Source: Alphaproteobacteria bacterium
GTDB taxonomy: Bacteria; Pseudomonadota; Alphaproteobacteria; Bin98
Reading direction: 5' to 3'
NCBI GenBank assembly: GCA_965261615.1
Contig: OZ253461.1
Coordinates: forward strand, 313,223 to 377,222
Length of the DNA stretch: 64,000 nucleotides
Shown: one piece after another, positions 1 through 64,000 of the stretch
How the letters are laid out: each line of letters opens with the position of its first letter
Position numbering within the stretch: the first letter of the stretch is position 1
Translations under genes and position numbers: made by a program
Notes under the pieces: model-generated
The model's input: only the letters and a program-made list of their open reading frames with translations
Databases searched by the model: none
What the model was told of the DNA's origin: nothing

Positions 1-2151
1 TGTAGTATGCTGATAGCAGCGGGAGATCCTCCTATAGAGCTGCAGGAGCTACACCTTTCGTTATCGAGTAGTTCTGTCTGCCTGGTGGAGAGTGCTGTTA
101 AGGCTGACGCAGAGGTTGTGGAGTGCTTAAGCTCCTTAAAGGAACATATTCTGTTGGGAGATAGCGCGGTTGTGAGTGCGTATAATGATGCCTGCAAAAA
201 GGTGGGGCTCGACGCAGACTTGGGTGTGGTGGCAGGTCCTCAGAAAGGCTTGGTGCAGCCACTAGCGCTAGACTCCCCAACAGAAGTAGCCCTGTATTTA
301 TTCCATAATCAGAAAGCTTTAAACGTTTTGAATGCGTTAGAAGATACTTATAAGTGTGCTGACTTGGCTCACTTACGAGATGTTATTAAAGCGAGGGTAC
401 AGTCTTTTTTTGCAGAGCCAAAAAGCTTAAAACTCTTGATAGAGGAAAGCCAAAAGAGTGAGTGGGTCTGTCCGGAAGAGGTTGCGTTTGCGGTGGCGTA
501 TATGCCGTGGAAAAATCGTGAGCAGCTGCGTCTAGTTGACACGCGCTTGTACGCATTTGTTCATAAGAGTCATGCAAAGTATGAGGTCGGGGCTCGAGAG
601 GCTTTGGATCCCTTTTTTCAATTGGATGCTGAGATACAAAGAGAGGATAAGCATTTTTCTCGCGCTATTGGGCCATTTTTGGAGGCTGTTCGTCACGTAT
701 GTGGGAGTTTAGAGGGCTTTGATGATGTTCACTATTATGGAGAAGAGCAAAGCGAATCGGGTGTCTTTTACTTTCGGGAGGCAAGAGACGCTTTGATGCG
801 CTTATGCTCGAACAAAGATAAGAGAGTGCTACTTCCCATTTGCTTGGGGCAGAATAAATCAATAGAAGATATATTCCCTGCTTTATCATTAAGCATGGCC
901 AGCCTGCAGTTGTTTGTAAAAACATCAGAAGCTCTTTCGGTCATTGAAGTTTGGCAACGTGGTGATGAGCCTTACAAAAAGCTCATGGTGTACTGTTTGC
1001 ATTATGCCTACTGGCTAAAGATGTCTGCTCTCTTGCCAGAAAAGGACAGTGATAGTGCTGAGAAAAAGGTGATGTTGAGCCCCCTTTTTCAAAGAGGACT
1101 AAAAGTACAGGCTTTTTTGCAAAAGACGCTGGCTAGTAGTTGCGGCAATGTGGCTGAATACTTAAAGTGTTTTGTACAGTTTGGCTCTGTGGGTTGCTTG
1201 TGGTCTGCGTTGCACGAGGTTCTTCGTCATGAAGTTGGCTGTGCTGAGAGTGTTTGTTGTGCCGAGGCAAAAAAAGAGCTATGGTCTGAAATTACAGCTT
1301 CTAAAATAGACTGTCAACAAGTTTGGGGGCATCTGTCTTTTTTGGAACAAATGAACTGTAGTGCCGATCAGAAAAATCAGCTGGTGCATGAAGCAAGTGT
1401 TTGGCTGTCGCGCTCTATAGATCGCAAGATGTGCGCTATATGGAGCCAGGAGTGCGAGTGGGATAATCTTAGTGAAGGGGTCGTGTGTGAAATCGTTGAT
1501 TGCTTGAATAGGATGAGTTGTGCAAAAAGCGAAGAGATATACCGTTTGTGTGTGCAGTGTCTGCCTATAACTATGCACCTCTCTTTCAGGAAAGGTTGTG
1601 AGCAGTCTTTCTATGTGCAGTTGTGCCGAGGAGATGAAGCGTTAGTAACGTTAGCGAGTATGGTGGCTGTTCAAGGTAGAGCGTATGGCCCCGCGCGGTC
1701 CTATCTAGGTTACCTGCAGTGTGCGCATCCTTTTTTGGACTGGTGGGCGATGCTTGGAGATAAAGAGGTCTTAGCGTGTAGCAATGATCATAAAGAGGCT
1801 TTAGCGGATCTTATTTGGCATGCGATATTTAAGAGCTCTACACCTGACTTTCAGAGGGTATTGGGTGGCGTGCAAAAACTGATTACAATAAAGGGTAAAC
1901 ATGTTGTGCAGGGGCGCGTTTTGCGCGAAATAAGGGCGGTTTGTCGCCACATAGTCAGTATGGGTTCAGGCGCACAAGAGAGGGTGTATTACTTTGTATG
2001 TCAGGGAAATGACTTTGTGCCTCAAGGAGGGCTTAAAAAGCGTCTTGACTGTGCGCGTAATAATTTACAGCCAGGAGGTTTAGCGGCACTAGTCCCTCGT
2101 CGTTTGCAGCAAAGAAGAAACTCTGATGACTTGCGGTTATGGGGTAGGTAA
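1..2151 (+). CDS. Secreted cysteine-containing family protein, S1 subfamily; 5'-truncated by the window edge
   Basis: Open reading frame runs from the window start. Carries the 'WVCPEEVAFAVAY' N-domain motif and the C-module ('KLITIKGKHVVQGRVLREIRAVCRHIVSMGSG...YYFVCQG') shared with genes at 2261, 4448 and 60688. Confidence 0.8.
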   Translation, partial: CSMLIAAGDPPIELQELHLSLSSSSVCLVESAVKADAEVVECLSSLKEHILLGDSAVVSAYNDACKKVGLDADLGVVAGPQKGLVQPLALDSPTEVALYLFHNQKALNVLNALEDTYKCADLAHLRDVIKARVQSFFAEPKSLKLLIEESQKSEWVCPEEVAFAVAYMPWKNREQLRLVDTRLYAFVHKSHAKYEVGAREALDPFFQLDAEIQREDKHFSRAIGPFLEAVRHVCGSLEGFDDVHYYGEEQSESGVFYFREARDALMRLCSNKDKRVLLPICLGQNKSIEDIFPALSLSMASLQLFVKTSEALSVIEVWQRGDEPYKKLMVYCLHYAYWLKMSALLPEKDSDSAEKKVMLSPLFQRGLKVQAFLQKTLASSCGNVAEYLKCFVQFGSVGCLWSALHEVLRHEVGCAESVCCAEAKKELWSEITASKIDCQQVWGHLSFLEQMNCSADQKNQLVHEASVWLSRSIDRKMCAIWSQECEWDNLSEGVVCEIVDCLNRMSCAKSEEIYRLCVQCLPITMHLSFRKGCEQSFYVQLCRGDEALVTLASMVAVQGRAYGPARSYLGYLQCAHPFLDWWAMLGDKEVLACSNDHKEALADLIWHAIFKSSTPDFQRVLGGVQKLITIKGKHVVQGRVLREIRAVCRHIVSMGSGAQERVYYFVCQGNDFVPQGGLKKRLDCARNNLQPGGLAALVPRRLQQRRNSDDLRLWGR

Positions 2152-2260
2152 GCGAGAGCGCATAGCCGGGCTTACAGAAGGTGAGCGATTTTTAACCTAG
2201 ACACCAGATCTTAGAAGTGGTAAAATTTTCCATCGATGTAGAATGAAAGAGGGATAGTAA

Positions 2261-4060
2261 ATGATGCGCGTAGTGTTTGTGATATGGGGCTTGAGTTTGT
2301 TAGCCTCTGGTTGGTTTGAGACATCTTCTGAAGATTTAAACAGTTTTTCTCGAGTTGATCAGAGCGGTAGTGAGGGGGAAAAATTTGCCTGTATTAAGAT
2401 GCAAAGTTTTAAGCGCGTGTGTCAGAATAGGCAAGACGGTGAGTCCGTGTTGGGGGGGCAAGGGCCTTTTAAATCGTACATCATAGCCGGTAATATGGAG
2501 GACTTGATTTTAAATGAGATCGAGTATATACGCCTTGCAAAAGAGGTGGTCACTCCGAGGCAGATAAAGCTGCTTATGATGCTGAAGTCAGAGTTCACCT
2601 GGGGAAATCAAATATTAAAGCAAGGTATTCTTGCAGTCCTGGCAAACGATCAGCAAAGCGAGATCAAAAGTCAGGAAGTTTTGCGGGGTGTGAATGTTGA
2701 AGGTCTCCTAGATGCATTAATTCCACAGAATCAAGCGAGCGACTTAAAGGAAAAAGAAATTTTTTTACATGTGCATTTGTTTCAAAGAGCATTGCCTACC
2801 GGTGTTCTTTCAGCGGCTAGCACCTTTCAGATTGGACTGGAGGCTCCTATGGCCAGTGCACTTTTTAAGATCATGCAAGGTGCAGGGGCAACAGAGAAGC
2901 AGCAAGTTACATTCTGCAGCAGTTACGCACAATGGCTGATGACAGCCTATTCTTCTCTTGAAGGTGTGCCAGGTATTGAGGGTGGTACGCTACTGCATGA
3001 CTTTTTAAACCCTGGGGAAAAATCTCGAAATTTGTTTCAGCAAATCAGTAAACATTGTCCGCAGGGCGCCTTAGGTTATGTGCGGTATTTGGCTTGGGCC
3101 CAGAGCCGTGAAGGCCTGTGGGCTGTGCTTCCTGAAGTGCGTGCAACTCAGGGGGGAACGCTTGCAAAGATAATGTGGTCTACGCTTATCAAAGAAGCCA
3201 TTGATGTAGATAAGGTGCTCGAGTATCTTCAATGTGACGTTGAAGGAGGGGCGGCAGCCAAGTGTCAAATGCTGCAAACTATGTGCTCCTACCTTGCTCA
3301 AGCAATGATACGGCAAGGCCAGCAAGCGTGGTGCAGCCCTCTTTCTGCAGCAAAGGCAGAGGAAGTGATTGAGTGCATGCATCGTGTGAATCAGAAAAAA
3401 AGTGAAGAGGTCTATAGTTTTTTTCTGCAGTGTATGCGCTTGGTTCAGGGCGAGGATATGTCTCAAGAACAGTTGAGTGGGTCTCTATGGTCCAAGCTAT
3501 GCAGCGGGAATTATGCTCTTGATTTTTTAAACAAAATGAGTGAGGCGCAATTAGGCGTTTTTGGTGCAGCTTGGGAATACCGGGTCTACCTACAAGGCAT
3601 AATGCCTCCATTGCGGTGGTGGGATATGCTTTTTCAAAAAGAAAGGCTACCATCGAAAAAACACGTCAAGGAATACCTGTCTCGTTTGATTTGGGAGGCT
3701 ATCAATACGTCGCCCCCAAGTGTTCGGTCGGAAAAACTTTTCTGCTTAAAAGGGTTGATTAAGTTAGAGGGGAGTGACATTTGTGAGGCCACAGTGATGA
3801 CCGAAATAAAGTTGGTTTGTGCGCACCTTATTCAAGAAGGTAAAGGGGAGAGAGGGATGGCGTATGCCTTTGTGTGTCAAGGAGAGGGTTTTGTGTCGGC
3901 ACCCCATATGCGTGAGCGTTTGCAGAGCGCGAAGTCTTGGCTAAAGCCAGAGGGTTTTTTGCAAAAAAGGGCGTCTTTAGGGTTAAGGGTGCCTACCAGC
4001 TTATTGTGTTTATGGCAGCAGAAACAACCAGAGGAGAGTTGGTCTGTTACGGATCTTTAA
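2261..4060 (+). CDS. Secreted family protein (599 aa)
   Basis: Signal peptide MMRVVFVIWGLSLLASG. Upstream -10-like 'tgtagaat' and RBS 'agaggga'. NWW-like 'YVRYLAWAQSREGLW' and the C-module (GLIKLEGSDICEATVMTEIKLVCAHL) shared with paralogs. Confidence 0.85.
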   Translation: MMRVVFVIWGLSLLASGWFETSSEDLNSFSRVDQSGSEGEKFACIKMQSFKRVCQNRQDGESVLGGQGPFKSYIIAGNMEDLILNEIEYIRLAKEVVTPRQIKLLMMLKSEFTWGNQILKQGILAVLANDQQSEIKSQEVLRGVNVEGLLDALIPQNQASDLKEKEIFLHVHLFQRALPTGVLSAASTFQIGLEAPMASALFKIMQGAGATEKQQVTFCSSYAQWLMTAYSSLEGVPGIEGGTLLHDFLNPGEKSRNLFQQISKHCPQGALGYVRYLAWAQSREGLWAVLPEVRATQGGTLAKIMWSTLIKEAIDVDKVLEYLQCDVEGGAAAKCQMLQTMCSYLAQAMIRQGQQAWCSPLSAAKAEEVIECMHRVNQKKSEEVYSFFLQCMRLVQGEDMSQEQLSGSLWSKLCSGNYALDFLNKMSEAQLGVFGAAWEYRVYLQGIMPPLRWWDMLFQKERLPSKKHVKEYLSRLIWEAINTSPPSVRSEKLFCLKGLIKLEGSDICEATVMTEIKLVCAHLIQEGKGERGMAYAFVCQGEGFVSAPHMRERLQSAKSWLKPEGFLQKRASLGLRVPTSLLCLWQQKQPEESWSVTDL

Positions 4061-4447
4061 AGCGGATTCGCAATTGTGCTCAGCTACGATCTGATACAGT
4101 TAAGGGGGGGGCGTATATTGTGTTGCCCTTAACGTAGGCTGTTTTGCGGTAAGGAGCCTGTGAAATCCGCAGACCGGCACGCGCTAAGAAAAGTGTGCGT
4201 CGAATTGGGGGAGAAGGGCGTGATAACAATATATAATACCTTGCTCTAAGTGGCTGCTTGTGGATGTGCAGTCAGATGGTGTGCTCCCGAGTGTTTTCGG
4301 TGCAGTACAGGATGTTGGATTGTTGCTTCATAGATAATGCTTGCCTTCAAAAGTTGACGAGCTCATTCTTTTCCGTAAGCTTAGTGATTGGTGTTTTTGA
4401 TTGAAGGGTGATTATAGTTGGGGTATAATCGAAGCAAAAGATAGTTT

Positions 4448-6676
4448 ATGTTGATGTGTGGTTTGTTAATTATTTTGAGCTTCAGTGGTGTGGTCGCAAT
4501 GGACAGTGCTCTGTTAGAGCCCAGCACGAAGTCTGAGAACGTAGCCGATATTGCTCTTGCCGTATATGCGAGTTTGCAAATGCAAGCAAGTCGCATTGTG
4601 AAAGGAAGCCCTGCAGTTGTCCAGTGCTATAACGATTTGTGCTCGCAGTGGAGAATGGTTTTGAGTGCAGTGGGTGAAGCGCCACCTTTTGTTCCGCTGG
4701 TTTGCCAGGAGAGGGTAAAAGAAGCACCGATTGGGGTGCCTCTTCTTGATAAAGCGGCGTTAGATTTGTTTTTGCAATGGGATCGTCTGCAACCTCTGCG
4801 AGCTTGGGCGGATCTGAACTCTTTGGACTTGCCTACGGGCTGCTTTGACCAACTGAGAGTGGTGATATTTGACAATATTCCACACAGTGATGCTCTTCAA
4901 AAAGCTTGCAAGATGAGTCAGGAACCTGATTGGGTGTGCCCTGACATTTTAGCGTGTGCAGCGGCTACAGTCAGTGGGAGTATTCTTAAAGCCCTGATGT
5001 TGGCGGATGCCGCACTTGCAATCTTTTTACATAGGTGCCAGCAAGATTATGTTAGTAAAGCCCACGAGTGCTTGGCTTTATTTAAACCACTTGGGTTTTT
5101 TATTACGCAAAGTGATACGCGAGTTTGTAATGCTATAAAAAAAGTGCGTAGTACTGTGCGGTATCTAAAATCTACATGGAAAGAGGAGGATATAGTTTGG
5201 AACGATCTTCCGGTCATTAATGATGTTGAAGATTTTGCTGCAGGCTTGCAAGAACTAGGGGAAAATTTCAAGAAACACAAAAACGGAATGGCTTTCGTTC
5301 AGTTCTTTCAAAACTGTTGTGTCGATAATATTTGGCAAGAGCTTGTGATTTTTTCAGTTGAGAAAGCAGGTCTTATGGGAAGGATTCCAGCTATAGCGGC
5401 GGCTGTGGATGCAATGGAAGCTGTATACTTGCCGGAACCTTATATAACGAGCTACTGTCTTGAGTATGGTGTGTTTTTAAAGAGAAAGAAATGTGAAGAT
5501 CTGAACGTGCAGGGTCTGGAGAACAAGACATTTGTTAGATTTTTTCAAGGGCAGAACGCTTCATTTTTTATGTATAACTTGCTAGAGTACGAAAAAGAGA
5601 GGCCACCTTTAGAGGGTGCAGACTGTAGGCAAGAAGCCTATATGCAACTGCTAGAGTGGAGTGGTGACCCTGATTGGTGGGGCGTTTTAATCGGCTTACT
5701 GCGTGGTGGGTGTGAATATGATGGAGTAGGATACAACCGATTGTGGAAAGTGTGGAACAAGATTTTGGAAAGTGATATTGACTGTTGTGGGGTACTCCAA
5801 CATCTTTGTGATCTTGAGAGAGTTGTTCCGCGGTATGCGGAGAAGAGTGCTCAGAAAGTATGTTGTCAGTTGCTGGAGCGTTTAGGTCAATATAGAATAT
5901 GGTGTGATAAGAGTGGTTTTAAAAATGTTAATTTAGTAGTTATGAGCGCAATAGTCGATCGATTGCATACAGCGTGTGTATCTAATAGGAAGTGCTTTTT
6001 TTCTTTTGTGAGACAATGCCTTCCTACAAAGGAGGTATGGCTGCAAAGGGGTGGAGCGCTGAGTGCTATCCCGTCCACCTCTTGGTTTAAGAAAGTTTTG
6101 ACAGGAGGGGATGTTTTGGGTGTGATGACGGAAATGGCTCAAGCCGAAGGCGTGTGGGGTGGCCTTGTGTCTAGCTATGTACATCATTTAAGCTTGGACT
6201 TGGATGGTAAGCAGTGGTTGCAAATACTGCAGGAGACAAGAGGCCTTCCACAGTATGGTTCTTTGTTTTGCCGTTTTATTTGGGATGACATTAAAGCACA
6301 GGGTTGGCGAAATAAAGAGGATTTGTTCGCACACTTAAAGTTTTTAGTCTCTTTGGAAAGTGAGCATAAACATTACGCTAATAGAGAGCTTAGCGAGCTA
6401 TGTGACTATATAAAAAGTGTTGGGTTACAAAAGCCAGCGTATGCGTTTTTGCAATGCGGATCTCAGTACGCTGCTTGTTTTGAAAATAAAGAACTGTATA
6501 GCAGAGCCAAAAGCCTTGTGAAACCACCGCTATGGTTTTTTGTTTCAGGGCGTGTGATGGACCAAGTAAGGGCGCAATATGCGCGCTTGTGGGAAGGCTC
6601 CTCTGAGGGAGCTGCGGTTGAGCAAAGCGAACTAGGTCATGTGCAGACTCCTCAAGGTTACGCAGTACGCGTATGA
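4448..6676 (+). CDS. Secreted family protein (742 aa), S1 subfamily
   Basis: Signal peptide. 'YNDLCSQW', 'WVCPDILACAAATV', NWW-like 'WSGDPDWWGVLIGLLRGG' and C-module 'LKFLVSLESEHKHYANRELSELCDY...AYAFLQ'. TATAAT at about 4423. Confidence 0.85.
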   Translation: MLMCGLLIILSFSGVVAMDSALLEPSTKSENVADIALAVYASLQMQASRIVKGSPAVVQCYNDLCSQWRMVLSAVGEAPPFVPLVCQERVKEAPIGVPLLDKAALDLFLQWDRLQPLRAWADLNSLDLPTGCFDQLRVVIFDNIPHSDALQKACKMSQEPDWVCPDILACAAATVSGSILKALMLADAALAIFLHRCQQDYVSKAHECLALFKPLGFFITQSDTRVCNAIKKVRSTVRYLKSTWKEEDIVWNDLPVINDVEDFAAGLQELGENFKKHKNGMAFVQFFQNCCVDNIWQELVIFSVEKAGLMGRIPAIAAAVDAMEAVYLPEPYITSYCLEYGVFLKRKKCEDLNVQGLENKTFVRFFQGQNASFFMYNLLEYEKERPPLEGADCRQEAYMQLLEWSGDPDWWGVLIGLLRGGCEYDGVGYNRLWKVWNKILESDIDCCGVLQHLCDLERVVPRYAEKSAQKVCCQLLERLGQYRIWCDKSGFKNVNLVVMSAIVDRLHTACVSNRKCFFSFVRQCLPTKEVWLQRGGALSAIPSTSWFKKVLTGGDVLGVMTEMAQAEGVWGGLVSSYVHHLSLDLDGKQWLQILQETRGLPQYGSLFCRFIWDDIKAQGWRNKEDLFAHLKFLVSLESEHKHYANRELSELCDYIKSVGLQKPAYAFLQCGSQYAACFENKELYSRAKSLVKPPLWFFVSGRVMDQVRAQYARLWEGSSEGAAVEQSELGHVQTPQGYAVRV

Positions 6677-6771
6677 AACAGGGAACTTTGCTCTTGAGGT
6701 GTTCTGGAGTATAGTTGATAACGAGAGTGCGTGTTTTGTGTTAGCATCTTTCCAATGAAGGTGGGGTTAAA

Positions 6772-6969
6772 ATGATTATTGGTAAACTGCTAGCGTTCTT
6801 AAGCTTGAGTTGTGTTGCAGCAGATTTGGAAGAGGGCGAAGAGGGTAGAGGCCAGTCTCTTGAGTGTGTAAGTGTTAAGCCGGAAAGGACCGGCCCCCTG
6901 GAAGATAGACCCTTCTCTTTTTCTTTAAAGGACCCCGGCGTTAATACTGATAAGATTAAAGCTGCGTGA
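6772..6969 (+). pseudogene. 65-aa ORF with a family-type signal peptide only: a 5' remnant or a small secreted peptide
   Basis: MIIGKLLAFLSLSCVAADLEE matches the signal and N-terminus of paralogs (20470, 53026). RBS 'aaggtgggg' is 6 nt upstream. No downstream family modules. Confidence 0.5.
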
Positions 6970-7089
6970 ATATGCCCAAGGGTTATTGTCGCTGCAGTGG
7001 AAGTTGGGGCGAAACTAATTGGGGGTGGTTTGCTTCAATCAACTAGCGTTAGTGTTTGTAAAATAGAGCTTTCCGTAGAGCGCTTGTTG

Positions 7090-7098
7090 TGATACAAT
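7090..7098 (+). promoter_or_regulatory. Extended -10 element TGaTACAAT
   Basis: The TGnTACAAT/TATAAT pattern recurs before several genes (15205–15213 TGtTACAAT; 57217–57225 TGgTATAAT; 17366 gTTACAAT; 52953 TACAAT), 20–60 nt upstream of RBS plus start. Confidence 0.5.
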
Positions 7099-7118
7099 CA
7101 CATCACGAGGGTGAATTA

Positions 7119-10100
7119 ATGAGTATAGGGGTTGTTTTAACACTTTTAAGTGTGTGGGGTTTTGCGGCAGACTGGGAAAAGCCTGCGTCTGAAGAGAGCG
7201 GGGAGGGGCAGTCATACTTTGTACAACTTCCAAATGTTGATTGCATTAAGCTTGAGGGGGCGTATGAGCGGTTAATTGCAGAGCGCAGTAATATCGCTTG
7301 TGGCAGCAAATTGGCCGTTCATCTTTATAACAGCCTGTGTGAGCAATGGGGGCTATATTTGAGCATGGTTGGTTCAAGTGCGAGATTTGAACCCGTGCGT
7401 TTTCAAGAAAAGCCTGCGGTGTGCATAGCTGAGGGGCTTCCGCAACAGTTTAAAGCGGCTCTGTGTTTGTTTCATACTGTCGGTCAATGGAAGGTAATGC
7501 GTGTTTGGGATATTTTGTGTTTGGGTGACTTTGGAGTAGGGGATGATCTTGTATCTGAACTAAAGCAGGCATTATTGTCCAGCCTACCTCAGAGTGAAGC
7601 TCTTAATAGCTGTGTTTTAGAAAGAGAAAGCGAAGAAAGTTGGCGCTGCACAGACGCTTTAGCGTGTGCAGGGGCCATAGTTTTTGATAGTTTATGTCCG
7701 TATATGCAAACTGCGCTTGCGGAAACGGATAAAAAAATGTTTGATTTTTTGAATCAATGTGCTGGGGTGTATTGCGCAAGAGCGACGGAGGCGCTAAGAG
7801 TATTTGCGCCGGTTTTTTCTTTAATTCTAGAGGGGTGCGAACCGGCGAGCTCTGCTGTGCGACGTGCCTATAATATGGTGCAAAGGTTAAGTGGTGTTTT
7901 GGGCTTGAATCAGCAGGGAATTTTCCCGATTCGCGCTACTAGTGATATAAGAAATTTGCAGCCATTGTTAGTGAGTCTGCGGCAAGAAAATCAAAAAAAT
8001 AATTATGCCCACCTTGTGTTTTTGGGCCTATTCCGGGAGGTCACGATGGATTCTCTGCTTTGTGAGATTGCTGACTTGGCCGCGCAGTCAGGTGTTGGTG
8101 GAAAGAGCTGTGTGTCTCCCGACCTTGAAATCACTCCTTTTAAAAAGGACCGATGGGGTTTTGATGCTGAAAAGCTTTATGATGCGTATGACAGATTAGT
8201 GCAGGCTCGTGATTTATTTGCTGGCGGAAGTGAGAGTTTGGTTGACGCGTATAATAAGGTTTGTGGGCAATGGTGTGCAACACTGAGTGTCATAAGTGAA
8301 GTGAAGCCATTTTTCCCATTGGTTGCTGAGAACAAAGAGCTCTCAATAATAGATAGAGGTTTGTCGCAACAAGTGCGAGCGGCTCTTTTTCTCTTTCAGA
8401 ATAGAGCGAGTCTAGAGCTGTTAATCTTAAGGAATACCCTTTTGGGAAGTGAAGAATTTCTTCAGTCTAGTGCTGTAGAAGTTCTGAAGAGCGAAATGGT
8501 AGCGGCCCTTCCTCTGAACAACGATGTGAAACAGTGCATGCAAGATAGCGTGGATTCAGGGTGGGTGTGTTCAGATGCATTAGCTCGGTCTGCTCAGGTG
8601 GCATTTGATATGAGAGTTTTTCAGCGAGAGCATTTTAGTGCGGTTGGTCATGAAGATTTGTATCATTTTTTTGTGTACTGTGTGCGTGCGTACTATGCAA
8701 GGGCGCAAAAAGCTTTGAGCACATTTAAGCCAATTTTTCCTATCATTTTGGGAACAGACGTTATGCCTTTCTGCACTGCAGTGCGACATACATATGAGGC
8801 CGTGCACACCTTAGCGCCGTTGCTGGAGGAGACGTTGAGCGCTGACTGGTATCAAGGCGCTGAGCCTAATACTCTACAAGAGATGAATGACCGCTTGAAG
8901 GTTGTTCAGCAATCATGCCTGCAAAATAATAATGAAGATCGCGATTTTTTGGCACTGTTTCGAGGCAGTTCTTTGAGGTCTATGTGGACAGAGGTGTTTA
9001 GGCAGACCATTAGAAGAGATTGGGATGGTATGTTTAAGGACTTTTCTGAATTTGTTTCTTTGATGGAAGGGTTGGTTCCCGAACAGTATATGGCGGCCTA
9101 CTGCCTTTCTCATGCCTTTGCGATTGCAGGAAAGGGACTGTATGATTTTTCTTTGAACATGTGCGGTTGGACAGAATGTGCATCTGAAAAATCTCTTTTG
9201 GAGCAGAGGTATCAATTTTCTTATAAACTGCGATTTGGGAGTGAGAGTGCGCACCTCAATATTGTAGATGCTTGGAAAGCTGGTAAGGATGTGGAAGCAA
9301 AGAACACACTGCATAAGTTTGTATGTGGAACAGATTTGGATTATGTGATCTCTGAAGTAGGGCGGTGTACCAAATCTCACGATTCCGTGTATCATTTTAT
9401 GGAGGGGCGGCATCAGTTCCTGTCGGCGGCAACAAGGATGAGGCGATCAAACACACCCTCTGTTGGATATGATTATGTGTATGCCTATGTGAGATATTTA
9501 CTCTGGAAAGATGAGACCTTGAGAAAAGAAAAGGCTCTAGCTTGTGAAACAAATTGGTGGGAGTGTTTGCACACCCTGTTGCGTCATGGTGTTTCATATT
9601 TGGACAAATCTGGAGAGGAGACTTTAAACCTTGTGTGGAGAGAGCTGGGCATGAAAGTGGTCGTAGACTTTGAAGATGTTGTGCGTCATGTGGCGCTCTT
9701 TGATGCTACTGAGGGCTTAACTGCTGTGCAGCAAGAGTGTTTGGCCGCACAGAAGAATGCAAGTTTGCATAAGTTAGGCATTTTTTGCGAATCTATATAT
9801 TATAATTCTGTGTGGTCTGAGGAGTTTGTGCTGAAAAATTTCAGTCACGACAAGGCGCATGAGATGATAGCGGCGTGGATGCGCTTGACTGGAAGCTTAA
9901 ACCGAGATTTAGCGAGGACGTTAGCGAACATGACTAGTTTGAGTCACCATGTTGTTGGACCGACAGTTGCTGTGCTTGACCAAAGGCCGGACGGGGTGTT
10001 TAGGCAGGCTCTGTTAGGAGTGGATGCTTCCATGCTAGTGGTGGAAATGGTGCGTGTGGGAGATGATTTGTTGAGTGCGGCTAAAAACTATTTGCGCTAT

Positions 10101-10502
10101 TTATCTACGAGGTTTTTTGCAGATAAGCTTTTTGAGGTTTTGAGGGAAGCTTTCAACCAACTAATGTTGGTGCAGAAAGGACCAGAGAGCGGGTGTGACT
10201 CAAAAACGTTTGAGAAGGTTTCTGAGAGTGTATGGCTGGTGGTTACGCAGGTAAATCCTCCCAGTGATAGAGCGTTGCTTACATACCTGCGCTTCCTGAT
10301 AATGGAGGGGCACCCTCAAATGGACTGTGCAAAAAGTGAGATAGAAAAGGTGTGTGAGCACTTCAAATTACAGCGCAAGAGAAAGGTTGCTTCTCATTTT
10401 TGTGATCAAGATACAGGGCTTGCGCCAACGTTCGCACGTCAAAAGGAGTTGCTCCAATATGCGGAGCGCTTGTTGGCAAGGGGATGGGCGATTTGGCAGT
10501 AG
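7119..10502 (+). CDS. Secreted family protein (about 1127 aa) with an internally duplicated N-domain
   Basis: Start reassigned to ATG 7119 (MSIGVVLTLLSVWGFAADW), after extended -10 TGaTACAAT (7090–7098) and RBS GAGGGTG (7107–7113). Two copies of the 'YNxxCxQW ... W(R/V)C(T/S)DALA ... (F/Y)xF(L/F)xxC ... F(A/K)P(V/I)F' module, then the FFxFVVQCLP and C-modules. Confidence 0.85.
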   Translation: MSIGVVLTLLSVWGFAADWEKPASEESGEGQSYFVQLPNVDCIKLEGAYERLIAERSNIACGSKLAVHLYNSLCEQWGLYLSMVGSSARFEPVRFQEKPAVCIAEGLPQQFKAALCLFHTVGQWKVMRVWDILCLGDFGVGDDLVSELKQALLSSLPQSEALNSCVLERESEESWRCTDALACAGAIVFDSLCPYMQTALAETDKKMFDFLNQCAGVYCARATEALRVFAPVFSLILEGCEPASSAVRRAYNMVQRLSGVLGLNQQGIFPIRATSDIRNLQPLLVSLRQENQKNNYAHLVFLGLFREVTMDSLLCEIADLAAQSGVGGKSCVSPDLEITPFKKDRWGFDAEKLYDAYDRLVQARDLFAGGSESLVDAYNKVCGQWCATLSVISEVKPFFPLVAENKELSIIDRGLSQQVRAALFLFQNRASLELLILRNTLLGSEEFLQSSAVEVLKSEMVAALPLNNDVKQCMQDSVDSGWVCSDALARSAQVAFDMRVFQREHFSAVGHEDLYHFFVYCVRAYYARAQKALSTFKPIFPIILGTDVMPFCTAVRHTYEAVHTLAPLLEETLSADWYQGAEPNTLQEMNDRLKVVQQSCLQNNNEDRDFLALFRGSSLRSMWTEVFRQTIRRDWDGMFKDFSEFVSLMEGLVPEQYMAAYCLSHAFAIAGKGLYDFSLNMCGWTECASEKSLLEQRYQFSYKLRFGSESAHLNIVDAWKAGKDVEAKNTLHKFVCGTDLDYVISEVGRCTKSHDSVYHFMEGRHQFLSAATRMRRSNTPSVGYDYVYAYVRYLLWKDETLRKEKALACETNWWECLHTLLRHGVSYLDKSGEETLNLVWRELGMKVVVDFEDVVRHVALFDATEGLTAVQQECLAAQKNASLHKLGIFCESIYYNSVWSEEFVLKNFSHDKAHEMIAAWMRLTGSLNRDLARTLANMTSLSHHVVGPTVAVLDQRPDGVFRQALLGVDASMLVVEMVRVGDDLLSAAKNYLRYLSTRFFADKLFEVLREAFNQLMLVQKGPESGCDSKTFEKVSESVWLVVTQVNPPSDRALLTYLRFLIMEGHPQMDCAKSEIEKVCEHFKLQRKRKVASHFCDQDTGLAPTFARQKELLQYAERLLARGWAIWQ

Positions 10503-10812
10503 GCGCGGATAAAGTAAAGCAAATATGGAATAAGCACTGACAGTATGTGCCATTAGCTGTATACTGTGTGGCTCTATGACAGATTTTAGACTGTAAATTA
10601 AGCATTTGCCTTTTGATATGCTGTGCAGTATAATGGTCACAATGAAAGCCAGAATGTTGGTGTAAGGGCTTTATAAGGCGATAGTAAATCGTGTGATTGG
10701 CCAAGGGCACAGAAGAGAAAAGAGCTTTACTGTGCGTGTTTATTTCTCGTAAGATTTTGAGGGCAGGTTGTTGGGTGAATGTGTTTGCTGAAAATGATTA
10801 AAAGAGGGTGCT

Positions 10813-13002
10813 GTGAGTGTAATTCAGTTGTTAATATTTTTAAGTGTGAGTAGTATGGCCTCCAGTTTGGAAGAGGCTGTTCCAGCAAAAGGCGCGCCGT
10901 CGCCACTTTCATTACAAGAGGCTGGTTTTGATATAGGATTGCGAAAGGAAGCTTATGATCAATTAATAGGCGAGCGCAATAATATAGCTTGTGCTAGTCC
11001 GAAGGCTATTCGCCTGTATAACAAACTGTGTGGGAATTGGAATTGCGTTTTGAAGGTGGTGGTTCCTACGGATCTGTTTCAGCCTATTCCCCTTGATGTT
11101 GAGAATACGATGGATGTGGTTGGTCCTTCGGAACAGTTTAAAGCAGCTTTGACTTTGTTTTATAATAAGGACTGTCTTAATGCGTTGAAATCACTTCCAG
11201 TATTGAAGGAGTGTGAGCTGGTTTTTTTAGATAATAGTTTAGTGGAGCTAAAAGCGGCAATTACAGACATTGTTCCGGAAGGAGCCGCTTTGCATGAGTG
11301 TATACGCAAGTTTGCAGAGAGGGATGATTGGTTCTGTACAGATGTTTTGGCCTGTGCAGCAGCGAGCATGTGCGTGGAAAATGCGCCTTTACTGAAAGGT
11401 GTGAACGTCAAGTTTTGTGAGTTTTTGGAGAGTTGCTGGAAGGTATGGCTTGCTAGATCGGAAGAAGTGCGCGCTTTATTTGCGCCACTGGAGGACTTGA
11501 TCCGAGGCGTGGACACGCCTACGTGTAATGCCGTAAAAGAGATTGACAGCACTGCCAAAAGGCTGCGTGACTACTTCGGCACTTCCACACAACCTTGTGG
11601 GAGAAGCCATTGCTTGACGAGCTCTTATACGCTTTATGATGCTTTGTGCCGAGTACAAGAAGGATCACTTGTCAATAAATTGAATTTTGAGTTTGCAATG
11701 CTTCTGCGCGGTGGAAGTATGGATAGTTTTTGGACGGATATCTTCAGTTTAAAGGAGGTAAGGAGTTTGTTGTTTATACACGAGTCGTGGGCGTCGCGCA
11801 GTGTCTCTTTAATGGAGGAGGTTGCCGTTAGTGAAACCTATATCGCAGAGTTTTGTCTTGCCTTTGTCTATGCGCAACCGGCTGCGGGCTTTGTTCAAGG
11901 TTGTGCTGTAGTGGGTGTAGACACGCTTTCTCGTTTTTGGGGGAGAAAAGATGTTGATACCTTTTCTCGAAGATTAGCGGCGCTTCCAGCAGGCAAAAGT
12001 ATGGAGGAAGATCCCGTGGGGATGTATCTGAACTTTTTAGAAAAAGGGGAGGGTGTTGATTGGTGGTCTGTTGTGCTGGGCGTGCTAAAAGGACGCAGTC
12101 AGCAGATTGAGGTAAGGAAAGATCCGCGTGTTGCCAAAGCATATTGGCATATTTGGCGGCGCGGAGTAGATCTGCGGGAGGCTTGTCAGTTTTTGCGTGG
12201 TGTGCACTCGCACACAACAAAAATGCAAGCCACTTCTGTTGAGGTTGATATCGCAAAGGCAAACCTGATTTGTACGGCGTGTTGCATGGCTAAGCGGGAA
12301 GGCTCTTTATGGAAAAGTGGTGGCCAATATATCAAAGAGATCAATATGTGCTTGGTGGATGAACTGCTTAATGTTCTGGATGAGATAATGCCGCAAAAAA
12401 CCCGCGAGTTTTTTCGTTTTGCTGTGTTGTGCTTGCCAAATGACGATATGTTGCCTGAGCAATGTAGTGATAGTTTGCTAGGGGGGGCGATATATAGTCA
12501 ATTAATTGTAGGAAAAGAGCCCTTGAACTTTATAGTGGATATGGTGCGGTCTGAGATCCATCCGGGCAACAGTACTGCAGAGGCATATTTGCGTTATTTA
12601 TCAAATGAATTTTCTGTAAAGAAACTTTTTAATATTTTGTCAGATCTGCTGAATGTGTCATTGCCCATAGAGGGTGAGAAACAATGGACAAGCGCGCTGT
12701 GCCCACGAATGGATATTGCTCGGTGTGTTTGGAGTGTCATTCGAGATAATAAGTGTTATCCTGGCGCACACCTTTCATACTTAAAGGCTTTGATTGTCTC
12801 GGAACAAACTGATGGGTCGTACGTAAGACAGGAGCTTCAAGTGCTGTGCTCATATATCCAGCAGAAAGAACAGGTGGCGAGCACTTTGAGTGTCTGGCCT
12901 TGCTGGGAAGATTTCAATTCTTTGTTTGCTAGTGGAGTGTCTGAGACTTTAGCGGAGCAACGAGATCGTTACTGTTACGTTAAGGGAGAGTTGCAACAAT
13001 AA
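10813..13002 (+). CDS. Secreted family protein (729 aa), S1 subfamily; GTG start
   Basis: RBS AGAGGGTG directly upstream of GTG. Signal peptide. 'YNKLCGNW', 'WFCTDVLACAAASM', NWW-like 'GEGVDWWSVVLGVLKG', 'FFRFAVLCLP' and C-module. Confidence 0.85.
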   Translation: MSVIQLLIFLSVSSMASSLEEAVPAKGAPSPLSLQEAGFDIGLRKEAYDQLIGERNNIACASPKAIRLYNKLCGNWNCVLKVVVPTDLFQPIPLDVENTMDVVGPSEQFKAALTLFYNKDCLNALKSLPVLKECELVFLDNSLVELKAAITDIVPEGAALHECIRKFAERDDWFCTDVLACAAASMCVENAPLLKGVNVKFCEFLESCWKVWLARSEEVRALFAPLEDLIRGVDTPTCNAVKEIDSTAKRLRDYFGTSTQPCGRSHCLTSSYTLYDALCRVQEGSLVNKLNFEFAMLLRGGSMDSFWTDIFSLKEVRSLLFIHESWASRSVSLMEEVAVSETYIAEFCLAFVYAQPAAGFVQGCAVVGVDTLSRFWGRKDVDTFSRRLAALPAGKSMEEDPVGMYLNFLEKGEGVDWWSVVLGVLKGRSQQIEVRKDPRVAKAYWHIWRRGVDLREACQFLRGVHSHTTKMQATSVEVDIAKANLICTACCMAKREGSLWKSGGQYIKEINMCLVDELLNVLDEIMPQKTREFFRFAVLCLPNDDMLPEQCSDSLLGGAIYSQLIVGKEPLNFIVDMVRSEIHPGNSTAEAYLRYLSNEFSVKKLFNILSDLLNVSLPIEGEKQWTSALCPRMDIARCVWSVIRDNKCYPGAHLSYLKALIVSEQTDGSYVRQELQVLCSYIQQKEQVASTLSVWPCWEDFNSLFASGVSETLAEQRDRYCYVKGELQQ

Positions 13003-13161
13003 GCTCGCTGGTGTACGATGTGTTTGACGTCATTGATATTTTTCAAGGAACCTGCTCTAAATTAGTTGGTTTTGTGTGTGAAAGCTTTCATGAGAGGATC
13101 GAAGCCTTGCTTTTGAGTGAAAGATTATATAAGATCTTTAGGCTAAGTTAAAGAGGTTGGT

Positions 13162-15096
13162 ATGGTATATATTTTCGTATTAATAGCATTGGGGTGCAGC
13201 GGCTTTGATGAGGTGGATTTGGGCGAATCTCAACCACAGCTTGAGAGCTTTGTGTACTGTGATGTAGAGCGGTGCAGGTTCGCCTATGAGTCTTTAATAG
13301 ATCGAATGCGGACTATGAAGCTAAAGAACTCTCATGTGGACGAGATTAAATTGAGTGAGGAACTAGCTTTTTTGGAAGAGAGTCCGACATCTTCTGGTTA
13401 TGTATGCCTGCAGAAGGTGCGGCTATATCAATTAGATGATTTGATTAACAAGTTGGATAGCATGCATCAAGAAAGGTCTGCTGAGTTTTTTGAATTTATG
13501 GTGCAGTGTTTGCCGGATCGATCTCCTGGCCTTGGAGATAGTTTGCCAGATGAGTCTGTGTTTAAGCAACTAATGCAAGGAAGCGATGTGCTCTCTTTTG
13601 TTGTGCAGATGGTTAAAGCAGACTGGTGTCGTGAACAAGTGATGGAAACAAGATCTGCTGGGGCGTATTTGCAATATGTTGCACCTCAGATGAGAGAAGC
13701 GGGGTTGTTTAAGATGCTAGAGCTCGTTCCTGATGCCGCGGAATTAGCGAGGCATAGCCAATGTAAGCTGACTGTGACCTCTCTTATTTGGAAGACTTTA
13801 AAGGAAACAGGTGTGAGTGATCTAAAGCCTTTGCTTTCATACCTGAAATTTGTGATATTGGATGAAAATATTCTGCATTTTCATGCCAAGCAAGAAATCA
13901 GATATATTGCTGAGTGTGTGTCGATCCTTGGTCAAAAAAGAATTGCTTATGATTTTCTAGAGGCAGGCCGCTCTCGTTGTGCTGAGTCTGGCCAAGAGGC
14001 TTGTTATGAGGTGGCTCGAAAGACACTGAAGCCTTCTGCGTGGGACTCTGTTGTGGATGTAATTGCCACCAGTGGAGCAAGTGTTGGTGTTTTGGCAGGT
14101 AGTGGCGCGGCTAATATGGATCTGGAAACAAATTACGCATATTTGTGGGAAGATCCGAAAGAATATGATGAGGAAAAGGACGCTTACGTATATTTGTGGG
14201 AGAGGTCGAAAGATGATGATGAGGAAGGTGAGGAAAAAGATGCAGCGGTTGATGTGATTCGTTGTGATGCCATTAAAGCTAGACGTGCATATGATGCTTT
14301 AGTTCAAGAACGAGGCGCCAGGGTTCGTAATAAAGAGCAAGCCGAGAAGGTTAGTGTTGGTTTGTTTGGAAAGCAAAAGCCCATGTCCTCAGAACAAACG
14401 AAAAGCGTTTGTTTTCAAAACTTTCCTATTAGTGAAGTGGAGGTGCTGATTTCTCTTTATGATAAGGAGCCGTGGCCGGCTGAGCTTTTTGACTTTATAG
14501 TGAGCGTTTTGCCTAGTGAGGCGCCAGCGATTGGTTGTGAATCGAGTTTGAAGAGCGAGTCGCTATACTCTCAGATGTTGTTCGGAAAAAACCTTCTGCA
14601 AATACTGGATCAAATGATTCGGGCAGATTTGGAGCGCGGAAGACTGTCGGCAAAAAGCTCTACTGCGGAATATTTACACTATTTAAGACCTAAATTTTTA
14701 GAATTCTGCTGGTTTCAGATGTTAGAGGGGGCTCATAAATGGTGTTTGCAAGATACAATATTGACTCCTTTGATCTGGGAGGAGCTTAAGGCAAAAGGTG
14801 TGCGGAATGTAGGGGGGCTATTAGGTTACCTAAAGAGTGTAATACTGAACCCAACGCTAAAGTTATGTTTTGCGCTTAAGGAAGTAAAAATAACTTGTGA
14901 TTTTTTAAGTGATCTTGGCAGTAAAAAAATAGCGAGAGATTTTTTGGATAAAGGTGTAGAGCGCATCGACACGCAAGACGCCTGGCAGAAATATGAGTAT
15001 GCGAAGCGGTTGTTGGTCCCTTCGTCCTGGGAATCTTTAAAAGAGATGGTGACCTATAGCGCTTCAGACTATGATGAATTGTGGAATGTACGTTAA
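13162..15096 (+). CDS. Secreted family protein (644 aa), double-C-module subfamily
   Basis: Signal 'LIALGCSG'. RBS AAGAGGTTGG. Two copies of 'FF(E/D)F(M/I)VxCLP ... YLxYxxPxxxE ... LSYLKFVIL/LGYLKSVIL ... DFL'. Acidic short repeat 'AY(A/V)YLWE...DEE' between them at about 14130–14245. Confidence 0.85.
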   Translation: MVYIFVLIALGCSGFDEVDLGESQPQLESFVYCDVERCRFAYESLIDRMRTMKLKNSHVDEIKLSEELAFLEESPTSSGYVCLQKVRLYQLDDLINKLDSMHQERSAEFFEFMVQCLPDRSPGLGDSLPDESVFKQLMQGSDVLSFVVQMVKADWCREQVMETRSAGAYLQYVAPQMREAGLFKMLELVPDAAELARHSQCKLTVTSLIWKTLKETGVSDLKPLLSYLKFVILDENILHFHAKQEIRYIAECVSILGQKRIAYDFLEAGRSRCAESGQEACYEVARKTLKPSAWDSVVDVIATSGASVGVLAGSGAANMDLETNYAYLWEDPKEYDEEKDAYVYLWERSKDDDEEGEEKDAAVDVIRCDAIKARRAYDALVQERGARVRNKEQAEKVSVGLFGKQKPMSSEQTKSVCFQNFPISEVEVLISLYDKEPWPAELFDFIVSVLPSEAPAIGCESSLKSESLYSQMLFGKNLLQILDQMIRADLERGRLSAKSSTAEYLHYLRPKFLEFCWFQMLEGAHKWCLQDTILTPLIWEELKAKGVRNVGGLLGYLKSVILNPTLKLCFALKEVKITCDFLSDLGSKKIARDFLDKGVERIDTQDAWQKYEYAKRLLVPSSWESLKEMVTYSASDYDELWNVR

Positions 15097-15240
15097 TTAA
15101 CAACTGGAGAGGAGTATCTTCCCCACAATGTTTGCTAAGAGTTCAAGAGAAGTGGGCAGATCTTGGGTGGTTAACAAAATTTAAGTTGTGCCCTAATAGA
15201 TTTGTGTTACAATGCCTGTAACAAAGGTCATGAGGTGAAA

Positions 15241-16953
15241 ATGGTATTGCGTTCTTTAATATTTTTAAGCTTAAACTGTATGGCGACAGCAGTAGAGGAA
15301 CCTCCTTTACAAGAGGCGGCTAGCTACATATCACGGGAATGTACAGCAGCGCAGTTGCTTCAGACTGACACGCCGAATGATGACCACGGTCAGGGAGTGT
15401 ATTTTGAGCGGGCAAAGGCGTTATTATGTATGCTGGAGCCTGTTTCTGAGTTGATACTGAGGATTGATCGCCCAGTGTGTAAGGCCCTTCAGGGTGTGTA
15501 TTGCGAAATGCAGCGCCTAAATCACCTTAGCAGTGAGCAGCCGTTGCCTTGGAGTCCTGCCCATAAGATTAAAAACCTTGAAGAGCTAATGGCCAGCTTG
15601 GTTCAGTTAGTGAACTCTGTAGACTCCTTGAACGTGAAGATGTTTCTTATGGGCTTAGGTGAAGATGCAAAAAGCCTTGTTGCAGAGATTGTGACAGCAC
15701 CTGAGGTGAGGACTCTGAAAGCTGACATGGCAGACCTTTCTTTCCTGGTGTGTTTAATGGAGGATGTGCAAGTTAGTGTGCATGATGTGACGGTGGTTTT
15801 GCTCGGATATGCTGAAAAAATTCATTTGCAGAATAACCGTAACTTTTTTTTACACTGGGGATTTATCCCTTACTCTTTTCCGGACAATATTGCCTATAAG
15901 TTTTTCTATGGGGAAAAAATTGATTTTTTCATTTGTCAGTTAATGGATGGCTGCAAGTCTTTGCAGGGAGTGTATGGGCGCCAAGTGCAAACATATCGAG
16001 CTTATTTAAATTGGCGCAACCAGGCCAATTGGTGGGATTTTAAAATTGGCTTGCTCCGTAGTGGTGTAAAAGATAGTGGTGCTGTTAGAGAGGAGTTTAG
16101 CTGGATAAAAGAAACGCTGCTGAGAGAAGGAGGTAATTTAGAAAACGCGCTTCAGTACCTTTGTAAGCTTGAGAGTCTTGTGTTGGAACCGCAGGTACGA
16201 AAAGATGCGATTCAAGAGTTAGTGGAGTGGCTGCATGTGGGTCGTGAAGGAGCCTCTGCGATATGGGGAGGTGGGCGAGTGCGCAAGGTGACAAAGCATC
16301 AACTCAATGAAGTGATCTGTAAGTTAGAGAAATTGCAGGAGAATAAGACAGAAGGCTTTTATAACTTCATAGTGCAGAGTTTGCCAAAGCAACGAGCATG
16401 GAGATTACGTGGTGTGACCCATGATTTGCCGGCGGGGCTGTATAAAGATGTGATTGAAGGGCACAATGCACTGCAGTTCATTGCGGATATGCTAGAAGCA
16501 GGCCAATCCAGCGCAAACCCAGACAGGAACCGAGAGGAAAGAGCTAGGTCTCAAAGAAATGCTAATTCGTATTTAGAATATTTGTGCACTCATTTATCTG
16601 TGAGTGCGTTGTTTGAGTTGTTAAAGCAAATAGCTCAGTTAGAAAGTATGTTTTTTTTGAGTGGTGTCATCTGGAAAGCGATTGAAAACAGGGGTTGGTG
16701 CAGTGTTAACAGTATCTTTTCTTACTTAGAGTTTGTGCAATCTTTAGAAGGGTCAGACAGCGATTATGTGGACAAAGAGGTGCAAAAGGCAGGGGATTTT
16801 TTATGCACGATGGGATATGAACGAAGTGGGCGAGTGCGTGTCAGAAGCAATCGTGTATGCCCTGGAGGTGTTGCGATGCAGAGACTGTCTGATGCACAAA
16901 AATTGGCACAAACATTAAGCGAAAATGAAGACACTGAAGGCTGTGTTTCTTAG
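15241..16953 (+). CDS. Secreted family protein (about 570 aa), 609-type subfamily
   Basis: Start reassigned to ATG 15241 (MVLRSLIFLSLNCMATA), after extended -10 TGtTACAAT (15205–15213) and RBS AGGTGA (15233–15238). 'PVCKALQGVYCEMQ', 'YLNWRNQANWWDFKIGLLRSG', 'FYNFIVQSLP' and C-module. Confidence 0.85.
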   Translation: MVLRSLIFLSLNCMATAVEEPPLQEAASYISRECTAAQLLQTDTPNDDHGQGVYFERAKALLCMLEPVSELILRIDRPVCKALQGVYCEMQRLNHLSSEQPLPWSPAHKIKNLEELMASLVQLVNSVDSLNVKMFLMGLGEDAKSLVAEIVTAPEVRTLKADMADLSFLVCLMEDVQVSVHDVTVVLLGYAEKIHLQNNRNFFLHWGFIPYSFPDNIAYKFFYGEKIDFFICQLMDGCKSLQGVYGRQVQTYRAYLNWRNQANWWDFKIGLLRSGVKDSGAVREEFSWIKETLLREGGNLENALQYLCKLESLVLEPQVRKDAIQELVEWLHVGREGASAIWGGGRVRKVTKHQLNEVICKLEKLQENKTEGFYNFIVQSLPKQRAWRLRGVTHDLPAGLYKDVIEGHNALQFIADMLEAGQSSANPDRNREERARSQRNANSYLEYLCTHLSVSALFELLKQIAQLESMFFLSGVIWKAIENRGWCSVNSIFSYLEFVQSLEGSDSDYVDKEVQKAGDFLCTMGYERSGRVRVRSNRVCPGGVAMQRLSDAQKLAQTLSENEDTEGCVS

Positions 16954-17109
16954 ATAACCAGAAGGTAGCAAACGTAAGGTACGTATATAGTGAGCTCTTG
17001 ATTGTATAAGAGTCAAAGGCCAAGCATAGCGCATTTTTGCATATGTTGTGATTGCGGCCTACGCATACCCTGTACTTGTTAGCTGTCTGGGCTGCGGAAG
17101 CTAAGGCTT

Positions 17110-17121
17110 GGGGGGGGGGGG
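17110..17121. repeat. Homopolymeric poly-G tract (G12) in the 448-bp intergenic region upstream of the 17402 gene
   Basis: Twelve consecutive G read directly from the sequence. Longest homopolymer in the window, inside an unusually long non-coding spacer (16954–17401). Confidence 0.9.
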
Positions 17122-17401
17122 AGATGATTTGCATGCGAAGGTTGATAATCGCAATACGCTAAGTTTTGTGATGAGGGTGGTTTCTTGTGAGGAAAAGGTA
17201 GCGACGGGGAAGGGGCGGCAAATCCAGATGGGTGGTTATATTGTGATTGCGAGCCAGATAATGACCTTGCTTTCCGGACGCACAGGAATCGCACCGGCAG
17301 AAATTCGGAATCAACGTGACTATGATTGCATAATATTTGTGGTTGTATAGAAGGCGCACTTGGGTTACAATAACCGAAATAGCGTAAGTGCTGGGAGATT
17401 C

Positions 17402-18307
17402 ATGGTGAAGGTCTGTGTTTTAGTTTTGATAGGTTTAAGTGTTTTTTCCGCTGAAGTGGCGTACAAGTGCGCAAGCGATCGAGTCCAGATGTCCCTGGAT
17501 CTTTTTGAGCCAATAGCAAAGTTTGTGTCAGGAATTGACAAGCCAGCGTCTCAAGCTGTAGCGTCTTTTTATGAACGTGAAAACGCATGCTCCCATACGG
17601 ATGTATCTGTATGGAAAACGCAAGGTGAGCCCGCAGACATAAGCGATTTGCTGGTAGGTTTACGTAAACTTCAAGCTGCTTGGACTTCTGATACAGATAG
17701 AGCAAGTTTTGATCTTCCTGGGCTATTGGCCCAGGTTAATATGGGGGGGGCTTTGGTTGGAGATCTTACAGCAAGTGGAGGAAAAGATGCTTATGGCGGA
17801 CTATTATTAGGCTATTTGGCACCTAAACTATCAATGGGAGAGTTATTTGAGCTGCTTAAGCAAGCTTCGGGCATGAAGTGCTACCGATCGTCTGTCGCAC
17901 TGCTTATTTGGCATGCTATAAAAAACAGGTTTGATCAAAGAGTTGATCAACTGGAGCCAGCATTTCAATATTTGAAGTTTTTAGTGATGCAGGAAGGGCT
18001 GTCTAATAGTTATGCGAAGAGTGAACTGGATAAGGTGAGCCAATATTTGTGTAACACTTATTGGTGTAATGTGGGTGCTAAAAAGTCTGCTGAGGAGTTT
18101 TTGACTACACATTGTGGTTCGTGTGAGAGTATAGCGCAAATGGAGTTGCTTGCATATGCTGGCGATGCACTGCAGCGAGCAGAGCAGGATGTCGCACTGA
18201 CAGAGTCGTCTGTGGATGATTCAGCGCCAGTGGAGTTGTGTGCATATCATGGTGCTGAACGGCAGAGGGAAGAGTGGAAGGTTGCGCTGACAGAATCGGC
18301 TTTATAG
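17402..18307 (+). CDS. Internally deleted 855-type family protein (about 301 aa)
   Basis: -10 'gTTACAAT' at about 17366. N-terminus 'DLFEPIAKFVSGIDKPASQAVASF' matches genes at 24899 and 34147 for about 110 aa, then joins directly to the C-terminal module 'YLAPKLSMGELFELLK ... FQYLKFLVMQEGLSNSYAKSELDKVSQYL'. The junction lies at a G8 tract (17743–17750). Confidence 0.75.
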   Translation: MVKVCVLVLIGLSVFSAEVAYKCASDRVQMSLDLFEPIAKFVSGIDKPASQAVASFYERENACSHTDVSVWKTQGEPADISDLLVGLRKLQAAWTSDTDRASFDLPGLLAQVNMGGALVGDLTASGGKDAYGGLLLGYLAPKLSMGELFELLKQASGMKCYRSSVALLIWHAIKNRFDQRVDQLEPAFQYLKFLVMQEGLSNSYAKSELDKVSQYLCNTYWCNVGAKKSAEEFLTTHCGSCESIAQMELLAYAGDALQRAEQDVALTESSVDDSAPVELCAYHGAERQREEWKVALTESAL

Positions 18308-18340
18308 ATTGCTGTTTGACTGGAGATAACAGAAAAGAGA

Positions 18341-20437
18341 ATGTCGCGTATAACAAAATTTTTAATACTTTTGAGCTGGGGCTGCGTAGCCGCTAGCCTG
18401 GAGAAACCCTCGGGAGAACTTGAGCGTGTAAATATTTCGTATCTTGCACAAGCGTATCATACTCTAGTCGTAAGGGCCCCTTATATGATGTTTGCAAATG
18501 AAAAGGCGATAGGTCTATATAATAATCTGTGCATGAGTTGGAGAGGGGTGTTGGGTGAGATAGTATCTTGTGAGTCATTTCAACCGCTGGTTGTGCAAAG
18601 TGGACCAGCTCCTACAAGCGCTAATTTCCTTCCGCTAAAAAACAGAGCTGCGGACTATTTGTTTAGCAATAGTCGTCAGATGTTAGTATGTCGTGTGCTT
18701 GATCTCTTGTGCGGCTTGAAAGAGCGGTTTGTTGATGCGAACGTGAAAGATTTAACAGAGGCGTTAATTCAGAGTCTTCCCAAAAACGATGATGTGCGCG
18801 AGTGCATACTCAAGTTTAAAACGGAGGTGGATTTTGTCATGTCAGAGGATCTTATGTGTGCGTGTGCGCGCGCGCAGCGGGATGGATCTAACTCTGTATT
18901 GAAGTGCTACGATGCCGATTTTTATGAATTTCTGTGTGCCGGAGAGCAGGGCTATACAGTACTTTTAGCAGAAAGTTTAGAGTTTTTTCAGCCTTTTTTT
19001 AAAATGATTTCGCAAGCTGACACTCCTCTGTTTGCTGTTATAAATAATGCGCGATTGAGGTATGAAGCTTTGCGAGCAGATTATGGTGGGAGATGTATTC
19101 ATTCAGATGACCATATCACAAACATTAGGGGTTTAACGGCTAAATTGCATACCCTGAAAGCCCAACTTGGCACCCGAAAAGAGGATGCGCAATTTGTGAC
19201 TTTATACTCTGGGCGGAGTGTAGACGATTTTTGGATGGAGGTGTTGAGCTATGTGCTTCAAAAAGGCACGGAAATGCAAGCTTCATGTGTGGGTACGCAA
19301 GGTTTCGTAGCGTTTTTAGAAAGCGTTGGAGTTGAGCCATCCATTATAGCTGAATTTTGCACAGTTGTTACACAGCGGTTAGGGTGTGGGACAGAGTGTC
19401 ACCATCTCGATAAAAACACAACATATTATAAATTTGTTTCTGGGGTGGAAATCAAGGGGTTTGTTCAGAGTTTGATTGACGGTCCATGTATTTGTACACG
19501 GGAAGGTTCCCCACCAGACCATCTTTTGCAATACATGGGTTTTTTAGTGACTCGCTCGGGGACTAACTGGTGGGAGGTGCTCGATGGATTGCAGGAAAGT
19601 GGCTGCCAATATGGGAAAAAAGGAGATCAGTATTTGGATACCGCTTGGGCTCACCTTGTGAGCGCGAGATTTGACTTAGCTGACGTGTGTGCGTACCTTA
19701 GTTTGATGGAGGAAAAGCTTGCTGCATTCCCGCAAGATCAGGCGCGGTTGGTGGAGATCGTGTGTAAAAGGATTAACCTTAGGTGTGGTGCTTGCAGTAT
19801 TTGGGCGGAGGATCGTGGTGTGAAATGGATGATGGGTAAGCTTAATAGCGCTTTGCATGCGATGCAGGGCTATAGAACCCCAGATATAAAAATAGTGAAC
19901 GTTGATATCACTAATGTGGATAAAATGATTGCTTTGATGGATCGTATGATCCGTGAGAGAAGTGTAGAATTTTTGCAGTTAGTTGTGAAATGTTTGCCGG
20001 AAAAGACAGGTTTTGGTGTGCCTCAAGGTGTGGGTTGTCTGGAAGAAGGGACTTTATACCGGGGTTTGCTAGAAGGTCACAATACACTGCATTTTTTGAT
20101 GAATATTGTGTCTTGTAAAGATAGGGCACACACAGGGCAAGAGCGGCAAATCGTGTATAATGTCTTAACAGAGTATTTGCAGCGATTAGGGTTTAAGTTG
20201 CTTGCCTTTGATCCACCACGGGCGTTGTCGGACGTGATACAGGCTCAGAGCAGGAACAGCGCGAGTGAGACGGTTCCACTTGATTGTGTGTTGGCGATGG
20301 TAAAAAAAAGCAAACAGTGGCGGGAAAGGCATGCTGAGCAAGCGTACTATTGGGGAGGAAGGCGGCTTTCTGATGGACGGGTGTACTTTTTTTGTGAGTC
20401 AAAGGATGAGGCGGAATATCGAGGGTCGCGGTTGTAA
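18341..20437 (+). CDS. Secreted family protein (698 aa), 720-type
   Basis: Signal MSRITKFLILLSWGCVAAS. 'GLYNNLCMSW', 'FLVTRSGTNWWEVLDGLQESGCQYGKKGDQYLD', 'FLQLVVKCLP'. Paralog of genes at 22585, 27498 and 36740. Confidence 0.85.
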   Translation: MSRITKFLILLSWGCVAASLEKPSGELERVNISYLAQAYHTLVVRAPYMMFANEKAIGLYNNLCMSWRGVLGEIVSCESFQPLVVQSGPAPTSANFLPLKNRAADYLFSNSRQMLVCRVLDLLCGLKERFVDANVKDLTEALIQSLPKNDDVRECILKFKTEVDFVMSEDLMCACARAQRDGSNSVLKCYDADFYEFLCAGEQGYTVLLAESLEFFQPFFKMISQADTPLFAVINNARLRYEALRADYGGRCIHSDDHITNIRGLTAKLHTLKAQLGTRKEDAQFVTLYSGRSVDDFWMEVLSYVLQKGTEMQASCVGTQGFVAFLESVGVEPSIIAEFCTVVTQRLGCGTECHHLDKNTTYYKFVSGVEIKGFVQSLIDGPCICTREGSPPDHLLQYMGFLVTRSGTNWWEVLDGLQESGCQYGKKGDQYLDTAWAHLVSARFDLADVCAYLSLMEEKLAAFPQDQARLVEIVCKRINLRCGACSIWAEDRGVKWMMGKLNSALHAMQGYRTPDIKIVNVDITNVDKMIALMDRMIRERSVEFLQLVVKCLPEKTGFGVPQGVGCLEEGTLYRGLLEGHNTLHFLMNIVSCKDRAHTGQERQIVYNVLTEYLQRLGFKLLAFDPPRALSDVIQAQSRNSASETVPLDCVLAMVKKSKQWRERHAEQAYYWGGRRLSDGRVYFFCESKDEAEYRGSRL

Positions 20438-20469
20438 TGGTGATGAAAGATTTTGTTGAGTGAGGAATT

Positions 20470-22047
20470 ATGCAATTGTATTTTTTTATATTATTTAGTT
20501 TAAGCTGCGTGGCGGCGGATGTGGGGCCTTTGCAAGATCAGCAGATATGCCTTGAAAAAGCACAGCAATCCTTAGATGTTTTTGCACCAGTGTCGGCTTT
20601 GATTTTAAAAAGTGATAAGCCTGCGTGTGGTGCAGTAAAGGCTTTATACAGTAAGGTGAAGGAGCTAAAGGCTGTTAGTGGAGAAATTTGGGACCCTTGG
20701 TTTGAACGGTCCGACATTAGTGAGGTGACGGCACTACAGGAAGGGCTCCTTAAAATAGAGGGCGTGGAGTGTTCAGAAAATAACGAGCTCTTTTATCTCC
20801 CAGGACAGCTGCAAGGGTGCAGCATGGATGGTATTTGGGCAGAAATTTTACAGGAAGTCGATTGCGCGCTGTTAGGGGGGCGGAACTCTTTGTCCTGGGA
20901 GTGCTTTTCTATCGCGTCTTTTATGGAGAGCAAAAAAGTGGACGCTCAACACCTAACTCTCTATTTTTTGAAGTGTATAGAAGCCCAACCGAGGTGTGTG
21001 CACTTTTCATGTAAAAGAGTGCTCACAGCTCGGAATTTTGTAACTCAGAATTTTGCAAAAGGTAAAAAAATAGATTTTTTCATTGATCAGATAAAGGGGG
21101 CGACTCATGGCTCTGGTGAATTGTGGGCTCGTTTAAGGAGTTACCAGAGCTATCTACAAAGTATGCAATTTGTGAACTGGTGGAGTTTTATCACTGGTTT
21201 GATTAAGATTGGGGCGCGGTCCCATGGGGACGGCAGTGAAATACTGAGCTCGGTATATGAAACCCTTATGAAACAAGGTGGTGATTTAGGGGAGGCCCTT
21301 GACCACTTGAAGAGCGTGGAGAGCATGGATCTTGAACGAGATGCTAAAGAAGATGCCTCTGATCAGTTGATTAGATGGTTGAGTGGAGCATGTGGCGGAA
21401 TATCTTCTATATGGCAAGGTAGTCGTGTGCGTAATGTAACACAGCATAAACTGAGCAACATAATAAGTAGTATAGATCGATTAAAGGAGAGCAGATCAGA
21501 GGGTTTCTGGAACCTCATGGTGCAGAGTTTACCTCCAAGAGGTCTGGGTCAATGGGAAGTTTTAGATACGGCTGATTTGCAAGAAGGACTGTATAAGAGA
21601 GTGATAGAAGGGGCGGATGCTATAGAGATCATATCGGATATGCTGGATGCAGGCAAAGCAAGTGCAAATCCTGAAGGGAGCGAAAGGGCCGTAAGAAATG
21701 TTACGTCGTATGTTCATTACTTGTCGCTGCATCACTCTGTTGCCAAGCTATTCATCATGTTACGCCAGGTTCCTGGTAAGATGAAAGAGAGTTCGTTGGT
21801 GTCAGGTTTAATTTGGGAAAAAATCAAAAAAAAGGGGCGTATCTTTGATGGGACCCTGATTGCTTACGTAAAGTTTGTAATATTGCAAAAAGAGCTCAGC
21901 GAGGAGTATGCTCAAAAAGAAATTATGGAGGCTTGTGCACTCTTGCGGCAGACAGGTTTTGACAATTCTGCTCGAAGGTTTTTGAATGGTTGGCAAGTTG
22001 CTGAGGCTCAAAGACATCGACTAGATTTTGTTAAACTGAACCTATAG
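20470..22047 (+). CDS. Secreted family protein (525 aa), 609-type
   Basis: RBS GAGGAA. Signal 'FSLSCVAADV'. 'PACGAVKALYSKV', 'FVNWWSFITGLIKIG', 'FWNLMVQSLP' and C-module. Confidence 0.85.
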   Translation: MQLYFFILFSLSCVAADVGPLQDQQICLEKAQQSLDVFAPVSALILKSDKPACGAVKALYSKVKELKAVSGEIWDPWFERSDISEVTALQEGLLKIEGVECSENNELFYLPGQLQGCSMDGIWAEILQEVDCALLGGRNSLSWECFSIASFMESKKVDAQHLTLYFLKCIEAQPRCVHFSCKRVLTARNFVTQNFAKGKKIDFFIDQIKGATHGSGELWARLRSYQSYLQSMQFVNWWSFITGLIKIGARSHGDGSEILSSVYETLMKQGGDLGEALDHLKSVESMDLERDAKEDASDQLIRWLSGACGGISSIWQGSRVRNVTQHKLSNIISSIDRLKESRSEGFWNLMVQSLPPRGLGQWEVLDTADLQEGLYKRVIEGADAIEIISDMLDAGKASANPEGSERAVRNVTSYVHYLSLHHSVAKLFIMLRQVPGKMKESSLVSGLIWEKIKKKGRIFDGTLIAYVKFVILQKELSEEYAQKEIMEACALLRQTGFDNSARRFLNGWQVAEAQRHRLDFVKLNL

Positions 22048-22220
22048 AGCATATGAGTGAGCGTGTGTTGAGCTTATCGTGAATGATACGATGTCCGAAT
22101 CTTCTGGTCGTTTCTCGTGTAATTGGGTGCTGAACGGTGTTGGGGCAATTAATTTTATTTAATAATTGTGTGGATTGAATTTTTGCGCTAGCATGGTCTA
22201 AAAGGACAATTCAGTTTAGT

Positions 22221-22547
22221 ATGAAGTTGATGTTTTTAATGGCTTTGGGGTTTAGTGGTGTTGCAGCAGAATTGTCGGAAGAAGACGTGAGCATGCGTAT
22301 TGAGCGGGCTTTGGATCTGTTTGCACCAATAGCAAAGTTTGTGTCAGGCATTGACAAGCCAGCCTCTCAAGCGGTAGTGGCCTTTTGCGAGAGAGAAAGT
22401 GCAAACTCCTCAAAGGAGCGAGTCAGATGCTGGAGAGAATCAAGTGAAATAAACCACTTACAAGAATTACTGCCTTGTTTACTTAACCTGAACACAGCTT
22501 CAGCTGGACGTAATCCAGGCTTTGATTTTCCTGAGTTGGTAGTTTAA
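22221..22547 (+). pseudogene. Truncated 5' fragment (108 aa) of an 855-type gene
   Basis: Upstream promoter and leader copy (22150–22220) and the first about 100 codons are homologous to the 24899 and 34147 genes. Ends right after the 'GFDFPELVV' motif, where the full-length genes continue for a further roughly 750 aa. The -10 is degenerated to TAGCAT. Confidence 0.7.
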
Positions 22548-22584
22548 ATTTTGGTGGATTTTTGGGATGAAAAGAGAGTTAATT

Positions 22585-24701
22585 ATGTTTATGAAAATGC
22601 TAATGGTTGTAAGCTGGAGCTGCTTGGCGTTGGATCTGGTGCAGAACCCGCACGCTGGCGTAGTGATGAAAGCGGAAGGTTTTTCTATTTCTAAGGCGGA
22701 ATATGCCTCTCTTGTGGCTCACGCAAGTAGTATGGGTTCTGCGAGTGAGAGGGCTGTAAGCTTGTACAATCAAGTGTGCGCGCAGTGGAAGGAGCGCCTA
22801 GGGTCTTCTGAGCCACTTCAGCCTGTGGTGGCCTCGCAAAAGCAAGAGAAAATAATAGATGTCGGGCTTTCACTGCAAAGCAGGGCGGCGGACTATTTGT
22901 TTCGCAGCAGACATCAAATGGCAGTGTTGAGAGTGTGGTTTGGTTTAGCGTCTTTGCCTCGGGGCGTTGTTGATGAGACGGTGGAAGAGTTAAAGGGTGA
23001 GTTGCTGAAGAGCCTGCCAAAAATGATGATTTGCTAGAGTGCATACGTAAGTATAAGGAGGGAGATTTGGTTATTTCGGATCAACTGGTGTGTGCGGGTA
23101 TGCATGCGATAAATGCGGGGCTATACCTTCAAGGGTTAGAAGAGTGTGACCAAGACTTTTTTGAATTTTTGATGCAGTGTGAGAAAACCTATGTTGAGAG
23201 GTTGGAGACAAGTGTGGGGTTGTTTCAGCATTTTTTTCAAATAACTGCACAAGCGGACACGCCTCTTTTTAAGTCTATACAAAATGCTCAGTTGCGATAT
23301 CATGCCTTGGCGGCTAAGCACGGTCGGAGCGTGCTGCCGTGCTGTAAGCATATAGAAAGAGTCAGTGATTTAGTGAGCAAACTGAAAGCCTTGAAACGCA
23401 GCTTTGATGGGCATAAACAAGATGCGCAGTTTGTAACGTTATATACAGGCTGTGATATAGAGCAGTTTTGGGCAGAGGTCTTGCGTTATGTTCTCCACAA
23501 TGGTGAAGAAATGGTTGCGTCACCTAAGAGCACGGCAGGTTTGGTAAGCTTCCTAGAGAGCGTTGGTGTAGCGCCGTCTAATATAGCGGAACTTTGTGCG
23601 TGTGTTACAGGGCGTGAAGCCGTTAATGCAGGTGACTGTAAGGGTGTTGATAAGACCGCAACATACTATAAGTTTGTTACCGGACAAGAAATAGGTAGAT
23701 TTTTGAACCTTTTGTTGAATTGCTCGTGTCTCTGCCCAAACAATCCTGAAGATCATATTTTGAAATACATGGATTTTTTACAGAGGCAAGGGGGCGTTAA
23801 CTGGTGGAGTGTTTTGTCCGGTTTGATGGAAGCTGGCTGTCAATATGGACAAAAGGGCGACCAGTATTTGGATAGAGCATGGGGCAAGCTTATGAGCGAT
23901 AGGTTTGACTTAATCAACGTATGTCAGTACCTTTGTGAGATGAAGGAGAGGCTATCTTCCTTACCGCAGTCTCAGGATAGATTGGCACAGATTGTGACTA
24001 ACAGGCTTAATCGTCGATTAGGCCCAGGCAGGATCTGGGATCAGGATTGCGGGATGAATTGGCTATTTGGCAAGATTAATGGAGCTCTCCATGCGCTGCA
24101 AGGCTATAGTGCACCAGGCATTAGGATTGAAGGTGTTGATGTAGTTAATGTTGGGAACATGCTTTCTTTAATGGAGAGCATGATGCAGGAGCGGGGCCTG
24201 GATTTTTTACAGTTAATTGTGCAGTGTTTGCCCGAAAAGAACACTTCAGGTGTGATGCAAGGTACAGAGAGACTGAAAGAGGACTCTCTATACCGAAGTC
24301 TGCTAGAAGGTCGTGATACCCTGAGTTTTTTGACGAAAATTGTGGCTTGCAAAAGCCAATCGAAACAAAAAGCGTGTAATGTTTTAGTCTCGTATTTGCA
24401 AAATTTAGGCTTTAAGGTTGTACCATCTAGTACGTTAGGGTCGCTAATGGCAGTTATATCTGCGCAGAAGCCGCAAAGTGGTGAGCATGCTCCGATAAAA
24501 CTGGATCAAGTGTGGGATATGATAAAAGAAAGCGAACAGTGGTTTGCAAAAGATGAACAATCTAAAGCAACAAATTATAGGTTCCTTTCAGATGGCAGGC
24601 TGTACTTTAGCTGGGAGTCTGATCTAGAAGTATCGCACAGGGCATCACAGGCAGGAGAGCTGCAAAAGTTCGGGCTCAGCATGACGTTGTTGGCCGAGTA
24701 A
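22585..24701 (+). pseudogene. 720-type family gene disrupted by a -1 frameshift at an A5 tract (23019–23023); splits into ORFs 22567–23037 and 23031–24701
   Basis: Both ORFs align contiguously to the 27498 gene. The 18341 paralog reads 'ccc aaa aac gat gat' (KNDD) here, whereas this copy reads 'cca aaa atg atg att tgc tag'. Restoring one base gives 'LPKNDDLLECIRKYKEGD' in frame. Confidence 0.75.
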
Positions 24702-24843
24702 GAGGGGGCGAAGCGGTGCCGTTTTAACGGAAAGTTATGGACTGGGACAGATAGGTTATTCTACCTTTGCGATAAGACCTAAAAAGAGAAAAAACTCTCT
24801 AATTTGTTAATATTGGGGTGGGGGAAATTCATGTATTTAATAA

Positions 24844-24872
24844 TTGCGTGGATTGAATTTTTGCGATAAGAT
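24844..24872 (+). promoter_or_regulatory. Promoter TTGCGT-17-TAAGAT for the 24899 gene
   Basis: Same promoter and leader copied in front of three 855-type genes (22150–22220, 24828–24898, 34073–34146). Spacing is exact in all three; the -10 is degenerate (TAGCAT, 22189–22194) only in the copy before the truncated gene. Confidence 0.5.
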
Positions 24873-24898
24873 GATCTAAAAGGAAAATGCAGTTTAGT

Positions 24899-27460
24899 AT
24901 GAAGTTGATGTTTTTAATGGTTTTGGCGTTTGGTGGTGCCGCAGCAGAGTTGTCGGAAGAAGACTTGAGCGCGCGCATTGAGAGGGCCTTGGATTTTTTT
25001 GCACCAATAGCAAAGTTTGTTTCAGGAATTGACAAGCCAGCCTCTCAAGCGGTAGTGGCTTTTTGTGAGAGAGAAAGTGCAAGATCTTCAAAGGAGTGCG
25101 TTAGGGACTGGAAAGAAGCAAAAGAAATAACCAAGCCGCACGACTTACTGCCTTGGCTATATACTCTGAAAACAGCTTCAGCTGGGCGTAATCCAAGCTT
25201 TAGTCTTCCTGGAGTCCGGATGGGCGTGGATATGGGGGATATTTGGCTGGAGATTTTGGAGAGCATTTGGGATATGCCCGCTAGTTATAAGGCTATTGAT
25301 GGCATGGTGAATATCATGGAAAAGATGGGCGTGAAAAGACCCTATATCGCGGCTTATTGTAATTGTGTTGCCAGCGTTGCGCGTGGCAATTTGCTTGATT
25401 TTGCGCCGGCCAGTCCGGAGGAGGGTACGACGTTTTATAAGACTTGGCAAGGAGAAAACATTGAGGAGCATATCTCAGGTTTGCTGGAGTGTGTGCAGAT
25501 TTCGAAGGTCTATCTGACGTCTGCTTCTATTTTGGGTTATATACGGTTTTTGGACTGGAAAGGTGGGGCTAACTGGTGGGAGGTTTTCCAAGCTTTGCAA
25601 AAAGCAGAAAAAACATTTGAAGGCTGTCATGGCTCTGGATTAAATAGTGATTGGGGGGATTTTTTTAGAGAAGATATCCGCAAGACTTGGCTGAAGTTTT
25701 TTAGAGAGGACAGCAGAGGAGAAGAGAGGTTTCTCAATGAAAGCCTTACGCTTCGGGAGTGTATGGAAGAGTCTAAAAAGGAAGGTTGGGAGTGTCCACA
25801 TTTGGTGATGTGTGCTGCTGCGGACGTGCCGTATGACATTTTAATGGATTTGGCAAAAACAGACCAGGAGCAATATGACTTTTGGCAGCGTTGCCGTAGA
25901 ATTTATGCTGAAAAAGCAGAATCTGCGTTAGTGATTTTTGTGCCAGTGATAAACCGTATTCAGCAGTCGAATTCTAGGGCGTGTAAAGCGCTGCAGTCCT
26001 TATACTTTAAGGCAAGGTCGGTGCGGCCCCCTCAAGAAAAGAACCCTGTGTGGGGTAAAAGCCAACCGGTGATTAACGACATTGGACAATTGCGTACAGG
26101 CTTGCGGGCATTAGAGCTGAATTGTGCGCAACAAGGCATGGAGAGCTTTGAGTGGCCAGGGCGTTTATTTGGAGCTGATATGGGTAAGATATTTTTGGAT
26201 CTTAACTATGATACGCAAACTTTATTTGATGTGATAGAAATAACAAACCTAATGCAAAGGTTGGGAGTGCACCCAGATTTTGTTTTACAATACTGTGTTT
26301 TTTCTGCTTCTGCAGTATGCGAGGCGCCCAAAGGACAATTTTTCCGCACATGGAGCTGGAGAAGTTTGGATTCAGAGGCGACAGCGTATAAGTTTTTCTA
26401 TGGGCAGAATATTGACCAGTTTGTTTCTCAGATTATACTTAACGAGAAGAGTGATGGGTTTATACACTGGCCAATTGCAGATTATTTGAGCAAATACGTA
26501 GCATACTTATCTTGGAAGGGTTCTGTGAACTGGTGGGACTTTCTTTTGGGTCTGTACAAAGGTGGTGCGTCACGAAAAGGAAGGCTTGCGCCGGTCTTTG
26601 TGAGTGTGCGTAACCAGTTGCTAAACGAGGTGGGTGATTGTGATAAAGCGCATAATTATTTGGTAGATGTAATTGGACAGCTGAGAGACCTAAAGCAGGA
26701 AAAGCAGGAAGCGCTAGAAGACCTCTTGGATTGGTTGGTGCGATATCGTGAGGGGGGGGCGTCTGCACTATGGACAGATAAGCGCATGAAAAACGTTAAT
26801 ATGCATATAGTGAGCCAAATGGTGGAGCTCATACACTTCTCCATGCCCGTGGGTACTAAAACGCTAAGCTTTTTTGATTTTGTCGTTCAGAGTTTGCCAA
26901 CAGAGGGTGTGTTGCAGAAAAATGGAGGAGTGCAGCGTCTTCAGGAAGGGACTTACAAAAGGCTGGTGGAAGGAGAAACTGCTATGCCATTTTTGAGCGG
27001 GATGTTGTTAACAGGGAGTCGTTTCGAGGGAGGGCAGGCGCGAGCTGAGAGGAATGCGGTGCATTACATAGGCTATCTAGTACCTAAACTATCGTTAGAG
27101 AAGTTGATGGATATGCTTAAGTCTGTGCCTAGTCTTCAAGAGGGTCAAGAAGTCGTATCATCACTCTTGTGGAATGCAATAAAAGCTAAGAAAGAAAAGA
27201 GAGTGGAGCCGTTACTGCAATATTTGAAGTTCTTACTACAGCAAGAAGGAATGTCTTTGGTTTATGCAGAGAAAGAGATCGATGAAGTTTGTCATGATCT
27301 GCATGCTTTAGGAGGGCAAAGAGTTGCGGAAGCCTTTTTGCGAAATCACTGCAGTGAATGCAGCACTGCAGAGCAGCTGTCTTTACGCACGCGTGCTAAT
27401 AAGATACTGCAGCAGCAGGAGCAAGAGAGTGACCTAACAGAGTGGAGCTTAGTAGTTTAA
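24899..27460 (+). CDS. Secreted family protein (about 853 aa), 855-type
   Basis: Promoter TTGCGT(24844–24849)-17-TAAGAT(24867–24872). Signal MKLMFLMVLAFGGAAA↓E. 'WECPHLVMCAAADVPYD...DFWQRCRR', 'YLSWKGSVNWWDFLLGLYKGG', 'FFDFVVQSLP' and C-module. Near-identical to the 34147 gene. Confidence 0.9.
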   Translation: MKLMFLMVLAFGGAAAELSEEDLSARIERALDFFAPIAKFVSGIDKPASQAVVAFCERESARSSKECVRDWKEAKEITKPHDLLPWLYTLKTASAGRNPSFSLPGVRMGVDMGDIWLEILESIWDMPASYKAIDGMVNIMEKMGVKRPYIAAYCNCVASVARGNLLDFAPASPEEGTTFYKTWQGENIEEHISGLLECVQISKVYLTSASILGYIRFLDWKGGANWWEVFQALQKAEKTFEGCHGSGLNSDWGDFFREDIRKTWLKFFREDSRGEERFLNESLTLRECMEESKKEGWECPHLVMCAAADVPYDILMDLAKTDQEQYDFWQRCRRIYAEKAESALVIFVPVINRIQQSNSRACKALQSLYFKARSVRPPQEKNPVWGKSQPVINDIGQLRTGLRALELNCAQQGMESFEWPGRLFGADMGKIFLDLNYDTQTLFDVIEITNLMQRLGVHPDFVLQYCVFSASAVCEAPKGQFFRTWSWRSLDSEATAYKFFYGQNIDQFVSQIILNEKSDGFIHWPIADYLSKYVAYLSWKGSVNWWDFLLGLYKGGASRKGRLAPVFVSVRNQLLNEVGDCDKAHNYLVDVIGQLRDLKQEKQEALEDLLDWLVRYREGGASALWTDKRMKNVNMHIVSQMVELIHFSMPVGTKTLSFFDFVVQSLPTEGVLQKNGGVQRLQEGTYKRLVEGETAMPFLSGMLLTGSRFEGGQARAERNAVHYIGYLVPKLSLEKLMDMLKSVPSLQEGQEVVSSLLWNAIKAKKEKRVEPLLQYLKFLLQQEGMSLVYAEKEIDEVCHDLHALGGQRVAEAFLRNHCSECSTAEQLSLRTRANKILQQQEQESDLTEWSLVV

Positions 27461-27497
27461 AGTTTGGTGTGTGTTGGGAGTAAGAAGAGGATTGGTT

Positions 27498-29633
27498 ATG
27501 TCTATTATTAAAATGTTAATACTTTTAAGCTGGAGCTGTGTAGCAGCGAGCTTGGAACAGACCTCAAGTGAATGGGGAAATAAAGAGTACGCGAAGCTTG
27601 CGATTGAGTACCATGCCCTGGCCTCAAGGTCTGACTATATGGTGAGGGCAAGTGAAAAGGCAGTAGGCCTGTATAATACTGTGTGTGCGCAGTGGAGGGA
27701 AAAGTTGGGTGACCGGGTGTCTTTTGAGCAGTATCAGCCGGTAGCTGCTGAAGAAAGGCCAGCACCAATAATAGAAAGTGGCCCTACGTTGCAAAGTAGG
27801 ACGGCGGACTATTTGTTTTACAATAAAGATCAGATGTCATTATTAGGCGTATATGTTTGCTTGGACACTGTGGTTGAGAAGTTGGTTGATGAAAATGTGA
27901 CAGCGTTAAAAAATGAATTAATGCAAGTTTGGTCCGATAGTGAAGATCTCTTAGAGTGCATACAACAGTTTCAGCGTGATATAGACTTTAGTTTTTCGGA
28001 TCAACTGGCGTGTGCGTGTGCGCACGTAAAGTCTGCAGGAGGTGCCTTTATGAGCCGATTGCAGATGGCTGATAGAGGGCTTTATGATTTTCTTTGTCGG
28101 GGTGAAAGTGTGTATGTCGAGAGATTAGCAACCAGCCTATCGTTTTTTCAACCATTCTTTCGAATAATTTTCATCGACAGAGACGACAGCCCTCTGTTTT
28201 ATGTTATAAATGAGGCTCGAGCACGATATCGTGAGCTGAACGACTATACTACTACACCGGCAACAAGTTTGCCGGGTAAAATCGAAAACACCTCAGAGCT
28301 AGTGCGCAAACTGACAGCCTTGAAACATAGCTTTGATGAGAATAAACAAGATGTGGAGCTTGTAACGTTATATACAGGCTGTGATATAGAGCAGTTTTGG
28401 GCAGAGGTGTTGCGCTATGTGCTCCATCACGGTGAAAAAATGACCGCGACACCTAAGAGCAGGGCAGATTTGGTAGGCTTCTTAGAGAGCGTCGGTGTAG
28501 CGCCGTCTAATATAGCTGAATTTTGTGCGTGTGTTACAGGACATGGAGCCGCAGAGGCGGGCAGTTTTAAGGATGTGGATAAGACCGCAACATACTATAA
28601 GTTTGCTACTGGACAAGAAATAGGTCGCTTTTTGAACCTTTTGTTGAACTGCGCGTGTCTTTGCGCAAAAAATGGTGAAGACCATATTTTGCAATACATG
28701 AATCTTTTACAGATACAAGGGGGCGTTAACTGGTGGAATGTTTTGTCTGGTTTGCTGGAATCTGGCTGTCAATATGGACAAAAAGGCGACCAGTATTTGG
28801 ATACAGCATGGGGCAAGCTTATGAGCGATAGGTTTGACTTAGTCGGCGTATATCAGCACCTGGTTGATATGAGGACGCAGCTATATTCTCTACCGCAGTC
28901 TCAAGATAGATTGGCAAAGATCGTGACCAACAGGCTGAATCGTCGGTTAGGAATAGGTAAGATCTGGGATCAGGATCGCGGGATGAAGTGGCTATTTGGA
29001 AAGATTAATGGAGCTCTCCACGCGCTGCAAGGCTATAGCGCACCAGGTATTAGGATTGAAGGTGTTGATGTAGTTAATGTTGGGCGCATGCTTTCTATCA
29101 TGGAGAGCATGATGCAGGAGCCAGACCTAGATTTTTTACAGTTAATTGTGAAGTGTTTGCCAGAGGCGCCTGGCTGTATACGAGGCGTGGAGGCTCTGGA
29201 GGAAGGATCTCTATACCGTGGGTTGCTAGAAGGTAGAAGGATTGTGGAGTTTTTGATGAGTATTATGTCTTATAAAGACAAGTCGAGACAGAAGGCGTGT
29301 AATGTCTTGACCGCGTATTTGCAAAACTTAGGTTTTAAGATTTTATCATCGAATGCATTAGAATCGGCAGCGGCCGTTATCTCTGAGCACGCGCCGCAAG
29401 CAAGTGGTCAGCATGCTCAGACTCAGATAAACCTGGAGCAAGTGTGGGATATGATACAAGAAAGCGAACAGTGGCTTGCAAGAGATGAAAACCCTAGAGA
29501 AGTGATTTATAGGTACCATCCAGATGGCCGGCTGTACTTTAGTTGGGAGTCCGCCCGAGAAGCCTCGCACAGGGCGTCGCAGGTAGGAGCGTCGCAAAAG
29601 TTTGGGCGCAAGATGACGTTGTTGGCTGAGTAA
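27498..29633 (+). CDS. Secreted family protein (about 711 aa), 720-type
   Basis: RBS AAGAGGA. Signal MSIIKMLILLSWSCVAAS. N-terminal about 298 aa near-identical to the 36740 gene; C-terminal two-thirds about 85% identical to the 22585 pseudogene. Confidence 0.9.
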   Translation: MSIIKMLILLSWSCVAASLEQTSSEWGNKEYAKLAIEYHALASRSDYMVRASEKAVGLYNTVCAQWREKLGDRVSFEQYQPVAAEERPAPIIESGPTLQSRTADYLFYNKDQMSLLGVYVCLDTVVEKLVDENVTALKNELMQVWSDSEDLLECIQQFQRDIDFSFSDQLACACAHVKSAGGAFMSRLQMADRGLYDFLCRGESVYVERLATSLSFFQPFFRIIFIDRDDSPLFYVINEARARYRELNDYTTTPATSLPGKIENTSELVRKLTALKHSFDENKQDVELVTLYTGCDIEQFWAEVLRYVLHHGEKMTATPKSRADLVGFLESVGVAPSNIAEFCACVTGHGAAEAGSFKDVDKTATYYKFATGQEIGRFLNLLLNCACLCAKNGEDHILQYMNLLQIQGGVNWWNVLSGLLESGCQYGQKGDQYLDTAWGKLMSDRFDLVGVYQHLVDMRTQLYSLPQSQDRLAKIVTNRLNRRLGIGKIWDQDRGMKWLFGKINGALHALQGYSAPGIRIEGVDVVNVGRMLSIMESMMQEPDLDFLQLIVKCLPEAPGCIRGVEALEEGSLYRGLLEGRRIVEFLMSIMSYKDKSRQKACNVLTAYLQNLGFKILSSNALESAAAVISEHAPQASGQHAQTQINLEQVWDMIQESEQWLARDENPREVIYRYHPDGRLYFSWESAREASHRASQVGASQKFGRKMTLLAE

Positions 29634-29719
29634 AAGTTATGTATGGCTAATGTCAAGAAAGTGTGTGCATTGATAGGAGCGTAAAGCACGGTTGTTTTAA
29701 TGGAAGTCGTAGGATTAGT

Positions 29720-32032
29720 ATGAAGTTGATTGTGATAATGATTTTGGGGTTTAGCGGTTTTGCTTCTGACATATCGGAAGAAGGCCTGAGTAGTTGTGTC
29801 GAAAAGTCTTTGGAGCTTTTTGCACCAATAGTAAAGTTTGTGTTATGCATTGATAAGCCCGCCTCTAAGGCTGTGGTGTCTTTGTATGAAAGAGAAAGTG
29901 CAAAATCACGCAACAATAAGATAAGGCTGTGGAAAAAACAAGGTGAAATAAAGGAGCTACGCGGCTTACTTCCTGGTTTATATGACATGAAAAAGGCCTA
30001 TCTTTCAGAGGACAGCAAGCAAATTTTTAATTTGCCTGGTCTGAGTGAAGGTGTGGACATGAGAGGCCTTTGGCTGGAGATTTTGCAGAAAGCATGTGGT
30101 ATTTTGGGAGGGTATGCTTCCATTGCGAAAGTGGCTATGATCATGGAGGATGTAGGGGTGGATAACCATAATATTACCGCCTTTTGTGCTCACTATGTTG
30201 GTGCAGTTGCTCATAACAATTTTCGTAGTTTTTTGCCCGCAAATCCGGAGAAGGGAACTACGCTCTATAAGATTTATCACGGACAAAACATTGAGGACTC
30301 TGTTATACAGCTGTTGCAGCATGTGCAGCTTCCGAAAGAAAAGCAAATTTCCGACTCCATTTTGCGATACATAAATTTCTTAGACTGGCAGGGGGGTGCT
30401 AACTGGTGGGAGGTTTTTCGAGCTTTGCAAAAAGCAGAGGAACTATTTGCACAGTCGAACAGTTCTGCCCTAGACCTTTTGTGGTGTAAGTTTTTTAGAG
30501 AGGATAGCCGTGGCAAGGAGCTGTGTATCAATGAAAGCCTTACGCTTGCGGAGTGCATGCAAGAGTCTAAAAAAGAAGGTTGGGAGTGCCCACATTTTGT
30601 GATGTGTGCTGCAGCGGATTTGCCGCATGAAGTTTTAATGGACCTGCAAGGTAAGGACCAGGATCAATATGATTTTTGGTGTCGTTGTCAAGGTGTTTAT
30701 CTTGCAAAAGCACAATCTGCGTTAGCGATTTTTGACCCTGTTGCAAGCCGTACTGTGACGAAGGCTCGTAGGGCGTGCGCAGCCTTGCAATCTTTGTACT
30801 CTAAGGCGAAGAAGTTGGCTGATAGCCAAAAAGTGGATCTTTTGTGGCAGAGCTCACCTGAGATTAAGTCACCGCAGCAGCTGTGCAAGGGTTTGCAGGA
30901 ATTAGCGCTATCTTGTGAGAAGCAAGGCAAGGAGAGCTTTGATTGGCCAGGGCGGTTATTTGGGGCTGAGATGGACAAAATCTTTATGATTGTTCGATTG
31001 GAGGAACAAAGTTTATGTGATGTTATTGAAATAACTAGCTTAATGGAGAAAATGGGAGTGAACTCAGATTTTGTTTTACAATACTGCCTTTTTTCTGCAG
31101 AAGCAGTGCGTAACGTGACTAAAGAAAAGTTTTTTCATACAGATGACAGATTGGATCCAGAGGCGCCTGCGTATAAGTTTTACCATGGGCAAAATATTGA
31201 TAGCTTTGTTTCTCAGGTTGTGCTTCACGAGAAGGGCCGTGGATTTTTACATTGGAGCACAGAAAAGCATTTGCAGTCCTACAGGCAGTACTTATCTTGG
31301 AAGGGGTCCGTTAACTGGTGGGATTTTCTTTTGGGCTTATACAAAGGTGGTGCGTCACAAAGGGGAAGGTTTTCTGATATCTTTACGCATGTGAGAAAGT
31401 CACTGCAGAAAGAAACGGTTGACTTTGATAAAGCGCTTGCTTATTTGAGAGACACATTAAAATCGAAGTATGACTCAGGCTTAATGCAGGAGGCTATGGA
31501 AGAAGTGGTGCGCTGTTTGGTGCAAGGTCGTAAGGGAGTGTCTGCACTATGGAAGGGTAGGGGCGAAATAAGAACGATTGATATGTTTAAAGTGAGCCAA
31601 ATCATAGAGACATTGAGGAAGCAGAAACAAACAGCGCGCTTTTTTGAGTTCGTGATTCAGAGCTTGCCGACAGACTTTATGCTGCAGCACTGTGGAGGTG
31701 CGCAGACTTTGGGCGATTTGCTGTATAAGAAGGTATTCCAAGGAGTGGTGGCCGTGTATTTTTTGAAAAAGATGCTTTCCGTGGAGATGTCCGACAAAGA
31801 GCAAGAAAGAGCCGAGAGAAATGCGTCTAGTTATGTGAGCTATTTATGGAATAAACTATCATTCAGCGATTGGTTAGAGGTGTATAACTCTGTGGCTAGC
31901 ATGGAAAATGGTAGAGCAATTATTCTTGCTGATTGCGATGAAACGCAATATTGTACGGGGCCTCTTGGGTGTGAAGGTGTGTTGTTCTCTGGCTTTTGTG
32001 TGACGATGGGTTTCTGGCGTAAAGGGTTGTGA
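29720..32032 (+). CDS. 855-type family protein with a degenerate or truncated C-terminus (about 770 aa)
   Basis: Start ATG 29720 (MKLIVIMILGFSGFASD) by homology to 24899. Modules conserved through 'ERNASSYVSYLWNKLS', then a divergent tail with no YLKFL/EIDEVC C-module. Confidence 0.8.
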   Translation: MKLIVIMILGFSGFASDISEEGLSSCVEKSLELFAPIVKFVLCIDKPASKAVVSLYERESAKSRNNKIRLWKKQGEIKELRGLLPGLYDMKKAYLSEDSKQIFNLPGLSEGVDMRGLWLEILQKACGILGGYASIAKVAMIMEDVGVDNHNITAFCAHYVGAVAHNNFRSFLPANPEKGTTLYKIYHGQNIEDSVIQLLQHVQLPKEKQISDSILRYINFLDWQGGANWWEVFRALQKAEELFAQSNSSALDLLWCKFFREDSRGKELCINESLTLAECMQESKKEGWECPHFVMCAAADLPHEVLMDLQGKDQDQYDFWCRCQGVYLAKAQSALAIFDPVASRTVTKARRACAALQSLYSKAKKLADSQKVDLLWQSSPEIKSPQQLCKGLQELALSCEKQGKESFDWPGRLFGAEMDKIFMIVRLEEQSLCDVIEITSLMEKMGVNSDFVLQYCLFSAEAVRNVTKEKFFHTDDRLDPEAPAYKFYHGQNIDSFVSQVVLHEKGRGFLHWSTEKHLQSYRQYLSWKGSVNWWDFLLGLYKGGASQRGRFSDIFTHVRKSLQKETVDFDKALAYLRDTLKSKYDSGLMQEAMEEVVRCLVQGRKGVSALWKGRGEIRTIDMFKVSQIIETLRKQKQTARFFEFVIQSLPTDFMLQHCGGAQTLGDLLYKKVFQGVVAVYFLKKMLSVEMSDKEQERAERNASSYVSYLWNKLSFSDWLEVYNSVASMENGRAIILADCDETQYCTGPLGCEGVLFSGFCVTMGFWRKGL

Positions 32033-32111
32033 GCTTATGCTGGAAGGTGTGTGCCTGAGAGAGTGGAGCGTTGATAGTTTTGGGGGTGTTAAATTCAACT
32101 AAGGGGTTTTG

Positions 32112-33938
32112 ATGTTTATGAAGTACGCTTTATTGATTGTAAGCTTAAGCTGTATGGCGACTACAATAACCGAGCGGGAGTGGGCTCCCTTGAAAGAGGC
32201 GGTTAGCCAGAGTATGCCTGGGGTGACGCTGGAGGACTGTGTAGGGCAATATCTACATAAGGGCTGGGAGTGCACAGATGCGCTAGCGATTGCGGCAGCG
32301 GATTTTTCTGAGGAAAGAGCTCAGGATTTACTCAAGACAGACAGGGTTCGGTATGATTTTTTAAGACACTGTCAGGGTTGTTTTATAGATAGAGCAAATA
32401 AGGCCTTAACTGTGTTTGAGCCAGTGGCGGATTTTATTTTACGATACCAATCGCCAGTATGTGGTGCTGTTTTGGCTGTATATCGCAAGGTGCAGTTATT
32501 AAATGAACATCAAAAAAGTAGCAAGGCGCCTTGGCGGCGTATCCCTAAAATCCACGCTCTTTCAGACTTAGTGTCTGGACTGCGTAAGCTAGAGGTGACA
32601 TACCTAGAGGGCGACAGAGAGAGCTTTGCTTTTCCTGGAATGGTGCGGGGCTGTAATATGGAGGACATTTGGGTGGAGTTTTTGTTGGAGGGCTCAAATG
32701 CATCTTTAGCTGCGTATTTGCGTGACCTTGCTGAAGTGGTGAGTTTGTTGGAGCGAAGAAATGTTGATCCAGGGAAATTGGCTAACTTTTGTCTGGAATA
32801 TGCTACGTCCGTGAGTTTGGCTGGTGATAGAAACTTTTTTGCGGGAATAAGCTTCTTTCCTGGACGCAAAGTGGATAAAGAGAGTACAGTGTATAAGTTT
32901 TTCTATGCGCAAAACATCGAGAACTTTACTTGCCTGCTAAGGAAGGGAGAAAGTCACCTGTCTGAGGGTTGGCTGCGCCGTTTAGATTGGTATTTTTCAT
33001 ATTTATCTTGGAAGTCTCATGTGAATTGGTGGGACTATATAGCAGGATTGTTGCGTAGTGGTGTGGAGTATGCAGGAAACGCAGGGCACTTGTTTGAGAT
33101 GGCACAGGAAAGGCTGATGCGGGAAGGAGGCGACTTAGATAAGGCCTTTGAGTATATACAAAAGGTGGAAAAGCTGAGCGTTGCTCAGCATATCCAAGAT
33201 AAAGCGCTTCAGGACTTGATTGAGTGGCTTCACTGTGATTGTGAAGAGGCTTCAGCTATATGGCACAAAGGCTGTAGAGTACGCAATGTCGATATGCTTA
33301 AGCTTAATCAAATGATTAGCCATATTGATGAGGTAAGTGAGCGCAGAAGTCATGAGTTTTTTAGCGTGCTAGTTCAGAGTTTGCCACCGCAGAGTGTATT
33401 GCGCTGTGGGGGGAATAAGCGACTGGAGGGCGGCCTGTACAAGCAGGCGATAGAAGGGGAGAATGCATTGCAGCTGATGTCGGAAATGCTGAGCGCGGGT
33501 AAGGCTAGTGTAAATCCAGGGTTAGCTGACAGGCCTGCCAGAAACGCTAGAGTGTATTTGAAATATTTGTCGTCTAACCTGACAGTAGCGGATTTGTTTG
33601 AGATGTTGAGGCAGGTTCCATATGCGCTGAAAGAAAATTTTTTGATCTCCAGTTTGGTTTGGAGTGAGATTCACGCAAAAGGGGGGTGTCGTGCGGATAC
33701 ACTTTTGCCCTACTTGCAGTTTGTGATCGCCAGCGTAGAGTTAGATCAGGGTTATGTCAGAAGAGAGATTGCAGAGGTGTGTGCTTATTTGCGCGATCTT
33801 GGAATGGAAGAGGAGGCGCAATATTTTTTGCAGCGCAGCTTCGCATCTTGCTCTGACAGGGTTCAGTTGAAACGTGTAGCTGATGTTCGTAATGCTCTAC
33901 AACCCTTTAATGAAGGTGTCTTAAGTAATTGTGTGTAA
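32112..33938 (+). CDS. Secreted family protein (about 608 aa), 609-type
   Basis: RBS AAGGGG (32101–32106). Signal 'LIVSLSCMATT'. 'WECTDALAIAAADF...YDFLRHCQG...FEPV...PVCGAV', 'YLSWKSHVNWWDYIAGLLRSG', 'FFSVLVQSLP' and C-module. Confidence 0.9.
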   Translation: MFMKYALLIVSLSCMATTITEREWAPLKEAVSQSMPGVTLEDCVGQYLHKGWECTDALAIAAADFSEERAQDLLKTDRVRYDFLRHCQGCFIDRANKALTVFEPVADFILRYQSPVCGAVLAVYRKVQLLNEHQKSSKAPWRRIPKIHALSDLVSGLRKLEVTYLEGDRESFAFPGMVRGCNMEDIWVEFLLEGSNASLAAYLRDLAEVVSLLERRNVDPGKLANFCLEYATSVSLAGDRNFFAGISFFPGRKVDKESTVYKFFYAQNIENFTCLLRKGESHLSEGWLRRLDWYFSYLSWKSHVNWWDYIAGLLRSGVEYAGNAGHLFEMAQERLMREGGDLDKAFEYIQKVEKLSVAQHIQDKALQDLIEWLHCDCEEASAIWHKGCRVRNVDMLKLNQMISHIDEVSERRSHEFFSVLVQSLPPQSVLRCGGNKRLEGGLYKQAIEGENALQLMSEMLSAGKASVNPGLADRPARNARVYLKYLSSNLTVADLFEMLRQVPYALKENFLISSLVWSEIHAKGGCRADTLLPYLQFVIASVELDQGYVRREIAEVCAYLRDLGMEEEAQYFLQRSFASCSDRVQLKRVADVRNALQPFNEGVLSNCV

Positions 33939-34091
33939 TTGTTTTTATACGTTTTGATTAGCATAAATCCTAAAATTGCTAGAGGTAGTGACCCAGTTAG
34001 GTGGGAGCCATAACTAGGTGCGCGCTCTGACCTGCAGGGTGAAGGTCTTCTTATGTCGTATGGTGGTGGAGAAGTTAATTTCATTTAATAA

Positions 34092-34120
34092 TTGCGTGGA
34101 TTGAATTTTTGCGATAAGAT
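34092..34120 (+). promoter_or_regulatory. Promoter TTGCGT-17-TAAGAT for the 34147 gene
   Basis: Same promoter and leader copied in front of three 855-type genes (22150–22220, 24828–24898, 34073–34146). Spacing is exact in all three; the -10 is degenerate (TAGCAT, 22189–22194) only in the copy before the truncated gene. Confidence 0.5.
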
Positions 34121-34146
34121 GATCTAAAAGGAAAATGCAGTTTAGT

Positions 34147-36702
34147 ATGAAGTTGATTTTTTTAATGGTTTTGGGGTTGAGTGGTGTTGCAGCAGAGTTG
34201 TCGGAAGAAGACGTGAGCACGCGTATTGAGAAGGCTTTGGATCTGTTTGCACCAATAGCAAAGTTTGTTTCAGGAATTGACAAGCCAGCCTCTCAAGCTG
34301 TAGTGGATTTTTGTGAGAGAGAAGGTGCTAGAGCCTCAAAGGAGCGCGTCAGGAACTGGAAAGAAGAAAAAGAAATAACCAAGCTGGAAGACTTGCTACC
34401 TTGGTTATATAATCTGAAAACAGCTTCAGCTGGGCGTAATCCAAGCTTTAGTTTGCCTGGAATCCGGATGAATGTGGATATGGGGGATCTTTGGCTGGAG
34501 ATTTTGCAGAGAGCTTGGAGTATGCCCGCTACTTATAAGGTTATTGATGGCATGGTGAATATCATGGAAAAGATGGGCGTGAAAAGACCTTATATCGCGG
34601 CTTATTGTAATCGTGTTGCCAACGTTGCGCGTGGCAATTTTCTTGATTTTGCGCCGCCCAGTCCGGAGGAGGGTACGACGTTTTATAAGACTTGGCAAGG
34701 AGAAAACACTGAGGAGCATATCTCAGGTTTGCTGGAGTGTGTGCAGATTTCGAAGGTCTATCTGACGTCTGCTTCTATTTTGGGTTATATACGGTTTTTG
34801 GACTGGAAAGGTGGGGCTAACTGGTGGGAGGTTTTCCAAGCTTTGCAAAAAGCAGAAAAAACATTTGAAGGCTGTCATGGCTCTGGATTAAATAGTGATT
34901 GGGGGGATTTTTTTAGAGAAGATATCCGCAAGACTTGGCTGAAGTTTTTTAGAGAGGACAGCAGAGGAGAAGAGAGGTTTCTCAATGAAAGCCTTACGCT
35001 TCGGGAGTGTATGGAAGAGTCTAAAAAGGAAGGTTGGGAGTGTCCACATTTGGTGATGTGTGCTGCTGCGGACGTGCCGTATGACATTTTAATGGATTTG
35101 GCAAAAACAGACCAGGAGCAATATGACTTTTGGCAGCGTTGCCGTAGAATTTATGCTGAAAAAGCAGAATCTGCGTTAGTGATTTTTGTGCCAGTGATAA
35201 ACCGTATTCAGCAGTCGAATTCTAGGGCGTGTAAAGCGGTGCAGTCCTTATACTGTAAGGCAAGGTCGGTGCGGCCCCCTCAAGAAAAGAACTCTGTGTG
35301 GGATAAAAGCCAACCGGTGATTAACGACATTGGACAATTGCGTACAGGCTTGCGGGCATTAGAGCTGAATTGTGCGCAACAAGGCATGGAGAGCTTTGAG
35401 TGGCCAGGGCGTTTATTTGGAGCTGATATGGGTAAGATATTTTTGGATCTTAACTATGATACGCAAACTTTATTTGATGTGATAGAAATAACAAACCTAA
35501 TGCAAAGAGTGGGAGTGCACCCAGATTTTGTTTTACAATACTGTTTTTTTTCTGCTTCTGCAGTATGCGAGGCGCCCAAAGGACAATTTTTCCGCACATG
35601 GAGCTGGAGAAGTTTGGATTCAGAGGCGACAGCGTATAAGTTTTTCTATGGGCAGAATATTGACCAGTTTGTTTCTCATATTATACTTAACGAGGAGAGT
35701 GATGGGTTTGTACACTGGTCAATTGCAGATTATTTGAGCAAATACGTAGCATACTTATCTTGGAAGGGTTCTGTGAATTGGTGGGGCTTTCTTTTGGGTC
35801 TGTACAAAGGTGGTGCGTCACGAAAAGGAAGGCTTGCGCCAGTCTTTGCGAGTGTGTGTAAACAGTTGCTAAACGAGGTGGGTGATTGTGATAAAGCGTA
35901 TGATTATTTGGAAAGTGTAATTGAGCAGGGGCAGCTGAGTGCCGGCCTAAAGCAGGAAGCGCTAGAAGGCCTCTTGGATTGGTTGGTGCGATATCGTCAG
36001 GGGGCGTCTGCACTATGGATAGATAAGCGCCAAATGAAAAATGTGAGTATGTCTACAGTGAGCCAAATGTTGGAGATTATACACCTCTCCATGCGTGAAA
36101 AAACGCTAAGCTTTTTTGATTTTGCCGTTCAGAGTTTGCCAACAGAGCGTATGTTGCAGAAAAGTGGAGGAGTGCAGTGTCTTCCGGAAGGTTTCTACAA
36201 AAATTTGGTGGAAGGAAAAAGTGCCATGCCATTTTTGAGCGAGATGGTGTTGACAGGGAGCCTTTGCAAAGAGGGGCAGGCGCAAGCTGAGAGGAATGCG
36301 GCTCATTACATAGGCTATCTAGCACCTAAACTATCATTAGAAAAGCTGGTGGATATGCTTAAGTCTGTGCCTAGTCTTCAAAAGGGTCAAGAAGTCGTAT
36401 CGTCACTCTTGTGGGGTGCAATAAAAGCCAAGAAAGAAAAGAGGGTGGAGCCGCTACTGCAATATTTGAAGTTCTTACTACAGCAAGAAGGAATGTCTTT
36501 GGTTTATGCAGAGAAAGAGATCGATGAAGTTTGTCATGATCTGCACGCTTTAGGAGGGCAAAGAGTTGCGGAAGCCTTTTTGCGAAATCACTGCAGTGAA
36601 TGCAGCACTGCAGAGCAGCTGTCTTTACGCACGCGTGCTAATAAGATACTGCAGCAGCAGGAGCAAGAGAGTGACCTAACAGAGTGGAGCTTAGTAGTTT
36701 AA
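34147..36702 (+). CDS. Secreted family protein (about 851 aa), 855-type; recent duplicate of the 24899 gene
   Basis: Promoter TTGCGT(34092–34097)-17-TAAGAT(34115–34120). Long stretches are nucleotide-identical to 24899–27460 at offset +9248, with a divergent mid-gene patch. Confidence 0.9.
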   Translation: MKLIFLMVLGLSGVAAELSEEDVSTRIEKALDLFAPIAKFVSGIDKPASQAVVDFCEREGARASKERVRNWKEEKEITKLEDLLPWLYNLKTASAGRNPSFSLPGIRMNVDMGDLWLEILQRAWSMPATYKVIDGMVNIMEKMGVKRPYIAAYCNRVANVARGNFLDFAPPSPEEGTTFYKTWQGENTEEHISGLLECVQISKVYLTSASILGYIRFLDWKGGANWWEVFQALQKAEKTFEGCHGSGLNSDWGDFFREDIRKTWLKFFREDSRGEERFLNESLTLRECMEESKKEGWECPHLVMCAAADVPYDILMDLAKTDQEQYDFWQRCRRIYAEKAESALVIFVPVINRIQQSNSRACKAVQSLYCKARSVRPPQEKNSVWDKSQPVINDIGQLRTGLRALELNCAQQGMESFEWPGRLFGADMGKIFLDLNYDTQTLFDVIEITNLMQRVGVHPDFVLQYCFFSASAVCEAPKGQFFRTWSWRSLDSEATAYKFFYGQNIDQFVSHIILNEESDGFVHWSIADYLSKYVAYLSWKGSVNWWGFLLGLYKGGASRKGRLAPVFASVCKQLLNEVGDCDKAYDYLESVIEQGQLSAGLKQEALEGLLDWLVRYRQGASALWIDKRQMKNVSMSTVSQMLEIIHLSMREKTLSFFDFAVQSLPTERMLQKSGGVQCLPEGFYKNLVEGKSAMPFLSEMVLTGSLCKEGQAQAERNAAHYIGYLAPKLSLEKLVDMLKSVPSLQKGQEVVSSLLWGAIKAKKEKRVEPLLQYLKFLLQQEGMSLVYAEKEIDEVCHDLHALGGQRVAEAFLRNHCSECSTAEQLSLRTRANKILQQQEQESDLTEWSLVV

Positions 36703-36739
36703 AGTTTGGTGTGTGTTGGGAGTAAGAAGAGGATTGGTT

Positions 36740-38842
36740 ATGTCTATTATTAAAATGTTAATACTTTTAAGCTGGAGCTGTGTAGCAGCGAGCTTGGAAA
36801 AGGTCTCAAGTGAATGGGGAAATCAAGAGTACGCGCAGCTTGTGATTGAGTACCATGCTCTGGCCTCAAGGTCTGGTTATATGGTGAAGGCAAGTGAAAA
36901 GGCAGTAGGCCTGTATAATACTGTGTGTGCGCAGTGGAGGGAAAAGTTGGGTGACCGGGTGTCTTTTGCGCAGTATCAGCCGGTAGCTGCTGAAGAAAGG
37001 CCAGCACCAATAATAGAAAGTGGCCCTACGTTGCAAAGTAGGACGGCGGACTATTTGTTTTACAATAAAGATCAGATGTCATTATTAGGCGTATATGTTT
37101 GCTTGGACACTGTGGTTGAGAAGTTGGTTGATGAAAATGTGACAGCGTTAAAAAATGAATTAATGCAAGTTTGGTCCGATAGTGAAGATCTCTTAGAGTG
37201 CATACAACAGTTTCAGCGTGATATAGACTTTAGTTTTTCGGATCAACTGGCGTGTGCGTGTGCACACGTAAAGTCTGCAGGAGGTGCCTTTATGAGCCGA
37301 TTGCAGATGGCTGATAGAGGGCTTTATGATTTTCTTTGTCGGGGTGAAAGTGTGTATGTCGAGAGATTAGCAACCAGCCTATCGTTTTTTCAACCATTCT
37401 TTCGAATAATTTTCATCGACAGAGACGACAGCCCTCTGTTTTATGTTATAAATGAGGCTCGAGCACGATATCGTGCGCTGAACGACTATACTATTACACC
37501 GGCAACAAGTTTGCCGGGTAAAATCGAAAACACCTCAGAGCTAGTGCGCAAACTGACAGCCTTGAAACATAGCTTTGATGAGAATAAACAAGATGTGGAG
37601 CTTGTAACGTTATATACAGGCTGTGATATAGATCAATTTTGGACGAGAATGTTGAAAGGTATATGTCGTCATGGAACGGGCATGTATGCGTCATGTGCTA
37701 GTAGAAGTAATTTAGTGAATTTTTTCGAGCTTGCTGGAGTCGAACCATCTGCTATAGCGGAGCTTTGTGTGTGTATTGCGGAGGGCAAGCCTTGTGGTTG
37801 CTGCCGCCAGAAAAACACAAGATACATGCACTTTATTCAGGGAAAAGACGTAGGGTACTTTTTCAAACATTTATTGAATGGTGAGAGCCACAGGGAAAGT
37901 GTTGATGGCGAAAATCCAGAATATGTTTTGCAGTATATGGATTTTTTAGAGAGTGTTGGTGGAACTAATTGGTGGAATGTTTTAGACACATTGATGGATC
38001 TTGGTTGTCAGTATGGTCAAAAAGGTGACCAGTATTTGGATGTCGCTTGGGGCAAACTTGTGAGTGTAAGGTTTGGTTTAGCGGACGTGTGGGAGCATCT
38101 TAGTGCGATGAGCGAAAAGTTAGCGGATTTACCGGAGTCTAGGGAAAGACTGGTTGAGGTGGTGTGTCATAGGCTTAACCTGCGATTTGGTGTGGGCAGT
38201 GTTTGGGCAGAAGGCCATGGAGTGAAGTGGTTGTTTAGCAGGATAAATAGGGCTATACATATGTTGCAGGGCTATGGAACACCAGATATTCAGGTAGAAA
38301 ACGTTGATGTTAGTAATGTTGCTAGAGTAATTTCAATCCTGGATCGCATGGCCCCAAATAAGAGCACAGAATTTTTTCAGTTCGTTGTGAAGTGTTTGCC
38401 AGAGGCGCCTAGTTGTATCCGGGGTGTGGAGGCTCTGGAGGAAGGCTCTTTATACCGTGGTTTGCTAGAAGGTAGTGGGACTGTGGAGTTTTTGATGAAT
38501 ATTCTGTCTTGTGGAGACAAGGCGCACGAACGTAAGGAGCAGAAAAAAGTGTGTAATATTTTAACAGAGTATTTGGAACGCTTAGGTTTTAAGCTGACTG
38601 CTCCGCACGCACTAGGGGAGCTAGCACAGGTTATATCTCACCAACAAGTGAAAAGTGGAACAAATATACCGGTGCCTTTGGAGCTTGTGTGGAAAAGAGT
38701 TCAAAACAGTGAGCAGTGGCGAGATAAGGATATGCCTTCAGTTAGTTATTTGTTTGTGCCCAGGGCTCAACCGGACAATAGACTCTACTTTTGCTATGAG
38801 ACCGAAAAAGAGAAAAAACTTCGTGATTCGCAGAGGAGGTGA
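36740..38842 (+). CDS. Secreted family protein (about 700 aa), 720-type; chimeric relative to the 27498 gene
   Basis: First roughly 890 nt near-identical to 27498–28390. Sequence diverges abruptly after 'LVTLYTGCDI(D)QFW' at about 37633. Confidence 0.9.
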   Translation: MSIIKMLILLSWSCVAASLEKVSSEWGNQEYAQLVIEYHALASRSGYMVKASEKAVGLYNTVCAQWREKLGDRVSFAQYQPVAAEERPAPIIESGPTLQSRTADYLFYNKDQMSLLGVYVCLDTVVEKLVDENVTALKNELMQVWSDSEDLLECIQQFQRDIDFSFSDQLACACAHVKSAGGAFMSRLQMADRGLYDFLCRGESVYVERLATSLSFFQPFFRIIFIDRDDSPLFYVINEARARYRALNDYTITPATSLPGKIENTSELVRKLTALKHSFDENKQDVELVTLYTGCDIDQFWTRMLKGICRHGTGMYASCASRSNLVNFFELAGVEPSAIAELCVCIAEGKPCGCCRQKNTRYMHFIQGKDVGYFFKHLLNGESHRESVDGENPEYVLQYMDFLESVGGTNWWNVLDTLMDLGCQYGQKGDQYLDVAWGKLVSVRFGLADVWEHLSAMSEKLADLPESRERLVEVVCHRLNLRFGVGSVWAEGHGVKWLFSRINRAIHMLQGYGTPDIQVENVDVSNVARVISILDRMAPNKSTEFFQFVVKCLPEAPSCIRGVEALEEGSLYRGLLEGSGTVEFLMNILSCGDKAHERKEQKKVCNILTEYLERLGFKLTAPHALGELAQVISHQQVKSGTNIPVPLELVWKRVQNSEQWRDKDMPSVSYLFVPRAQPDNRLYFCYETEKEKKLRDSQRR

Positions 38843-38928
38843 CGCAAACTGCCTCTGTTAGAGAGAGGTGATGCCGCCCTATGACTTTGTTGTGGTGCCT
38901 CTGTGAGGCGAGCCTTTTATTTTTGTGC

Positions 38929-38957
38929 TTGACATCGAAGGAGGGTTGCTGTACATT
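38929..38957 (+). promoter_or_regulatory. Sigma70-type promoter TTGACA-17 bp-TACATT for the 38982 gene
   Basis: Perfect -35 hexamer, 17-nt spacer and near-consensus -10, about 25 nt upstream of the start codon. Confidence 0.6.
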
Positions 38958-38981
38958 AAATTTAATTGATTGGAGTGGAAG

Positions 38982-41900
38982 ATGCAGATGTGTATGTTTA
39001 TTATTTTAAGTTTAAGTTGTTTGGCGCTTGATGTGCCTGAGGTGGGTTTGGGTGCTCTGCAAGATGCAATTAGCCAGAGTATGCCTCAGGGCACTACCCT
39101 TGAGCAATGTGTTGCAGACTACAAAAAAGATGGCTGGCAGTGTACGGCAGCTTTAGCGAGTGCAGCAGCGAACTTTTCTGGGGACAAAGAGGAGCTGTGG
39201 GAGACCAATAGGGATGTGCTTGGTTTTTTGTCGCACTGCCAGGGGGTTTATTTAAAAAAAGCACGCGTGCTGTTGCAAAAGTGTAAGCCACTGTCTTTCT
39301 GGATGCTCAACAGTAACATGCCTGTTATTAGCGCCATAAAGAGGGTGAAGGCAGTATGTGATAAGGTTATCTGCGTAAGCCGTTTTCCTCAGCATGACTG
39401 GTGGGGTGGCCAAGATGAGACCTCGATGGAAGCCTTCCATGCAGGGCTTCTTCAGCTAGACTCATGCCGTGTGGACGGCCAGTGGAGCGTAGAGGGCTTA
39501 GAGCTGCTGCCGAGCTGTAATATGGATGACATTTGGGAGGAGCTTTTGCTTGCAGTCAGCATGCGAGGGTCGTCAGGTGACTTTTATCAAATATCGGATA
39601 CTGTGACGTTCATGGAAAAGCGACATGTTAGTAGAGAGAGTATAGCCCTCTTCTGTTTGAGATATGCAGACATAGTTTGTCTTAGTGATCTGAGATCATT
39701 TGAACCAAGCAATCGTGAAGGGCACCAAGGCTCAACCTTTCGTAAATTTTATGATGGAGAGGACATAGCGTTTTTTATGCAAGATTTGTTTGCCTGCATG
39801 CAAGCACCGCATATAGGTGAGGAGAGGCCAAAAACAAACTATATTCTTCAGTACCTGCGCTTTTTATCCTGGGGAAATAAGGGTGATTTTTGGTGCAGCT
39901 TCCGATCTTTGCAAAAATGTGAAGAGCTTGAACCAAGTAACTCTATCGTATCTTCTTTTGTACAAGATGCTTGGGATTACCTTGTAGGAGGGGTGTTTGC
40001 AAACCCATCCTCTTACACTCAGAAGACGCACCTGAAGCGGTGCATACAAGCGCATAAAAAAGAGGAGTTCATGCCGAGTTCTACATTTGTGAAAGAACTC
40101 CAGAACCTTGATTTGACGCAAGAGGAAGAGTTTCTGCAAAAAGACAGGGAACTTTATGACTTTTTAAAAAGCTTCCAGGATCAAGTTTTTTCTAGAGCAG
40201 TGGCGTGTTTAGAAGCATTTGCACCACTATCTCATTGGGTACGAAAGGTGAACTTGCCTGTGTGCCGTGCTGTACTGTCTATGTATACCTGCGTGCGGGA
40301 GTGGCAACATCGCCTTGGAGAAGGCGCGGACCCTTGGAGCGACCAACCTCAAATGCAAACAGTGAAAACATTGAATGCCGCGCTTGTTCATCTGGGTTCA
40401 TATTATGCAAGTCATGCAAGTGATAAATGGGCTCATGTTACCCTAGATCTTATGCCGCCCTGCGATATCAGTGCTATTTGGGAGGAGATTTCGCTGCAAG
40501 CATGGAATGCTGGTCTGTCAGGGGACTTTGCGGCGGTAAAGGAAACAGTCTCGTTTATGGAACAGAAGGGTGTTAAAGCAAGCACTATAGCTCTTTTGTG
40601 TATGCGATACGCAGATCTAGTTCGCATTCATAATTTGCCAAAATTTGTCGTGAAATATACGGTGGGGGATTACCATACAACGTTTTATAAGTTTTATAAT
40701 GGAGAAAATATAGATTGTTTCATAGGGCGCTTGCTTGAAGCTGCAAAAGATAGGCGGGTCCATGATACCAAAGAGCTTGTTCTGAACTATATGCTGTTTT
40801 TACAATGGAAAGGTGGACTTAATTGGTGGAGTTTTTTTCGGGCTTTGCAAAAATGTGAAGAAAATTTGTCTTTTGAGGACGCAAATCATAAAAGAGTGCA
40901 GCATTGCTTGGCGCAGGTGTGGGGACAACTTGTGGGAACTTTGGATGAGGACCCCTCGGACCAGACTCCGGGTACTTTTATTAAAAGAGTTACTCGAAAA
41001 GGAGTTGCCTTTGAGTCCAGCCCTTTGCTCTTAAATGTGGCTGTAGACCTTCCCAAGGATGAGGTTGCGGGGCTTTTGCAAACAGAAGCGGAGCTTTGTA
41101 AGTTTTTAATGCGCTTTCAACAGCAGTTTTTGGATCAAGCAGAGCAGGCTCTAGAAGCATTTGCTCCAATTTCTAAGTTTATGTTAAGCTACGACAGCCC
41201 AGAGTGCCGTGCTGTAATATCCTTGTATCATAAGGTTTTGAAGCTATCTCCGCGTCAGGGCCTATCTTGGGATCGAGTTGCCACAAATGACGACTTGGAA
41301 AGCGTTGTGGGTGCGCTGCTTCAAGTAGAAAAGGTGGCTAATTCATCAGAGAAAGGTGCCTTTTACCTGCCGGGCAGTATGGAAGGGTGTGGTATGGACG
41401 GTATCTGGGAGGAGTTTTTAGACACTAGTCTTAGCGGAACATTGTGCGACTTTTCTGATTTAGTGTGCTTAATGGAAAGAAGGCGTGTGAGTGCGGCGAA
41501 AATAGCGCGTTATTGTCTTCGTCATGCTGTAAATATTGCTCAAAAGAGCAATCGAGGATTTTTGGCAAACGTCGGATATGTTTATCCGGATCGTTGGAGG
41601 AAAATGGACAAAAATGACACAGTGTATTGCTTTTTCTATGGTAAAAATATAGCTGAATTTATTCAGCTTCTGATCACAAGTCATGGTTCGGACACAGAAG
41701 AGACTAGACGTAATTTGTTGGATTATCAACAATATCTAACGTGGAAAGGTCAAGTTAATTGGTGGGAGTTTATCGATGGCTTGTTGTGTAATGGCTTTAG
41801 CTATAATGATAATCCAGAGGTCTTTGCTCCAGTATGTAGCCTGTTAAAAAGAGAAGGATCTACTTTAGAGAATGCTCTTGATCACCTTTGTTTCCTTGGA

Positions 41901-42662
41901 GGTTTGGAAGTTGATGGGCAGACTAAGCATGAAGCTATTGAGAGTTTGTTGATATGGCTGGGAGACTCTCATGAAGGAATTTCTGCTATATGGAAAAGGG
42001 GAGGCCGCGTGCGTAATGTGACAAAGCTGCACCTTGAGGCGCTGATAAGCCGTGTAGATACGTTAAGCGAATGTAAATCAGAAAGGTTCTATAACTGTGT
42101 TGTGCAGAGTGTGCCGTCAAGGGGGATGTTTCAGTCGCGCGTTGACACACGTGACTTGCCGGAAGGTCTTTATAAGCGGGTGATACAAGGAGAAGGTGCA
42201 ATAAGGTTTATTGCTGATATGCTGGATGCGGGGGGACAGAGCGGAGAAAGAGGTCGGTCTGAAAGAAATGCTCAGGCGTATTTAAAGTACTTGTCGCCAC
42301 AGCTGTCTGCGGAGGATCTTTTGGGGATGTTGGCTCAAGTGCCTGATCATGTAAACGATTGCTCCTTTGTATCTGGTTTGATTTGGATAGAGATTGCCCA
42401 AAAGAGGGGGGTTAAAGAGAGCAGTCTTCTGTCATATTTGCAATTTTTGATAGGGCACGCGTCGCTTGACTGGTCTTATGCGGAAAAAGAAATCCAACAG
42501 GTGTGTGGTTATTTGCGAGCGTTTGGGGACGCAAGGTTTACGTTATCCAATTTGGGGATAGGTGCAAATTACTTGAGTGCTGATCAGGTGAAAAGAGCTC
42601 AAGTAGCGGAACAAGAATTAGGTTCAAGTGCCCGTATCCTGGAAGGTTATGATGTCTTGTGA
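38982..42662 (+). CDS. Secreted family protein (about 1226 aa) with a three-fold internal repeat of the N-domain
   Basis: Consensus promoter TTGACA(38929–38934)-17-TACATT(38952–38957). Signal 'IILSLSCLALD'. Three successive copies of [WxCTAALA / DFLxxxQ / AFAP...P(V/E)CRAV...Y / GC.MDxIWEE / FYKFYxGExI / YLxFLxWKG..WW.F], then FYNCVVQSVP and the C-module. Confidence 0.9.
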   Translation: MQMCMFIILSLSCLALDVPEVGLGALQDAISQSMPQGTTLEQCVADYKKDGWQCTAALASAAANFSGDKEELWETNRDVLGFLSHCQGVYLKKARVLLQKCKPLSFWMLNSNMPVISAIKRVKAVCDKVICVSRFPQHDWWGGQDETSMEAFHAGLLQLDSCRVDGQWSVEGLELLPSCNMDDIWEELLLAVSMRGSSGDFYQISDTVTFMEKRHVSRESIALFCLRYADIVCLSDLRSFEPSNREGHQGSTFRKFYDGEDIAFFMQDLFACMQAPHIGEERPKTNYILQYLRFLSWGNKGDFWCSFRSLQKCEELEPSNSIVSSFVQDAWDYLVGGVFANPSSYTQKTHLKRCIQAHKKEEFMPSSTFVKELQNLDLTQEEEFLQKDRELYDFLKSFQDQVFSRAVACLEAFAPLSHWVRKVNLPVCRAVLSMYTCVREWQHRLGEGADPWSDQPQMQTVKTLNAALVHLGSYYASHASDKWAHVTLDLMPPCDISAIWEEISLQAWNAGLSGDFAAVKETVSFMEQKGVKASTIALLCMRYADLVRIHNLPKFVVKYTVGDYHTTFYKFYNGENIDCFIGRLLEAAKDRRVHDTKELVLNYMLFLQWKGGLNWWSFFRALQKCEENLSFEDANHKRVQHCLAQVWGQLVGTLDEDPSDQTPGTFIKRVTRKGVAFESSPLLLNVAVDLPKDEVAGLLQTEAELCKFLMRFQQQFLDQAEQALEAFAPISKFMLSYDSPECRAVISLYHKVLKLSPRQGLSWDRVATNDDLESVVGALLQVEKVANSSEKGAFYLPGSMEGCGMDGIWEEFLDTSLSGTLCDFSDLVCLMERRRVSAAKIARYCLRHAVNIAQKSNRGFLANVGYVYPDRWRKMDKNDTVYCFFYGKNIAEFIQLLITSHGSDTEETRRNLLDYQQYLTWKGQVNWWEFIDGLLCNGFSYNDNPEVFAPVCSLLKREGSTLENALDHLCFLGGLEVDGQTKHEAIESLLIWLGDSHEGISAIWKRGGRVRNVTKLHLEALISRVDTLSECKSERFYNCVVQSVPSRGMFQSRVDTRDLPEGLYKRVIQGEGAIRFIADMLDAGGQSGERGRSERNAQAYLKYLSPQLSAEDLLGMLAQVPDHVNDCSFVSGLIWIEIAQKRGVKESSLLSYLQFLIGHASLDWSYAEKEIQQVCGYLRAFGDARFTLSNLGIGANYLSADQVKRAQVAEQELGSSARILEGYDVL

Positions 42663-42881
42663 TTCGCGAGAAGTGACGCACATTATTGAAATAAGGGTGT
42701 ATGCCGGCTGAGCGAGTGCTCTTTTGAGTATATTAATTTTGCTAGTGGCGGTTGAATTAGTGCTGCTATTGTTTGCTGGCCTCTGCAGTCCACAGCAGAA
42801 CAACAAATGCGCATATTGTCATTGAGCCGATAGTGAGAAGAGGGTGTTTGGGTGTAGCGGGGAGGAGCAAACGATGACGCA

Positions 42882-42904
42882 GCCGTGCTTTTGCGAAGCA
42901 CGGC
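42882..42904. terminator. Conserved hairpin gccgtgctt-ttgcg-aagcacggc between convergent genes
   Basis: 9-bp perfect stem with a 5-nt loop, about 42 nt 3' of the minus-strand gene stop. An identical stem (loop ttgtg) sits at 48738–48760, in the equivalent position of the duplicated module. No U-tract follows on either strand. Confidence 0.35.
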
Positions 42905-42945
42905 GATGGTCATGGCTCAGGAAGGACTAGCTCTTCCTGAACTTC

Positions 42946-43935
42946 TTACGTGCTACGTGTCTCCAGTTTGGCTTCTACCTGTTTGATCATCTTAAATAGC
43001 TCTTGACTTTCGCCCGCATAGCCTTTCGGATGCGGTGTTGTGCTGTTGTGTGGTTTCAGGTCAATGAGAACATACTGAAGGGGTCTGTGGGCCGCTCTAG
43101 GTGGGCATGTTGGAATAGTGACATACACCATTTTGTCACCAGAATATAAGCGTTGTGCGGCTAGTTCTAAACTTGCTGGCTGCCATTCTCTAGGGAAGAA
43201 TAGGGGGGCGGCACCTTCGCATAACGCTTTGCTGCTTGAGGGTATGTCTTTGCACTCTTCTGCTTTCAATAGGAAGAGTGGGATATGTACTTCCATGAGA
43301 ATGCCCCATAGGTTTGTTTCCCATGAGACAGGTGGAAAGGAGAAATCGTTTAAAGAGGTTGGGTGTTGATCTTCTTTTGTGGCAGAGGGATTGGTGGTCT
43401 GTAGCATATGCGCTTCTTGCAAGCTCGCTTTTTGCGTATTTTGGTCGATAGTGGGTGGTGTTTCGCTACTCTGGGTTTCTGCAGTGGGCTCATGTTTTTG
43501 AATTTCCTGCATGAGCTCCTTCTCATTGGCTTCACTTTGATCTAGCATAGATTGCAGATGTTGCGCTATGGGGGGCCAGTATGTAGAGTGACGCTGTTGC
43601 TGAAGTACTTTGGAGAGTATGCGATTGTGCTGTTGCGTATTTTTTAAAAAATTTTCCACTTCTGCGACGCTCACGTTCGCCCCCTGTTCGTTCGTCCACG
43701 GTTCGTTCGCCCACTGTTCTTTCGCCCACGGTTGTGTAGCAGAGTCTGCGACGCTCACGTTCGCCCCCTGTTCGTTCGCCCACTGTTCTTTCGCCCACGG
43801 TTGTGTAGCAGAGTCTGCGACGCTCACGTTCGCCCCCTGTTCGTTCGCCCACGGTTCGTTCGCCCCCTGTTCGTTCGCCCACGGTTGTGTAGCAGAGAAA
43901 AGAGCTGATATAAATAAGATAAATAGTATAACCAT
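42946..43935 (-). CDS. Secreted protein (329 aa), family A of the minus-strand block, with an N-terminal pentapeptide-repeat region
   Basis: Signal peptide. The tract 'WANEQGANEPWANEQGANVSVADSATQP' is repeated. C-terminal half (CEGAAPLFFPREW...GDKMVYVTIP...TTPHPKGY) is about 60% identical to the 48784–49656 ORF. Confidence 0.8.
   Translation of the reverse strand: MVILFILFISALFSATQPWANEQGANEPWANEQGANVSVADSATQPWAKEQWANEQGANVSVADSATQPWAKEQWANEPWTNEQGANVSVAEVENFLKNTQQHNRILSKVLQQQRHSTYWPPIAQHLQSMLDQSEANEKELMQEIQKHEPTAETQSSETPPTIDQNTQKASLQEAHMLQTTNPSATKEDQHPTSLNDFSFPPVSWETNLWGILMEVHIPLFLLKAEECKDIPSSSKALCEGAAPLFFPREWQPASLELAAQRLYSGDKMVYVTIPTCPPRAAHRPLQYVLIDLKPHNSTTPHPKGYAGESQELFKMIKQVEAKLETRST
43650..43905 (-). 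repeat. Nested tandem repeat (15-bp subunits within 69–84-bp units, about 3 copies) encoding (W/G)ANE(Q/P) pentapeptide repeats
   Basis: Repeated 'gcgacgctcacgttcgccccctgttcgttcgcccac(t/g)gttc(t/g)ttcgcccacggttgtgtagcagagtct' units. The overlapping ORFs on both strands (GERTGGERTV..., CSFAHGSFAH...) are repeat artefacts. Confidence 0.85.
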
Positions 43936-43973
43936 AGAGGGATAGTAACCTATTTTTTCTGTATGTGCAACCG

Positions 43974-44843
43974 CTAAAGGGGTGTTTCCTCTACATGGAG
44001 GGGAGTGGCTGCTGTGTTGTGCGCATCTGGGCTAGAGATGGGTGCGGCCGGGTTGGATTGCGTCAGTAGGCTGGCCACGATTTCTTCTATATCTTGTTTT
44101 GCATCCTTAAATAATACTGCGGCTTTTTCATTGGGCATGTTTTCTTTTTTAGTTTTGGTGATCACAAAAAACAAAGGAGGATCCTGAGATCGGAAGCACG
44201 GAAAGCTTGACTGTAAGCGGATGATGGCCCATACATATTGGGCCCCTGATTCAGCTGTGTTTTTCGCCCGTTGCACACTGGCTAGTGGGCAGTCTGCTGA
44301 TATGCGTGAGTCAGCGGCGCTTTCAAAAATAGCTTTGCTTTTAGCGGGAGGTGATAAGTCCTCAGAGTCGTGATCTACAATATAAATTGGGAGCGCGATT
44401 TGTTGCACTGTGCCCCATCCATCTACCATTTTATAGTTAAGTGGAAAGCAGACGTTGTCAGGAAAAACTGGGAGAGGGAGTGGTTTTTTGTGATTGGCAT
44501 GTGCGTGTATGTGCTTGCGTAATCTTTTGTACATTTGGTCATCTTCGCCTAACTCTGGGTCTGGGAGTTTGAGAGAGGGTCGGGTTTGTTTGAGCGATGT
44601 GTGAAAAGTCTGTGTTCCCTGACGCACATCCTCTGTTGTTTTGCTAATTATGCCCTGAAGCTGAGGGTGTATTGCTGCCCAGTGCTTGGAGCTATGCTTT
44701 TGCTGTGCGCACCGACAAACTGCGCGCAAGAAGGTCGCTTTTTTTTGAAGCGCTGTGGCTTGCTCTTCTAATGATAGTTGGGACCATGGGGTGCTAGATA
44801 GCAGTGAGGTCGATACAAAAGATAAAATGATTATTTTCAACAT
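43974..44843 (-). CDS. Secreted protein (289 aa), family B of the minus-strand block
   Basis: Signal peptide. Distant paralog of the 49669–50574 ORF ('HSSKHWAAIHPQLQ' vs 'KDPHWPYATDALQ'; 'ALPIYIVDH' vs 'TIPLYIWEKG'). Confidence 0.7.
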   Translation of the reverse strand: MLKIIILSFVSTSLLSSTPWSQLSLEEQATALQKKATFLRAVCRCAQQKHSSKHWAAIHPQLQGIISKTTEDVRQGTQTFHTSLKQTRPSLKLPDPELGEDDQMYKRLRKHIHAHANHKKPLPLPVFPDNVCFPLNYKMVDGWGTVQQIALPIYIVDHDSEDLSPPAKSKAIFESAADSRISADCPLASVQRAKNTAESGAQYVWAIIRLQSSFPCFRSQDPPLFFVITKTKKENMPNEKAAVLFKDAKQDIEEIVASLLTQSNPAAPISSPDAHNTAATPLHVEETPL

Positions 44844-45006
44844 ATTTGATTATATAATATTTTTGTCGGAAATAAAGTTTTTGGTTTTAGTGTGTTCTTA
44901 AGCTTCGCGTGGCATATGCGAAGTATGGGCTATTTTGATATCGGTGAACGATGTTTTTACAAAAAGCTTGAGACCGTTTGCGCAGGACAAGGGCACGAAC
45001 CTGTCG

Positions 45007-47283
45007 CTATGCAGAAAGCGAGTGGGGACAAGGATTCTGTCGCTGAAATGTGGTGGTAGGCGTACAGCCGCACTGCAGTGTTGCCAAGCTATATGATTTG
45101 GTGCTGCATGGTATGTCAGAGCTTGTGCGGGTAAACTCACGTAAATTAACGCCCGCCCAACCTTCAAAAGCGCGTGTACTGCTTACGTTAAAGAATTGAC
45201 GAAAACAGCAGTATTGGGTGTGGTCCTCGGATAAAATAAAGGCGATAATTTTCAGAAATTCGAGATGCATTGAGCAGGTAGCTTCTGTTATCGAGGGAGC
45301 GCTAATGAGAAGGGTTTGGTGGAGCGCGTCATATGAAAAACTGCAAAAGGGGTACGGTGTATGGGATACGTAGACTGAGCATGTGTGCGGTGGTGCTGCG
45401 GGTACTGGAGCTACCCCTGTGCGATAGGTGATTTCGAAACGTGCATCGTTTTGATCCGGAGCTTGGGGAACAGAGCTGCTTGGATCAAATAAGTCTACGC
45501 GGGTGCGCGGCGTGTAGGGTGGTCTTTGCACATCAAGGCAGAGGGCTTGGACAAGGTGCTTTTGATTGTTGTTGAGCATAAATGCGTGGCGATTAAAGTG
45601 GGAGTTGAGAGGAGCTTTTTGGGAGTAAATGTTGGCATAGCAAAGAGCAGCATCTTTGTGGAAGGGAGCGGAGTTGTATTTAGCTTGGTAAAACTCCTTT
45701 TGTGAAGGGCATGAATCAGTGGCCTGCGTGACTTCCTGAGAGGTTTGTCCTAAAGATATAAAGCTGGCTTCTAAAGCACCGGCTTGCGAAGAGTGGAAAA
45801 GAACGCCAGCGCGCTCGATTTTATGTTTAAAGAGGATTGCTTGTACGGGTTGGTTGCGTTTAATGGTAGTGTTGGCTGCTTGTCGTGCCTGCTCTGGAAG
45901 GTTGTCAAAAACCTCTTTGCTGGTGTAAGTGTCTTCTTGTGTGTATGTGCGAAACTGCAAGTGTGGCTCTATGAAGTCTAGTAAATTTTGTGTGGTTTTG
46001 TCCAAATGCCAGGTGAATGCGGGGTTTTCTAGGAAAGCTTGTTCGGCGGTCTCTGCCATTATACTTTCCAAATCTGGGTCGGGGAAGTTAGTGTATAAGA
46101 AAATTTTTTGAAGAGCATCCTTTACAGAGCAACATAATGTGGGGATACCACGACATTCATGAAGATTGCTAAAAATAAACAGAACCTCAAGGAGGCGCTC
46201 GTAAAGGCGGGAGGTGTCATTTAATAGATTTTGCTGAATATAGTTGAGGGCGCCGTTGGCTATGACAGAGAGAACAGAGCTTTTTGATGGCTGGTTGTGT
46301 GTGAAAGCAAGGTCGAGAGTACTGCTGAAATTGTAGCGATTTTGCGCATGGTTTAAGTCATGTACGAATCTTCCGGATAAGCCCCATACTGTTGTTTCAT
46401 GTGCTGTAGCTGCATAGGCATCCTCGGAGATGATTTGAGGTAGGGAGGAAAGCTGTATGTTTTCTGAAAGGGCGATGGAGTCATCAATCATGGGAAAGAG
46501 GCCATCTTGAGAAAAAATATACTTAGTTTCCAGGGTTTGCGCTAACTCCATCGTGCAAAAAAGCCAGGCATTTTGCATATTGATGTCTGCCGGGGGATCT
46601 ATGCGATCTACGGAGCTTAACAGGATAGCGCGTATTGGGTCAGCACATTTTTCCAAGAGGTCTGTTAATTTTTTGCGGCTTCCACAAGCTTCTGGCAACT
46701 CTGATTTGCTATAGAGAATTCCTGGCTCTGACAGGGTGCGTAGATGCCGAGCTAGAGATTGCTTTGAGCTGATGTAAAGAACGGTGGGTGGGGCCGGTAA
46801 ATCTAACAATGATGAGAGCTCCTGTATGACTGCTGAGTTGTTCCAGGTGGCTAGTTGATGGAAATAGTCGTCGATGATTTTTAAAAGAAAGTATATTGTA
46901 AAGTTTGTGATGGCGATATTAGAGTGTAGGGCGTGCCGTGTTGCGCGGGAGAGGAATGCGTAATTGTCGTCGGGCTGTTCTTTGCTAAAAGAACGGATAA
47001 TGACATTAAGGTGCGTGCTAACTTGCCGCAGATTTAAAATGTAAGGGTTTCCCAAAAAGTGGGTAGACTTATGTGCGTCGATGGCCTTTTGCCCAATTGT
47101 GATAAGGCGTGATAAGGCTTCTTGAGGGGAGGAAAGGGAGTGTGGCAAGCTTTGGCGTTTTTTGGCAAACTCTTCTGGTGATGGTGTGCGATCTTGACCC
47201 CATATAATTTCTGAAACACTGCAATTTCCGGAGGTGCTGACCACAAGCGCGTAAACAGAAAATATAATAATAAATTTCAACAC
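45007..47283 (-). CDS. Large secreted protein (758 aa), unknown function
   Basis: Long ORF with N-terminal signal peptide MLKFIIIFSVYALVVSTSG. No recognisable motifs. Confidence 0.75.
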   Translation of the reverse strand: MLKFIIIFSVYALVVSTSGNCSVSEIIWGQDRTPSPEEFAKKRQSLPHSLSSPQEALSRLITIGQKAIDAHKSTHFLGNPYILNLRQVSTHLNVIIRSFSKEQPDDNYAFLSRATRHALHSNIAITNFTIYFLLKIIDDYFHQLATWNNSAVIQELSSLLDLPAPPTVLYISSKQSLARHLRTLSEPGILYSKSELPEACGSRKKLTDLLEKCADPIRAILLSSVDRIDPPADINMQNAWLFCTMELAQTLETKYIFSQDGLFPMIDDSIALSENIQLSSLPQIISEDAYAATAHETTVWGLSGRFVHDLNHAQNRYNFSSTLDLAFTHNQPSKSSVLSVIANGALNYIQQNLLNDTSRLYERLLEVLFIFSNLHECRGIPTLCCSVKDALQKIFLYTNFPDPDLESIMAETAEQAFLENPAFTWHLDKTTQNLLDFIEPHLQFRTYTQEDTYTSKEVFDNLPEQARQAANTTIKRNQPVQAILFKHKIERAGVLFHSSQAGALEASFISLGQTSQEVTQATDSCPSQKEFYQAKYNSAPFHKDAALCYANIYSQKAPLNSHFNRHAFMLNNNQKHLVQALCLDVQRPPYTPRTRVDLFDPSSSVPQAPDQNDARFEITYRTGVAPVPAAPPHTCSVYVSHTPYPFCSFSYDALHQTLLISAPSITEATCSMHLEFLKIIAFILSEDHTQYCCFRQFFNVSSTRAFEGWAGVNLREFTRTSSDIPCSTKSYSLATLQCGCTPTTTFQRQNPCPHSLSA

Positions 47284-47435
47284 ACCATCATTATACTATA
47301 GTGAGGTGTAAAATGCACGAAATATTTGACTAGCGCTAGGGGCAATATCTGAAGGGATGCAGCGTCTGAGAGCGCGGAGGTTCGGTAATGTGAAATCTTG
47401 CCAGCCAGTAATGAATATGGGATAATAAGGATAAT

Positions 47436-48362
47436 ATGAAATGGAGAAGCGTTGGCTGTTTTTTTGTGGTGTTGTCCCACATACTGTTTGCGAGTGATGA
47501 GGGTGTGAAGTTGGTTTCGCATAATTTGAGCATAATGACCTCGAAATCTGAGCAGGTGCACGAGGCGTCACAGTGCCACTTTGAGCTTTTATCACAAGGG
47601 CGGGATGTCCAGAGTGTGACGTTTATTTGTGATCGTTATGAGGTGACAGTAAAGGGCTCGCCTTATATTGATCAAGGTTTGTGTTCAAGTTTGGCTTATA
47701 ATGTAAGCTCATTAGTGCAATATTTTGCTGAAAATTGTAATGAATTAGGGGCGCAATCTACCTCTATTGGGCCACGAGCCATTTTACAATTAGCGGAAGT
47801 ATGCCAGAGTGCTGAGAAACAGTGGACGTTTATTGGGCCTAGACAAAGCGCAGTGCGCTTAGATATAGTAGACTGTGTTTTTTGTAAAGAGGTCTGTACG
47901 TGTCCGCCCGTCTGGGAGATACCGGCTTATAATTCCGTGTATGTTTCGGGAGATTTGACGTTTTTTAGAGAGCTGTTAAGCTCGGCTGTAAACCGCCTGC
48001 TTCAGCGGAATGAAAGCAATCACTTTGCGGGAAGTTGGGTGAGTTTTTTTTCAGCTATTTTAGCGTTGGATTACCCTGAAACAGTGAGTGTACGGGGTAT
48101 GTTTTTGAATGTTGCAAAGAGACGAAAATGTCCGTTTGTGGATGTTGGAGGTAGTTTTGAGCGCAAGAAAAGTTGGTTAGACCAAGTGTGTGCTTTAAAG
48201 CTTGCTGATGAAGATTGGAAGTGGATTAAGGAGTCTTTAGGTAGTGTGAAGCGCATGACTGCTGTATCCGCAGAAAAAGCGTGTATCAACGAGTTGCTTG
48301 CTGAGCTGCGACCGGAAAATCGTTTAGGTTTTGGGTTGTGTCGTTGTGAAAATTGGTTGTAA
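47436..48362 (+). CDS. Secreted Cys-rich protein (308 aa), unknown function
   Basis: Signal MKWRSVGCFFVVLSHILFAS. Multiple cysteines including a CxxxC pair. Transcribed divergently from the 45007–47283 gene. Confidence 0.7.
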   Translation: MKWRSVGCFFVVLSHILFASDEGVKLVSHNLSIMTSKSEQVHEASQCHFELLSQGRDVQSVTFICDRYEVTVKGSPYIDQGLCSSLAYNVSSLVQYFAENCNELGAQSTSIGPRAILQLAEVCQSAEKQWTFIGPRQSAVRLDIVDCVFCKEVCTCPPVWEIPAYNSVYVSGDLTFFRELLSSAVNRLLQRNESNHFAGSWVSFFSAILALDYPETVSVRGMFLNVAKRRKCPFVDVGGSFERKKSWLDQVCALKLADEDWKWIKESLGSVKRMTAVSAEKACINELLAELRPENRLGFGLCRCENWL

Positions 48363-48737
48363 CGTAGATCTTGAGCCTTTTTGAGATGAAGGTTTGTATT
48401 GCGTCTGAGAGCGCTTGCGCCTGGCTGTAAAAATCAAGTCAATGTTCTATTTCTTTTGGGGTTTGGGAAAATCACTTAATAAACATAGAACGATGCATAA
48501 GCTTTGCTATGGTCAAAACATAGATTCTTTTATTGTGTAGTTAATCGAAATCAGCGGGATTTTATGGGAAGAGCTGTAGTAGAAGTAACCCGATATTTTG
48601 AGTGTTTAAGCTGTAGAAGGCAAGTGAATTGGTGGGGATTTGTGCTGGGTGGAGCATAACGAAAAGGATAGGGATTTGCTCTGTAAGGTGAATGTAGAGC
48701 TAGGGAGGCAAAAAGCTGCTGGTGTTAGTGTGACGCA

Positions 48738-48760
48738 GCCGTGCTTTTGTGAAGCACGGC
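48738..48760. terminator. Second copy of the conserved hairpin, 3' of the 48784–49656 gene
   Basis: Same stem; about 50 bp of conserved flanking sequence (gtgacgcagccgtgcttttgYgaagcacggcg-atggtc). Confidence 0.35.
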
Positions 48761-48783
48761 GTATGGTCGTCGCTCAGGTGGGG

Positions 48784-49656
48784 TTATACCTCAGTTCCCT
48801 CATCGTTGAATTCTCTGGGTGTCTCCGCAGGGGTCTCTTCGATTTGCTCTAGGGTTTCTAGGAGCTGTTGACGTACCCCTTTATAGCGTTCAGGATGCGG
48901 CGTGGTGCCGTTAGGGTCTAGGTCAATGCATACAAAACTCAGGGGGAGATCAGCGCCACTGTATATAAGACTTAGGGGGATATTAATGATACTTGGCGGG
49001 AGCAACGGGATGGTGACATATACAATTTTATCACCAGTATATAAACGTTCTTTAGCCAATCCTAAGCTTGCTGGCGTCCATTCTTTAGGGAACCATAGGG
49101 GTGCTGCTCCTTCACACACAGCCTTGCTGTTCGGGATTTTGTCGAAATCTGATTTTTCCAAAAGAAACAGTGGGACACGTAACTCTACGGGCATGTTAAG
49201 GTTGTTTGTGTCCCATGAAAGGCGTGGAATGCAGAGGCTGTCTTTAAATGTTCGTCTGTGCTTTTTCGCGCCGTCCGCGTGCTTTTTCAATGGTTTGCGC
49301 AGATGCTGTGCTATTTTGCCGTTTTTAAAGAGCTCTGCTTGTGAAGTGTGGTGAGTAATGGGGGAAGTGTCGCGGCAATCGTGCTCTTTAGTCGCTTCCA
49401 ATGCTGCTTCAAATGCAGCAGCACACTCTTTCAGCTCTTCTTCCCCTTTGGATAGAAAGCATTGAAGATGTTTTCTTATTGGGTGCCAGTGTGTAGAGTG
49501 TCGATTTTGACTAACTGCTATGGAGAGTGCGCGTATGATTCGTGGCGTTGTTTCTAAATTTTCTGCCATCTCCTCCAGAGTCCAGTCACTCCAATTTTGT
49601 GTGGATGAGAATAGGGGTGGTATAAATAACAGTAATAATATTAACATTAAAGACAC
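48784..49656 (-). CDS. Secreted protein (290 aa), family A paralog
   Basis: Signal peptide. 'RHSTHWHPIRKHLQ' and 'CEGAAPLWFPKEW...GDKIVYVTIP...TTPHPERY' match the 42946–43935 ORF. Confidence 0.8.
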   Translation of the reverse strand: MSLMLILLLLFIPPLFSSTQNWSDWTLEEMAENLETTPRIIRALSIAVSQNRHSTHWHPIRKHLQCFLSKGEEELKECAAAFEAALEATKEHDCRDTSPITHHTSQAELFKNGKIAQHLRKPLKKHADGAKKHRRTFKDSLCIPRLSWDTNNLNMPVELRVPLFLLEKSDFDKIPNSKAVCEGAAPLWFPKEWTPASLGLAKERLYTGDKIVYVTIPLLPPSIINIPLSLIYSGADLPLSFVCIDLDPNGTTPHPERYKGVRQQLLETLEQIEETPAETPREFNDEGTEV

Positions 49657-49668
49657 TCTAGCATGAGT

Positions 49669-50574
49669 TTACCGTGAGATCAAGGGCCCTCCTTCTAATG
49701 GGAGAGGGAGCGAAGTGCATATTTGGGCATATTCCTCGAGGGCTTCTTGAAAAATCACGCAGAATGTATGATCCTTTGGGATCTGTTTGGAGGTTTTTGT
49801 TTCTAGGCGTGTGTAGCTTAAGGGTTTGCCTGTGTCTGTTGGGATGTGTATGAGCACGCAGTGAGCCCCTTGGTCAGCTGTGGCTTTAAGACGAGCTCTT
49901 GTGATGAAATAAGGAGGAGAGCTGGAGGTTATGGGCAGTGAGTCGGAGTGGACACAAGGTGAGCTTTGTTTGTTTTGCGCAATGGTGGAGCCTTTTTCCC
50001 AAATATATAGGGGAATGGTATGCTGTTTTATGTTTGATCCAAATCCGTGGGAGATATCACGGCAGGCGGCTAAAGTGCAGAGATCTTCTGGCCAAAGAGG
50101 GAGCAAAATGTTTTGAGGCTGGCCTGTATTGTGTGTTTTGACTAACCTTATAAACTGTTTGCTAACTTTCCCGTTTTTGATGAATGATTCAGTCGGGAAA
50201 GATTGGGCCATCTTGAGGATGTCTTCCGAGGCGGCATGGGTTGTTTTTGCTTGAAAAATAGGGGCTAACTTCTCAAATGATCGCTGGTGCTGACTCAGGA
50301 GTGTTTGAAGAGCGTCTGTTGCATATGGCCAATGTGGGTCTTTACGTTCTTGAGCAATTAATTTCGGGTATGTGTGGATGGCATCTATGAGGCGAGATAG
50401 CGTGTAGGCTTGTTGTTCAAGCGTCATACGGTGACAGTGTGCTACAAAAACGTCTTCAATTTTAGTCTGAGTCTCGAGAGCGTGAGGGTGCATTGCTGCA
50501 TCTGAGTTGTCGTGGCGGGCTTGAGCGGCCATAAGGGCTGTGGCATATAGCGATAACAATGTGAGTGCAAACAT
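49669..50574 (-). CDS. Secreted protein (301 aa), family B paralog
   Basis: Signal peptide. Same order and orientation relative to its family A neighbour as the 43974–44843 ORF. Confidence 0.7.
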   Translation of the reverse strand: MFALTLLSLYATALMAAQARHDNSDAAMHPHALETQTKIEDVFVAHCHRMTLEQQAYTLSRLIDAIHTYPKLIAQERKDPHWPYATDALQTLLSQHQRSFEKLAPIFQAKTTHAASEDILKMAQSFPTESFIKNGKVSKQFIRLVKTHNTGQPQNILLPLWPEDLCTLAACRDISHGFGSNIKQHTIPLYIWEKGSTIAQNKQSSPCVHSDSLPITSSSPPYFITRARLKATADQGAHCVLIHIPTDTGKPLSYTRLETKTSKQIPKDHTFCVIFQEALEEYAQICTSLPLPLEGGPLISR

Positions 50575-50699
50575 GCATCAGGTTACTGCGGAATGTGAGG
50601 ATTGTCAATAGCAGGGTGGCTGAAGAATGTTGATAACTGCGTATGAGATTTGACTGCGGTTATTGCTGCATTTTGTTAAGGTAATGAGCAGAGCTGTAT

Positions 50700-51104
50700 T
50701 TGTTGCATTTAGAAAACCTCTGGGCTAAAATGCTTTATATACAAGTGTCACATATGCACAAGGGTCAGGAGGTTGTGGCCAGGTGTATTTGGCCTGAAAT
50801 ACAAAAAAAGCGCTTAAATAATGTGGAACCATTGCTGCAGTATTTGAAGTTTTTAATATTACAAGAGGGATTATCCGATTCGTATGCAAAGAGCGAGATC
50901 GATGAGGTGTCTAAATATTTGTATGCGCTTAGAGGGCAAAGGGCAGCAGAAAGCTTTTTGCGTGGGCATTGTGCCGGCTGTAGCAAAGAAAGTCAGCGAT
51001 CTTTACGCAATTATGCCAGCGCTGCGCTTCAGAAAGGGTATGGGGATCGTTTTTTGACAGAGACGCCTTTGCCAAGCTGTTTGAGTTTGGACGATGTTTG
51101 TTAA
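50700..51104 (+). pseudogene. 3' fragment (C-module only) of an 855-type family gene
   Basis: 'QEVVARCIWPEIQKKRLNNVEPLLQYLKFLILQEGLSDSYAKSEIDEVSKYLYALRGQRAAESFLRGHCAGCS' matches the last roughly 110 aa of the 24899 and 34147 genes. No signal peptide or N-domain. Homology starts about 50757, directly abutting the minus-strand block. Confidence 0.7.
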
Positions 51105-51134
51105 AAAAGCGGGGTTTTGACAATTTGGAGAGAG

Positions 51135-52886
51135 ATGGTGCTGTATTTAATCACATTAAGTTTAGCTGTTGTTGCGGCAAATCTAGTCGACATCCGTGCT
51201 GAGTGGGAGCTCTTACACGAGTCGATTCGCCAAAGTATGCCAAGTGGCACAACCTTGGTTAGGTGTGTAGAGGAATACAGAGAGCAAAGATGGTGGTGCA
51301 CGCCTAAGCTGGCGATAGCAGCCGCAGGGATGTCTGAGGCTGCAATTGCAGACAATAGGCTGTGCTATGATTTTGTAAGACACTGTCAGGCAATATATAT
51401 TAGCCGAGCAAAGATGTCTTTATCAATATTTGAGCCTGTGGCAGAATTTATCTTAAAGAGCAAACAGCCAGTGTGTAGTGCCATAAGTGGCGTGTACTGG
51501 AGGGTGCGGCAGTTAAGCGAATATCATATGGGAAGTTCGTTGCCTTGGAAGAATCGGCCTAAGATGAGAGAGCTGCGGGACTTGGTTGATGGAATGCGTA
51601 AGTTGGAGGCTGCAAAGGCGCAAGATAATGAAAGGTTTCATTTTGGAGGTTTGATTGCGGGCTGTAATGTGGATAAAATTTGGGAGGAGTTCATAGAGGT
51701 GCGGGGGCCCACTCGAGGCTGGAAAGGTTGTTTTTCAGATTTTTGTGAATTGGCGGCCTTAATGGAAAAAGTAAATGCTGATCAGAGCTGTGTGGTGAAT
51801 TTTTATCTTGAACATGTTGATTCAATTGTGCGAGAGAACATGAGACGCTTTGGGGAGGAAAGGGTGGTGGCCTTTGAGAAAAAAAGTACCGCATATAGTT
51901 TTTTCTATGGCCAAAATGTAGATGATGTGATTTGTTTGCTTGTGGCAGGTGAGCGTGTTTTGACTGAAGAGTGTAAGGGACGTTTGTATCGGTATCTGAG
52001 ATATTTAGACTGGAGGGGCCAAGTGAATTGGTGGGACTTTAAGTTGGGGCTGCTGCGTAGTGGTTTGGGTGACAGCAAAGAGGCCGGTGAAATGTTTTGT
52101 TGGATCAAATCTAAGCTTATGGAAGAGGGGGGTGATTTAGCCAAAGCTCTTCAGCATATGGGAAAACTAGAGAATTTGGGTGAGCAAAACATCAAGCGTG
52201 ACACCATTGATGATCTGCTTGAGTGGCTGCACCAAGGGAGAGAGGGGGCCTCTTCTTTATGGAAAGGTGGAGGTCGCGTGAGAAATGTGAAAAAGCATAT
52301 GATTCATGCAATGGTCCAAGGTTTAGAGAGGTTATCCTCAAACAAAACCGAAGGTTTTTATAACTTCGTGGTGCAGAGTTTGCCCAGAAGAGGTGTCTTG
52401 TGGCGACATGAGGTGACGCATGACTTGGGGGAGGGGCTGTACAAAAATGTGATAGAGGGGCGCAACGCCCTGCAATTTATGGCGGAGATATTGAATTCGG
52501 GCGAGAGAAGCGGGTGCCTAGAAGCGCGCGCAAGATCTGTAAGAAATGCTGGCTCATATTTAAAATACTTGTCGCCCCAGCTGTCTATGGCGGATTTGTT
52601 TTGCATGTTGGCGCAAGTGCCTGATCAGGCAGGTGGCAGCTTTGTTGTTGTGGATCTGGTTTGGAGTGCCATTAACGCCAGGGCGGGACGTTGTGAGAAT
52701 AGTGCGCTGTGGTATTTAGATTTTGTGCTGTCGAATGCAGAGCTCGATCAGGTGTATCTGCAGAAGGAGGTTCAAGCAGTGCGTGATTACTTGCGAGCGT
52801 GTGGGTGTGATGTCGTGGCGCTTTGTGCCCGTGGTGTAGATTTAGACGCTATGCCGTTGGGCAAAATAGTGAGTGCGCCACAATAG
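51135..52886 (+). CDS. Secreted family protein (about 583 aa), 609-type
   Basis: RBS GGAGAGAG. Signal MVLYLITLSLAVVAAN. 'WWCTPKLAIAAAGM...YDFVRHCQA...FEPV...PVCSAI', 'YLDWRGQVNWWDFKLGLLRSG', 'FYNFVVQSLP' and C-module. Confidence 0.9.
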   Translation: MVLYLITLSLAVVAANLVDIRAEWELLHESIRQSMPSGTTLVRCVEEYREQRWWCTPKLAIAAAGMSEAAIADNRLCYDFVRHCQAIYISRAKMSLSIFEPVAEFILKSKQPVCSAISGVYWRVRQLSEYHMGSSLPWKNRPKMRELRDLVDGMRKLEAAKAQDNERFHFGGLIAGCNVDKIWEEFIEVRGPTRGWKGCFSDFCELAALMEKVNADQSCVVNFYLEHVDSIVRENMRRFGEERVVAFEKKSTAYSFFYGQNVDDVICLLVAGERVLTEECKGRLYRYLRYLDWRGQVNWWDFKLGLLRSGLGDSKEAGEMFCWIKSKLMEEGGDLAKALQHMGKLENLGEQNIKRDTIDDLLEWLHQGREGASSLWKGGGRVRNVKKHMIHAMVQGLERLSSNKTEGFYNFVVQSLPRRGVLWRHEVTHDLGEGLYKNVIEGRNALQFMAEILNSGERSGCLEARARSVRNAGSYLKYLSPQLSMADLFCMLAQVPDQAGGSFVVVDLVWSAINARAGRCENSALWYLDFVLSNAELDQVYLQKEVQAVRDYLRACGCDVVALCARGVDLDAMPLGKIVSAPQ

Positions 52887-53025
52887 TGATGAATTTTTTT
52901 TTGAATGGGAAATCTAATGTCTGTTTGTGTTGAGTTTGTCAAAGTATTGCGATACAATGTATGGCGCTGGTTTGCACATTGATGAGAATGATGAAGGTGC
53001 GGCCTCTAGCTGGCAGGTGGATGAA

Positions 53026-55146
53026 ATGAGATTTATTTTAGTGATTTTAGGTTTAAGCTGTGTTGCAGCAGAAATGAGCGATGATCCAAGAGTTGAGCTA
53101 AGCGTTGAGGCTGACTCTGCGAAACATTGTGTAAATATAGATATAATGCAGTGCGTAAGCGCGTATGCGATTTTGCGCAATAGTTTGTGGGACGAGCAGG
53201 TGAAGGAGTCTCTCGATTGTGACTTTGCTCATCTGACAACGGAATCTGCGCTGGCTGACGCTAAATCTGCTGACGCTAAATCTGCTGATACTGAATCTGA
53301 CGTTGAAGTGGTGTGGCATCAGCGGGTCGCTATCCAGGAAATAGATGACTTTCTAAGAACAGCAGAGAGTAAAGTTGGCAAGAGGAGCATGGGTTTTTTT
53401 GGTGTGGCTGTGAGTCTGTTGCCATTTGTAGGCTCTGGTAATGTGGTGGACTTGCGGGAGGATTCGCTCTATAGGAAGTTGGTAGTGGGAGAGGATGTGC
53501 TCTCGCGTTTTGATGAAATTATTAACTCATCCGGAGGGGTGAAGATTACACTGGAAGCTGAGAGGGTTTCTGAAGCCTATGCGCGTTATTTGTCAACGAA
53601 TTTTGGGGAGGAGTATTTGTTTGAAAAGTTAGAGTTAATCCCAGATATGGAGCTTATTGGTATGCCGACAAGAGGGGCCATAAACTCTTTCATTTGGGGT
53701 GCGCTAATTGCAAAGGGCGTTCAAAGTGTGCGTTCTTTGCTTTCATATTTAAAATGTGTGTTGCTGCGCCCTTCTTTTGTGTGGAATCCTTCAGACAAAG
53801 AAATAGATCGAATTTGTGAATGCTTAATTCGCCTCGGTAAAAAAAAGGTGGGACGCGATTTTTTAGAGTTTGGGCAAGATGTTATGGCGACACCGTCGGT
53901 TGCATCACGGGGATTTTGGCAATATGCACAAAATCGCTTACAACCCTCTTTGTGGGATTGTGTGGTTGATGGGCTGCCAGGGCATGGATATTTAAAAGGG
54001 CCTGCGAAACAAGATCCGGACGAGGAAACAGCTTATGCTTACTTATGGTCAGTTGAGGAGCCCAGTGTGGGTGAGGTAGGTGGTGACGCCGCTATAGTCA
54101 GTACGCCGATACGAGACGACAACTTGGTTTTGTGTGATGTTATTCAGATGAATATGGCGTACAATGCTTTGATGCAAAAATGCTCTGAACACGTTGACAG
54201 CACAAAGTTTGTCTTTCTTAAGAAGGCATTGTATATTGATGAAGATATTTTGGTTAATGCGCCAGGAGTATGTTTTAAAAAAATGAGTGCAATCAAGATT
54301 GATGAATTTATTATGCTTCTTTCTGATCGGTTCCCGGAGCGGCCGGCAGCTTTTTGGAATTTTGTAGTGCGATGTCTCCCAGGTGGTGACGCTCCTTTTC
54401 AAACAGACTGGTGCCATCGATTGCCTTCGGGATCTTTGTTGAAAGAGCTAGTAGACGGAAACAATGTACTTTCTTTAGTCCACACAATGCTTTTGGCTGG
54501 TAAAAAAGAAACCAAAGGAACTGCGAAAGAGCAATCAGCGGCAATGTATTTAAAGTATTTATCTCCTCGGTTTCCCGAACAGTGTTGGTTCCGGCTTCTA
54601 GAGCGAGACCTTGATGTGAAAGCGCGTGATGTAACGCCACACCTCCTTTGGGATGTGTTGAAGGCAAAAGGTGTTTCCGATGTGAGCTGCTTACTGTCGT
54701 ACTTAAAGCATGTTATACTTCACCCAACGCTAGACGCAGTAGAGTCAAAGAATGAGATCCTACAAACTCTTGGGTGCTTATATTCTTTAGGTAAAAAAGC
54801 AGTAGCCCGAGAGTTTTTAGGAGTGGGGGTTACATACTTTGAGCGGCTTGTTGAAAACAACCCCTCCATGTTTGAAAAAGATGCGTCTATCGTTGAAAAT
54901 GACAAACCCGAATTTGACGATCTGTTTAGCCTTGGAGCAGGTTCACTCGACTTTGAAGAAGATTCATTGCCAGCGCCTCCTAGTCTTGCAAATCGGCTAC
55001 TTAAGGGTGTATCTTTAAAACGTCTTATAAATGATCGATTTGCTGTAGCGTTCAAAAGTGTGGCGCCTTCTCCGTGGGATTTAGTTCAAAGAGTTTTGTC
55101 TCCTGAAGTAGAGGATTATGGATATTTGTGGGGTTTGAAGTGTTGA
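53026..55146 (+). CDS. Secreted family protein (about 706 aa), double-C-module subfamily
   Basis: -10 TACAAT (52953–52958). RBS AGGTGGA (53014–53020). Signal MRFILVILGLSCVAAE. Two 'FxxFVVRCLP ... LSYLK(C/H)V(L/I)L ... (D/E)FL' units. Confidence 0.85.
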   Translation: MRFILVILGLSCVAAEMSDDPRVELSVEADSAKHCVNIDIMQCVSAYAILRNSLWDEQVKESLDCDFAHLTTESALADAKSADAKSADTESDVEVVWHQRVAIQEIDDFLRTAESKVGKRSMGFFGVAVSLLPFVGSGNVVDLREDSLYRKLVVGEDVLSRFDEIINSSGGVKITLEAERVSEAYARYLSTNFGEEYLFEKLELIPDMELIGMPTRGAINSFIWGALIAKGVQSVRSLLSYLKCVLLRPSFVWNPSDKEIDRICECLIRLGKKKVGRDFLEFGQDVMATPSVASRGFWQYAQNRLQPSLWDCVVDGLPGHGYLKGPAKQDPDEETAYAYLWSVEEPSVGEVGGDAAIVSTPIRDDNLVLCDVIQMNMAYNALMQKCSEHVDSTKFVFLKKALYIDEDILVNAPGVCFKKMSAIKIDEFIMLLSDRFPERPAAFWNFVVRCLPGGDAPFQTDWCHRLPSGSLLKELVDGNNVLSLVHTMLLAGKKETKGTAKEQSAAMYLKYLSPRFPEQCWFRLLERDLDVKARDVTPHLLWDVLKAKGVSDVSCLLSYLKHVILHPTLDAVESKNEILQTLGCLYSLGKKAVAREFLGVGVTYFERLVENNPSMFEKDASIVENDKPEFDDLFSLGAGSLDFEEDSLPAPPSLANRLLKGVSLKRLINDRFAVAFKSVAPSPWDLVQRVLSPEVEDYGYLWGLKC

Positions 55147-55239
55147 GAAAACAATGGCAAGAGTTGTGGTGAGGTTTGGATGCTGTTAATGACGCCTTTT
55201 AGAGGGTGTGGTATGACGTTTCATGTTTAAGAGGTTTTT

Positions 55240-57153
55240 ATGTTTTGTGTTTTATTTATTTGGGGCTTAAGCTGTGTGGCCGCAGAGAGGGGGGGTGATC
55301 CGAGCTCAGTGACTTCTTGCCCTGCACCTTGCGTAGAGATAGATGTGCTGAAGGTTGGTTACGCGTGTAGAGCAATAAAAAACACTATAGAACCAAGAGA
55401 TCGGCATGAGATCAAGCAGCAGTTTTTTGGCCTTATACATGACGAGCCTTTTAGTGGTAAGAGCATAAAACTTGATCCTGAAGTGGTGTGGCTTAAGAAA
55501 GTGGACATGCTTCAGATGGATGATTTTATACAAAATGTGGGGAAGAAAGTCGGCAAGAAGAGTGTGGATTTTTTTGACTTTGTGGTGCGGTGTTTGCCAG
55601 CATCAGCCTCTGAGAACTCTATTGGTCCTGGGTTCTTGAGGAATGACTCTCTCTATATGAAGTTGATAGAGGGGCTCAATATGTTAGACCTTCTTGTTGA
55701 TATACTTCACTCCGAAAAGAGAAAGTATGGTGGGGACGTGTCTCGGGATGTGGCGGCAGCCTATTTGCGCTATATATTCCCGAAGTTTGATGAGCGGTGG
55801 TGGTTTAAGAAGCTAGAGCTTATTCCAGGCATGAAAGTTGTGCGTGCAACCAAAAACACTCTGAAAGATCTTATTTGGGAGGCGCTAAAGGCAAACGGTA
55901 TTACATGTGTGCGTTCCGCTTTGTCATATTTGCATTTTGTGATAACAAGCGGAGCTTTAAACGCAGTTGCTGACTGTCCAGAAGCAGAAATAGGTAAGGT
56001 GTGTGATAGTGTGAGGGTGATTGGCAAACGCCAGGTGGCGCTAGATTTTTTGCTGGCAGGGAGTAAAGCCTCTCTTCCCTCGCCGGTGGCAAGGGGGCTG
56101 CTCCGGTATGCGTGCGAAAAGTTACAGCCATCTTTATGGGAATCCACGTGTGAGATGGTGTCAGACTATGTATACTTTGGTAGCGAAAATCCTTTAACAG
56201 ATAAGGATGAAGAAAGCGCTTATGCGCAGCTGTGGGCAGGGTTGGCTGCTGATATGGATGAAGACTTCACAGAAGTGAGCTTGCCGAAAGCCGGGGATGG
56301 ATTGGTTTTATGTAATGTGCTTCAGATGCGTAGGTCGTACAAGGCTTTAATGCAAGATATTACTGTGCCAGTCGACCGTGCTATTACTGTGCTTGAGAGA
56401 TACTTATATCTTAATGAGGCTGCATCTTCCTCTATAGGTACGCAAGGGGTTTGTTTTGAAAAAATTAGCGTTTTTAAGTTGGCCGAACTGATTGAAAGAC
56501 TTGATCATCTTTTGCCGAAGCGAACAGCAGTGTTTTATGACTTTCTTGTCCAATCTCTGCCAGGGGGAGATTGGTCGACTCAACAAGAGAGCGTTGTTTT
56601 GCTGGGCAAAGAGACGTTATACAGAGAGTTTGTTGAAGGCACTGACGTTTTGCCGTTTGTGCATCAAATGCTTCGTGCTGATAAGCGCAAGCGTGGGTTG
56701 GTGCCGCAATTTCGATCAGCAGAGGCGTATGTACAGCATTTATCCCCTAGGTTTTCAGAGGAGACTTGGTTTCAGCTTCTAGAGCGGGATTTGTATAGTT
56801 CCGTGAGAGATTCAACTCCTGACTTGATTTGGGGGGTTCTAGAACAAAAAGGCGTCACTAGATTGGTGTGTTTGCTGTCCTATTTAAAGCATGTAATTCT
56901 TATCTCAAAACTCAATCTTCCAAATACGATTGAGGAGGTGAAGCAAGTTAAAGTCCATGTCGGGAGATTGGGAAAAATAACAGTGACTCGAAATTTTTTA
57001 TTGGCGGGCTGTTCATACGTTACCGCTGGTACTGCAGCGTTTAAGCTTAAAGAGGCGCTAAATGTATTTGAGTGGACGTCGTGGGATTCGTTGGCGGAAA
57101 CCTTGTCTCGAGAGAACTTTGATTATGGGTATTTGTGGAGTGCAGGTCTCTGA
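55240..57153 (+). CDS. Secreted family protein (637 aa), double-C-module subfamily
   Basis: RBS AAGAGG. Signal MFCVLFIWGLSCVAAE. Architecture and motifs parallel the 53026 gene ('FFDFVVRCLP', 'LSYLHFVITSG', 'FYDFLVQSLP', 'LSYLKHVILIS'). Confidence 0.85.
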   Translation: MFCVLFIWGLSCVAAERGGDPSSVTSCPAPCVEIDVLKVGYACRAIKNTIEPRDRHEIKQQFFGLIHDEPFSGKSIKLDPEVVWLKKVDMLQMDDFIQNVGKKVGKKSVDFFDFVVRCLPASASENSIGPGFLRNDSLYMKLIEGLNMLDLLVDILHSEKRKYGGDVSRDVAAAYLRYIFPKFDERWWFKKLELIPGMKVVRATKNTLKDLIWEALKANGITCVRSALSYLHFVITSGALNAVADCPEAEIGKVCDSVRVIGKRQVALDFLLAGSKASLPSPVARGLLRYACEKLQPSLWESTCEMVSDYVYFGSENPLTDKDEESAYAQLWAGLAADMDEDFTEVSLPKAGDGLVLCNVLQMRRSYKALMQDITVPVDRAITVLERYLYLNEAASSSIGTQGVCFEKISVFKLAELIERLDHLLPKRTAVFYDFLVQSLPGGDWSTQQESVVLLGKETLYREFVEGTDVLPFVHQMLRADKRKRGLVPQFRSAEAYVQHLSPRFSEETWFQLLERDLYSSVRDSTPDLIWGVLEQKGVTRLVCLLSYLKHVILISKLNLPNTIEEVKQVKVHVGRLGKITVTRNFLLAGCSYVTAGTAAFKLKEALNVFEWTSWDSLAETLSRENFDYGYLWSAGL

Positions 57154-57243
57154 TTGCGCTCATAAAATCGCTTTGAATTAATGCTTTTGTTGGCCACTTG
57201 TGAATTTGAAGCAATGTGGTATAATATGTTCTAAGGGGTGCTA

Positions 57244-58125
57244 ATGCTTTACATTCTAATTATTTGCGGATTAAGCTGTTGGGCTTCTAATGTAGAAGAA
57301 ACTCTGCCGAATGACGCTGCATTTTCAAGGATAAAATCGGCAATTGAGAGGAGCCGCTCTCCGTATGAGACTTTAGAGTACGCCGTAAGTCGGTATATGA
57401 TGGGGGGATGGGAATGTCCATTATTGCTGGCAATAGATGCAGCGGATGTGTCTGAAAAAACGTTGCAGTCTCCGGCATCAAGGCTGCGTGTTTTTGTACG
57501 GCACTGCCAGGGTGCGTTTTTGGCAAAGGCCAGGGCTTCTTTAGGGGTTTTTCAACCTGTGGCAAAACCTATACAAAATATCAACACGCCGGCCTGCAAT
57601 GCTGTGAAAGCAGTTTATCAAAAAGTGCAGCAGTTAAGCCTCCTTCCTGAATTTCGTAAAGAGGCGGCGAAAACTTGGTCGCGCCTAAGTGATATTCGAA
57701 AAACGAGCAAGTTGATTGCAGCGTTAGGTAAGGTGGACAGGGCTGCTCATGAAAACGTAAAAGCCTTTACATTTCCAGGGGAAGTGTCAGGATGTAGCAT
57801 GGATGACGTTTGGGCAGATATTGTAATGCTGGGGGCGTGGCCAACACCCACTCTAGATGAGTTTATTGCAATAGTGAACTTCCTCGAAGGGAGGGGCACG
57901 GACCCTCAACGTCTAGCTAAGTACTGTGTAGATTTAGCCGGCAATTTTTGTGATGACAAAAAGATAGGCAGTGTGTTGGAAAAGATCAGTAAAGGCTCTG
58001 TGGCTTATAAATTTCTCTCAGGAAAGGGCGTGGACCATTTTTCTGGACTATTGCATAATGTACATGGGAAGAGGCATGCGCAAAAGCAAGTGATGGGGGC
58101 ACTGGAAGAAACAACCCCACTTTAA
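57244..58125 (+). CDS. Short family protein (about 294 aa) comprising only the signal peptide and N-domain
   Basis: Extended -10 TGgTATAAT (57217–57225). RBS AAGGGGTG. Signal 'IICGLSCWASN'. 'WECPLLLAIDAADV ... FVRHCQG ... FQPV ... PACNAV ... VYQKV ... FPGEVSGCSMDDVW'. No NWW, FVVQ or C-modules. Confidence 0.8.
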   Translation: MLYILIICGLSCWASNVEETLPNDAAFSRIKSAIERSRSPYETLEYAVSRYMMGGWECPLLLAIDAADVSEKTLQSPASRLRVFVRHCQGAFLAKARASLGVFQPVAKPIQNINTPACNAVKAVYQKVQQLSLLPEFRKEAAKTWSRLSDIRKTSKLIAALGKVDRAAHENVKAFTFPGEVSGCSMDDVWADIVMLGAWPTPTLDEFIAIVNFLEGRGTDPQRLAKYCVDLAGNFCDDKKIGSVLEKISKGSVAYKFLSGKGVDHFSGLLHNVHGKRHAQKQVMGALEETTPL

Positions 58126-58315
58126 TGTTTTGGTGGTGTGGGAGTGTATCCTAAGGGAGCTATATGGTAGACTCTGCTCTCTTTGCGTGGTAAAATCCAT
58201 AAAGTAAGTTTGATGATGAGATGGCTGTTAGCCCTTAATATTGAGTCTGAAGTTGTGAGTGTTGAGGATCCAGCGGGCAAGCCTTTTGCGGTGACTGTGG
58301 ATCATTTGGTTCTGT

Positions 58316-64000: not shown

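Follow-up and report, generated by a model that had tools for sequence, protein, structure and literature searches.

The question raised by this locus is how a tandem set of large and variously damaged genes came about, that is, which segment was duplicated, how the copies came to differ, and whether some of them act as sequence donors. A sequence-only reading of the window (the whole 64-kb stretch of DNA analyzed) had placed the family at 17402-42662 and proposed a three-gene unit of 855-, 720-, and 609-type genes reiterated about five times, here designated U1 to U5. The family is not bounded by these coordinates, and members also occur outside them, at the 7-17402 side and at 50700-64000. 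All-vs-all BLASTP together with an HMM from alignment A1 links all 24 large plus-strand open reading frames (ORFs), with BLAST E-values among members of 0 to 1e-20, and every large plus-strand ORF at 7-42662 and 50700-64000 is a family member. One superfamily fills 82% of the 64-kb window (52.5 of 64 kb, with 27 genes or fragments), in a tandem array of more than 64 kb that continues past both window ends. The host genome is a single 1.47-Mb contig (1,465,401 bp), of which the family, with ∼35 paralogues genome-wide, makes up ∼4.7%, as calculated from summed gene lengths, and the bulk of it lies in one leading-strand array. We note separately that strand-specific mutation pressure on the host seems to be extreme, and that a replichore-like skew is seen.

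The 855-, 720-, and 609-types constitute one modular superfamily, with modules that are ∼250-aa units. The 609-type has a signal peptide followed by pre, A, and C modules; the 855-type has a 609-like core with an additional A module ahead of it; the 720-type has an additional N-terminal X module and a diverged core; and the giant gene at 38982 combines three A modules with a single C module. We considered whether the A and C modules are diverged copies of one repeat, and this was ruled out (hhalign probability, 0.4%).

BLAST and module mapping confirm the gene order and all of the lesions described for 17402-42662, with all features on the plus strand. U1 opens with an 855-delta gene (17402-18307) in which an in-frame internal deletion retains aa 2-117 and 700-853, with a G8 run (17743-17750) at the deletion junction; it is followed by an intact 720-type gene (18341-20437) 33 nt past the 855-delta stop and, 32 nt past the 720 stop, by a 609-type gene of a short form lacking "pre" (20470-22047). 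The U2 855 gene is a stub of 108 aa (22221-22547), 76 to 78% identical to the intact 855 copies and the second in-frame internal deletion, in which the signal peptide and ∼105 codons are joined, with the frame preserved, to the final three codons (…FPE to LVV-stop) at 22535/22536 with retention of the native stop codon. Its 720-type neighbor (22567-24701) is frameshifted by a single 1-nt deletion at 23016/23017 that adjoins only an A5 run and that could be a sequencing error. U3 (24811-29636) has intact 855 (24887/24899-27460) and 720 (27471/27498-29633) genes with a 10-nt ORF spacing. In U4, an 855-type gene whose C module is missing its final ∼100 aa (29663/29720-32032) matches the 855-type only to aa 755 and then continues for 34 unrelated residues; a weak, out-of-frame trace of the 855 terminal codons at 32051-32080 is marginal (score 28, versus a shuffle maximum of 26). 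The adjacent U4 609-type gene (32109/32112-33938) has the reference architecture of signal peptide, pre, A, and C. U5 contains an intact 855-type gene (34135/34147-36702) and a mosaic 720-type gene (36713/36740-38842), after which comes the giant 609-like gene (38970/38982-42662), whose A1 and A2 modules are sisters (bootstrap 84). Beyond the coordinates of the sequence-only reading, an 855-type 3′ relic at 50700-51104, 53% identical to 855 aa 745-853 and without a signal peptide, sits 12 to 33 nt upstream of a 609-type gene at 51117.

What was duplicated is demonstrably a 4.8-kb pair of 855 and 720 genes. Homology among U2, U3, and U5 begins ∼85 bp before the 855 ATG, giving the three a common left edge, and this shared upstream block (22136-22220 in U2, 24811-24898 in U3, and 34059-34146 in U5) holds a candidate promoter, TTGCGT-17-TAAGAT, at the level of consensus. 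At the other end, U2/U3 homology stops 3 bp past the 720 stop. Self-BLASTN aligns 24811-28400 with 34059-37642 at 94.9% identity over ∼3.6 kb, 23371-24704 (the 3′ part of the U2 720 gene) with 28300-29636 in U3 at 82% DNA identity, and 22136-22533 with 34062-34459 at 85% identity. Trees of the 855 N terminus, ((U3,U5)100,U2)83, and of the 720 5′ half, ((U3,U5)100,U2)100, have the same topology, ((U3,U5),U2),U1. The 855 and 720 genes are probably co-transcribed, as suggested by their spacing of 10 to 33 nt.

Amplification of a true three-gene unit about five times, with each copy losing or damaging a different member, would account for several features of the array: an 855-type gene opens every unit, all three types are present in U1 with spacings of 32 to 33 nt, a 609-like giant follows U5, each type is monophyletic as unit amplification predicts, and U1 takes the basal position in the 855 tree as well as in the 720 tree. 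However, U1 alone has the full triplet, unless the giant is counted as a 609, in which case U5 has it too, and the module phylogenies, which were the proposed check on the triplet, show that the 855 and 720 types co-duplicate and that the 609-types do not. The 609-type copies are only 35 to 42% identical to one another; that at 32109 groups with copies from outside the region, at 15202 and 51117 (bootstrap 100), and the U1 and U5 copies pair at only 46% support. The next unit begins ∼100 bp past the end of U2-U3 homology, a gap too short to hold a 609 remnant. In addition, 855 lies directly beside 609 without a 720 in U4 and at 50700/51117, and the giant has signals of its own, being preceded in 38843-38981 by a terminator-like hairpin and then a promoter-like site, TTGACA-17-TACATT. 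Repeated amplification of a triplet is thus unlikely, although it is possible that a three-gene ancestor existed long ago and that its members were then lost differentially; the 609-types are older and took no part in the recent duplications of the 855-720 pair.

Segment exchange between the copies of this pair is strongly supported. The U3/U5 tract of 3.6 kb (95% identical), which in U5 (34059-37642) spans the upstream region, the 855 gene, and the 720 gene up to codon ∼300, stops abruptly inside 720, and within it near-identical blocks alternate with blocks that are 10 to 15% diverged; its longest identical run is 529 bp, versus a permutation maximum of 263, and no third-party donor for the diverged blocks was found within the window. 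Informative sites in the 720 genes support (U3,U5) by 119:1 before nt 927 (codon 309) and favor (U2,U3) past it, apart from an island of (U3,U5) support spanning nt 1651-1800 (breakpoint max-chi2, 159.6; permutation P < 0.001), and sliding-window identity among the 720 copies switches just as abruptly. The U3 720 gene is therefore a mosaic, U5-like to codon ∼309 and U2-like afterwards, and the 720 gene of U5 is 93 to 100% identical to that of U3 over its 5′ ∼300 codons and only 51 to 69% identical in its 3′ part, which is loosely nearest to U1. For the intact 855 pair, dS is ∼0 over codons 200-500 and 0.1 to 0.29 to either side, with hypervariable blocks at codons 551-700 in which dN is at least dS. 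Between copies, dS takes values from ∼0 to 1.4. The array thus combines tandem paralogues of graded age with fragments, a frameshift, and conversion tracts, the pattern of birth-and-death with concerted evolution, and the mosaics are of the kind that segmental gene conversion produces. The birth-and-death expansion proposed from the sequence alone is supported in this respect, as is the different remodeling of every copy.

Could most of these copies simply be dead? Deletions, a frameshift, a truncated 3′ end, a relic, and relaxed dN/dS values (0.3 to 0.8 overall) are what would be expected of an old expansion that is eroding neutrally and is largely nonfunctional. We consider this very improbable, as ORFs of 525 to 1,230 aa remain open, dN/dS is below 1 in all of the old pairs (0.30 to 0.46), Shine-Dalgarno motifs are kept, AF2 models are confident, and conversion tracts are recent (dS ∼0); moreover, ∼70 kb of dead DNA would not be expected in a 1.47-Mb genome. 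Of 25 starts, 22 have a Shine-Dalgarno-like motif, compared to a background of 34.5% (P = 5e-8), in keeping with translated bacterial genes. A consensus scan for promoters and terminators performed no better than on shuffled sequence, and the tRNA and Rfam searches gave no matches.

The suggestion that some copies are donors rather than expressed genes divides into two parts. The max-chi2 breakpoint, the patchy dS, and the 529-bp run support exchange, and some copies therefore do act as donors; the idea of silent cassettes is disfavored by the Shine-Dalgarno-like motifs at most starts and by the start codon and signal peptide in nearly all copies. Recombination between paralogues also generates chimeric genes with sharp breakpoints in the Helicobacter pylori babA/babB/babC and Anaplasma msp2/p44 families, where exchange can take in 5′ regions and so swap expression signals, and the exchanges described here are similar in both respects. 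The bab and msp2 products are beta-barrel or surface proteins of known families, and msp2 has one expression site and promoterless cassettes, whereas exchange in this array is between full-length tandem genes.

Programmed antigenic variation of the vls, msp2, or pilS kind, with one expressed locus rewritten unidirectionally from silent donors, would assign the donor role to the fragments and frameshifted copies. It could accommodate the segmental mosaicism and sharp breakpoints, the retention of truncated and frameshifted copies, the hypervariable blocks of 855, and the predicted export of the family. We nonetheless regard it as quite improbable. In contrast to vls, msp2, pilS, and tprK, there is no single expression site with promoterless, 5′-truncated cassettes, and only the relic at 50700 is without its 5′ end; a separate Shine-Dalgarno motif and start codon are present in 22 of 25 genes, and a signal peptide in almost every one. 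No conserved recombination repeats flank the variable segments, and conversion has affected kilobase-sized tracts that take in promoters. The dS of 0.2 to 1.4 between copies suggests that exchange proceeds on an evolutionary time scale rather than within an infection. Phase-variable contingency loci are switched by changes in the length of a homopolymer or simple-sequence repeat, long in extent and placed in the promoter or the 5′ coding region. In this array, a G12 homopolymer (17110-17121, plus strand) lies ∼285 bp upstream of the U1 855-delta gene, within the 406 bp of intergenic DNA that precede it, and is possibly a slipped-strand tract; at 28.7% G, chance would give ∼0.02 runs of this kind per window; other homopolymer runs reach at most G8 or A8, near chance expectation, and the frameshift is beside an A5 run only.

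Nearly all members have an N-terminal hydrophobic leader and no further transmembrane segment, as judged by hydropathy and by eye, which was also how signal peptides were called. About half of the leaders carry a cysteine that loosely fits a lipobox (xxSC or xxGC), and lipoprotein status was considered. Cleavage by signal peptidase I is more likely than lipoprotein processing, because paralogues replace the lipobox-like Cys with Gly or Ser while the V-A-A before an acidic residue is retained. Many leaders lack a charged n-region, and for this reason a eukaryotic or giant-virus origin was considered; it was rejected in view of the Shine-Dalgarno enrichment, the GTG/TTG starts, the spacing of only 10 nt between genes, and the replichore-like skew.

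AF2 modeling of the 609-type protein (32112) predicts 33 helices (pLDDT 87, pTM 0.78), and the 720-type model is all-alpha up to about residue 610 (pLDDT 72.6). In these models the proteins resemble known structures only as generic alpha-solenoids. Matches to HEAT/ARM alpha-solenoids (exportins, importins, and condensin HEAT subunits) have 4 to 12% identity, partial and local coverage, and Foldseek TM values of at most 0.26, with no Foldseek match below an E value of 1e-3 and no HEAT Pfam match, and the modeled likeness is one of fold class only. Cysteine content is 2 to 4% and positions are not conserved, with C118 the sole invariant Cys in alignment A1 (609/855-core) and none in the wider 15-sequence alignment A2. 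Helicobacter Hcp and Legionella EnhC and LpnE are Sec-exported alpha/alpha-repeat Sel1-like proteins with multiple paralogues and above-average Cys that are implicated in host interaction, and the family resembles them in its predicted Sec export, alpha-solenoid-like form, multiple paralogues, and above-average Cys. It differs from the Sel1 family in having ∼250-aa modules rather than 36-aa repeats and no conserved Cys pair per repeat; hmmscan of five members against Pfam gives no Sel1 (PF08238) or TPR signal at E ≤ 10, and the Foldseek match to Sel1 has an E value of 0.09 and a TM of 0.14.

The manner in which the family grows and reshuffles is reminiscent of the variable surface-protein families of host-associated bacteria. 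Among these are the chlamydial pmp clusters, large lineage-specific sets of exported paralogues arranged in tandem in a small genome, with frameshifted or truncated members and homopolymer tracts nearby, and the present array has all of these features, export being predicted. Pmps, however, belong to the autotransporters, in which a beta-helix passenger with GGA(I/L/V)/FxxN repeats is combined with a beta-barrel, whereas this family is all-alpha in the AF2 models, has no autotransporter Pfam match, and shows neither beta-barrel nor beta-helix.

The family is previously undescribed, and its members are predicted to be exported and all-helical, in a bacterium whose genome is small. When 1.84 billion representatives, clustered from ∼15 billion public proteins, were searched with a profile, 33 proteins were recovered, 32 of them on the host's own contig of 1,465,401 bp and one on a contig of 4.6 kb from ENA (ERZ26695794); this distant metagenomic contig (L001) carries the sole homologue outside the host genome. 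Pfam, NCBIfam, and PDB-sequence searches revealed no relatives, and those of metagenome contigs, viral contigs, plasmids, and phages were all negative.

We think it likely that 17402-42662 is the most recently active part of the array, in which a lineage-restricted family of predicted Sec-exported, all-alpha proteins evolves in three steps that can be read from the copies themselves. The first is tandem duplication of the 4.8-kb 855-720 unit with its own upstream region; the second, exchange between paralogues, presumably by homologous recombination or gene conversion, which yields the mosaic genes and patches of near-identity; and the third comprises a single frameshift, duplication of modules within genes, and internal deletions, of which two are in frame. 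Diversification would then proceed by birth-and-death with concerted evolution and not by a dedicated cassette-switching machine. The export signals, family size, and evolutionary mode suggest that the product is most likely a diversified, fast-evolving exported repertoire acting at a host or environment interface. A more elaborate proposal, which we hold only tentatively and think unlikely, is that an uncultured bacterium with a small genome uses the array to generate diversity among exported alpha-solenoids of a structurally new class; kilobase-scale conversion between full-length tandem operons would continuously reassort host-facing modules and swap promoters, unlike classical silent-cassette systems; the in-frame 855 stubs would be kept because they preserve the promoter, leader, and translational coupling for expression of the downstream 720.

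The locus shows cleanly, in a natural setting, how modules are assembled into a new family of predicted exported proteins, with a putative two-gene operon as the duplicating unit and conversion tracts that are datable. It also provides a candidate repertoire for host interaction or for the cell surface, and the family is without a detectable relative beyond its host genome, save for one short contig, among ∼15 billion public proteins. Should the organism prove to be a symbiont or pathogen, the members of this family would be the obvious first candidates for its host interface.

Five reiterations (U1 to U5) of the gene types termed 855, 720, and 609 lie at 17402 to 42662, and their gene order and lesions are as the sequence-only reading described them, according to ORF listing, all-versus-all BLASTP, and TBLASTN searches of the window with intact representatives. 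U1 consists of an internally deleted 855 gene (855-delta, 17402), a 720 (18341), and a 609 (20470); U2 of an 855 stub (22221) and a frameshifted 720 (22567 to 24701); U3 of an 855 (24887) and a 720 (27471); U4 of a 3'-truncated 855 (29663) and a 609 (32109); and U5 of an 855 (34135) and a 720 (36713), followed by a 1,230-amino-acid (aa) 609-like giant (38970). The copy-to-copy similarity is far beyond chance, with E-values of 0 to 1e-20. The duplicated unit is a 4.8-kb [855][720] pair lacking a 609 gene, rather than the three-gene [855][720][609] unit first proposed, as indicated by its homology edges: U2, U3, and U5 share a left edge ∼85 bp upstream of the 855 ATG (22136, 24811, and 34059; self-BLASTN and upstream alignment), and U2-U3 homology stops 3 bp past the 720 stop codon (24704 and 29636; self-BLASTN). 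The shared ∼85-bp stretch plausibly holds a candidate promoter, judged at the consensus level (TTGCGT-17-TAAGAT), and the 10- to 33-nt spacing between the 855 and 720 ORFs suggests that the pair forms an operon.

The 855 and 720 phylogenies agree with a two-gene unit, being ((U3,U5)100,U2)83 for the 855 N terminus, with U4 and U1 outside, and ((U3,U5)100,U2)100 for the 720 5' half, with U1 outside. The co-duplication expected of the module phylogenies is seen for 855 and 720 but not for 609, the copies of which are 35 to 42% identical to one another (all-versus-all BLASTP). The U4 609 gene (32109) groups with the copies at 15202 and 51117, outside the region (bootstrap 100), pairing of the U1 and U5 copies has only 46% support, and upstream of the giant there are a terminator-like hairpin and its own TTGACA-17-TACATT site. 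It is unlikely that an ancestral three-gene unit gave rise to the array through differential loss, and we favor duplication of the pair. A second, older adjacency, [855][609], probably exists, as suggested by an 855-type 3' relic at 50700 to 51104 (a 134-aa ORF with no signal peptide, 53% identical to 855 aa 745 to 853) lying 12 to 33 nt ahead of the 609-type gene at 51117, and by a marginal trace of the 855 terminal codons ∼30 nt ahead of the U4 609 gene. The relic is a sixth 855-type remnant, beyond the five reiterations.

The U2 720 gene lacks a single base at 23016/23017, next to an A5 run, and its ORF is otherwise intact; it could be a recent pseudogene or reflect a sequencing error. The U2 855 gene retains its 5' part, as claimed, but is not a simple fragment, since codon ∼105 runs in frame into the final three codons and native stop (…FPE joined to LVV-stop), with the native 855-720 junction coming next. 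The U1 855-delta is also an in-frame fusion (aa 2 to 117 to aa 700 to 853), with a 5' breakpoint no more than ∼10 codons from that of U2, at a G-run (G8, 17743 to 17750), and the U4 855 is without its last ∼100 residues. Both deletions that spare the 5' end are in frame, perhaps by chance (1 in 9) or perhaps through selection to keep translation going as far as the 720 start. Upstream of the U1 855-delta there is also an intergenic G12 homopolymer (17110 to 17121), against a chance expectation of ∼0.02 such runs. It may serve in slipped-strand phase variation or may mark a hotspot of sequencing error.

Some copies had been suggested to be silent donors, but they are mostly complete genes that exchange sequence. 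The 720 chimera recognized in U5 is real, and the U3 720 is chimeric to at least the same degree. A sliding-window comparison of the four 720 copies shows U3 and U5 to be 93 to 100% identical over codons 1 to 300 and 51 to 69% beyond, whereas U2 and U3 are 46 to 64% identical up to codon 275 and 84 to 93% beyond, with a short island (codons 551 to 625) at which U3/U5 identity is ∼82%. Parsimony-informative sites favor (U3,U5) by 119:1 before nt 927 and (U2,U3) beyond, reverting to (U3,U5) by 14:5 at nt 1651 to 1800 (max-chi2 = 159.6; permutation P < 0.001). Mismatch density along the 3.6-kb U3-U5 tract is ∼10% at 24811 to 25400, ∼0.8% at 25400 to 26600, ∼15% at 26600 to 27200, and ∼1.3% at 27200 to 28400, with abrupt edges (>60 mismatches per 100 nt) and a longest identical run of 529 bp (permutation mean, 108; maximum, 263). 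The 855 dS values track this pattern (∼0 at codons 200 to 500 and 0.1 to 0.29 on the flanks), which argues for conversion tracts of differing age on an older duplicate and not for localized positive selection alone. At 855 codons 551 to 700, dN is at least equal to dS. No third donor for the diverged U3/U5 blocks was found within the window. We regard a programmed silent-cassette system of antigenic variation as improbable, mainly because nearly all copies retain their own translation and export signals.

By dS, the approximate ages are ∼0.3 to 0.4 for U2/U3, ∼0.2 for the U3/U5 background, and ∼0 for the latest tracts. The dN/dS ratios are 0.30 to 0.46 for old pairs and 0.66 to 0.80 for the youngest, and simple neutral decay of the copies is very hard to credit. 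The array is probably a birth-and-death family with concerted evolution, in which unequal crossing-over would duplicate the [855][720] unit, homologous gene conversion would act between paralogues, and internal deletions and module duplication would add further remodeling, as the sequence patterns suggest. We also note a stretch of ∼80 to 100 nt encoding LDLFAPIAKFVSGIDKPASQAV with 78 to 89% DNA identity across all five 855 5' regions (17487 to 17582, 22312 to 22409, 24981 to 25076, 29798 to 29897, and 34238 to 34316), owing to strong constraint or else to micro-conversion; outside this stretch, U1 has diverged past DNA-level detection.

The three gene types are modular variants within a single orphan superfamily, which extends through the entire window and is not confined to the reiterated region. 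An HMM built from an alignment (A1) of 609-type and 855-core sequences matches all large plus-strand ORFs at 7 to 42662 and 51117 to 62958, and sub-HMMs show the architectures to be signal peptide, pre, A, and C (609-type); signal peptide, A', pre, A, and C (855-type); signal peptide, N-terminal X, and diverged A and C (720-type); and, as a fourth architecture seen in three members, two C modules behind a signal peptide, without A (13162 to 15096, 52927 to 55146, and 55240 to 57153). A 295-aa gene at 57238 to 58125 has only the N-terminal half of a 609-type (signal peptide, pre, and A). No relationship between A and C modules is detectable by hhalign. The giant has three A modules and one C, and its modules 1 and 2 are sisters in the neighbor-joining tree of A modules (bootstrap 84); it thus arose partly through internal duplication. 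In the same tree, the additional A modules at the N termini of the 855 genes and of the giant cluster with the A modules of 720, 4448, and 60640 (bootstrap 100).

All family members have a 15- to 25-residue hydrophobic N-terminal leader, which typically closes with V-A-A followed by an acidic residue, and no further transmembrane segment; they contain 2 to 4% Cys and 2 to 3% Trp, with a pI of 5 to 6. The AlphaFold2 model of the 609-type, with paralogues as the alignment, is confident and all-alpha (pLDDT 87, pTM 0.78, 33 helices), and that of the 720-type is moderate (pLDDT 72.6), being all-alpha as far as residue ∼610. Foldseek gave nothing below an E of 1e-3 (TM at most 0.26), and the family has no matches in Pfam (even at E ≤ 10), NCBIfam, or a PDB sequence-profile search.

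Together, the 27 genes or fragments of the family cover 52.5 of the 64 kb, and the family passes both ends of the window, with P0015 beginning upstream and P0017 starting within and continuing downstream. Searching 1.84 billion cluster representatives with a profile returned 33 proteins, 22 of them window ORFs and 10 others (including P0017) on the same 1,465,401-bp contig. The sole match outside the source genome, P0028, is the second of two adjacent genes on a 4.6-kb ENA metagenomic contig (L001; ERZ26695794, 1 to 4578) and is 46% identical to P0026, a nonwindow paralogue; the first bears only a weak resemblance to the window gene at 7 to 2151 (24%, E = 3e-5), and the contig composition matches the window (GC 46%, GC skew +0.26).

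Between the family genes, a mostly minus-strand segment (42946 to 50574) codes for a second orphan family of ∼290- to 330-aa signal-peptide proteins (42946, 43974, 48784, and 49669; 42946 and 48784 are 39% identical), beside a 758-aa leader-bearing protein (45007 to 47283, minus strand) and a 308-aa protein (47436 to 48362, plus strand), none with a Pfam or NCBIfam match. The 42946 product has tandem peptide and DNA repeats at its N terminus (43532 to 43935; ATQPWA[NK]EQ…GANVSVADS), with 43661 to 43744 and 43814 to 43897 being 96% identical. A word-indexed search of 5.8 billion sequences gave no homologue of the 758-aa protein; this protein and the 720-type are orphans in homology searches, as are all proteins searched (family profile, 855-type, 720-type, and 758-aa protein). 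Roughly 15 window proteins scanned against Pfam or NCBIfam gave zero matches, and no tRNA genes or Rfam families were found across the 64 kb. Of 25 starts, 22 have a Shine-Dalgarno-like motif upstream (background 34.5%; P = 5e-8), which, together with operon-like gene spacing and an extreme GC skew (+0.19 to +0.34; G 28.7%, C 16.3%) continuing through the minus-strand genes, shows the host to be bacterial. This continuity also indicates that the skew stems from mutational bias of the replication strand rather than from the coding strand.

The evolutionary behavior of the array is of an already known kind, resembling that of chlamydial pmp clusters, of gene conversion at Helicobacter pylori bab, and of Anaplasma msp2, and in class its proteins resemble the exported Sel1-like-repeat proteins Hcp, EnhC, and LpnE and HEAT/ARM solenoids. 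The array is nonetheless outside all of these systems, because no tested defining sequence or structural feature was positively established, and the protein family is new. Tentatively, the products of the array may be a diversified set of exported proteins that act at an interface with a host or the environment.

Follow-up and report, generated by a model that had tools for sequence, protein, structure and literature searches.

Overall organization of the array

The window, by which we mean the whole 64-kb stretch of DNA that was analysed, is an array of large open reading frames (ORFs), all of which lie on the plus strand except for a minus-strand cluster at 42946–50574. More than 25 orphan all-α secreted proteins are predicted in the array, and the members of the family described here have hydrophobic, signal-peptide-like N-termini. 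Neither the repaired protein discussed below nor its paralogs and neighbours gave a match in Pfam or NCBIfam, and tRNA and Rfam scans of the window found none. The AlphaFold2 model of the paralog that begins at 27471 is all-α, with roughly 35 helices (pLDDT 78, pTM 0.66). A Foldseek search with this model returned no PDB match beyond generic helical-repeat similarity (TM 0.2 or less).

When 5.8e9 proteins were searched with a word index, only four matched, all of them on the same 1,465,401-bp contig. An exhaustive profile search of 1.84e9 representative proteins gave 31 family members, 30 of which are on this contig. The single member found outside it (P0026), which is not of the 720 type, lies on a 4.6-kb ENA contig (ERZ26695794, ctg139591; 4578 bp) with genes at 509–2338 and 2356–4314, and has approximately 29% identity to 2261..4060 of the window. 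The base composition of ctg139591 (C 0.17, G 0.29) has the same unusual bias as the window, which suggests that it derives from a related, unsampled organism. Neither these two protein searches, nor scans of genome contigs with a paralog and with a family member from outside the window, nor scans of metagenome contigs with a protein query and with a DNA pattern of variable run length turned up a second copy of the locus.

We note that the GC skew, (G − C)/(G + C), is extreme and uniform, lying between +0.20 and +0.32 in every 4-kb bin of the window, with 16% C and 29% G. As the skew extends across the minus-strand genes at 42946–50574, it is linked to the strand and not to the genes. It shapes the encoded proteins, those of the plus strand being rich in G, V, E, W and C and those of the minus strand in P, S, T, Q and H. 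The orphan ORFs of the region 42946–50574, mostly on the minus strand, form a separate cluster that is unrelated to the first one, and they have no Pfam or NCBIfam match. This cluster contains four minus-strand ORFs of approximately 290–330 amino acids, which have signal-peptide-like N-termini and share up to 39% identity with one another, together with a 758-residue minus-strand ORF and a 308-residue plus-strand ORF (47436–48362) that show no similarity to these four.

Directly upstream of each of the four 720-type genes in the window lies a gene of the 857 type or one derived from such a gene. The positions of these two-gene units and of the other features considered here are collected in Table 1.

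Table 1. Features of the locus and of the surrounding array, numbered from the first nucleotide of the window
Feature	Position	Strand	Remarks
Unit	17360..18307 then 18341..20437	+	
Unit with frameshift	22221..22547 then 22567..24701	+	
Unit B	24887..27460 then 27471..29633	+	
Unit C	34135..36702 then 36713..38842	+	
Conserved leader region of unit	22136..22220	+	Also present in the intact units (24815-24886; 34062-34134)
857-type partner remnant	22221..22547	+	108 codons; N-terminal codons fused in frame to last few codons and ancestral stop
5′ fragment of 720-type gene	22567..23037	+	156 codons; hydrophobic signal-peptide-like N-terminus; premature TAG at 23035-23037
3′ part of 720-type gene	23001..24701	+	-1 frame; homologous from 23019 to the stop
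Lesion interval CCAAAAA	23017..23023	+	One base fewer than paralogs: A5 for A6, or CC for CCC
Possible re-initiation site	23055..23069	+	AAGGAGG at 23055-61 and TTG at 23067-69, the start of the annotated 544-aa CDS
G12 tract	17110-17121		Intergenic; ORF 17360..18307 starts about 240 bp further on
G8 tract	4104-4111		Intergenic
G8 tracts	17743-17750, 26752-26759		In frame within intact ORFs
T9 tract	52894-52902		Intergenic

The frame break in the 720-type gene

ORF 22567..23037 ends with the codons CTG CCA AAA ATG ATG ATT TGC TAG (23014–23037), which give LPKMMIC*. By analogy with the annotated start of the paralog, the true start of this 5′ fragment may be the ATG at 22585. The frame at -1 relative to the ORF has a TGA at 22998–23000 and is then open from 23001 to the stop codon at 24699–24701. 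Its translation includes ...AKNDDLLECIRKYKEGD... and its C-terminus, …MTLLAE*, is the same as that of the 27471 paralog. In the annotation of the source genome the locus appears as two CDSs, one of 156 amino acids (P0015) and one of 544 amino acids (P0001, 23067–24698).

When the 720-residue paralog was used as the tblastn query, the match to its residues 1–152 was in frame 1 and ended at 23010, and that to residues 155–720 was in frame 3 and began at 23016. Because the two halves of the paralog fall in two frames, the frame break is real, far beyond chance, and lies at 23011–23040, the position given in the sequence-only reading. The LPKMMIC* translation reported there is likewise confirmed by the window sequence. 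The lesion falls at codon 153 of 711 and the premature stop follows four codons beyond it.

That one extra base would rejoin the gene had also been claimed, and this proved correct. Addition of one base within 23017–23023 yields a protein of 711 amino acids which is colinear from end to end with the three intact paralogs in the window, sharing 60% identity with 27471..29633 (720 residues), 46% with 18341..20437 (698 residues) and 43% with 36713..38842 (709 residues). At the nucleotide level, the region 23371–24704 matches 28300–29636 with 82% identity (blastn).

Position of the lesion and the A5 run

The paralogs agree with the upstream frame through ...SLPK and with the downstream frame from (K)NDD. 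These limits confine the lesion to the seven nucleotides CCAAAAA, a stretch that is wider than the A5 run itself (23019–23023). Paralog 18341, the only one to resemble the stretch, reads CTT CCC AAA AAC GAT GAT at this site and contains A5 in frame. Paralogs 27471 and 36713 read TCC GAT AGT GAA GAT (TCCGATAGT), without any A-run. In view of the 18341 sequence, the loss of a C from CCC fits as well as the loss of an A from A6, and the ancestral sequence could have been either CCC AAA AAT (C lost) or CCA AAA AAT (A6, one A lost).

The A5 tract is statistically unremarkable and is not conserved in the family. The window contains 113 A-runs of exactly five nucleotides and 171 of at least five, and there are 500 homopolymer runs of at least five when all bases are counted. 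The earlier assignment of the lesion to the A5 tract therefore stands only in part: the lesion is in the run or adjoins it, but CCAAAAA is the closest limit, the missing base may be a C and the run is an ordinary one.

The partner gene

Upstream of the frameshifted gene, the unit retains the leader region that it has in common with the intact units, with 84–85% identity (blastn) over a stretch that runs from approximately 85 bp before the ATG to within the coding sequence. Alignment of the units before the ATG at 22221 shows conserved ATTTAATAATTG.GTGGATTGAATTTTTGCG...AAAAGGA. Scans for promoters and terminators around the locus gave results no better than those from shuffled sequences.

The partner remnant has 70–71% identity (tblastn) to residues 1–122 of both 24887..27460 and 34135..36702. 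Positions 22136–22533 match 24815–25211, which comprises the leader and the first 325 bp of the intact partners (84–85% identity), and positions 22536–22622 match 27449–27538, which takes in the final 12 bp of the partner with its stop codon, as well as the junction between partner and 720-type gene. The TAA of the remnant (22545–22547) aligns with the TAA at 27458–27460. Since both ends of the partner are matched and its middle is absent, the gene has undergone an internal in-frame deletion of approximately 2.2 kb. A short TGGAG-like microhomology is present at the ends of the deletion.

Among the four units, a truncated partner and a frameshift occur together only in 22221..24701 and, as read from the alignments, this unit has suffered two independent hits. 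A C-terminal remnant of an 857-type gene is also found at 50709–51095 (approximately 110 codons, 52–53% identity by tblastn), where it sits in the 540-bp gap before ORF 51117..52886. The array is clearly in birth-and-death turnover.

Age of the lesion and constraint

The downstream part of the gene is conserved, in agreement with the sequence-only reading. Its 561 codons contain no stop and no further lesion, and 41 of the 49 family-conserved residues are retained, compared with 27–48 in the intact members. For these codons, 5.05% of all single-base changes would create a stop, and the frame would have a chance of 0.5 of staying open if divergence were 0.8%, falling to 0.05 if it were 3.5%. 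That no stop has arisen when some 5% of point changes would yield one points to a young lesion, which by this estimate is younger than about 1–3.5% neutral divergence.

For the 3′ 441 codons, dS to the nearest paralog is 0.357 and dN/dS is 0.435, which is typical of the family, other pairs giving 0.30–0.40. A three-way estimate of branch-specific dN was contradictory between outgroups, as expected from gene conversion, and was left unused. With no second lesion, no rise in dN/dS and the conserved residues kept, a real recent lesion, a sequencing error and a tolerated or recoded frameshift would all look alike by these measures.

Interpretation

In our view, the 720-type gene at this locus has probably become a pseudogene through a fresh and ordinary frameshift, in a unit that is decaying within a fast-evolving orphan array, and is not a slipped-strand switch. 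One base would have been lost in CCAAAAA, most likely from A6 to A5 by ordinary replication slippage and possibly from CCC to CC, and this loss would recently have disabled one gene among those for a lineage-specific family of all-α, signal-peptide-bearing proteins of approximately 700 residues. Translation from the native start would end after 156 codons, while the remaining 555 or so codons would receive trace translation at best, or would be expressed as a signal-less fragment of 544 amino acids from the TTG at 23067. The frame break and its position, the intact downstream frame, the deletion in the partner and the ordinary nature of the tract are shown; that the lesion is a true mutation, that it abolishes the function of the gene and in which order the events took place is what we infer. 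Since the 857-type gene of the unit has likewise been hollowed out by its 2.2-kb deletion, the whole unit appears to be in the course of being lost from a birth-and-death tandem array. Fresh pseudogenisation was one of the two options offered by the sequence-only reading, and it fits all of the evidence, namely the open downstream frame, the 41 retained residues, the dN/dS of 0.435 and the gutted partner. The promoter-proximal region of the unit, which is still 84–85% conserved, speaks against decay.

The explanation that we take most seriously after this one, although we consider it unlikely, is a sequencing error, in which case the run would be one base longer in the true genome, leaving the gene intact. 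Residual indel errors in long-read assemblies are commonest at homopolymers, and the source, a single 1,465,401-bp contig, suggests long reads; apart from one base, moreover, the gene looks perfectly functional. However, the intact ORFs in the window hold 134 runs of six, 34 of seven and 13 of eight nucleotides with no frame break. A platform that miscalled A5 or A6 should fail first at these 181 runs within ORFs, which disfavours an error here. No other homopolymer-associated split gene was found by tblastn, and the large independent deletion in the partner gene cannot be a base-calling artefact.

It is less probable again that the split is tolerated or even functional, with a secreted 156-residue fragment and a re-initiated cytoplasmic fragment of 544 residues, or that the broken copy serves as a donor in gene conversion. 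A perfect Shine–Dalgarno sequence lies 5 nt before the TTG and 18 nt past the premature stop, and both pieces are annotated as CDSs. This Shine–Dalgarno sequence, however, arises from ordinary codons for K-E-G-D and has no conserved counterpart in the paralogs, and the 544-residue piece would be without the signal peptide of the family. As for a donor role, the paralogs are clearly mosaic, but there is no evidence for an expression-site architecture. In units B and C, 24811–28400 matches 34059–37642 with 95% identity over 3.6 kb, a tract spanning the whole of the 857-type gene and the first 930 bp of the following 720-type gene, after which the identity drops abruptly to approximately 60%. The frameshifted gene has its 82% identity to unit B only in the 3′ 1.3 kb, with a junction near 28300–28400. 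Such patterns suggest segmental gene conversion or recombination within genes, and with mosaic paralogs the repair or sampling of a broken copy by gene conversion is conceivable. Around the lesion itself the identity to any paralog is only approximately 66% (blastn), so no recent conversion has taken place there. A wider form of the same idea, which we rank below the previous one and regard as very improbable, is that the array constitutes a recombination-driven variation system in which paralogs exchange segments of kilobase size and broken copies act as silent donors, open to repair or sampling by gene conversion, so that the lesion would be reversible by recombination and not by slippage at A5.

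The second option of the sequence-only reading was a phase-variable switch, in which the A-run would toggle between A5 (OFF) and A6 (ON) at high frequency and thereby switch a surface or secreted protein. The lesion does lie in or beside a homopolymer and falls within the 5′ fifth of its gene, which encodes a signal-peptide protein and belongs to a multigene family, and the downstream frame is intact; it may also be speculated that so small a genome is without mismatch repair. A change in length would toggle translation of an otherwise intact gene, as it would at any fresh frameshift; in tract length, conservation and over-representation the locus does not resemble a contingency locus. A run of A5 or A6 is far below the lengths associated with reversible switching (poly-A/T of at least 10, poly-G/C of at least 7; PMC6321876), and even the PhasomeIt cut-offs, which are the same, admit some tracts of doubtful switching efficiency (PMC6321876). 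The run is one of 171 A-runs in the window that have at least five nucleotides; paralogs 27471 and 36713 have no such run, 18341 has it in frame, and the lost base could be a C. The long tracts of the window (G12, G8 and T9) are intergenic or in frame and none of them is at the locus. On these grounds the switch option was set aside as highly improbable. If it were nevertheless true, as mixtures of A5 and A6 in reads would reveal, it would represent rare switching at a very short tract, and nothing here points to it.

As a separate observation, we note that the G12, G8 and T9 tracts, unlike A5, do reach the usual cut-offs for phase variation. The number of G12 tracts expected from composition is about 0.01.

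Least probable of all is a ribosomal frameshift, programmed or leaky, in which tRNA-Lys would slip by -1 on A_AAA (23019–23022) ahead of a downstream hairpin and some full-length protein would be made. The shift needed is indeed -1, A_AAA is in the correct frame inside the 34-nt overlap 23001–23034, the zero-frame stop follows four codons on, and a hairpin starts at 23031, 8 nt past the run (ΔG -24.6 kcal/mol, z -3.2). Against this, the overlap contains no X_XXY_YYZ heptamer, the sequence being G_CCA_AAA, and the hairpin relies on bases that differ in the paralogs. Its energy is only at about the 7th–10th percentile of 87-nt windows in the gene, which has stronger structures elsewhere (for example, z -5.5 at 23782), and after this sliding-window control the hairpin was given little weight as a candidate stimulator. 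The three close paralogs have no split, and all more distant family members are also single ORFs. In Escherichia coli, tetramers without a stimulator gave about 0.15% frameshifting against a background of 0.11%, and A_AAA was the weakest of six tetramers that responded to a strong pseudoknot, the range being 0.26–5.6% (PMC4066793). Trace read-through at A_AAA is thus possible, and a programmed site is unlikely.

Returning to the reading as a fresh frameshift pseudogene, such a lesion is of little import in itself, because bacterial genes die most commonly in just this way, by loss or gain of a single base at a short run, and here only one of many paralogs is affected. Its interest would be that of a timestamp, indicating that the orphan array is turning over now and that one unit has been caught with a gutted partner and a second gene that has only just been broken. 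The surrounding array, with its orphan secreted proteins, conversion tracts, GC skew and G12 tract, is more unusual than the frameshift.

Comparison with known systems

Homopolymeric contingency loci are known from Campylobacter, Neisseria, Haemophilus and Helicobacter, and the poly-G of the Chlamydia pneumoniae pmp genes is a further example. The present locus has in common with them a 1-bp change of frame at a mononucleotide run, the position of the run in the 5′ part of the gene, an exported product and membership of a multigene family. The tracts of contingency loci comprise at least seven G/C or at least ten A/T (PMC6321876). Here, in contrast, there are 5–6 A, which are neither conserved among the homologues nor over-represented.

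In the endosymbionts Buchnera and Blochmannia, frameshifted genes are rescued by transcriptional slippage at poly(A) tracts. A reduced genome, a frameshift at an A-run and a gene that is otherwise intact are common to those cases and to this one, but the rescue needs approximately nine or more A, compared with five here.

The -1 frameshift sites of dnaX and of the IS1/IS3 transposases resemble the locus in the direction of the shift, in having Lys AAA at the site, in the short overlap and in a hairpin, which here lies 8 nt on. Those sites combine an A_AAA_AAG heptamer with a hairpin or pseudoknot, whereas the present site has the tetramer alone and a P-site CCA that cannot re-pair. Its structure, moreover, is unexceptional and its arrangement is found in no homologue, unlike the dnaX and IS sites (PMC4066793).

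For the interpretation favoured here, that of a young pseudogene in a unit undergoing loss, the closest likeness is to the IchFam arrays of Ca. Ichthyocystis, a host-associated intracellular bacterium, in which fragmented duplicates occur in tandem arrays of orphan families (PMC4943182). The two differ in that the IchFam proteins have no sequence relation to the present family and are encoded at 35–38% GC, compared with 45% GC and an extreme GC skew here. Unlike IchFam, the present family is limited, in the collections searched, to one 1.47-Mb genome and one metagenome contig. Both nevertheless form long, same-strand tandem arrays of orphan genes whose products are membrane proteins or carry signal peptides and lack any match in Pfam, and in both intact, mosaic and degraded members are found together, a state of decay that is read as birth-and-death turnover (PMC4943182).

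Follow-up and report, generated by a model that had tools for sequence, protein, structure and literature searches.

Introduction

The closest described counterparts of the locus analyzed here are the IchFam arrays of Candidatus Ichthyocystis, which are made up of lineage-specific families without outside homologs and show occasional strand switches (PMC4943182). In these genomes, neighboring paralogs arose as tandem duplicates that then diversified, several unrelated families adjoin one another, and a role in virulence was inferred from the expansion itself (PMC4943182). Our window, a 64-kb stretch of an alphaproteobacterial contig, belongs to a genome that resembles this arrangement, with an array of about 25 members and a second family, termed A/B here, of at least 10 members, all of them orphans. 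It differs in its GC content and size (45% on a 1.47-Mb contig, compared with 35–38% in drafts of 2.3–2.6 Mb) and in bearing an apparent direct footprint where one family has displaced part of a gene of the other. The families are also other than those of Ichthyocystis, since they show no similarity to database proteins outside their own lineage.

The locus also recalls genomic and pathogenicity islands, in that a compact block of unrelated secreted-protein genes breaks into a colinear region and one of the bordering genes is damaged. Our preferred account, to which we give a probability of roughly 60% in its full form (formation and function together), is that this island represents a long-resident mosaic of a lineage-private secreted family rather than one inserted unit. 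Local duplication and illegitimate recombination would have built it. The general phenomenon is already well documented: the proteins are new, their kind is ordinary and no long-standing question is opened by them.

Six genes with putative signal peptides interrupt a plus-strand array

The succession of about 25 plus-strand paralogs that forms the array is broken at 42.9–50.6 kb by A1-B1-X on the minus strand, Y on the plus strand and A2-B2 on the minus strand. This strand flip and gene layout, first described in a sequence-only reading of the window, are borne out by the open reading frame coordinates. Four of the genes, all on the minus strand, encode putative signal-peptide proteins of the A/B family: A1 (42946..43935, 329 aa), B1 (43974..44843, 289 aa), A2 (48784..49656, 290 aa) and B2 (49669..50574, 301 aa), the last being the most divergent A/B member of the island. 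In the deposited annotation, A2 starts at the ATG at 49647, giving a protein of 287 aa. The remaining two genes, X (45007..47283, minus strand, 758 aa) and Y (47436..48362, plus strand, 308 aa, Cys-rich at 4.9%), encode orphan proteins with putative signal peptides.

On the left, the island is flanked by a 1230-aa array gene (38970..42662, plus strand) that comprises three N-modules and a C-module and is intact to the family C-terminus. On the right, a 134-codon C-terminal array-family fragment comes directly after the A2-B2 block, followed by an intact 589-aa array gene (51117..52886, plus strand). The array N-module spans about 290 aa, and the N-module HMM used below was built from 30 such modules.

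All six island proteins had been called signal-peptide proteins, and each does carry an N-terminal hydrophobic signal-like segment with no other transmembrane-like segment. The N-terminal core of family members reaches a hydropathy maximum of 1.9–3.3 (Kyte-Doolittle, 11-residue window) and is followed by small residues, with no further transmembrane stretch. These short signals, unaccompanied by other membrane segments, suggest that the island proteins would be exported via Sec. For the array proteins, a lipoprotein reading of the 'LSLSC' in their signal peptides was rejected on inspection of the sequences by eye, because positions -3 and -2 misfit a lipobox.

A and B belong to one lineage-private family

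A1 and A2 are paralogs (BLASTP E 1e-51), with an overall identity of 39% (BLAST) to 44% (MAFFT); the figure of about 60% given in the sequence-only reading is approached only over A2 residues 141–222, the C-terminal domain (58%). B1 and B2 are distant paralogs, as that reading had it (21% identity, E 5e-8). A is also homologous to B (A2 versus B1, E 1e-11 to 1e-16), so that the supposed 'two-gene module' amounts to a tandem pair drawn from one family, of which the island holds four members as two adjacent pairs. In the family tree, A1 and A2 group together in 200/200 bootstraps and B1 and B2 in 24/200. The idea of a duplicated A-B module thus survives in part: sisterhood of B1 and B2 is unsupported, and firm support is limited to the duplication of A with its 3′ hairpin. 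An ancestral A gene would, on our account, have been duplicated together with this stem-loop.

Searched with HMMER against 1.84 billion representative proteins, an A/B profile returned only 10 matches. Nine of these lie on the same 1,465,401-bp contig, and the tenth is a B1 ortholog on a 1,990-bp metagenome contig (L002); no homolog from outside the lineage was found among these proteins. The family thus has at least 10 members, including six paralogs elsewhere in the same genome, outside the 64-kb window. One member is 948 aa long and contains three tandem domains.

Pfam, NCBIfam, PHROG, PADLOC and PDB gave no match for the island proteins, and word-indexed protein searches with A2, X and the 589-aa array gene each recovered only their own query. 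A profile scan of genome contigs with the A1/A2 alignment produced a single match, in Flavobacterium, which we rejected as spurious. With nothing found in the profile searches of Pfam, NCBIfam, PHROG and PADLOC, the island proteins fall into no ordinary housekeeping family, and the suggestion of an independent secreted-protein cluster holds. We read the island as a second lineage-specific secreted family beside the array family, built from new proteins.

A conserved stem-loop follows each A gene

Within the 64 kb, the hairpin CCGTGCTTTTGYGAAGCACGG has exactly two copies (0 expected), one after each A gene, which confirms that both A copies are followed by the same exact hairpin. It sits in a 48-nt block at 42873..42920 (minus strand) after A1 and at 48729..48776 (minus strand) after A2, within which the predicted, stable stem-loops span 42882–42904 and 48738–48760. 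The two blocks are 92–97% identical, compared with at most 75% for the adjacent coding DNA. Conservation so far above that of the coding sequence suggests either an added role of the element, for instance in stabilizing RNA or binding a protein, or a recent gene conversion.

In its 9-bp G+C-rich stem, 5-nt loop and position 25–43 nt past the A stop codons, the element resembles an intrinsic terminator. It differs from one in having no U tract, as no T run follows the stem on either strand, and a terminator scan did not pick it. Rfam gave no match in the window, and scanning JGI metagenomes with the hairpin pattern yielded one contig, with a chance 23-nt match. The gene order is consistent with two leftward transcription units, X-B1-A1 and B2-A2, in each of which the U-less stem-loop past the A gene may end or stabilize the transcript.

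No sign of a mobile element or a recent inversion

Opposite-strand genes unrelated to the array, together with a truncated family gene at the right edge, are what would be expected if the whole 8-kb block were a horizontally acquired island inserted into an array gene, as the sequence-only reading had considered. Its composition, however, is that of its surroundings: GC content is 0.44–0.49 in the island and 0.43–0.48 in the flanks, and the GC skew of the plus strand is positive across both; the replication-strand skew matches as well. We found no tRNA, integrase or transposase at the island. Direct repeats at its edges, which the sequence-only reading had proposed to look for, were searched for; none was seen, and the intervals 42.6–43.0 kb and 50.5–50.8 kb share no repeat longer than 9 nt. 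The left edge adjoins the 1230-aa gene, which is intact, its C-terminus reaching the end of the family alignment, and the block itself contains a remnant from the array family. Moreover, the same genome carries six further paralogs, and other organisms carry none. In all of these respects except the intact left-hand gene, the locus departs from genomic and pathogenicity islands. Insertion of foreign DNA is therefore unlikely given the matching GC, the lack of mobility genes and repeats and the confinement of the paralogs to the lineage, and we regard acquisition of the block as a single island as highly improbable.

A strand flip within a one-directional array might instead reflect an inverted piece of the array itself. 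The island proteins nevertheless match neither the family HMMs nor the profiles of array members: A1, A2, B1, B2, X and Y all score E > 0.1 against the whole-family and N-module HMMs, and hhalign aligns the signal peptide only. Inverted repeats are absent from the edges, and the family remnants within the block are still in plus orientation. The plus strand is G-rich across the window, placing the five minus-strand genes on the C-rich strand. Third-position GC skew, read on the plus strand, is +0.48 for X, +0.41 for B2, +0.26 for B1, +0.17 for A2 and -0.01 for A1, compared with +0.34 to +0.46 for the array. X and B2 thus keep the G-over-C excess of plus-strand genes, where a recent inversion predicts the opposite; third-position skew here accords with the strand's local role in replication, and this speaks against such an event. 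Inversion of array DNA, already refuted in its recent form, is the least probable origin that we weighed. The skew of A1 and A2 is weaker than that of X and B2, and different constraints or a different history are possible for these genes. We read the island as long-resident and as neither a mobile element nor a recent inversion.

A2-B2 probably lies within a broken array gene

The C-terminal fragment that the sequence-only reading had assigned to an array gene of 855 type (one resembling the 855-aa member) is real and lies at 50700..51104 on the plus strand. It has no signal peptide and is 53–57% identical to the C-termini of the 855- and 857-aa genes over 93–109 aa; homology begins at about 50721–50745, with 50721–51071 corresponding to aa 745–853, and the frame is open to its natural stop. 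A second piece of such a gene lies inside the island, at 48397..48668 on the plus strand, and was missed by that reading. This remnant corresponds to aa ~469–565 of the 855-aa gene, retains the motif YGQNID...VNWWGF and is decayed by a frameshift and several stops.

Both pieces are on the plus strand, colinear and closest to the 855/857/789 subfamily, with family HMM positions 333–395 at 48463–48650 and 576–680 at 50721–51038. The remnant aligns as aa 505–555 at 48.46–48.65 kb and the fragment as aa 749–841 at 50.75–51.07 kb; the 194 codons absent between them fall exactly where the A2-B2 block lies. Since the two pieces are both of 855 type and colinear, it is the A2-B2 pair, and not the whole island, that lies inside one broken array gene. 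The proposal that the island disrupted a family gene accordingly stands as regards the broken gene but not as regards the whole island, as only A2-B2 is bracketed by remnants.

The two pieces might alternatively stem from separate birth-and-death events unrelated to the arrival of A2-B2. The array contains further broken members (a frameshifted gene at 22567–24701, an internal deletion at 17360–18307 and an N-module-only gene at 57238–58125), and the heavily decayed, stop-filled remnant differs sharply from a fragment that is still open for 134 codons, which speaks against one inactivating event. Separate events do not, however, account for the shared orientation, order and subfamily of the two pieces, nor for the exact coincidence of the missing codons with A2-B2, and we consider this alternative possible though doubtful. 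On the single-gene account, the A2-B2 pair would have taken over about 580 bp in an array gene of 855 type, whose mid-section and C-terminal part survive on either side, and the 1.5 kb at the 5′ end of this gene would have given way to Y and the X/Y promoter region.

If this reading is right, the locus shows two private families of secreted proteins growing into each other in a small genome and preserves a datable footprint in which the gene pair of one family replaced the middle of the other's gene. It would then exemplify how effector-like repertoires can turn over through local duplication and illegitimate recombination, not horizontal transfer.

Y and X are orphans

Y is preceded by a promoter-like site (TTGCCA-17-GATAAT, 47398..47426, plus strand) that has 10/12 matches, is TG-extended and ends 9 nt before the start codon. 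We considered whether Y could represent the missing N-terminus of the broken gene and rejected this: neither hhalign against nine array members and against the alignments of seven subfamilies, nor phmmer against every ORF, nor an iterated HMM of the N-module found similarity beyond the signal peptide. Y is therefore treated as a separate gene, though it could still be an N-terminal part that has diverged beyond recognition. A 14-nt exact direct repeat, GCGTCTGAGAGCGC, brackets Y (47362..47375, plus strand, and 48401–48414) and may be a chance occurrence. The two-copy repeats D13 and D20, which link 44.9–45.1 kb with 51.07–51.11 kb, are not colinear and were dismissed as chance. A search with the X protein finds only X itself, and scanning JGI metagenomes with an alignment of its C-terminus found nothing.

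The X-B1-A1 order is kept in a relative

The sequence-only reading had proposed a comparison with related genomes. On L002, the X-B1-A1 order is kept at 84–86% nucleotide identity; at 1,990 bp, the contig ends short of the island flanks. The B1 ortholog is 76.5% identical, and the C-terminal 127 aa of X are 85% identical. At a dS of about 0.2, dN/dS is 0.32 for X, 0.53 for B1 and 0.83 for the N-terminal part of A1, and by these estimates (0.3–0.8) the island proteins evolve fast. A1 also carries an N-terminal tandem repeat (43674..43886, minus strand) of 2.6 copies of a 69-bp unit with a 15-bp sub-period, an expansion that is not present in L002.

A predicted fold and a probable role outside the cell

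An AlphaFold model of an A/B protein computed from 11 sequences reached a pLDDT of 76, replacing a weak earlier run with four sequences (pLDDT 58). The model predicts a long helical hairpin in A/B proteins, with a small alpha/beta domain after it. A Foldseek search with it gave no match (best E 3.4 against PDB and 0.93 against BFVD).

By analogy with the expanded tandem families of other small host-dependent genomes, the fast-evolving A/B proteins would function extracellularly as factors of the surface or of host interaction, and they probably serve host or surface interaction. Host association of the source bacterium we infer from the 1.47-Mb contig only.

The island could also encode proteins that partner those of the array, for example as chaperones, processing factors, inhibitors or receptors, and be kept in place for co-regulation. 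Co-location, common secretion signals and the X-B1-A1 order kept in the relative are the only observations in its favor. Against it, enzymatic, transporter and chaperone signatures were not found, the six other A/B paralogs lie outside the 64-kb window, and the translation-initiation signals differ, with GAGG/GGAG upstream of most array genes and none upstream of the island genes. We judge such a partnership unlikely. Its more specific form, in which A/B represents a new secreted-effector fold, expanded in one lineage, that works with the array proteins as cognate partners or modulators, seems to us more doubtful still. Were the partner reading true, opposite-strand placement and Shine-Dalgarno-less, possibly leaderless starts would provide for separate regulation and faster evolution of the partners. 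The A/B family numbers 10 members and has a confident model that matches nothing in PDB or among viral proteins by Foldseek, which makes it a candidate for work on both structure and function.

A gene cluster on the opposite strand of a tandem array

Plus-strand ORFs of ≥150 aa occupy positions 7–42662 and 51117–62958 of the window (ORF scan), and all-against-all BLAST unites them in a single diverse family with about 25 members, here called the array family. Between them lies an island in which ORF coordinates bear out the strand flip and gene order previously read from the sequence alone: A1 (42946–43935), B1 (43974–44843) and X (45007–47283) on the minus strand, Y (47436–48362) on the plus strand, and A2 (48784–49656) and B2 (49669–50574) on the minus strand. 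After B2 comes a plus-strand ORF of 134 codons (50700–51104), hereafter the fragment. All six island proteins begin with a hydrophobic signal-like segment, in agreement with their earlier description as signal-peptide proteins, and none of the six has further membrane-like segments; no signal-like N-terminal segment was seen in the fragment. The deposited annotation calls the fragment (with a TTG start), Y (308 aa) and B1 (289 aa) as CDSs, and it places the starts of X and B2 13–14 codons downstream, so that their signal-like N-termini are lost.

The leftward strings X-B1-A1 (gaps of 163 and 38 nt) and B2-A2 (gap of 12–21 nt) both terminate at a conserved stem-loop. Y points away from X, and a good sigma-70-like site ends 9 nt ahead of the Y ATG. 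As had been noticed, the same hairpin follows both A copies: the 64 kb contain exactly two copies of CCGTGCTTTTGYGAAGCACGG, one 3′ of each A gene, where 0 occurrences are expected. It folds into a 9-bp stem with a 5-nt loop within a 48-nt block that is ~92% identical, compared with 75% for the best-conserved coding stretches. No U tract was found after the hairpin, and it matched no Rfam family. This element may terminate or stabilise the transcript.

Translation-initiation signals were also compared. GAGG or GGAG lies 8–12 nt ahead of the presumed start in 15 of 23 array genes (two genes have AGGA at 18 nt); no such motif precedes the five island genes on the minus strand. A perfect TATAAT stands 11–12 nt ahead of the B1 and X start codons, and in Y a −10-like box stops 9 nt short of the ATG. 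The lack of GAGG/GGAG together with these close −10-like boxes suggests that translation of the island genes begins without a leader or independently of an SD sequence.

A broken array gene probably surrounding A2-B2

The fragment matches aa 745–853 of the 855/857-aa array genes at 53–57% identity. Using tblastn and the family HMM, we found a second array-gene piece inside the island, at ~48397–48668 on the plus strand, covering HMM positions 333–395 of 705. In this remnant the family motif is spread over two frames and interrupted by stops ('...LCYGQNIDSFIV' then '...RRQVNWWGFVLGG' in translation). Once the frame is corrected, it matches the 855-, 857- and 789-aa genes best (aa 505–555), the 855-type subfamily that is also the best match of the fragment (at aa 749–841). 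Remnant and fragment therefore share strand, order and subfamily, and the 194 codons absent between them coincide with a 2.07-kb block consisting of the A2 3′ stem-loop, A2, B2 and the region upstream of B2. This colinearity indicates that a single broken 855-type gene probably surrounds the A2-B2 pair alone and not the whole island. The earlier proposal that the island disrupted a family gene thus survives for A2-B2 and fails for the island as a whole, whose left edge adjoins an intact 1230-aa array gene.

The first ~500 codons of the broken gene should have occupied the place of Y and the X/Y intergenic region; no trace of them was found in either. Alignment of Y with the array family (hhalign) paired only the signal peptide, and Y matched neither any ORF, nor the subfamily alignments, nor an HMM of the N-module (30 modules). 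A 14-nt exact direct repeat, GCGTCTGAGAGCGC (47362–47375 and 48401–48414), flanks Y and its promoter-like site; these are its only copies in the window, even with 2 mismatches allowed. Because similarity stops at 14 nt, the pair may represent either chance or a recombination footprint.

Insertion, inversion or long residence

The sequence-only reading considered that the island had inserted into the array. No tRNA genes were found, and flanking direct repeats, which that reading proposed to look for, were sought without success: the island edges share no direct or inverted repeats, and the longest word common to both is 9 nt. GC content is equal inside and outside. The six proteins had no matches in Pfam, NCBIfam, PHROGs or PADLOC; profile searches thus place A, B, X and Y in no housekeeping family. 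At 84–86% nucleotide identity to the island, a 1,990-bp contig of a relative (L002, from the ENA metagenome analysis ERZ23496358, sample SAMN12291685) preserves the gene order: it contains the last part of X, a complete B1 and the beginning of A1. At least the left half of the island thus predates the split from this relative. Taken together, this conservation, the composition, the lack of mobility features and the presence of six further paralogs at other places in this genome make a foreign origin unlikely; the traits that define a genomic island were looked for here and not found.

The other proposal, that an array segment had been inverted, can be judged from strand composition. G exceeds C unusually strongly on the plus strand (GC skew from +0.1 to +0.36 across all 1-kb bins of the window, and about +0.4 at third codon positions), and this excess continues across the island independently of gene orientation. 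Third-position skew on the plus strand is +0.34 to +0.46 in array genes, and genes newly flipped from that strand would be expected to show about −0.4. The island genes are not near this value (X +0.48, Y +0.48, B2 +0.41, B1 +0.26, A2 +0.17, A1 −0.01), which rules out a recent inversion. X and B2 seem to have reached full equilibrium on the strand where they now lie.

A and B belong to one lineage-private family

Between A1 and A2 (E 1e-51), identity is 39% (BLAST) or 44% (MAFFT) overall; the ~60% identity first reported applies only to the C-terminal domain (58%, A2 residues 141–222). B1 and B2 are distant paralogs, as described (21% identity, E 5e-8). A and B themselves are homologous to each other, a relationship that the first reading missed: A2 resembles B1 with E 1e-11 to 1e-16, and A1–B1 and A2–B2 each reach E ~1e-6. 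A HMMER profile of A1, A2, B1 and B2, searched against 1.84 billion representative proteins, matched only 10 sequences, namely A1, A2, B2, one B1 ortholog and six others (P0007–P0012), and exact look-up placed all but the B1 ortholog on the same 1,465,401-bp contig. By these searches, A/B is a family of at least 10 members, none seen outside this lineage. One of them, P0007, lies outside the window; its 948 aa comprise three A/B domains in tandem, of which the first two are nearly identical, separated by Q/P-rich linkers of repeated 'STKINESAPQPQPDSSSIEQECADQKIS'.

In a neighbour-joining tree of 13 A/B domains (200 bootstraps), A1 and A2 pair in 200/200 replicates, B1 and B2 in 24/200, and the four island members group together in 109/200. 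By these values, the inferred duplication of A along with its 3′ element is solid, and duplication of the whole B-A unit is possible. The duplicated two-gene module proposed earlier is therefore upheld for A and its 3′ element, and not by the pairing of B1 with B2.

Relative to L002, dS is only ~0.2. Protein identity is 85% for the X C-terminus (dN/dS 0.32), 76.5% for B1 (0.53) and 74% for the N-terminal part of A1 (0.83). The island proteins thus evolve fast, and the A1/A2 duplication, previously called ancient, is so only in a relative sense. A1 also contains a tandem repeat at 43674–43886 (a 69-bp unit × 2.6, with a 15-bp sub-period coding (W/G)ANE(Q/P)), read in the protein as three ~23-aa units rich in W/A/N/E/Q. 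The L002 ortholog (L002 1430–1990) lacks this N-terminal repeat, which is thus a recent, strain-specific expansion.

Predicted structure and proposed role

The A/B profile, X, Y and the array family had no match among sequences of solved structures. In an AlphaFold2 model of A2 (11-sequence alignment; pLDDT 76.3, pTM 0.74), a signal segment is followed by a helical hairpin (helices 27–49 and 57–93), a helix at 117–127 and then a small alpha/beta domain, with the family motifs IPL(Y/F)(I/L)L and GAxFIYAxIP on strands 156–166 and 210–217. The island proteins would be exported by Sec and might act outside the cell as fast-evolving surface or host-interaction factors. We assign the evolutionary anatomy described here a probability of roughly 0.6, and the proposed function a much lower one.

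Among described systems, the nearest counterpart comes from Ca. Ichthyocystis, whose lineage-specific families form tandem arrays. Such families make up 28–29% of CDSs there, strand switches are occasional and a virulence role has been inferred (PMC4943182). The present genome differs (45% GC), and no database protein from outside this lineage shares sequence with its families. On balance, what was read from the sequence alone is confirmed in part, and the interpretation given to it is supported in part. As a kind of object the island is ordinary: it is built from uncharacterised proteins and represents a nested cluster of another secreted family private to this lineage, bearing a footprint of birth and death.

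Architecture of the array family

Array genes are modular, with one to three ~290-aa N-modules followed by a C-module, which in several genes itself aligns with the latter half of the N-module HMM (E 1e-13 to 1e-24). One gene (22567–24701) is split by a frameshift into 156 aa and 556 aa, compared with 720-aa paralogs; a 315-aa gene (17360–18307) has an internal deletion that joins the beginning of the N-module to the end of the C-module, and a 295-aa gene (57238–58125) has an N-module only. A two-gene unit was recently duplicated as a segment (24887–29633 and 34135–38842): its 857/855-aa genes are 89% identical, its 720/709-aa genes 69%, and the 45-nt upstream regions are identical.
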